Positions 1 to 38,753 of a stretch of DNA of 38,753 nt are shown here, one piece after another. Every line of letters begins with the position of its first letter. The stretch's first letter is position 1. Under the pieces are notes generated by a model that was given only the letters and a program-made list of their open reading frames with translations, did not search any database and was not told the DNA's origin. The stretch is from assembly GCF_004010195.1 (NCBI RefSeq), contig NW_025214063.1, positions 1 through 38,753 on the forward strand, read 5' to 3'. The DNA is from Chiloscyllium plagiosum (taxonomy: Eukaryota). A program made the translations under genes and the position numbers.

Positions 1-31
1 AATTGGTTTTGTGAACGTTTGCATTAGATAT
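1..31 (-). CDS. HPDL: HPDL coding exon 5 (partial, runs off the left edge)
   Basis: Minus strand tttgttttattacag|A TAT CTA ATG CAA ACG TTC ACA AAA CCA ATT. The first A completes the AG|A codon from exon 4, giving RYLMQTFTKPI, which matches the HPPD-family (Y/F)LLQ(V/I)FTK motif. Confidence 0.9.
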   Translation of the reverse strand, partial: MSNANVHKTN

Positions 32-63
32 CTGTAATAAAACAAATATTTTAGTCGTGAAGA

Positions 64-885
64 TAGCATTAGAACATTATTTCAATGAGCCACCACACAC
101 TGCAGCACAAAGGAATTACAAAGAGCAGAGGAAAATCACCTATACAGTGTATTCAAAAAGAACGGGTATCCAATGAACTCAGTCTGCCAATTTCTCAGCA
201 ACAAACCCAAACAAGCATGCAAACCACGTCCAGAAACCCTAGCCATTCTCCCCTACATCAAAGACAGCGGGAGTGAGCTAGACCTCTTGGCATCATGGTA
301 GCCCGCAAACCCACTAAAACAGCAGCTAATGAACTTGAAGGTCCCTTTCCAGACATCAAGCAAAACTAATGTCATTTACAAAATACCTTGCAAGAACTGT
401 AACAAACATTACATTGGACAAACAGGCAGAAAACTAGCCACCAGGATATATATGAACATCAACGAGCCACAAAAAGACATGACCTGCTCTCACTAGTATC
501 TTGACATACAGATGAGAAAGGACAACACTTCGACTGGAACAACACATCCATCCTCTGACAAGCCAAACATAGACATCCGCGAGAATTCCTAGAAGCACGG
601 CATTTCAACCAGAACTAGATCAACAAACACAATGACTTGGATCCCATTTACCACCCCCTGAGAAAAAGAACCAGAAAACACATCAACAGAGGAAATGGCA
701 TCACCAACCAGAGGAAACCTAAACACATCAATAAAATGCGGGCGATACCACCAGTGCTTCACAGGAGGCTCACTGATGATGTTACCTAGTATGGTGACGA
801 AACGTCTGTAATACCTTCCAGCTCAGCGAGCAAACTTACGTCCAGAACCTCAACCTGAGCTATAAATCTTCCCAAAACTTGCTAA
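64..885 (+). mobile_element. 5'-truncated, decayed Penelope-like retroelement (RT C-terminus, GIY-YIG endonuclease, 3' region with hammerhead)
   Basis: Broken frames read IRTLFQ*ATTHCSTKELQRAEENHLYSVFKKNGYP and KTNVIYKIPCKNCNKHYIGQTGRKLATRI..EHQRATKRHD..FDWNNTSIL..REFLEA (VIY..YIG GIY-YIG signature). Multiple stops and frameshifts. Confidence 0.88.
764..819 (+). ncRNA. Minimal type I hammerhead ribozyme motif in the PLE 3' region
   Basis: CTGATGA (773-779), extra T, stem II GTTACC/GGTGAC (781-786/793-798) with loop TAGTAT, GAAA (799-802), palindromic ACGT mini stem III, cleavage triplet GTC (804-806). Stem I: CA/TG plus GGAGG/CTTCC. Confidence 0.8.
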
Positions 886-1105
886 CAGATTACACATACA
901 CAAAGATCAATGAATAGGCAAACATTTGGTCCCTGCTCATCAATATGTTCCTTTTTTTTTTAGAAAAAAGGAGAGAAAGTAAATTGAAGCACCCTCTCAG
1001 AGATTCAACTGAAAAACTACATTTCTCAGATACCTGATTAAAGGATGACAGGTTGCAAATGTGTCAAATGACAATGTGAAACATTTGTTAAGATCCCAAT
1101 TGCTG

Positions 1106-1480
1106 TAACAACTATTTCATCTCTATAGCATCTTTAATGAATGTGTCAAGATGCCTCACTTATCAAGCCACGAGGAAATATGACAAGACAGAAGACCAAA
1201 AACTAGAGCATCAGAAAGGAACAGACAGCGGGAGTGAGCTAGAGAGGAATAAGGAAGGAATTCCAAGTTTAGAGTACATGCAGCTAAAGATATCCTCTTC
1301 AATAATGCAGACACAAATAGGAGCTGCACAAGAGGTCAGAATGCAGTGCAGAAATTTCAGAAGTTTTTACACGCAGATGAAACTACAGTGATATGGAGAG
1401 ACAAGGCTTGGATGGAGTCAAAACTAAAAATGGGGATTTTAAAAATGGGTGTTGGTGACCTGGAAAACACTGAATGATCA
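1106..1480 (-). mobile_element. Ancient L2-type LINE 3' remnant
   Basis: Degenerate resemblance to recalled shark L2/DeuSINE tail sequence (tatagcatctttaa; ggaaggaattccaagtttagag..cagctaaag). Recognised by eye only. Confidence 0.4.
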
Positions 1481-1698
1481 GAACACCCAGGAAGGCATTT
1501 AGCAGAACCCAAGTATGTCCCAATGCCATTTTTGCACCCTGTTTAATCGAGTTTAATTAGGAGGTTACCCACAACTTAATTTTGGCTCAAGATGAAAATC
1601 AAAAAGCACTTCGTAAAAACAATTCTCTGGATTATTGTTTTCAATACTTCATTAAATTGTCTGGACTGACTTAACCAGAAGGTTTCCCGAAAACAAAC

Positions 1699-1835
1699 CT
1701 TGTATTAGCTGGCCCCTGACACTTGGCTTCTCCTTTCCAAGGCTCATCATCTATGTCAGAATCCAGAAGAATGCCATACTGCGAAAGCAACTCTGGGTCT
1801 TGTCCTGCTTTCATGATCTCCTGCCATTTCTCAGT
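1699..1835 (-). CDS. HPDL: HPDL coding exon 4
   Basis: cttctttcacag|ACT...ACA AG|gtttgt; 137 nt, phase 0 to 2. Encodes TEKWQEIMKAGQDPELLSQYGILLDSDIDDEPWKGEAKCQGPANT, containing the conserved GILLD motif. Confidence 0.92.
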
Positions 1836-1965
1836 CTGTGAAAGAAGCATGAAATTTACTGATGTTTACAATTTATAGTTTGTTGAATACAGATATTAGA
1901 CTCAAGTGCAAAAATTAAAAATGGGGCTAAAACAAACTAAAACAGTTAACTGTTAAATGTATTTA

Positions 1966-2174
1966 ATACTATAAATAGTGAACCTTACAGCTAGTTTGAT
2001 ACTTTTCAAAACGTGGGAACATCCACTAATTTAGAAACTAGTTTATTTGCAAACAAGTTTTATTTTCCAACCAACTGTTATATGTATTTTCAAATAAATT
2101 AGTTTCTAAATTAGTGGATGTTCCCATCTTTTGAAAAGTATCAAACTAGCTGTAAGTTCCTGTATTTATAGCAT
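1966..2174. repeat. Long AT-rich inverted repeat (arms about 84 bp, spacer about 40 bp); possible MITE or fold-back duplication
   Basis: cttacagctagtttgatacttttcaaaacgtgggaacatccactaatttagaaactagtttatttg is nearly the reverse complement of caaataaattagtttctaaattagtggatgttcccatcttttgaaaagtatcaaactagctgtaag; pairing extends to ctataaata/tatttatag. Confidence 0.9.
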
Positions 2175-3904
2175 CTACGGGTCACTCGTTCCTCAATAAG
2201 GTATAGGAAAGATGATTAAGTCCACAGATGTGAAGAAATTAAGAACAGAAGTAAATGCAATTGTATATCTCAAGAACATTAGTATTGTTCCACTACTTTT
2301 GTGTTGCTGTCCTATGTGAGATAGGTACTCATAGATGAGAAATTTGTGGTGGTGTTTGCATGTTATAGGGTAGTATATTTAAGAGTAGGGAATGACAGGT
2401 TTCACATCTGATTTTCACTTATTTTGAAAAAGAACTGTTCGTGTGCAGAAGTGTCTTTTGCAAAGATATTTTCTATCTGCGTTTCATTTAATCTTGCCAG
2501 CATAATTAATGATAGAGGACATCTAATCAAAACTAAGGCAGCATACTTCACATGTCCATGTGGTCTGACTGAACTAAACATTGCCATCGCAATCCGGAAT
2601 GATAAATACTGATCTGGATTTTGCAGTCAGCAAAGCAATATCACTTGCTATTCATCATACATGCAGCTACTCAGAAAAATATTTGAGAGCTTTTTATGTA
2701 GCATTTTGTGGTGTTTGATGTCACTTTCAGCACTACAACTTCTCCAGGGGATCTGCAGTGTGAGAAGGTAATCATCAATGTGGCTCTTCAATCAGACGGA
2801 AAGAATCAAACAGAAATGATACCACTTCTAATGCTGTACAAGTGAGCTAGTTTAGAGTCTATTATCATTAATATAGTAGACTAACTTTTAATTCATTGCA
2901 AGATCAGAAAAGGGAAAGATTACCTCTTGTATCTCTCTCAAGTCTAAGCTTTTTTTCAAAAAGTTTATATCTTCCAAAACAAGCAAAATTCTAAAGGAAT
3001 GAGTCTCTGTATTTACAAAATCTTCTTCTGGTGTGTTTGTTAAAGAGCTAGTGCATAAGTAGAGCAACCTCACTGCCCAAGCAATCCGGGTGATCATAGA
3101 TCTCTGGCTCCCTCAAATACTGAAGACTTAGCAATATCAACCAATTTACTATATACAGATTTACAAAAGATGATTGATAATTCCATTCTTGACAATACAA
3201 ACATGGAGGTGGACATCATGCTTTGATTGCTGACTCATAAACTGAAATATAAAAAAATTCTGAACTGTATTTCGCTCTGGTTTTCATCTTGACAACAATG
3301 AATGAATTAATTAATCAAAAAATACTTATTAAGTAAAACAAACTTTCCCAAGTTAGAGTCTTGCCTTATGTTTGGAGATATTGAGAATGCACATATTAGA
3401 CCAAGTTGTTATGAAAAATCCAAAGCCACACATAGATTCAGTACTTTCATTTTTTTATCAACTCAATTACAATCCAGCTTATGGATTAGCAAGAAAACAC
3501 AATCTTTAAAATCTTTACATTCGAACAGAAATGATTGACATCAATAAGCATTAATGAATGGAAGTTGTGTAACCCTTTGTAACCACAATAAATTACTCAG
3601 CATTAGATTAACAAGAATGCACTAGCAGCCAATTAGTTCTAGTATGCTTTTTCATTCTCCATTTTTGTTTTGTAGTATTAAATAACTCAAAGCAGTGCTT
3701 TCCAAAGTTAACCAGATGTTAAGTTGGAATTCAAATATGACAGATTGTTTTCTTGATTATAAACAAAGTGAAAGAGCAAGTGACCTCAATATTAGTATTT
3801 TCAGCGTATTTTAATGATTATATTTTACTAAAAGAAATACCAGACTTCCTTTTATTTCTCTCAACTGCGCACACTCTACTCCCTTGGTTTCTGCTTATCT
3901 GTAA

Positions 3905-4480
3905 AATGGTATGCACTACCAGGCTTCAGCATACCTGCCATGGACCTTGAGTGGGCCCAGTATGGAGGAGAGTGAGCCCTTAACTACTTTTCTGGATCAG
4001 GAATTGTCAGCCGCTACATTGGCAGAGGTGACGTCAGCAAAGCAGGCCCAGCATCAGATGGAGTCTCAGAATTTGCAACTTCATTGTTCATTGGCTTCAG
4101 TACTGGCGATGATGGAAGGACATTACAACAGTGTTGATGAGGTGGGTCCATCAGCAAGCGACAGAACTCTGACATTGCCTGAGCTGGACTAACACCAATG
4201 GCAGAGGAGTATTGGCCAAATGGCAAAGTTGGTGCTTGAGGAGCGTCCACTTCAAATGTTGGTTAGATCTGTTGCAGACAGCGGCAAAGCGGTAGTAGAG
4301 GTATAGCAGCACAGGGGTCGTTGACGGTGATGAGCTGGCTCAGGACTGATAGATGTAGCTTGGAGAGAGTCTTTTTTCCTTACTCTTAAATTATTCAAAA
4401 CACCACCACTTTGTGGTGACAAGTGAAAGCTTTTCACTTTATTGTATTTTTACTCTAAAATACATGTGACAATAAAATCA
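3905..4480 (+). mobile_element. Unclassified interspersed repeat ending in a LINE-like 3' tail
   Basis: GC-richer block ending agcttttcact...tacatgtgacaataaa. A related tail occurs on the minus strand near 33790-33885 (cttttcactgtactcat...caataaaatc). Left boundary uncertain. Confidence 0.35.
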
Positions 4481-4733
4481 AAAACTGCATGGAGTAGGGA
4501 GCGTTCATTATAATCAGCTCAATGAAACATAATTACAACTATAGGTCAGAAGAAAGCAAGGAAGCTCAAACAATGAGCAATGATAAAATTATTGTAGAGA
4601 AAAAAAAGTTTATCCACAGCCACATCTGTGGTAAATCAGTGATTTCAACAAGCATGCTGTCTGAAAACTCTAATTTTAAGAAGTTCCTCTTCTTTTAGTA
4701 AAGAGTTCAGGAGTAGATGTTTATTCAACTTTC

Positions 4734-4936
4734 GATGTGGAGATGCCAGTGTTGGACTGGGGTGGATAAGATCAAAAGTCAGACGACACCAGGTTACAGT
4801 CCAACAAGTTTATTTGAAATCACAAGCTTTTGGAGTGTTGTCCCTTTGTCAGGTGAAGGGGCAATGCTCCAAAAGCTTGTGATTACAAATAAATCTGTCG
4901 GACCATAACCTGGTGACGTCTGACTTGTGATCTTAT
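4734..4936. mobile_element. Miniature palindromic (fold-back) PLE derivative
   Basis: Tail gatgtggagatgccagtgttggactggggtgg, then ~80 bp inverted arms (ataagatcaaaagtcagacg..cacaagcttttggag / ctccaaaagcttgtg..cgtctgacttgtgatcttat). Homologous to the ends of the GIY-YIG element at 23991-26134. Flanks ttattcaacttt (4721-4732) / ttattcaaattt (4933-4944). Confidence 0.82.
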
Positions 4937-5177
4937 TCAAATTTTTAATATTCTAGGCAGTCAGTGCAAACCCAAATTATCATATCAACTCAGTTGAAAG
5001 TCACAAATATAATTTGGAATACTAAAGGTAACATTATCATTAGGTGCTTCAGCACCACTCAAAATTGATTTTAGGTAGACAATAGTATTACTATTATTAA
5101 ACATTGTCTTTTGACACTGCAATTCAATTTCATTTCCTTTACAGATCAAAACTGTTGAACTAACCCTGCTGCAGTAC

Positions 5178-5329
5178 CTCATTGTAATATGCAGAAGGGG
5201 GACAGAAAAACTGAACTCCAGCATCTGTAAGGAACTTGCAAGTTGAAACTATGTCAGTCGTGTACAAGCCCACATGCTGTATCCCAGCTCCATGGTGCTG
5301 ATCTAAAAATGTGTCAATTTGATTTTTAC
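5178..5329 (-). CDS. HPDL: HPDL coding exon 3
   Basis: ttgtgttttag|GT AAA...AAT GAG|gtactg; 152 nt, phase 1 to 0. Encodes (G)KNQIDTFLDQHHGAGIQHVGLYTTDIVSTCKFLTDAGVQFFCPPSAYYNE, with the G.G.QH iron-ligand motif and PP.AYY. Confidence 0.95.
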
Positions 5330-5519
5330 CTAAAACACAAACAAATTATTTGTGAAAGATACCTAACAACTTATTTTCATATTCCTTACATCAATCTATA
5401 AATCACTGAGCCATACTAATTGTTATCCTCATTTCATTGTTTAGAAATTTATTTCAAATGGAAAGATCAATCAATATACAAGCATTACAGAATGCAGTTG
5501 ATTCCAGATGCATAGTTCT

Positions 5520-6356
5520 CGTGCTTATGGGTATGTTCGCCAAGCCAGGAAGTTGATTTGCGGACTTTTCATCCCCTGTCTAGGTGACATCTACAGTACT
5601 TTAGAGCATCCTGTGAAGCGCTGCTATACTGTCTCTTATGGAATTTATTTGGTTCCGTTTCTGCTTCTTCCGATTGTTCATTGTAGTGGCCGGTATATTG
5701 GGTCTATGTGCTTGTTGATGGAGTCTGTGGATGAGTGCCATGCTTCTCAAAATGCTCTGGCTGTCCTCTGTTTGGCTTGTCCTAGTTGAATTTGTGGTAC
5801 CTGTCATCTGTGTGTATGGCTATTAGGGACAGCTGGTCGTGGCGTTTAGTGGCTAGTTGGTGTTAATGGATGTGGATTGTTAAGTGTCCGACTGTTTTCC
5901 ATATATCGTGTTTCGTGCAGTCTTTGCATGGAATCTTGTAAATTACATTAGTCCACAGTCAGCTGTCCCTAGTAGCCATACACAAAGTTGACACACAGGG
6001 ACCACAAATTCGCCTGGGATAACACAACGATCATAGCACAAACCATACAGAAGACAGCCAGAGAATTCCTAGAAGCATGGCACTCATCCACTGACTATCA
6101 ACAAGCAGTTAGACTTAGATGCAATACATCGAACTACTACAACAAACAACTGGAACCGGCAACCAGAAGCAGCAGTAACAGAATGAAATAAATTCCAGAA
6201 GACAGTACAGCAGCACTTCACAGAAGGCAACAAAGCACTGAAGATGTCACCTAGACACGGGATGAAACAGTCTGTAAATCAATTTCCTAACTCTGCAAAC
6301 ATACCCACAAGGACGACAATTAACACCCGAGATACAAATCTTTACACAAACCTTGA
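5520..6356. mobile_element. Inverted (fold-back) Penelope-like element: minus arm ~5520-5952, plus arm ~5953-6356
   Basis: Minus arm reads TNVIYKIPCKDCTKH..HQLATKRHDQLSLIAIH; plus arm reads HKFAWDNTTIIAQ..TAREFLEAWHS (GIY-YIG). Decayed hammerhead cores at 5563-5596(-) and 6238-6272(+). Flanked by agatgcatagttct (5506-5519) / agatgcacaattct (6357-6370). Confidence 0.85.
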
Positions 6357-6906
6357 AGATGCACAATTCTTTGTGCAATAATTAGTGACAGAAATCCATA
6401 TTGTTATATCTTTCATATAAGCACTGGAAAAAGCAAGCATACAAATGGCTGGTAGAACAGGGTCTCGAAATATTTGATAGCACAAAGGGGGAAGTTATGG
6501 TCTGGACACTGAATAGAAAAATGGTACTGGCATACATTACATTAGGTGAGAACCAGCATGGAAGCATTTGGATTGCAATAATTGGAGGCAAAAAATCCTC
6601 TCTTTTGGAGAGGTGGGATGGTGGAAGGTCAGAGACAATGTTGCAGCACTTTCTCTGAAAGATTATACACACCTATGAGAATTGATCCATTACTATTGAT
6701 AGCTCACATAGGTAAAGAAAAACAAAAGGTCTCAAAACTTTGATCAATGAAAAGTTTAAAATTAACATTATAAAAGATAGTGAAGAACAAATATGTCCCT
6801 ACTTTGAAAGCAATGATAGAGCTTAAATATGTATACATACAATAAACACAAGTATGTTGAGCCTGAGAAAATTACTCAGGTATCCACATTATTAACAGCA
6901 CTGTAC

Positions 6907-7073
6907 CTTGATTGGCTAAGGACTCAGCTATCACAAATTTGCAGTCCAATTTCTGCTGTTCATTTGTAGGCATGGACATGCCAACTTCACTGCATTTCCA
7001 ATACTCCATAGCAGTTAAGCGCAGACCAACATTATTTCCTTCAATGACATAACCGTGATTTAGATCTTCACTT
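6907..7073 (-). CDS. HPDL: HPDL coding exon 2
   Basis: gagtttacag|A AGT GAA...CAA G|gtacag; 167 nt, phase 2 to 1. Encodes SEDLNHGYVIEGNNVGLRLTAMEYWKCSEVGMSMPTNEQQKLDCKFVIAESLANQ; GLRLTA and AESL match HPDL. Confidence 0.93.
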
Positions 7074-7953
7074 CTGTAAACTCAGCAAAATCAAAACCAT
7101 CATATTTTAAATTAAATCAAGTGAAAATACTCTTAAGAACTTCAGATTGTATTTTAATCAAAATTATTCAGAATAGTGTTAATTGTAAAATTATATTCTC
7201 CAACAAATACAATTTGCATTTATATAGCATCTTTAAATAAAAAAAGGAATCTTATTCAGAGGGTGAGAAAATAAATAGGGAGAGATAATGGAATGGATTT
7301 TAGAATATCAATAGATGTGGCAGTTCTTATGGTGAATAAAAAGGTAGACAAGTACCAGACAACTAAGAAACCACTGAACAATGAGCATTGACTTTAAAGT
7401 CTCTTATGTGTAGTGAACAGCACTGGTGGCAAAATGGCTTGTGTCATGGACTTCACCCGCCAGTGCTATGGAAACAGCCCAGGGTAGGTACCATAACGCA
7501 GGCAGCGAAAACAAAAACATCTGTAAAATCAAGGTTTAGACAGCAGAGGGGATGATCACAAATGTCTTGGCAACGGGCAGGAAGCTAACTAACAACGGCA
7601 GATTCAGCTGGTCACGTGTAAATGGTCATTACTTCTGTAAGTGACTCAAGTCTTGAAACAGTTAACAAAAAGAAAGTGTTGGAGAAACTCAGCGGGCCTG
7701 ACAGTCAGAAACAGAGCTCATGTCTAGTGAGACTGCATAACTGAAAGGTGCCGGCAAACTGTAGTGTTTATGCTGTAAAGAGGACGGAGGAGGATGATGG
7801 AGGAGGGGTGAAAAGAAGAAACTTGGTCCGCTCTGCAGCGAATGAGTGTCGAAATAACGGTCGCTGCGTTTCTAAGTTAGTTAGCCGGAGTTGAAGGAGA
7901 GTTGGCGGCCGCTCCTCCTTTCCCGAAGTAAAACAAAAAGGCCCTGCACTGAC

Positions 7954-8576
7954 CGGTTGACAAGGAAGCGCTGGAAGCCGAAGCAGCGGCGGTACCAGTC
8001 CATGATGTGAACGCTCTGCCGGCGGGGACACGCGTAGGTGATGTGATCGAAATGGCTGATGGCTACCAGCCCCCCGGACACCTCCCGCTCTTCAGCCCAG
8101 TCCCCGGGGTAAGGCGGCTGCACGAAGCCGGGCAGGAATTCCCCACGGTAACCGCTCCGGTCGATCAGAGTGTGTGAGATATTGCCCACCACTGAGCGCA
8201 CCACCGAGTAGGTGACCCAGCCCAGCTCATCCTCCACCGGCCTCGGCGGGACAACGACCTGGCAGCCCAGGCGGTGCAACCGCAGCGTCGCCCGCTCCAC
8301 ATCCTTCACCTCGAAGGACACGTTACAGGCGCTGTCCACCGCCTGGGCCGGAACCACATCGTACAGGAGGCCCCCGGGCTCCGAGCGCTCGCCGACCCGG
8401 CTCTCATTCACCACGAAGACGGCGGAGCCTCTCCTCAGAGCGATCTGCTTAGCCCGCTCTGTCACCCGCGTGCCGCACAGCTGGAAACGGAAACGGCGCA
8501 AGAGGTCGCGCGCTAGGCGCTCGCTGTCGCGCACGTGAAGGGCGATGTGGGACAACCGCTGAAGCTGCACCGCCAT
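7954..8576 (-). CDS. HPDL: HPDL (4-hydroxyphenylpyruvate dioxygenase-like) first coding exon
   Basis: ATG at 8576 in gtgATGG context. MAVQLQRLSHIALHV..AVFVVNE..SACNVSFEV..VVRSVVGNISHTLIDRSGYRGEFLPGF..FDHITYACP (VOC fold; first iron-binding His in FDHI). Donor AAC CG|gtcagt, phase 2. Confidence 0.93.
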
Positions 8577-8591
8577 CACCGCGGGGAACAC

Positions 8592-9380
8592 CTGTGGGAG
8601 GGGCTTAGGGACTTGGCCCTAGGGATTAGCAAGTGGAGGTAGAGCCTGGAAGTGGTGGCACCAGGGCTTTTGCGGACTGACTTCTTAGGGGAGGGGAGTG
8701 TTGTGTGCCACGGAATAGGGAAATAGATCCTCGGTCCCCTTGGGGTAGTTTTGTCAAGGGGTGAGGAAGGGGCGGGGCTTGGAGGAAAGGGCGAGGATCG
8801 CTCACGCCATGAGGGGCGGGATTTAGATGGGTGGGCGGGGCCTTGTGGCAGAGGGGCGGGGTGTGTGCAGCGCTGCAGGGCGGGGCTTTGATTGCTGGTG
8901 TAAATCCCGACGCTGCGAGGGGGCGGGGCGCTTCCCTTTGTGATGGACGGCACCTGTAGGAGAGTAGCGAGGCATCGAGCCTTTTCTCTTCGGTAGGAGG
9001 CGGGGCCTGGGCTGAGGCGCGGAGTTTGGAGGAAAGTGGGCGGTGTTATCCGCTCTGTGATGTGGAGGTGCTGGTGTTGGACTGGGGTGGACAAAGTTAA
9101 AAATCACACAACACCAGGTCATTGTCCAACAGGTTTATTTGGAAGCACTAGCTTTCTGAGCGCTGGTCCTTCATCATGCACTCCGAAAGCTAGTGCTTCC
9201 AAATAAACCTGTTGGACTATAACCTGGTATTGTGTGATTTTTAACTTTAAACAAATCTAACGCTCTCTGAAGATGGGGATTTAGGAAAGGGGCGTGGTGT
9301 GGATTTAGGGGCGGGCTCCAGGTTTGGTTTGGTTTGGTGGGGGCGAGGCAGTCGCCTTCAGAGGCCCTGGTGAGTGGTAG
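8592..9380 (-). promoter_or_regulatory. GC-box-rich CpG-island promoter / 5' region of HPDL
   Basis: About eight GG(G)GCGGG Sp/KLF boxes (near 8770, 8813, 8833, 8853, 8879, 8920, 8999, 9308); CpG-rich sequence continuous with exon 1. Confidence 0.75.
9059..9248. mobile_element. Miniature palindromic (fold-back) PLE derivative inside the HPDL promoter
   Basis: 34-nt tail 9059-9092, then arms aaagttaaaaatcacacaacaccagg..ggaagcactagctttc / gaaagctagtgcttcc..tgtgtgatttttaacttt, nearly identical to the ends of the 23991-26134 element. Centre holds a hammerhead remnant (minus strand TGATGAaggaccagcgctcaGAAAgcta). Confidence 0.88.
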
Positions 9381-9769
9381 TTCTGCTTTGCAGACTTACA
9401 AGGTGCTATTTTTGAACTATATTGCCATCTCAAATTTGTTTCAAAGCAACTTAATGATAAATAATGAATGCCAAGTCAAATATGAAAACGATAACAATGT
9501 TATTCAAATATTTGTTGAAAGAACTGGGTTTGAAGATTTGGCTTAAAAGAGGAAAGGGAGTGAGAAATTTAAGCTGGCATTTTCCAGATTTCAGTGTAGG
9601 AAGATAACACAACCATTCTATCGATATCTAGTCTGTAGCTGCCATTCCGATAGTACTTTTTATTTTAATCTTTAACATTTCTTATTTATCTCTGTATTGT
9701 ATTTTACCAATATTCTTTATCATCATAAACTAAGGAATTATGTATGAGAAAATGAGCAAGAAAGGTTAA

Positions 9770-11140
9770 ACTTGGACAATAAAAACTTCTACAAGTACAT
9801 AAAAAGCAAATATGAAGCTAAATAACATGTTTTTCCAAGAAACTTTTTCTTTGGGTTACAAAATGGCAATAATAACACCTATATTCAAGAAAGAAGGGTG
9901 TCTAAACAGGAAATTAAAAGCTGGTTAGTCTAACATCTCTCATTGAGAAGTTGCTGGAAACCAGTATTAAGATGTTTAGAAAATGATAATGCACAGGCAG
10001 AGAAATGTGGTTTTGAGTGAATGGAAATTGTGTTTGGAGAATTTGTTAGCTTTTTTTTAATATGTCATAAGCAAGGTGGATAAAGGGCAACCATAGATGT
10101 AGTGTATTTAGGTTTCCAAAAGGGATTCATTAAGGCACCATGTTATGAGGTTCTAGCACAAGACATTGTGGTGTTTTATTAGAATGGATAGAGAATTGGT
10201 TAGTTAGCTGTAAACAGTTAGTTAAATGTTCAGTTTTGAGGTTGATAAAGTGTAAAAACAAAATGCAGCGGGGATGAGTACTGGGGCCTTGATTATTTAC
10301 AATTTAGATTAGTTACTTGCATGAAGGAATTGACTATTGTAGTTATATTTACATGTTAGGTAGAAAAGAAAGTTGTAAAGAGAAGATAAGATGGGATTTA
10401 GGTTGAGTGGGTAGGCAAAAATATAGCAGATTAAATATAATGTTTGAAAATGAGGTTATCCACTTTAGCTGGAAGAATGGAAAAGCAGAATATTATTTAA
10501 ATGAAAGTAGACTGTAATGATACAGTGAAGATGGGTCTGGATATTCTTGTATCATTAAAGGTTGACATGTAGGTACAGCAAGTAGTTTGGAAAGCAAAGA
10601 GAATGTTGGCCTTTATTGCAAAGAACATTGAGTGTAAAAATAGAGAAGTCTTGCTACACATGTAGTACAGAGCAAGAGCATTGTGGGTGTACATACATCC
10701 CAAGGACTGCATTAATACAGGAAAGCAACTCACGTCCTCCACCTTGAGGGCAACTATGGATAGGCAACCAGTGGCACTCATATCCCATAAATTAATAAGA
10801 AAAATAAAGTTTATAGTCTCCTTACTTAAGAAAGGACACACCGGCTTTGGAAACGGTTGAGAGAGGGTCCACTAGGTTGATTGCTGAGAGAAAAAGTTTA
10901 TCTTTTAGAGATACTTTGAGAAGGATTCAGTAGAATGAGAGGTGATCTTATTGAAACATGTAAAAATTGTAAGGGAGCTAAGATATTGAGGGAATGTTTA
11001 CTCTAGAACTATGGGACTTGGTTTAAATGAATTCTTCTATTTAAGATAGAGATGAGGATTGTTAGGCTATGGAATTCTCTTCTAAAGAGAGCAGTGAAGT
11101 CTGTGCCATTGAATATCTTGAAGGCTGAGCTAGATTGATC
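9770..11140 (+). mobile_element. Decayed CR1 LINE ORF2/3' fragment with a short nested repeat (~10690-10800)
   Basis: Remnants of CR1 RT motifs: ataacacctatattcaagaaag (TP.FKK), gttagtctaacatct (VSLTS), gatgtagtgtatttaggtttccaaaag (DVVYL.FQK), agaatgagaggtgatcttattgaaac (RMRGDLIE). Confidence 0.75.
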
Positions 11141-11189
11141 TATAAAAACTTAAAGTTTGAACACCAGCAGGATGATGACCAACTGAGAT

Positions 11190-11324
11190 TACCATGAAGG
11201 ATACTCCTCAATCTTTCCCCCTCACTTGAGGCATGGTGACCCTCAGGTTAAGCCACCAACAGTCGTGCCACTCGAGTGAGAGGGCAACACTATGGTCCAA
11301 TAGGAATATAGTGACTTTTCCTTT
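11190..11324 (+). mobile_element. Short retroelement 3' tail fragment (family uncertain)
   Basis: ccctcacttgaggcatggtgaccctcaggttaagccacca..ctatggtc..gtgactttt resembles a recalled common shark LINE/SINE tail; separates two CR1 pieces. Confidence 0.35.
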
Positions 11325-11329
11325 CATGA

Positions 11330-11960
11330 TGGAAAATGTGAACTTGTTCACTTTGGCAAGTAGCATATAAGATGAGCATTTTACTAAAATGGTGTGTAGT
11401 TGCAGAACTGTGAAACAGAGAGATCTGGCTGTCTTGGTTCATGAATCACAAAGTTAATATGTAGGTACACCAAGTGAGTTGGAAGGCGATTAGATTATTG
11501 TCATTTATTGTAAAGGAAATGATGTATAAAAGGATGTGTTGCTACAGTTGTATAGGACATTAGTGAGACCACATCTGGAGAACTCTATGCATTTTTAGTC
11601 TCCTTAGCTTTTACAAGAGTTGCAGGAAAAAGTAAGAAAGACCTCTCTTATTCAGCAAGGAAAGATATAGATGAATTAGAAACAGTTCAGAGAAGGTTCA
11701 TTTAACCGATACCTGGGATACGGAGGGTTGGGCCTATATGCATTGCATTTAGAAGAATAAAAGGTGATCCTATGAGACATAAGAGACACTGAGATGTCTT
11801 GGCTGCATGTATGCTTAAAGGATATTTCCATTTGTGGAAAAGACATGAACTAGGGGATGTAGTTTAAAATTAAGGAGTCTATCATTTACGATGGAGATGA
11901 GAATTTCTTTTGAGGTCTTTGAAACACCCATCCTCAGAAAATAGTGGAGGCAGAGTCATT
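11330..11960 (+). mobile_element. Decayed CR1 LINE 3' fragment
   Basis: ttgtataggacattagtgagaccacatctggag (LYRTLVRPHLE), ttagaaacagttcagagaaggttc (LETVQRRF), followed by CR1 3' UTR-like sequence. Confidence 0.78.
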
Positions 11961-11965
11961 TGATT

Positions 11966-12205
11966 GTGTAGTCAGTGCTGTAATGTAAGAAACAATGTAG
12001 CCAATTTGCATTCAGCAAGTGTCCACAAATGATGTGATTTTGAAAAAATTGTTTGAAGAGTAAAAATTGGTTAATACATTTTGCTCTTCTTTGAAATAGC
12101 AACATGGGATACTTCACATTCACCCAGGCAAACATATAGCATCTCAATTTTATATCTCATCAAAGGGGTTTCTCAGATGATGCAACACTCTCTTCATACT
12201 ATGAT
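11966..12205 (-). mobile_element. DeuSINE-like (SacSINE-type) SINE remnant
   Basis: gtgtagtcagtgctgtaatgtaagaaac..gccaatttgc..tgctcttctttgaaatagc..atgggat..tctcatc resembles the reverse strand of the Deu-domain SINE body. Confidence 0.55.
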
Positions 12206-12739
12206 TTAGAGATGCCAGTGTTGAACTTCATTCTATATTAGAATGCCAGCCTATATACATTGTGTAATCAACTCTTTTCAATAGTTGATTCAAGCTGCTT
12301 TCCGAAAACTGTTAGAGTCCCCCGACCAATAATATTTGCAACGCATTAATCATGAATTTTAAGACTGAAATGTGTTAATAACCAATTTTATTTGTTAGTT
12401 TCACCTGAAACTGAAAAATAATATTTTGTACAAATAGTATTTGCCAACTAAACAATCGATTTACATTTATAATTATGATGTGGAAAATGTTGTGAGCCAG
12501 ATAAGTAAACAATAGCCAGAAAAGATAATAGAATTGAAAGTAGCAGATAGTTAGAGGTGATAGCTTAGATGAGGGAAAACTTTTCAAAAATTGTAACATA
12601 GTTGCAACATCCAATTAGTCAAACATCTAGGACTATCTCCAACCAGTGGTTGTCAACCTAATGTGAGAATTTAAACTGATTTTATGTGCTTTGCATCAAT
12701 GTTAACTTAGCCTCCAGTATCAGGTTCTACAGCATGTCA

Positions 12740-12915
12740 GCCTTGGCTCAATTCATAGAACGTTTGCTTCTGAATTACAAGGAATGGGTTCAAGTTCCAA
12801 CTCCAAAGCTTAAGCACAGGAAGCAAGGCTGGCATTTCAAAACAGGGCAGAGGGAGTGCTGTTGTCTTTTATGTGAGATGTTAAATTGAAGCTCGGTCTG
12901 GATGGATGTTAAAGG
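12740..12915 (+). mobile_element. DeuSINE-like SINE 5' part with decayed tRNA-derived head
   Basis: tggctca (A-box-like), gggttcaagttcc (B-box-like), then gagggagtgctg..gagatgttaaa..ggatgttaaag. Confidence 0.55.
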
Positions 12916-12969
12916 CAATCATTTGCTTTGGATCACCAAGTTATGTCACAGGAGGAGGTAATTTACTCG

Positions 12970-13970
12970 TCAAACTGATGCTAGCTCTCTGTAGAAGAAT
13001 CTAGTTAGTCCTATTTCTCCGCTCTATGCTTGTAGCCCTGCAAAATAACTTTTGAGTGCCTAATTTTCTTTTGAAATCATTGACTATCTCTGCTTCCACT
13101 GTCCACATACACAACTAGTTTCACTTGCTGTATAAAAGTGTCATTCCCTGCAGCTCTTATCAAAAACCTTAAAACTGCGTCCAATCATTCTTGTAGCATC
13201 ACTGGGAACAGCTTTTCTTTCTGTACTTTATCTAAAACGTTACAATCTAGTACACCTCCTTAAAACTCATCATTCACAATGCTTTGAGGAGAATAACCAA
13301 TTCTTCCAGTCTAAAACTCCTCTTGTAAATCTCTTTCACCCTCTGAGATATTGAAATCTTTCTGAAAGTGTGATAATCAGAACTCGATACAATTGTCTCT
13401 GTAGGCAAACCAGAGCTTTCTAATGGTTCTTCAAATCTTTGCACTCAATTGTGAAGTTCTGGTTCACAAAGCAAATGGGATTCTATCTGTGAATTTGTCC
13501 TGCCACATTCAAAGATCTGTGTACATGGATCCATAGATTCCTGTATCCAGACTCATGGTGTTGAATATTTCTATGAAATCTCATCGATATTTTCTTCTCT
13601 AAGAAGTACAGTCGTAATTTTGCAAATGTGTCCACATAACTGAGCTTTTTCATCCCTGGAGCATTTATTAATATTTTATGAACTCCTACTGTCTTAACAT
13701 ACTTCGTGAAGCATCATGCCCAGAACTGTACGTGATGCTTCGTTCAAGCAAACCTAGCATTCCAAAGAAATTTATACCGCCCCATTGCTTTTGTACTCCG
13801 TGTTTCTACTAATAAAACCCACGATGCTGTATACTTTCTTAACTGTTCTCTCACCATGTCTTGCCACCTTCAATGATTTACGTACATATGCACTCAGGTT
13901 ACTCTGCTCCGATAGCTGTTTAAAAATTGAACCTTTATTTAATCGTGTCTTCGCCTTGTCACTACCAAAA
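12970..13970 (-). mobile_element. Decayed CR1 LINE fragments
   Basis: Reverse-strand CR1-like motifs such as tgtcctgccacattcaaagatct, gcccagaactgtac, tcttgccaccttcaatgattt. Probably two pieces. Confidence 0.5.
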
Positions 13971-14085
13971 TAAATAGCCTAAATTCCAAGTCTCGTGAAT
14001 TCAACGTGTGTCTTCCTCTAATTAACGTTTAAATGGTACAAACAGTATAAATGCTACTCCGGCGAGGCGAAGCCTCATTGCTATG

Positions 14086-14153
14086 AAATGACGATTCTCC
14101 TACTCGGATGCTGCCTAACCTGTGCTTTTCCAGCACCGCACTCTCGACTCTGA
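14086..14153 (+). mobile_element. Short PLE-type 3' terminal fragment
   Basis: cgattctcctactcggatgctgcctaacctgtgcttttccagcaccgcactctcgactctga resembles the sequence that follows the hammerhead in a recalled abundant shark PLE family. Confidence 0.5.
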
Positions 14154-14169
14154 TCAGCTGAGTTGCATT

Positions 14170-14460
14170 CTGTCCGGAGTAGTAGGTGACGTAATCGTCG
14201 GCTAATCAAAGAGCAGCGCGGTGTTGGTTTACGTGACGTTCTAATAGCCCCGCCCCTAGCGTTCTGTTGACGCGATGACGTCACAGCCCGGTTACCCGGG
14301 GTGACGTCGGTTCCAAAACATCAAGGACGGCGGCTATGATTGGTCCGACGCCTGAGCCCGAGCGGCGGCCAATGAAGGCAGCAAGCTGGCGCGAGTTGCG
14401 GAGTGACGTTTTAAATATCCCAGCAAACTTTGTCCGATGTTGTCTTTGCCGTCGCCATTA
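14170..14460 (+). promoter_or_regulatory. ZRANB1 CpG-island promoter with clustered CRE/ATF sites
   Basis: TGACG at 14187, 14234, 14268, 14276 (full TGACGTCA), 14302 and 14404; GC box 14247-14256; ATTGG at 14339 and CCAAT at 14369; TATA-like tttaaata at 14410; YY1-like CGCCAT at 14453. Confidence 0.8.
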
Positions 14461-14946
14461 GAGTCGAACGGAGAAGCCTGAGAAAAGAAAGGGGGAAAAA
14501 AAAAATGTCATAAAGAGCAAGGGGGAAAAAGAAGTGAGATCGACTGGAACGGCGGTAGAGGAGAAGGTCTGTTTGTTGTATGCAGTCCCTCTAACACTAA
14601 TCGTAAACGAGATGGGGCAACGACGGCGGCGGTGGAATGGAGGTGCAGCCCCAGCGCAGCTGAATGTCAGGCCGGTGCCTGAGATCTGGATTTAGGTAAT
14701 TGCTGGTCGTCAGTCACGAAAAAAAGATACCGCAGCTCTAACCGTACTGTTGAATTTATTCTGCGCGAAGTGGCAAGGAAGGACACAGCCCGTCTCGGAT
14801 CAATACAAGTCCGCTCCTTTGGAAGTGTGAAGTTAGCGTTAAGACAAACCTGCCTCCTTTCTTTCAAGGCAATGTGATGGGGAAGTGCAGCTCTCTTGTC
14901 CTGTTGTGCAACCTTTGCTTTAACCCTAGCAAAACTTATTTATTAG
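14440..14946 (+). other. ZRANB1: Putative non-coding first exon of ZRANB1 (boundaries uncertain)
   Basis: Lies directly downstream of the promoter motifs. Candidate donors TAG|gtaatt (14695), TAG|gtaaag (14947) and CCG|gtatgg (15000). The coding exon has its own acceptor at 20166, so an upstream exon is expected. Confidence 0.45.
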
Positions 14947-17236
14947 GTAAAGGTGCACGTAGAGTTTTCAAAAGTTTAGCTGAAGTAGCTGCGAAGCCGG
15001 TATGGTGAAGTTTTGTTTTGGGGGGCGAAATGAGTCGGGTTTCTATTTCGTACGGTGCATGAAGAAAATTTAGTATTCTCTTAAATCTGGTTTAGAAGCT
15101 GAAGTTTGCTATTATTGTAGCAGCCTGGATGTTTTTTCAAACTAATCGTGGCTTTCTAAAGCTAAAACTGATGTTCCGGTACAAGAAATTATACGCACTG
15201 TACCTGACTTGGCATAACTTTCCCTTTTTCTGGGGTTCTGTTTCAATTGCATTTTATCCAGACCCAGTGCCACGTTTGTGACGCTTAATTTACCTCGAAT
15301 GAACAGCACTAATGTTTGCAAACAGAACTCTGTACAAACAAGAAATCAAACTGCATTTCGTCTTTATTGTTGAAATCCTTATTTTTATGGTGCAATCTCC
15401 ATGGCCAAAAAGTAAAACATTTCTAACTGTGTGATTTTGTAGCAGTTTTTTTTGTAACGTGGCCACCATTCCCTGTTTGAGTGCTATCTTTGTTGAGGCC
15501 TGTTTGTTGATTCTTGTTTACAGTTGCCGTCTATCATGAAATTTTTATTCAGAATTGGTGGGGGTTTAAGTAAATGTATAAATTTTTTTTTAACATGTTT
15601 AAATCATAATTTATCAATTTATTTTTGCTTTCCCAATTCTTCTCTAAATTCAGAGTTGCAGTTCAATTATTCCAGAATGACTATTTTATTTAAAAATTAC
15701 ATAATTCTGTTTTAAATTCTACATTCTCACATTGTGCTTTTCAATAATTTGAGTTTGGCAATAAACAAATATTTTAGTCACACAGTTCAGGTATAGACTG
15801 TTTGGGCACTTAGAACCTTCCTTTTGATGTTTACTACAATATTTTTAAAATCTTGACTAAACCAAGACATCCAGCTTGTGCCGCCACCAGATGTAATTTT
15901 ATTCTTGCTAAAGACTGCGACTGGTCCCTTCCTTCCACTCATTAATATATTCAGCTTCTTGCTAATACATGTGTTTGGTTCTGCTTTCTGAGAGCTTTGC
16001 TTTGATATCAAACTGTGAAGCTTGTACTTTCCTGGTAAAGTTAATTGCAAACTACTTAAAATATTGTTTAGTAATGAAGTGCCATGTTTTTAGTCTTCAA
16101 GGATTTCTGAAGTGAAAACTGTACAGAATAGTGTGGTACTGTTTTCTAGGTTTATAGTATTATTGATGATGTCCAGCTTAGTCAAAACATTTTGAACTTG
16201 TATGTTGTATCATAAAGTTCCATACACAAGGGCTGATTTGAATATTCCATAATGGATTCTGTGTACTTGGTGTTCTGTGCATTGTGATTAAATTGGATTA
16301 AAAGTTTCAGTGTGAGATTGAATTCTTTTTTGTTTAGGATAGTACTACTACTAATTTGGTTTAACTAGAGTAATGGCTGTTTATAGTTATCTTCCTTATG
16401 CCTAGACCATGAAAAGAAAAATGAACAACCTGAATCCTGCTGATCAGTATGTGACTGCTGGATATTGCATGTTTATGAATATGGGTGGAAATGAGATTGA
16501 ATTTTGCTATCTACCTTCATGGTTCCAAAATGATCAAATTTTTGGTTGTTATTTTTCCTTTGTGTTTGTGTTTGTTTTCCCCTGCGTATGTTTTCTTCGA
16601 CATGAGGTATTTTAAATCTTCCTCATTTTGAGCAATCTTACAAAATACAAGTTAAAATGTAATGTTGTCTAATGTACTATAAGTTAAATTTTGATTTAAG
16701 CTAGCTTGTAAAGAGACTTGCCAGTTCCAATAGTGCTTTGATAATCATGCAAGGTGTAATATTTAAGAAACATCACCAATATGTAACACTTTACAAATAG
16801 GGTTTCGAAACTACTTGTGGTATTTTGGTGAAGTAATTCTTTTCTGTAACAATAGTTGCTATTGCAGCATTAATTGGTTAAGTGTCTGAAAGATTTACTG
16901 TGTTAAAGCTCATTTTTGAGTTATTTTTGTCTGAGTTGTGGCCTACTTAAAGTAATGTCTTACCTGGTTGGTTAGTACTACCTCTAAAACAGTTGATGGA
17001 AAGCTGCTTGACAAAGCTAAAGCAGAAGTAAAGTTTCTTTGGAGGTAAATTTCTAACTTTGTAAATCTGTTTTAAATCAAGTGCATTGTAACAGCTTTCT
17101 TTCCCAAATGGAAGGAATTTTGTAAACATACAACTTGTTGCATTGTAGTTTGATAGAAATAGCTTTAGATTTCTCGGTTTTATGGGATTCAAAAGAAAAC
17201 ATAGTCTATAATTGTGTGATTTTTGAAATACATAAG

Positions 17237-17456
17237 TATGGGTTTCCTCCGGGTGCTCCGGTTTCCTCCCACAGTCCAAAGATGTACAGGGTCAGGTGAA
17301 TTGGCCATACTGAATTGCCCGTAGTGTTAGGTAAGGGGTAAATGTAGGGGTATGGGTGGGTTTCGCTTCGGCGGGTCGGTGTGGACTTGTTGGGCCGAAG
17401 GGCCTGTTTCCACACTGTAATCTAATCTAATCTAATCTAATCTAATCTAATCTAAT
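17237..17456 (+). mobile_element. 5'-truncated HE1/V-SINE-type SINE with (TAATC)n tail
   Basis: V-domain tgggtttcctccgggtgctccggtttcctcccacagtccaaagatgt, CR1-derived 3' end gttgggccgaagggcctgtttccacactgt, and about 8 TAATC units (17418-17456). Confidence 0.9.
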
Positions 17457-18374
17457 ATCTACAAATTACATTTTATTTCTTCTCTCAAATGATAAAACAG
17501 TGATCAGTTGAAAACACAGCTAGCAAGTATATCTGTCATGCACTACTTGCTACTTTCTTTAATTTATATAATCTATTTGAAAATGTATTTATTTTGATCA
17601 AAATGTACTTGTGAAGATATCAATGTTTTTTTGGGAAGTTGGAAGTTAAGTTGTTTTGCGTGGTCACTACGTGGGAGCTCAGTCAAAGTTTTCTCGACAG
17701 CACGCTAGGTTACATCAGATACCATGTTTACTGTAGTTTCCATATTGTGAGGAGCAACAGTGCTATTGTATGTACAATTGTAGAATGAGGGGAAACCTGA
17801 TTGTGAGAATATAGTATGAATGCAAACAAAGCAATAACATAAATGTTAATGAACATCTCTCAATACACTGAGATCTTAGTGTAAAGTGATATGCTGAAGC
17901 ATAGAACTCTCTGTATTGTGGGTTTATATAAATAGAAGTTGTCTCGTGTGATCTTAAAACATTTCTTAAAATAGGAAAGTTTCTAACACATTTGAGATTG
18001 TGAATTCACTATAGCTCTGTTCCTATATATAAAAATAGGATAGTTTTGGGTGCATACTTTTTTCCCAGAACTAGAGATGTCAGTTTTCCAATTTTGAAAG
18101 AGGGAGTCCAGTGATAAAACCTCGGCTACTCCACTCTTCAGAACAAAGTGATTTGCCAGATATTCTGTTTTGCCGCTTTACTCCTAAAATGTGCCGGTCA
18201 ACTAATTTCCGCTATTGTACGTTTTAATTGTCTGTCAGAATTTTTTAAAAATGGAGAATACCATAGACATTTATATGACAAGTGTATCTTTTTAAAATTC
18301 AGGTTCATGACCCCATTTCACCCAACTTATGAAGTGACCTCTGTTTACAGAGCACTTTTTAAGTATTGGTTGTG

Positions 18375-18568
18375 ATCTGCAATGGGCTTCTGGAAAGGAT
18401 AGTAAAAGCAGAGTTTAATTAATATTCAAAAGAGGATTATATGCATAATTCAAAGTACGGAGAGATCCTTTAGCCAAGGGGAAAAGAGGAGATGGAGTAA
18501 TTGGATAGCTCTTTGATAGAACTGGCACAGGTGCACAGCTGAATAACTTCCTTCCGTGCAGTATGATT
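18375..18568 (+). mobile_element. Decayed CR1 3' end
   Basis: gtaaaagcagag..aatattcaaaagagga..gagtaattggatagctctt..actggcacagg..cttccttccgtgcagtatgatt resembles a CR1 3' UTR. Confidence 0.5.
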
Positions 18569-18737
18569 ATTGATTATTTACTTGTTTTGGCCCTGGTGAA
18601 TGAGCAGCTCATAAAATGAGTGCAATAATTGAAACTGCTGTTCCGATCAACCATAGACTGATAGGAGGTCTCGAAATGTTGGACTTTCTTGGTTCTTCAT
18701 TTTAAATAGAAATTTTCCAGTTCTCTTTTTTTTTTCC

Positions 18738-19050
18738 AATTGTTCATTCTCAGGATGTGGGCATCAGTGGAACGGCTGGCATCTTCCCATCCCTAGTTGT
18801 CTTGAGAAGGTAGTAATGAACCTTCTTCTTAAACCGAGTGATGTTCTAGGCTATTTCAACAGGCAGTTAAGAATTGGTATGGAACTGGAATCCGTTATAG
18901 GCCAGACCAGGTAAGGTGGGCAGGGTTTCCTTCCCTCAGAGGGCATCAGTAAAGCTGTTGTGTTTTTAATGGCAATCCAAATAGCTTAATAGTCATTCTA
19001 CTTTTGTATTGATAACCAGATTTTTAAAAAGTGATTTTCAAATTCTCAAA
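18738..19050 (-). mobile_element. Old SINE remnant with LINE-derived tail
   Basis: ggatgtgggcatc..cccatccctagttgtcttgagaaggt and taggccagaccaggtaagg..tttccttccct match the reverse strand of a recalled common shark SINE; related tails near 23870 and 29380-29420. Confidence 0.5.
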
Positions 19051-20202
19051 CCAGCATTGGTTAAAATAATGTACGTAATTTATTTAATACAGAAGATTTA
19101 TGTAAATTGTGCAAAAGAATGCCATGTACATAAATTTGATATTTGTATCCAAGTAGCTTTTCTCTATGTATATGAGGTTTGTTTTCATAATTATTGCAGA
19201 AGTAAGCATAGATGTCCTGACTGATTCCGGACAAGTGTATTTTGTAATGGGTTCTCGAGTTGCTTTTCAAAGCTTGTATTGAAGAATGAAACATGATGGG
19301 TATAACCAAAGGCAACTTTTACCAGCGTGCATACAGTCTTAACTGTAGTCGTCGATATTTAGTATAGCATTGTGGAGAGGTTGCCTTTTTTGGTGAGGAT
19401 TTCACAAATGAGCAAATTATCATTTCTTTCTGGTAAACAAGTTACCAGTTTGAGATATCAAACATGTGCTGTGGCTACGCTGACTTGATACTAATTAATT
19501 TCCATCTTGATATGGAAATGAAATATATGGTGAAGTTGCACACTTATAGCTGTAGTACTGTCCTAACCCATTGGAAGAATAAGACAAAAGATTCCCCGAC
19601 TTAAGTCAGTTTCATTCTTTTCTCTCTTTAATTCCACACTATTGTAGGCAGATTTAATCCAGGTATCTTTGTGGGTTTTGATTCTGTCAACTTTCATTAA
19701 TCTTTAGATCATTTATGATAGGAAAGATTAAAAGCTACCTTAGTTAAATGGTGTATCCAGAAATTGTAAGTTTAATCCAAACTTCTATTCATGATGAATT
19801 CTTAAGGCATAAGGTTTCTGAAGACTTTTTGAAGATTATCTTCACCATTAGTACAGACTTACGTTAATTTTGTTCAGTGATAAATTTATATTTTAAATCA
19901 GTAATGTGTTCTCATAAATTGAGTTAGTTTGGTTGGAGCGGAGGTTGATAGCAGGAAGACTAAACTGTAGAGTTGTCTGGGCCTCAACAATATGTAGTGT
20001 TACCTGATAAACTCAAATACATTTTTACTGAAAGGGTGTTATCAACCAACATTTCGCACAAAGTAATGTAGAGACTTTTTACTGTGCTCTCATTCAGTAA
20101 ATTTGGGTGCCAAAATGGGTTTTAAGAGAATTGCCGTGTTTCATACTTGTTAATTTTATTTTGCAGATTCCAATCCAGCATTGAAAACTGGTGTGAGCAA
20201 CG

Positions 20203-21019
20203 ATGACTGAATATGGAATAAAGTGGGCTTGTGAATATTGCACATATGAAAACTGGCCCTCTGCAATCAAATGTACCATGTGTCGTGCGCCAAGACCTAC
20301 TGGCACTATAATTACTGAAGATCCAACCAGGGGCAGCTCAAGTGATTTGAATCAAGTGTGGGATACCCCAAGTATAGAGGGTGGCAGCAGCCCTTTGATT
20401 TGTCCAGACTCTAGTGCTAGACCAAGGGTTAAATCATCCTACAATTCAGAAAGTACAAGCAAGTGGTCATGCCACATGTGTACATATCTGAATTGGCCAA
20501 GAGCAATAAGATGCACTCAGTGTTTGTCCCAACGTCGGACTAGAAGTCCTACAGAATCCCCCCAGTCATCTGGTTGTATTTCAAGACCAGTTCAGGCTTC
20601 TCAGGATCCATGTGAAGAATATAATGACAGGAACAGACTGAATACAAAAGCATTGCATTGGACGTGCACAGCTTGCACATACGAGAACTGTCCCAAGTCT
20701 CGGAAGTGTGTAGTCTGTGACTACCCTAGACCTAACAATTTGGAAGCAATTGAATTTACAGAGCCAGAAGAAGCTTCATCATTGATAAATGAGCAGGATA
20801 GGGCTCGATGGAGGAGCAGTGTTGGTGGTGGCAATAGCCAAAGGAGATCTCCTCCTGTACCTAAACGTGAATCTGCGATGAAAATGGACTTTCAAAGAAT
20901 TGAGTTGGCACCTGGGGCAGTAGGCAGTAAAGAAGAGTTGGAAGTGGACTTCAAAAGACTCAAACAAATAAAGAACAGAATGAAAAGATCAGATTGGCTG
21001 TTTCTCAACGCTTGTGTTG
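20203..21019 (+). CDS. ZRANB1: ZRANB1 (TRABID deubiquitinase) first coding exon, three NZF/RanBP2-type zinc fingers
   Basis: MTEYGIKWACEYCTYENWPSAIKCTMC, WSCHMCTYLNWPRAIRCTQC, WTCTACTYENCPKSRKCVVC, ending KQIKNRM..DWLFLNACVG. Acceptor ttttattttgcag|20167, in-frame upstream TGA at 20182, donor GTT G|gtaggt (phase 1). Confidence 0.97.
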
Positions 21020-21409
21020 GTAGGTCATAATTAAAATTTTGTTTAATATTTTTGTAGTTTTCCAATAAATAAGCTATTCACAAATGAGTATCATGCACAA
21101 TTTTAAGAACATTGGGGAGAAATGTGAAGATATTACATTTATTCAATATCTGAAATTATCAGTGATTTGGTTTGTAACAGTCCTAATGGATATTTTGATC
21201 TGAATGTATCTTTTCTGCTATCCAGTTTGTGCGCAGTATTCAATAAATTATTACTACATTGGACTCTAGAATAGTAGAATTGTATCATCTTCAGCACCTG
21301 TTTTCACAAGCTTGTTTGGGAGAGAAAGAAAATGTGAGTAACTGAGTGCAAGGAATTCAGACATGAAGTGAATGAGATCAAAAGAAACGACTGGCAGTCA
21401 ACATAAAAG

Positions 21410-22200
21410 TCATGTATTGACACATAGGTAGCATGTGGATGGGTAATAAAACAAAATGCAGTCAATTTATGACCACAAAGGTAATTTGGGCATGGAGGAT
21501 AGGCTGGTCGGGAGTTTGAAATGATTGATATAGAGTCAGTATCAGAAAGATTTGCTGCACTGAACCTTAATTCACGAAGACTGGGTATTCAAGGATATAA
21601 TGAGAAGTAAGGATGCTAATAGTGGAGGAAATGGCCATTTTTTTTCATTTCTCCTTGGATACGGCAGTGGTGAAAAGGATACATGTGAATTATCAATGTT
21701 ACAGCCTTGTTCAAAATTGGATGGATGAACCCATTACCAACAGGCCAGTCACTTCTACCTCGATAATGGGAAACCTTTTAGGAATGACAATCATTTGGAC
21801 AAATATGGATTAGCTAAAGTGAGCCTGTTTGGGTGGTTTTGTAACTAGGGTAAATTATGTTTATCTAAATTGACTTGTTTGGCATAGATATTGATGTGAT
21901 GCCCATGAACTTTCAAAAGGTGTTTGGCCAGCCTGTTATGTGCCACTTCAGCAAAGTTGAAACCCATTGAATAAATAAAAGGACAGTGGCAGAATTGCGG
22001 TGGCTCACTGACAAGAAACAGCCATGTTCAGTGATTTACATTCCAAAAACCCAAAAGGCAATAATGCAGTTATTCAGGTTCAATGCTTCACCTGATCTAA
22101 TAATGACTTAGGCTTGATATATAGGATGCAGTTTCAAAATTTGCAGGTGACATAATGTGGAAGTATTGTGAACTGAGCAAGATCGTGCTGGAAGTGGCCC
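21410..22200 (+). mobile_element. Heavily decayed CR1 LINE
   Basis: caggccagtcacttctacctcgataatgggaaacctttta (like RPVSLTS..GKLL), atgaactttcaaaaggtgttt (like DFQKAF), tcaaaatttgcaggtgaca (like KFADD). Confidence 0.6.
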
Positions 22201-22419
22201 AATTTGTACAGTCACATCAGTGCATTTTTAATTATTTGAAATAGCAACCTGCTGTACTAAAATCTATTTCTAAAATAATTCAGTACCAAGTTTTGGCAAT
22301 CATGCAGGTTGAACAGATGCCGTACAAAATCCACCTGCTTCATTGCTGCCCTTCAGAGAAGAAATTTTGCTGCATCCACCTTGATCTGCTGCACACTCTC
22401 TAAGATTGACGTTTAATAC

Positions 22420-23420
22420 CCTGTCCAAATTTTGGTAAATGATCCTTTCTTGTGCTCCAGTTAGATGCGGTTGCTCACACCATTCTCTCCAGCCCCTGCC
22501 TGTCAAGTTAGATGGAATGCCCTCATTCTTTCTTTTATCTGCAGCCGAATATTCCTTGCAATCTTCCTTTCACTCTCCTGCCATTATCTGTGTTGTCCCC
22601 CACATTCTATCCTTTGTCCTCCCCACTATTTCTCATTATATGCTGCCATTGATGCATATTTGGAGGATGTCACACATCAGTTTTCTCTCACAAGTCTACC
22701 TTTCACAGCTCCTCAACTGTTGTTTGAAATCATTCCGCAGAGACCGGTCTCCCTTTATTTACACAAGGACAGTCCTTGACTATGGTGCCTCTGATGCAGT
22801 ACTAATGTGTCAGTGTCACAGACGCTCACTCTTTTTATGTATCAGCTGGACTCCCTGATTGGACCAACTTCACGGCCCCAGTCAGTGAACCCATATTCTG
22901 AGGTCTAGCTGGCTGACGTCGTTACAAAACATCATAGCTAACTTATCCAACAGCTTTTCCAGTCGCCAGCACTGACAGAGAAGTAATTTGTACCAAAGTA
23001 TTGGTAGGAAACTAAAGCCATTGCTCTTATATTACCTTCTCCAAACTCCATTTACTGGCAACTGACTCCATCCCTGTCACATTTGAGAGAAATTAAGTCT
23101 TTTCAATCTTTAAAGATAATATTTAACCCTGAGATAAACTTCTGACTGCATCATTAAGATGGCATAATGTCATCTTTGTATCAGCTCATATGCAGAAATC
23201 CTCATGACTTTTGCTTATGAACATACATTGGCTCTAAGTCAAGCAACATTTTGACATTTGAAATGCCTGCTTGACATTCTGACTCCCAATCTCTGATCTC
23301 CTTCATGTGAGGTGTTTGCGCACACTTAACAGTAGCCTCTTGAGTGTACCTGGTTTTAATTGTTCTGCCATTTGTGGCTATAGTTACAACTGGCTGACTT
23401 TAAGCTCTGGAAATTGTTTC
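22420..23420 (+). mobile_element. Heavily decayed L2-type LINE
   Basis: Pyrimidine-rich; ggaaactaaagccattgct, ctgactccatccct and atatttaaccctgagataaacttc resemble L2 RT C-terminal sequence. Confidence 0.45.
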
Positions 23421-23990
23421 TATCCCTACGCATTCACCCCAAATCCCAAAAAACAATAACATCTTTCCTCCTTTTAATTCAGAAACTGACCAACTGTAGC
23501 GCTAGTCCACCATTTAGCAAGGTTCTCTGACTGTTCCTGATGTAACCCAGTCGAGCCATCTACAAGGTCCAGGGTTAACTGTTGTTTAAAATCCTGCGTT
23601 AGACTCTGTCACATACCTAAATTCAGCTGTATTGCAATGAAGAATGTTTGAACTTCTTTCAAGGGCTCTGGGTGTTACTGTTGAGAGCATTTCTTTTCAT
23701 CCTGATCGCTCTTGTGGTGATGGTGAACTATCTTTAAACTACCTCAGTGTGTTTTATTCAAGTGCTGATGAGAAGGGAGTTCCAGGATTGTGATAGTGGG
23801 CAAATGATGATATAATTTGAAGTCAGGGCAATGTGTGACTTAGGAGTAGAATGAAGGTTTTTGTGTTTCTGGATGTGGGCATCATGAGTAAAGAGACATT
23901 CACTGTCCACCCTTGGGGCGTTTCAAAGTAGGAAGTCAACTGCCTTCAGCCCTAATCATTTTCCAAGACTAACCTGTCTTTATAATCCAT

Positions 23991-26134
23991 GATTTGGAGA
24001 TGCCAGTGTTGGACTCGGGTGTACAAAGTTAAAATTCACACACCAGGTTATAGTCCAACAGGTTTAATTGGAAGCACACTAGCTTTCAGAGCAACGCTCC
24101 AGGTGATTGTGGAAGGTTCGATCGTAACACAGAATTTATAGCAAAAATTTGCAGTGTGATGTAACTGAAATTATACATTGAAACATTGATTGATTGTCTG
24201 TTAGAATACGGTGATAGTTTCACTTTTTCATGTGTAAATCACAAAACCTTTTGTTTTAAAAGTTGCATTCTCGGGTTAGCTGTTAACAATGGTGATAGCT
24301 AGACAATATGTTGAAGGTGTTAGCCGCTTGTGTTCTCTGTCTATGACCTGATGTTTAGATTGATTCTAATCTAAAAAGTGAGATAATGGAGTTTTACATA
24401 AATTCATGCAGTTTTTGAGCTTCGAGTTCTACATGAATGTATGCAGTTTTTGAGCAAAGTGCAATGTAACTCTGCAAGTACAAATTCACCCCACAAAGTA
24501 TATGTGCATGTGGGTCTTTGTCTGTCTGTGTGTGTCTGTCTGGGGTGCGGGATGTGAGTGTGTGTGTGAGGGAATATCGTGTATGTGTATGTGTATGTGT
24601 ATGTGTGTGTGTGTGTAGTGCAATGGTGATCACCTGTAATGTGACATGAACCCAAGGTCCCGGTTGAGATCCTCCCTATGGGTACCAAACTGAGCTATCA
24701 GCCTCTACTGCCTGTCCCGAAGTCCACCTTGGAGGATGGTCACCCGAAGGTCCGACGCTGAATGTCCTGGACCACTGAAGTGTTCCCCAATTGGGAGGGA
24801 ACCCTCCTGTCCGTTGATTGTTGTGCGGTGCCCATTCATCCGTTGCCGTAGCCTTTGCTCGTTTTCCCCAATGTACCATGCCTCCGGGCATCGTTGCCTG
24901 CAACGTATAAGATAGACAACGTTGGCTGAGTCACATGAGTACCTGCCATGTACAAGGTGGGAGGTGTTCCCACGCTTAATAGTGGTATCTATGTCCACAA
25001 TCTGACATGTCTTGCAGCGTCCACCGTGACCGGAGTTTGTCCTGAGAGCCGGGCAGTTTGCTACGAACAATGATCTGTTTGAGGTTTGGCAGTTGTTTAA
25101 AGGCAAGTAGTGGAGGTGTGGGGAAGGTCTTGGTGAGGTGCTTATCCTCATTGATAATGTGTTGCAGGTCATGAAGAACATGGCGTAATTTTTCAGCCCC
25201 TGGGACAGGAGGGTTCCCTCCCAGTTGGGGAACGCTTCAGTGGTCCAGGACATTCAGCCTCGGACCTTCGGGTGACCATCCTCCAAGGTAGACTTTGGGA
25301 CAAGCAGCAGAGGAACTTGGCCGAGCAGAGGCTGATAGCTCAGTTTGGTACCCATAGGGAGGGCCTCAACTGGGACCTTGGGTTCATGTCACAATACAGG
25401 TGATCACCATTGCACGCACGCGCGCGGACACACGGACACACACACCTACACACGGACACAGGTATACACAGACTCACGCACGGACACCCACATACACACA
25501 CACTTATAGACACACACTTCCCCCACACTCACATGCACCCCCTCACAGACTTAAGACACTCTGCACTCACCACACACACACGCGCACGCACACACATTCT
25601 TTCTCACACTCACAACCCCCACCCCAGACAGACAGACAAAGACCCACATGCACACATATATTTTGTGGGGTGAATTTGTACTTGCAGAGTTACATTGCAC
25701 TTTGCTCAAAAACTGCATGCATTCATGCAGAACTCGAAGCTCAAAAACTGCATAAATTTATGTAGAACTCCATTATCTCACTTTTTAGATTAGAATCAAT
25801 CTAAACATCAGGTCATAGATAGAGAACACAGGGGGCCAACACCTTCAACATATTGTCTAGCTATCACCATTGTTAACAGCTAACCCGAGAATGCAACTTT
25901 TAAAACAAAAGGTTTTGTGATTTACACGTGAAAGAAGTGAAACTATTACTGTATTCTAACAATACATTTTTCAATGTATAATTTCAGTTACATCATAGTG
26001 CAAATTTTTGCTATAAATTCTGTGTTACGATCGAGCCCTCCACTATCACCAGATGAAGAAGCGTCGCTCCGAAAGCTAGTGTGCTTCCAATTAAACCTGT
26101 TGGACTATAACCTGGTGTTGTGTGATTTTTAACT
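23991..26134. mobile_element. 2.1 kb fold-back Penelope-like element (Cys-rich linker plus GIY-YIG; inverted arms ~24027-24812 and ~25203-26134)
   Basis: Minus strand CKTCQIV..GRYSCDSANVVYLIRCRQRCPEAWYIGENEQRLRQRMNGHR..PIGEHFSGPGH. Arms are reverse complements, include CA-rich tracts and end in mutated hammerhead cores. Exact 11-bp direct repeat ctgtctttata at 23974-23984 and 26135-26145. Confidence 0.92.
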
Positions 26135-27908
26135 CTGTCTTTATAGAACATCATTAGCATTGTAAGGCACAAAGGGTATAGTCAGTTACTGAACCATATA
26201 GCTGATGAGATCTAATGACCAATAGCTTGATTAAAGTGAGTGGTAGAGGAGAATCTTAAAGGGTCAAAATGATGTAATGAAGGAGTCAGCACTTTCAGGA
26301 GAGGGTGACGAGATTAAGATCGTGTCTACTCTCCTTTTTTTTTCTGCAGTGCAACCTCTTATAAATCCTGTCATCCTTGCATGTTCTGAGCCTTCCAGTG
26401 CTTCAATGTCTCTTAATCGAGGTCAGTTATCCAAATCTGTATTGAGATATTTTCAAAAATGGCTCAGTTATTCTGAGTTCAAGTGACTTAATTTGCTTGA
26501 AATGTGATTGGCAATCTTGTTACATAATTGTGTGTACATTTTCTCCAATTTACTTTTTGCAAGAAGATCAGTTTGCTTAGTTTCTATTATATTGTATTAA
26601 ATGATAAATTTTTCACATTTACAGGAAGATTTCAAGTTTACTTAGTAAATTTCCTACACTCTTAATCTGAGAGGATTAAATTCAGACTAATATATGCAGA
26701 AACTGTTGATGAATTCATGCATGAATTCAGCCTTTCAATACTTGCAGGGTTTTTTGTGATGAATCTTAAGTTACGAAGTTGTCTCATCTAAGAATTTTTT
26801 TTTGACTGATACAAAAATTAATTGCTGCCTCTGTTAAATTCTAGTTTATATTCACATCTTAAACTAGGTGGCTGAGAGCTGACGTGTTTATATTTGTGTT
26901 GTTGTGTAAGTTGTACCATTTGGGATGATTTAATTTTTAAAAAATGCTTTGGGGTAGACCATTCTAATTCAACTTCATATTATAAGGAAAATTGTTGCAA
27001 TTGGTCCTGCTTGCCTTCAGAAAGATAGTTGGTGCATTATTGTGTGGAGTTCATTTTGATCAAATATGCTTTCTGTACCATGAAATGTTGGAAGTATCAT
27101 CCGAAAATTGGAGAAGTCAGAAATTACAAATCTCTGACCAGTATTAAACCTCATTGCTCTGTAAGTGAGTGATTTTTCAGAGCTGGGATTTATATCAAAC
27201 AACGCTATTTGCACAGTATATGGATTATCATGAAAATGCTTCATATGAGTAGTTTTTGATCTGAGTTTGAAGAATTGAGTATTGTGCCTGGGTTGTCTTT
27301 TTGAAAAGTTCAGTTTTTTCAGCAAAGCATTTTGTGAAAATCTTGATTGCTCTATCTTCCTTCAAGGAAAATACCTGCTGACTTTTTCTGTTCTGTTAAA
27401 ACATTATTTTTCTGATTTGGAATTTGTATTGATTTTCAGCTGGGAAAGCAATCCCAGTTTGTCTTGTTTTTGAATCATTTCTTGAGAGGCCAGGTTGAAA
27501 CCAGGTTGTTTTTATAGAAGTGTGACTGAAAGAACTTCCCAATATGGTATTTCCTGAGCAAACTGTCTGCCAGAGCACCAGAGACAGCCTGAATGTCTCT
27601 CATCACGCGTTTACTGCACCAGATTGACAGACCTCAAACTTTCTATGCCTGAACTTTGTTTATTTTGAACAATAACCACTATTGGCCAGAAAGTTTTTTT
27701 TTCCCCCCGAGTAACTCATTACAGAAAGGAATCAGTTTTTGTTTTCTTCCACATTTCCACCCTCCATATAGCTGAATTGTTTGTGTTTTGGGTTATTTAG
27801 CGGGATAAATATTTATATTTCCATATCGCACATACATTTACCAATTCTGCATCTTTGTTTTGTTTTCATCATAACATAATTTTGTGTATATTGAAGAAAC
27901 CTAGTTGC

Positions 27909-28166
27909 TAGATTAGATTAGATAAGATTCCCTACATTTGGAAACAGGCCCTTCGGCCCAACCAGTCCACACCGACCCTCTGAAGAATAACCCAGCCAGA
28001 CCCATTTCCCACTGACTAATGCACCTAACACCACGCAATTTAGCATGGCCAATTCACCTGACCTGCACATCTTTGGGCTGTGGGAGGAATCGCCCGAGGC
28101 TGGAATCGAACAGGAGCCCTGGTGCTGTGAAGCAGCAGTGCTAACCACTGAGCCACCGTGCCGCCC
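27909..28166 (-). mobile_element. HE1/V-SINE-type tRNA-derived SINE with internal deletion
   Basis: Minus strand gggcggcacggTGGCTCAGTGGttagcac (A box)..GTTCGATTCC (B box), jumping to ttcctcccacagcccaaagatg and ending gggccgaagggcctgtttcc plus an (ATCTA)n tail. Confidence 0.9.
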
Positions 28167-29249
28167 CTAATCTTTTCATTCTCAATCTAATATAGAGAAA
28201 GCACCTCATCGGCAATCTCTTGATTTGAAGTCCGAGAGATCTACAGCACAGAAAGAGGCTACTTGTTTATCAAGTCTGCATTGGTCAAAAACAAGTACTA
28301 GCTATTTCAACTTCATTTTCCAGCAGTTGCCTATAGATTTGTATGTCTTGGCATTGTAAGTAGACATCTAAATACTGCTAAAAATATACGAGGCTTGCCT
28401 TGCATAAAATATATTTTTGTTCCATATTGAAACTTATGGAGTAGTGTAACTAAAGCAACAGTGCAGTGCATTCCTCTCATCTCAATTGTAACAGAATCGA
28501 AGAGTACAGAGAATTTAAATAGCAGCTTTGGAAGTTAATTTTGGGTAATGGTTGCCAGGTTTGGCTGTAGTGCATGGCCCAGTAAACCCAAGAGCTGCAC
28601 AGGAGAATGGGACCTGAATTACACTTGATGACTTTCAGCAGTCAGGAAGTACAGTCCTTGTGTTCTTGATTGTTAGCATCCTCGCCAAACCTATTTAGAT
28701 CCCATCTTGTCTTGCAGAGACCTCTACCCATCATTGTTTTCCTTGTTTGGAATAATTGTTTTTAAGTTCTTGTTACAGAAAAAAATTCTGCTTGAAATTA
28801 ATGGACAGAAAATTACAGATTGGGAGTGTTAAATTTATAAACTACTGGGCCTGAATTGAAAAATTATTGGTTTCATGACTGCAGGAAGCAAGGTTTTCAA
28901 ATTTTCTTTGAACAAGTATTTTATCAAAGTTCTTTAAAGCAGAGTATCCTTGAGCAATCTAGGATTTAAAAAAAAATAACTCTTTTTCACCTTTTCCTCT
29001 CTTCCTTGCCCATGCTTTTTCCCCCCTCCCCACCTTTGTTTAGTGACTATTCTTGTTTTAGTTTGTTATAGCTGAAATTTACAGTACGTTCTTCAAAAAG
29101 TTTTAATTTTGCCACATACCTTCACGTTATTCAAGAGAGATATCTTTGAATTGATAGATTTGTAATACTGAGGTCATTAATGGACTGAAGCAATATTTTA
29201 CTGAATTTTGTTTGGAAACTTTGCTTCAAAAAGGTTACCATTTAAAATT

Positions 29250-29790
29250 CAAACCTTCCCAATCTGTGACCTCTACCACCAAGAAAGACAATGTCTGTTT
29301 GAAATTGATTGATTGGGAGCACTTCCACTGTCAGTACCTCACCAAACAACACACTATCCTGACGATATACTAATCCTCATTCCTTTGCAATTGCTAGGTC
29401 AATAAATGTTGGCCTAGCCAGCAACATCTGCAAACAATTTAAAAAAAAAAGTCTCTTTCCCTCGCCCTTTTTTCAGTTTGCAAAATTTATGCTTACACTA
29501 GAACAGCTGAGTAGAATTGTTTTGTGCTGTAAAACTGCTCACCAAAAGAGCAAGAAAAACAAACATGGGAGCACCACTACTTGCAGGTTTCCCTTCAAGC
29601 CATGTAGCACCCTGAATTAGGACTATAATCACCGCTGAATCAGCATCCTAGAATTCTTTCCTAACTGCACTGTGGGTGTAACTAAACCACAACAGTTTTA
29701 AAAAGGCAACTCTCCCACTACCTTGAGGACAATTGACAATGGGAATAAAATCTGGTCTAGCCAGATTTCCCCATTGAAGATGTTTCTTAT
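29250..29790 (+). mobile_element. Two decayed LINE 3'-end remnants
   Basis: ccttcccaatctgtgacctctaccaccaagaaagacaa; atgggagcaccactacttgcaggtttcccttcaagcca; aataaatgttggcctagccagc. Same tail family as 10690-10800 and 18738-18830. Confidence 0.45.
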
Positions 29791-30467
29791 TGTTCATGAG
29801 AGTGTATAGTCATGGAGGTTGTCTAATTTATGGTCTGCTTGCGTTATTGGACAGTTGCAGTCAGAAATGCTCAGTGTTGATGGTTTCTAAGGTTATGGAG
29901 TCTTCCCATAATGTAAACAAGGTGAATTTCACAACATAGGAGCAAATGACAAAGAAACGTATGAACATTTGTACAAGAACTTTCTGTAATTCAAAATTTG
30001 GCTATTTATCAGCATTCCTTTCTGAGGGCAGAAAAACACAAGCTAATAATGATGAGCCACACACTTATTTCATATCCAATTGAACACCTGGCCTTCTGGA
30101 ATAGTAAAATGGTGATGTATGGTAAAATTGCAATTAATGGATTTCCTGCTACCTGACGAACCATTGGGTGCAAAGCAGCTTTGCTGATCCGCAGAGGTAC
30201 AGTATACCATACTTAATGTCTAGTAGAACCAAATGATGGTTCCAGACCACTAAACTATTGTGAGAACACTAATGTTTAACTTTGGTGTTAAACATGGATG
30301 CAATGCAACACATTTTCTAAACAAAATTTTTTTTTATAGCTTGCAGTAGGACAAAATGTTCTGAACCCTCTGCCTTAAAGAATTTTGGCCATTTCTACTT
30401 ATTCCATTAAGATTCGTCGAAAGCTCTTAATTACCTGGTCAAGGACTGCCACTTGAGTACAATAAAA

Positions 30468-32500
30468 AGAGAAAATGCTGAGTGTAGCCAATGGGTTGGC
30501 TACCATTGTGGAGAGACATTGCTACAAAACACCAAATCAGTGACCTTCATTAGAACCGGAAAGGTTTGAGTAGAATAGATTTTATACAAGTGAAATTTGG
30601 GGGAGGATTTAAAAAAGAACATGCAACTGTAATACAGAATAAGGCAGAAAACCGTAAATGAGAAGAGTTGGTGATTAAAGTCCAAAATGTGAGGTGTGCA
30701 TGGTAGAGTAGTGAGTTAGGTGACAGCTGAAAACAAAAGCAGCAGATAAAAAGCATGACCAGAAAATGAAGCAAAACCACTGGAGAGATTCCGATCTGAA
30801 TTTGTTGGCAATGTTGAGTCTGGATAGCTGCAAAGTGCCTCATTCAAAGATGAGGTGGTGTTCTCTGTATTTTTGTTGACCTTCAGGGTAATGCAATAGG
30901 AGTCTTAAGGACAAGGTGTAGAACAAAAATGGCAGGTTACTAGAACCTCTGGCTCGAGCTTGTGTTCTGCAAAGCAATCATTCATAGTGCACCTGGCATT
31001 TCATTGTAGACGACCACATTCTGAACAGTGAATATAGTGTACTAGGTGGAAAGCAGTGCATTTAAATCGCTTTCACTTGGAGTGAGTGTTTGGATTTTAA
31101 ATCTTGAAGCAATGGGAAATTAAAGGCAGTTGCTTTGTGCTTTTCATGAGAGGTGCTGCAGGAAGGGAGCAAGGTGTTGAGGATTATTTAGGCGTTTCCA
31201 TTGGAGGAAGTTCCTTTGTAGATCTGAAAGTGTTTGGGGGCAATGCCTTTGGAATAATTGTGCTGGAAGTGCCACAAGTGGCAGAGGTTAATCTGCAGAT
31301 AGGGTGGTGCAAAAAGACAGGGAATGCAACTTTACCTTGAGGGCAGAGGTAAATGGATGAGAACAGAAGAGCAGGACATGTCAGACACAACCAAGGGTTT
31401 TGTCAATGATACTGGCGAGAAATCCTTTCTTTCTAATCAACTTGTTCAGAGATGTAATAACACTCCTCTGAAGCAGGTCGAACTTGAACCCAGTCCTCAT
31501 GGCTCAGAGGTAGGGATGCTGCCACTAACACATTCCCCCTTGGGCAGAATCCTTAGCTGATGAAGGCACATCTGAAGCTCTAATGTGGGAATTCTATAAT
31601 CAGAATTGATGAAACACACTGAGGGAGTGGGAATCCTTATGAAAGGAGAGCAGTTGACCTAGCTGTGCAAGTCAGTAAGCTTGGAGGTCTCATTTGTTTT
31701 GATCCACATATCTGGGGATAGGCAGGGATATCAAGGAAGGAAAGAGAAAAGGCAGATGAAAGTGAAATTTAGAAGCAAGGTTGATTTTTTTTTCCAGCTT
31801 TGGCTGAAAGCAGAAAACTGTACTAATGCTCTAATACTAAAGGAAAAATAGGCATTTTCAGACTGGAAAAAAAAAATTCCAGGTATCCCACACAAAAAAA
31901 GGCACAGTTTCATCCCATACGAATAGCTCTTATTTAGAGCATGTCAGTGGACTTAAATGAGATGTTGTTCAATGCCAGATCAAATTAAGCCTAGTGGAAG
32001 ATGTTGGTGGTTGATGAAGACTGGGCATCAGTTTAAGGACAAAAAGCCATCCTGATGGGAATGGAGGTGTAGGAAGATTTGGGTTCTATGGTGGAGGAAA
32101 TGGTTAGAGCCAGTAAGTGGAAAGTGTTACTGAGGGATTCGGATCACCAGAGGCAACAGGTTAGTGACAGCTCTGGAAGCAATAGTTTGATGTTTGTTGG
32201 GGCTGTAGTCCATGGGAAGGTGGAGTCAAGTGTCTTGAGATTTGGCACTCAGATGGCTTGTTTGCCAGTTAACAGAAGCACCCGTGGCAGCATGTTAAAT
32301 AACAATATTATGGTTGTATCTAAGAGAACAGCGTGTGGCAACTTCAGAGGGCAACCTGCTCATATGTGAGAGGATACAACAAGTGTGACTGTCAATTTGA
32401 TTTAAAAAGAATCAAGAGGAAGAAAGAGGCTAGAGGGAAGCACCCAATTATAAAGAGTGTGGTAAAATGTCCTCTGAGTGCATCCTCTAGAGAATGTAAG
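30468..32500 (-). mobile_element. Old, decayed PLE-like element
   Basis: aaaaagagaaaatgctg..gtggagaga..gaccttcattagaac terminus and aatgttgagtc..gctgcaaagtgcct..aagatgaggtggtgttc resemble the reverse strand of a recalled shark PLE. Purine-rich on +; right boundary vague. Confidence 0.45.
31430..31535 (-). mobile_element. Short tRNA-derived SINE nested in the old element
   Basis: Minus strand agtggcagcatccctacctctgagcc..GGGTTCAAGTTCgacctgcttcagagg..acatctctgaacaagttgattagaa (A/B-box-like). Confidence 0.55.
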
Positions 32501-35104
32501 GAATTTGAAACGAAAGACAAGTGTTTTTCTTGATTTTAATGGATGAATTTTATTACTCAGTATACATCCAGTCAGTAACTATAGCATTGGACATTCAGTC
32601 TCTTAAGTCTGTTGATTTGCATAACTGCTTTAATTCTGAATTCCAATCTAGGATTACATGAACGTGAAACAAAAGTTCTTAAGCCGACAAAGTTTACTAT
32701 TGTGAATTAATGATGAGTTATATCAAACAATAACTTGCACTGATAAGTAGGTTTTAATTTTATAAAGTTCCATGCTGAAATACATGATCTGAAGATTCAC
32801 AATGTTGCCATGTATGGAAAAACCTATTGCTTTCTGACAATATGCCGACTTGTAATGGGTTTTGGTGAGTTACTGTTTACTACAGTGAATCAAAGATAAC
32901 TGACAAGGAATTGAGAAGTGTGTAACTGCTGCCAAATAGAAATTAATGTTACCAAGTTGAAAATTAATTTGCTAAATTTAAAGGACAATAATCTTTAATA
33001 GATAGCTGCCTATTTAGTTACACTGCAAGTTACGCAGTGTTATCAAAGCCCCAGTAGTGTGCTTTTTTTTCTAAAATTTCAATTGACGACAACTGATGGG
33101 CACCTTGAATTTGAAATTGTGCCCCAAGAGAAACATTACAAATAATGTAGAGTTTTGTGATTGTAGATTTCATAGTATCCACTTAATTGATTATGCTAAT
33201 TTATGTGCATCATCTTGGTTATGTACATGTGTTCTCTTCAGAATGTTCTGTTTGCTCAAGTGTTCTCAATTTACATTAATACAGCATGTGATTTGCCGAA
33301 CTGCACAAAGGGGCTTTTCAGTCTTGATGAATCCATGTTGAGTTGAATAAGTTTGTATAGAATCCATTGTTTGAGGCATTCTGTGGAACACTTAGTGTCT
33401 TTACGAACAATCTTATAACCATAGCATTTTTTGCTACAAAATGCTTACACCATGACTGCCCCTTTTCTAATTTCAAAATTCAGAAGGCTGTCTCATATAC
33501 TTGAGATAAGTTGGCAAGTACATTTTATTTTGTTCTATTCACCCTTTGATAGTGCATTTGTCATGTTTGCTTTTTACGAGCAATTGTCTTGTGTAAGTAA
33601 AAGTGATGTTCTGTGTTGTGTTCCTTTTGTACATTCAATTATGTCAATGCACTACTTCAATTTTAAGGAAAATATAATATTTTTCCGAAGGTGAAGATGA
33701 GAATATATTTAAGGTCATGTTATTATACTTATTGGGAACTGTGTATTTTACATGTCAAATTTTCAATTGTACAACTTTATTCACCTTCAAATTAGATTTT
33801 ATTGCACCATATTCAAGTTTAGGCATACATGAGTACAGTGAAAAGTGTACAAAAGTTGCCATTCTCTGGTACCATCTTGGTTACTTAGCTAGAATTTTCA
33901 GAAATACTAAAGAGTAGCAATACTATATTCTTGACCAGATTTAAACTTCAGTATTCTGTATGGTCTGTTCCAGTTAATTCTTAATTTTATTTGTCCAGTG
34001 ATGAAATTTAATGTACATAAAACAGTGCTCTGTACAGTTGGAATGGCAGAAATTTACAGCTGACTGTAAAAAGCCAAAGCACAGAAATCTCATTTTCTTC
34101 ATAAGTTGTCCTTTTCAGATGATATAAGACTTTGCCAATTGGGTGCTGTGATCTTGATAAATAAGGTCACTGCTCTTTCCAGGCAATAGAGGCCGGTTCA
34201 TTCCATTTTTCAATATTAGAATCGCAGGATGCCAAGAAATTTCTGTCTTAAATTTTTTTTAAATTATAAAGCAGCCAACCAGTTTTTAAAAAATAATTTA
34301 TTAAAGCCCTCCTCCTTATAAGCACGTTCCCTTGTGTCTGTCTGTCTGTCTGCCTGCTTTTAAGCAAAGGACTAGAAGGTAGTACAATTGATGCCTATGA
34401 TTCTGGAATGGAATATTATAAGCTAGAGTCCTCCTTGTAACCTTTCTACTGAATATTTTGAAGAAAGGCATATTGGTGACTACTGAAGATACAGGTAAAG
34501 ATATACTTGATCAAGAAATAGCAATTCAAGATCTCTCAAGCTGTGTTTCAGTTACTTATGAAACCTAAGTGGTACAACAAAACTGATTGCAGTTCTTTTG
34601 AAACTGTGTATGCAGTGACATAATTCTCTGAAGACATATTTGGATGTTCAATTTTGTGTTTAGTTTGTGTTTATTTTCAGTTCTTTGTGCATTGGGTGAC
34701 TATCTTTTTGTCTGAAGTTGAGAGCAGCAAATTGTTCACAGATTGTAAACATACTGTGTTTGACCTATAGAATAATTAGTATGCCATGGTAAACGTGTTG
34801 ATCACCATGTATGAGTTAATGAACCAAGCAAGGGCCAGGTGTGTTGCAGGGAGATTTGCTCCTGATAATTGGGAGGATTTAAATTAACTTGACAATGGTG
34901 TGCAGACCAGGGCATAAACTTGGAGGGGAAAATCAAGGTGCACAGACTTGAGACTTGAGTAGTATATAGTAACTTATGAGATGGCGTCAGAGCAAGAAGC
35001 AATGTATTAATGTCTAGTTTTGGTTTACTGTGCACACAAGACCGTATTGATTGTATAAAATAAATTTGGAGCTGCAGTTGCAGGATATTCATGTGGAACT
35101 TTGA

Positions 35105-36835
35105 TAACAGATACTTAGGTTAAAGAAGAGAGCTTGTGAGATATGATTTCCCTAGTACAAAACCATGCTGACTATCTCAAACTAGTCCATGTGACTTCAA
35201 ATGCTTACAAATCCAATTTTTCCAGCATCATCTCCAACAACCAAAGTCAGATTCTCCAATCTGTAGTTCCCAGGTTTCTCTCTATATCCCTTCCTAAATG
35301 AAGGGATTAGACATTCGCCAGTCAACTGGTTATAGATGACACAAATATTTCTGCAAGGGGTGCCACAATTTCCTCTGAGTTTTCACCACATTCTGGGATA
35401 CACTATGGAGATTTATCCACTTTGATATTTCTTAAGACCTCCAGCACTACCTGTTCTGTAATTGAGCTCTTTTGAAAACATCAAAATTTGTAGCCTCCAT
35501 TTCTTTTTCCATGATAAAAACTGATACGAAATTTTCATTTCATACCTCTTCCCATCTCCTGAGGTTCAACACAGAGATGACCTCTTCGATCTTTAAAGGG
35601 CCCCACTCTCTCTAGTTGTTCTCTTTTAATGTATTTGTAGAATCTCTTTGGCTCATCCATAACCTTATCTGCTAAGTTATTTATATATCCTCCTCCTCTC
35701 TTCTCCCCCCCCCCCCCCCCCCCCCGCCAAAGAATGCCTCCCACATACTTGGTTTAGCTCTGTTGTCTGTATCTAATAAGATTCTTTTTTTTCCCTTGAC
35801 TTCAGCCTCAATATCTTTCTTTATCCATTGTTCCTTAATCCTACCAGATTTACCTTACACTCTAACAGGAACACAATGATTCCAAATTCTCATTATCACA
35901 CTTTTGAAAGTCTCTCGCTTAACCTGCAAACAATCTATTCCAATCAACGTTTGAAAGGTTTTGTCTCATACCATTAAAATTTGACTTACAATTGAAAACT
36001 TGAACTTTTATGGAAGCCTTATCCTTTTGCATAATTTTTAAAACTAATAGAATTATGATCACAAGATAGAAAGTGTTCCTCAACTAACACTTCAGTCATT
36101 CGTGCTGTCCTGTAAGCCCAGAGAAGGTCATGTTTTGCTCTTTCTCTAGTAGGAAAGTTGACATATTGATAAGAATTTTTTTTGAACACATTTTGCCAAT
36201 TATTCACCATCCAAACCTTAAACACAATGGTAGTCCCAGTCAATCCTTGGAAAATTAAAATCATCAACTCTTACAACCATATTATTCTTGCATATATCTG
36301 AGATCTTTGTACATATTTGTTCCTCAATTTCCCTCTGACTGTTGTGGGGGCCTCTAATACAAACCCATCAAGGTGTTCATTCCTTTTTTATTTTAACTTA
36401 AACAGATATTTTCACTAAACAATTTTTTTAGAAACATCTCTAGTTGCAGTAGTAACGTTTTCCTTAATCAAAAGCAGTACTGCTCTTGTCTCTTATATCC
36501 TTTCTAGCCTTCCTATAACATCTTGAAACCTAGAATGTTGAGTTGTCAGTTCTGTCCAAGCCTCAGCCTGATACCTAATAGCTATGACATCCAAATGCCA
36601 TATTTCCAAACATGCCCTGAGTTAATCAGCCTTACCCGTAAGGCTCCTTGTATTGAAATAATGCAGTTTAATTCTTTGCTTCCTTCTCTGACTTGTTCTT
36701 GTCTATCTTTTTTTAATTAACCAGTTATTTTCTAAGAACCATCCTCCAGTATCTAGGATTCTGGTCCCATTCCAGTTCAAGTGAAACCCATCCTTTTTGA
36801 AAAGGTCTTCTCTGCCCCAGAGGAGATCCAGTGGG
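35105..36835 (-). mobile_element. Decayed, internally deleted CR1 LINE (endonuclease to RT region)
   Basis: Minus-strand peptides LADKVMDEPKRFYKYIK..VGPFKDRRGHLCVEPQEMG, QYVNFPTRE..DLL..EHFLSCDHNSISF and WGREDLFKKDGFHLNWNGT (CR1 ORF1 esterase-like). Confidence 0.82.
35705..35725 (+). repeat. Poly-C tract (21 nt)
   Basis: Directly visible homopolymer within the CR1 remnant. Confidence 0.95.
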
Positions 36836-36899
36836 ACAAGAACCTGATGGTGTAGTAAGTTAAGGATTAGGCTCGTTATAGAAGGTTGAGAGGGGAAGT

Positions 36900-38050
36900 G
36901 AAACAGTTGAATGGAAAGCCAAGCAAGGGAATGAGGGAAGACTGGCAGATGACCTAAAAAGGAATGCTTAAGGTTTACTATAGGCATATAAATATTAAAA
37001 GACTGGTAAATGAAGTAGAACTGATTAATAACCTAAAAGGAGAACAATGTCAAGAACCAGCAAGCTTGACTGAGGTATTAAATGACTGGTTGTTTGTTTT
37101 TAACAGAGGATAATGCTGATCAAAACATTATCACTTGATATCCTTTTGTTTTAAGAAAAATGATAAATCGGTATTGGATTGACTGGCTACACTCAAAGAT
37201 AAGTCACCAGAACAAATGAGTTGCATACCATGGTCACCCAAAGAAGTGAAAGTGGAAATTGTGCAAGGATTGGAAACATTTCAGTGTTTTTTTTTACAGG
37301 GGTAATACCAGAGAAGTGAAGAACAGTAAATGCTGAAGGTTCTTTGAGTGTATAGGCTTAGAAAATTTAGGCCAGTCAATTTAATCTTGATGGTCGGGAA
37401 GCTTTTATGGAAAGTAATTGCGGCAAAATTAATAGTCACTTTGACAATTGCACATCACTGAGTTTTTATGCACGAGCTCCTGGATTGCATTAGGGTCGGT
37501 TTTCGAGAGCAGTACAGGTTGTTGTGCTATAGTGTGTTTTATTAACACCGATTCGCTATAAGGCGATTGACTAATTGGGGACACTCTAAGGTGTGAAGTT
37601 TCAAAGCATGTGTTGGTTATAATGTGATTCCGGCCCTATTAGTTGAAATGGTGCTGCTATTATGAGATTTTCTTACAATGTGGGATTGCACGAGAACTGA
37701 ACTACCACGTTATAGCAGAACTAGGTTGAAAACTGGTGAGCGAGATAGTTTAAATTTGGTATTGTATAATGAAAATGAAAGTTTTAGAAATCAGTGACCA
37801 TTATATGTTGAAGGTTTGCATTTAGGTGATTCAGTCTGAAGCTAGATTGTTGGGGACAATTTGGCTGAGGTGGGTTGGGAAAATGAATTAAAAAGTGTAA
37901 CCTTACATAGGTAATGTATTTGTTTTTGAAGCGCTGTGCAAAGATTGCAACAATGATATAAACCAAAGTCCCTGAGGAAGAGTTAACAGTGGCTAAGAAA
38001 GTTAGTTAAGTATTGCACAAGATTAAAACAAAAGGCCTGTGAAGTGGTCA
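36900..38050 (+). mobile_element. Heavily decayed CR1 LINE, interrupted by a MITE
   Basis: tttactataggcatataaat (FY..I), gataagtcaccaga (KSP), aggccagtcaatttaatcttgatggtcgggaagcttt (like RPV.L...VGKL). Confidence 0.55.
37515..37728. mobile_element. Putative Tc1/mariner-pogo (Tigger-like) MITE
   Basis: Starts ta|CAG; imperfect terminal inverted repeats gttgtgctatagtgtg / cacgttatagcagaac; internal repeats of a gctataa-like motif. Confidence 0.5.
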
Positions 38051-38120
38051 GAAATACTGTAAAACTGTGGATTGGGAGGGTTTTTTAGAAGGCAACAAGG
38101 GACAACTAAAGAATTGATAG

Positions 38121-38723
38121 TTAAGAAGGGTGGTAAGGACAAGCCAGGGAACTATCGACCAGTGTGCCTGACGTCGGTGGTGGGCAAGTTGTTGGAGGGA
38201 ATCCGGAGGGACAGGATGTACACTTATTTGGAAAGGCAAGGACTGATTAGGGATAGTCAACATGGCTTTGTGCATGAGGAATCATGTCTCACAAACTTGA
38301 TTGAGTTTTTTGAAGAAGTAACAAAGAGGATTGAGGGCAGAGCTGTAGATGTGATCTATATGAACTTTAGTAAGGCATTCGACAAGGTTCCCCGTGGGAA
38401 ACTGGTTAGCAAGGTTAGAGCTCATGGAATACAGGGAGGACTAGCCATTCGGATACCGAACTGGCTCAAAGGTAGAAGACAGGATGGTGTGGTGGAGGGC
38501 TGTTTTTCAGACTGGAGGCATGTGACCAGTGGAGCGCCACCAGGATCGGTGCTGGGTCCGCTACGTTTTGTCATTTATAGAAATGATTTGAATGTGAATA
38601 TAAGAGGTATAGTTAGATGCAGATGGCATCAAAGTTGGAGGTATAGTGAACAGCGGAGAAGGTTGCCTCAGATTACAATAGGATCTTGATCAGATGGGCC
38701 AGTGGGCTGAGGAGTGGCAGATG
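38121..38723 (+). mobile_element. Relatively young CR1 (HER1-like) LINE reverse-transcriptase fragment
   Basis: KKGGKDKPGNYRPVCLTSVVGKLLE..SQHGF..SCLTNLIEFFEEVT..VDVIYMNFSKAFDKVP..VTSGAPPGSVLGPL; frameshifted at the FADD-equivalent motif and truncated at both ends. Confidence 0.92.
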
Positions 38724-38753
38724 TTTTATACAAAAAAGTGACTCCCCAGTATG

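Follow-up and report, generated by a model that had tools for sequence, protein, structure and literature searches.

The four palindromes considered here as units A to D, in a window of 38,753 nucleotides from Chiloscyllium plagiosum (the whole stretch of DNA analysed; contig NW_025214063.1), are very probably each the result of a single insertion event by an endonuclease-bearing Penelope-like element (PLE). All four are head-to-head pairs of 5'-truncated PLE 3' ends, with arms that are 85-95% identical when aligned with one another (identical ungapped columns: A 72/84, B 271/319, C 66/71, D 742/782), and in every unit one arm only is prolonged by a tail, of 37 nt in A, 41 nt in B, 35 nt in C and 37 nt in D. 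A preliminary description of this DNA had reported both the inverted arms and the one-sided tail, and both are borne out at the four places; the 'size series' that it saw there is better described as three size classes (0.2, 0.2, 0.84 and 2.15 kb). It had also pictured a fold-back stopping at variable length, and in that wording this part is not supported: the outer ends are constant, A and D stopping in one column 37 nt before the tail end, while the inner junction is what varies, differing among A, C, D and other copies. The unpaired centre of the palindrome comes from the tail arm in A, C and D, where that arm exceeds its partner by about 9, 14 and 390 nt, and from the tail-less arm in B. 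No arm junction in A-D displays an inner duplication.

The case is strongest for D. Its tail-bearing, longer arm (23990-25205, reverse strand) meets a tail-less arm (25203-26134, forward strand, with the endonuclease C-terminus at 25206-25400), probably through a 3-nt overlap at 25203-25205. An 11-bp target-site duplication (TSD) surrounds the pair, with a left copy at 23974-23984 (forward strand), identified by the repeat test and by the empty site, and a right copy at 26135-26145 (forward strand), which is the only one that organism C, a related species, retains at its empty site. There a contig joins 23973 to 26135 with one copy of the repeat: the segments 22898-23973 and 26135-26800 map to its adjoining positions 1832 and 1831 (run X9, record 20). 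The depth of this record, 46.1, is that of a single copy, the other records listed for the run lying at 38-45. The 2161 nt absent from this site amount to one repeat copy plus 2150 nt, and as the 5 nt that separate the left repeat from the tail (23985-23989, unstranded) are absent too, they belong to the insertion. The 11/11 repeat claimed earlier is real, with the amendment that its left copy stands 5 nt off the tail, and the expected reduction of the site to a single repeat copy is found. Organism B carries D at both junctions (run X5, records 5 and 6). Flanking DNA diverges by 574/14693 (3.9%) from organism B and by 654/14613 (4.5%) from organism C, each among eight pieces listed, and D's two arms, outside a microsatellite, by 32/667 (4.8%, CI 3.3-6.7), a value that matches the bracketing species splits (3.9-4.5%). 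An empty site with one repeat copy, together with arm divergence fitting that interval, supports the earlier view of one integration product in place of two chance insertions, best of all for D. Present in organisms A and B and absent in C, D makes a clean presence/absence marker. The comparison took in units C and D, both inside the compared stretch, and covered four of the 22 runs, 18 with small word shares being left out; unit C, present in both organisms B and C, offers no empty site in either. D's empty site is one contig from one run, and a precise loss between the repeats could give the same structure.

Flanking repeats were judged by taking the best ungapped repeat across both boundaries of a unit and comparing it with 4000 random host flanks for each, drawn window-wide or locally. 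D's 11/11 repeat is equalled by 4 (window-wide) and 0 (local) of these flanks, the 11/12 repeat of A by 26 and 0, and the 12/14 repeat of B by 67 and 50, so that the direct repeats described at every unit stand for D, A and B; C's 9/10 repeat stays within chance, with 261 (window-wide) and 339 (local) random flanks as good. In A, the left TSD copy (4721-4732, forward strand) precedes a tail-bearing arm (4733-4855, reverse strand), the 3' end of a Neptune-type PLE of an older subfamily, whose inner end lies at a hammerhead-like core; the tail-less arm (4853-4932, forward strand) would overlap it by 3 nt at the junction, and its likeness continues to 4939, within the right TSD copy (4933-4944, forward strand), both copies coming from the boundary repeat test. 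B begins with its left TSD copy (5506-5519, forward strand), the last 7 nt of which also align as arm end, followed by the tail-less and longer arm (5520-5953, reverse strand), a Penelope/Poseidon-type 3' end with an unpaired portion (5836-5953) coding for the start of a GIY-YIG domain. The shorter, tail-bearing arm of B (5954-6356, forward strand) has its tail at about 6316-6356, 41 nt when counted from the inner repeat edge, and is followed by the right TSD copy (6357-6370, forward strand; boundary repeat test); 48 gap columns in the arm alignment mark an old element. In A, B and D the repeats reach 7, 7 and 4 nt into the end of the tail-less arm, which leaves their inner edges ambiguous.

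Unit C belongs to the family of D, with a tail-bearing arm at 9058-9176 (reverse strand) and a tail-less arm at 9178-9248 (forward strand) that stops 35 nt before the tail end. Beyond it (9249-9270, forward strand) come 12 unexplained nt and, after these, the second member (9261-9270) of the repeat pair begun at 9051-9060; a TSD for C was rejected as unproven. Subfamily marks were sought in 12 informative columns. Eight of them group A's two arms against C and D, which supports A as one integration product as far as sequence marks can tell, and three (two events) group the arms of D, with one in conflict. Arms of different subfamily or age, which would have spoken for separate origins, are not found in A or D, apart from that one column; the right arm of C, over 67 columns, has three differences to the right arm of D and four to its own partner.

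Two PLE families had been announced, and this holds: judged by sequence, A, C and D form one Neptune-type family, and B is probably of a Penelope/Poseidon type. As in EN+ PLEs, a GIY-YIG endonuclease lies downstream of the reverse transcriptase (RT) in the arm of D taken with its homologs, the telomerase-related RT expected of PLEs lying outside these truncated copies themselves. D codes at 24633-25203 for the endonuclease and for the linker before it, which is frameshifted and has a CX4CxxC motif in decayed form; its left arm scores 0.96 in the Atlas against clusters of which 40% and 18% of the members carry GIY-YIG, and RVT_1 is found upstream in the homologs P0005 and P0018. A Pfam scan of D's frameshifted ORF returned no family. 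A GIY-YIG-like start can be read by eye in the translations of B and of its relative at 1-884 (64-65% alike). According to Craig et al. (2021, PMC8557442), the linker that precedes the endonuclease bears a CX2-5CxxC motif in Neptune elements, and P0002, P0003 and P0005 have the CX4CxxC form, which is, however, common to Nematis as well; D's linker has kept the CxxC and lost the first cysteine. No CX2-5CxxC occurs in the few residues translated upstream of the endonuclease in the copy at 1-884, and B is cut at the domain start. The optional one-end tail of 30-40 nt, another EN+ trait, is seen in A-D and in two family-wide ends, and a short TSD that encloses both arms together in D (empty site) and in A and B (chance test), not in C. 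A MITE or TIR DNA transposon was rejected: termini are asymmetric, inner junctions variable, and the arms consist of retroelement coding and UTR sequence. A 25-nt family pattern had no match in metagenome, viral and prokaryote contigs.

Loose ends of the family pile up at 9058, the tail end, in all four runs (1849, 1505 and 1554 contigs; 4749 reads), and again at 26134 (654, 496 and 636 contigs), with mixed, AT-rich flanks at both (agreement 0.35-0.36). Because units occur in either orientation, the joints of other copies are uninformative as to which arm bears the tail. The hammerhead-like motif is decayed in A-D (in D's tail-less arm at about 26050-26078), its 5' core being intact in the family consensus of loose ends; an intact copy of what we take to be the minimal core is seen only at 773-802. 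An Rfam scan gave no hammerhead among three hits, and these, of miRNA type (A, C and a palindrome at 1966-2174), were rejected as mere hairpin shape below gathering scores. At the tail-less end the target resembles the element at 6/7 positions in A, 5/7 in B and 3/7 in D, a post hoc count with C left out; over 5 nt the corresponding P values are 0.052, 0.19 and 0.063, none passing 0.05, and such microhomology is at most suggestive, a hint from the sequence.

How would a single event create such a unit? Two things are close to demonstrated: both arms went into a single site in AT-rich DNA, cut once with a stagger of 11-14 bp, and the outer ends are two fixed positions 35-41 nt apart. We lean towards priming from both ends of the cut. 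The RT-endonuclease, probably as a dimer, would nick both target strands, and each 3'-OH would prime cDNA synthesis with a copy of the element 3' end as template, one starting at the outer site and yielding the tail, the other at the inner site and yielding none. Both cDNAs would break off prematurely, in many cases close to the hammerhead motif, to be joined head to head via 0-3 nt of microhomology, either one being possibly the longer, before fill-in produced the TSD. In the available portion of Frangieh et al. (2024, PMC11167929), a PLE protein that is a predicted dimer cuts and extends both strands in vitro without strand difference, and two internal RT start sites bound the tail. These start sites, with the longer tail-less arm of B, make priming from both ends fit better than a fold-back. 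Free choice of start sites would also give two-tailed and tail-less units, and 4/4 are one-sided, so that coupling must be assumed; likewise, one RNA hardly templates the same 3' segment twice, hence two RNAs or a tandem transcript. A coupled version, in which the outer start needs no pairing and the inner one pairs a target overhang of 4-6 nt with the RNA, is a tentative and rather doubtful refinement. If true, likeness of the target to the element would set the tail-less end, with independent arm lengths; it would explain the long-known signature of inversion plus tail and qualify the homology-free starts seen in vitro. The in vitro support comes from a lizard Poseidon element, of different families from A-D.

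Self-priming by fold-back is a lesser yet serious possibility. In this scheme a single cDNA is begun at the tail; it then folds onto itself where 2-3 nt match in inverted orientation, and copying proceeds from there in the direction of its own start. The copy halts about 35 nt short, where microhomology joins it to the far target end; a related proposal, self-priming on an antisense template, appears in the consulted part of Arkhipova et al. (2013, PMC3846280). It needs no additional template to explain why the arms are identical and the tail one-sided, it suits the longer tail arm of A, C and D, the probable 3-nt junction overlaps of A and D and the turn of A and C at a hammerhead-like hairpin, and it predicts the target likeness at the tail-less end. 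In B, however, the tail-less arm is the longer, and therefore self-copying could not supply the tail, unless a deletion came later; the fixed stop is also left without a reason, whereas the accessible text of PMC11167929 maps an RT start at such a site. The argument against fold-back hangs on this one unit, the centre of which may be a later deletion, and the tail arm is longer in 3/4 units, as fold-back predicts.

Two successive insertions, the second copy homing into or against the first in opposite orientation, are improbable. A PLE protein is able to nick its own pLTR (PMC11167929, available text), for C no duplication is proven, and the two arms of that unit are no closer to one another than to D. 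Against this, D's empty site has one repeat copy and neither arm, junctions show no inner duplication, the arms of a unit share subfamily marks, and D's arm divergence is consistent with one date. Still less credible, even though DNA breaks are known to give rise to fold-back inversions, is a host repair or replication event (an inverted duplication at a break) that later mirrored a one-armed insertion, since the mirror never takes in host flank, ends in one and the same column of the element in both A and D, and lies with its partner arm inside the duplication.

In L1 twin priming, too, both target nicks prime, the cDNAs are joined by microhomology and one TSD results. It inverts a non-overlapping upstream part, whereas the present units contain one 3' end in duplicate and therefore need two templates. 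The nearest published counterpart is the EN+ Penelope of Adineta vaga (Arkhipova et al., 2013, PMC3846280), with inverted-pLTR insertions whose ends lie head to head, a 31-bp tail on one end, the whole in 8-10 bp TSDs, and, as for D, an allelic site that is empty and has a single TSD copy; the shark units differ, as far as that text goes, in having only two truncated ends, 0.2-2.2 kb in all, and TSDs of 11-14 bp. The general PLE scheme, in the passages available (Craig et al., 2021, PMC8557442; Goubert et al., 2022, PMC8969392), likewise places an inverted 5'-truncated copy beside the 5' end, and its tail of 30-40 bp is in many cases confined to one end. The architecture is thus ordinary for PLEs and the finding as first worded is not new, an inverted pLTR with one-sided tail and 8-10 bp TSD being already published (PMC3846280, PMC8557442). 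The value lies in the material on how inverted units form: PMC8557442, in the part at hand, attributes the tail to resolution by the endonuclease and names the origin of inverted structures among the open questions, and the shark lineage offers very many copies, with relatives at about 4% divergence that have empty sites. The Anolis Poseidon PAc in vitro (Frangieh et al., 2024, PMC11167929) shares with the units two RT starts bounding the tail, cutting and extension of both strands, and AT-rich targets; its starts are non-homologous to the cut DNA, whereas A and B display weak target likeness at the tail-less end, and the results in the text available offer no explanation of inverted units. 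Finally, in the excerpt available on Schistosoma PLEs (Cervera and De la Pena, 2014, PMC4209133), which does not take up TSDs or tails, minimal hammerheads occur in pairs on opposite strands at a spacing of 100-700 bp; these pairs resemble A-D as hammerhead-bearing PLE ends lying close together on opposite strands at varied distances.

The four Penelope-like element (PLE) insertions considered here, units A (4721-4944), B (5506-6370), C (9058-9270) and D (23974-26145), are real, and each very probably arose in one event; three of the four duplications around them hold, with confirmation from an empty site for one. Self-comparison and arm alignments bear out the preliminary description of four palindromes with inverted arms and a one-sided tail. 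The arms stand head-to-head, with 3' ends pointing outwards: 4763-4846 and 4856-4939 in unit A (72/84 positions alike), 5513-5835 and 5960-6322 in unit B (271/319), 9093-9163 and 9178-9248 in unit C (66/71), 24023-24812 and 25203-26138 in unit D (742/782). At the tail, one arm outruns its partner by 35-41 nt in all four. Units A, C and D have a single 3' end in common; that of unit B is shared with a copy at 1-884 (+), one-armed within the window's reach, which has the tail and an intact core resembling a minimal hammerhead (773-802). The (CA)-rich tract of the unit D arms measures about 100 nt at 24519-24616 vs 245 nt at about 25413-25660, the remainder being 95% alike; the difference in length may stem from slippage or a deletion after the insertion, or from the use of a separate template for each arm. 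A fifth palindrome, absent from the preliminary list, lies at 1966-2174 (79/88 alike, 33-nt centre), with no flanking repeat longer than 6 nt found around it and a marginal 28-nt likeness to the end of unit A (E 0.04); it may be a MITE or else the decayed end of a PLE from a different family.

A frameshift interrupts the coding sequence in the left arm of unit D, which comprises a linker followed by a GIY-YIG endonuclease and has an Atlas score of 0.96 to GIY-YIG clusters; a direct Pfam scan of the ORF matched no family. A longer-protein search gave 19 matches among 118 candidates, mostly shark-named (top identity 89-90%), and some of these homologs have a reverse transcriptase (RT) upstream of the endonuclease. 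The unpaired centre of unit B and the copy at 1-884 yield, on translation, the beginning of a GIY-YIG domain that differs in type from the one in unit D, and we tentatively read both as Penelope/Poseidon. Upstream of unit D, an exon encodes RanBP zinc fingers as well as an AnkUBD and is presumably ZRANB1-like. The surroundings of unit C are GC-rich, and about 440 nt downstream of it lies an ORF with a glyoxalase fold (a weak match, below the cut-off) that we assume to be HPDL-like. Depth and loose ends mark a short piece of another very high-copy repeat end at about 14075-14155, beside a GC-rich promoter-like stretch, which looks to us like a third hammerhead-type PLE end; an RT fragment at 38063-38689 (+) (Pfam RVT_1, E 1e-13), unrelated to the palindromes, we presume to be a LINE. 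Since the homologs of unit D contain the CX2-5CxxC linker that PMC8557442 assigns to Neptune and Nematis, units A, C and D appear to be Neptune-type.

Direct repeats had been claimed around every unit. Among 4000 random host flanks per unit, an equally good repeat occurred in 4 for unit D, 26 for A and 67 for B, which upholds these three, but in 261 for unit C; because of this chance score, and because the repeat lies 12 nt off the arm end and has three letters in common with the tail, the duplication of unit C is unproven. In unit D, 5 nt separate the left copy from the tail. The search for empty sites that the preliminary description proposed succeeded for unit D. The flank 19900-23950 retrieved 22 runs from three coded organisms (A, B and C, distinct from the units), and four runs were compared with 8600-26800, an interval beyond which units A and B lie, at 88% likeness (24 of 518,595 pieces, 15 of 3,064 joints and 24 of 10,479 loose ends listed). 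An organism C contig (run X9, record 20) joins 23973 directly to 26135, with zero letters between, keeping a single copy of the 11-bp repeat and lacking both arms, the 5 extra nt and the second copy; this empty site comes from one contig of one run, and an exact excision from repeat to repeat would leave an identical trace. Whether through insertion or precise loss, the 11-bp repeat is a true boundary. In organism B (run X5), contigs cross into unit D on either side, reaching 24030 on the left and starting from 26108 on the right, and unit C is present in organisms B (to 9083) and C (from 9224). Elsewhere, 190 nt (19313-19502) are missing from an organism B contig (X5, record 5) and spanned in one of organism C (X9, record 19). 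Contigs of organisms B and C skip a SINE-like repeat at about 17240-17463, a young copy ending in (TAATC)8, which is thus specific to organism A; at 27909-28089 there is a relative of this repeat in opposite orientation.

Flanks diverge by 3.9% from organism B and 4.5% from organism C (8 listed pieces per run). The unit D arms differ at 32/667 sites (4.8%, CI 3.3-6.7, microsatellite excluded), about as expected if they were identical when inserted between the splits of organisms B and C, the branching order of the three being assumed. The arms of units A and B, diverging by 14% and 15%, are older. Of 12 informative columns in the Neptune-type family, 8 unite the unit A arms, 3 unite those of unit D and 1 conflicts; these columns do not separate unit C arms from unit D arms.

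Both outer ends hold a fixed position, and the turning point between them varies. Loose ends of other copies cluster at 9058, the tail end, in 1849, 1505 and 1554 contigs and in 4749 reads, and at 26134, the end without a tail, in 654, 496 and 636 contigs, with mixed AT-rich sequence beyond both. The inner repeat edge falls at an identical column in units A and D, 37 nt from the tail end. Among the joints listed, 24070->26071 (3 shared letters), 24319->25682 (2) and 24948->25248 (14 letters between) have other turning points, and we read them as other palindromic copies, bearing in mind that such joints often stem from repeats. Judging by the left arm of unit D, the loose-end consensus and the homolog residue before the break, units A and D would have a 3-nt junction overlap; it is at most 2 nt in unit C and 1 nt in unit B. 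A 26-nt stub at 12202-12227 (-) contains tail sequence of the A/C/D family only (24/26 alike), and is possibly a cDNA whose synthesis halted short of the inner start site.

In vitro, one PLE protein has been shown to nick either target strand and extend it, starting at two internal RNA sites that bound the tail (PMC11167929), which would supply both outer ends of inverted units. We lean slightly towards an origin by two-ended priming: both target nicks would prime, and two short cDNAs would meet through microhomology, the simplest join. This assumes two templates and coupled use of both start sites, the tail being one-sided in 4/4 units. The preliminary description saw one integration by fold-back or template switching; the single event stands, given the empty site of unit D, but fold-back comes second. 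It works only if the tail-bearing arm exceeds its partner in length, which it does in units A, C and D, but the extra 118 nt of unit B sit in its tail-less arm. As unit B is an old insertion whose centre may have been deleted since, fold-back retains a tentative place. The host repeat copy on the tail side resembles the element's tail-less end at 6/7 positions in A, 5/7 in B and 3/7 in D (simulated P 0.009, 0.049 and 0.33; combined 0.007, post hoc and with unit C omitted); over 5 nt, no single element of the three is significant. This may hint at host-target likeness at the tail-less end, where pairing can serve two-ended priming and fold-back alike.

By title and abstract start, no proposal of two-ended priming for inverted PLE units was found, and the 2005/2006 PLE papers or supplements may hold one; the accessible part of PMC9977147 adds nothing further on inverted units. 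The architecture of units A-D is already published. As cases in point, inverted pLTRs that carry a 31-bp tail on one side are reported together with TSDs (target-site duplications) of 8-10 bp and an empty site (PMC3846280), hammerhead pairs lie on opposite strands, 100-700 bp apart (PMC4209133), and the inverted-plus-tail pattern is given as general (PMC8557442; PMC8969392).
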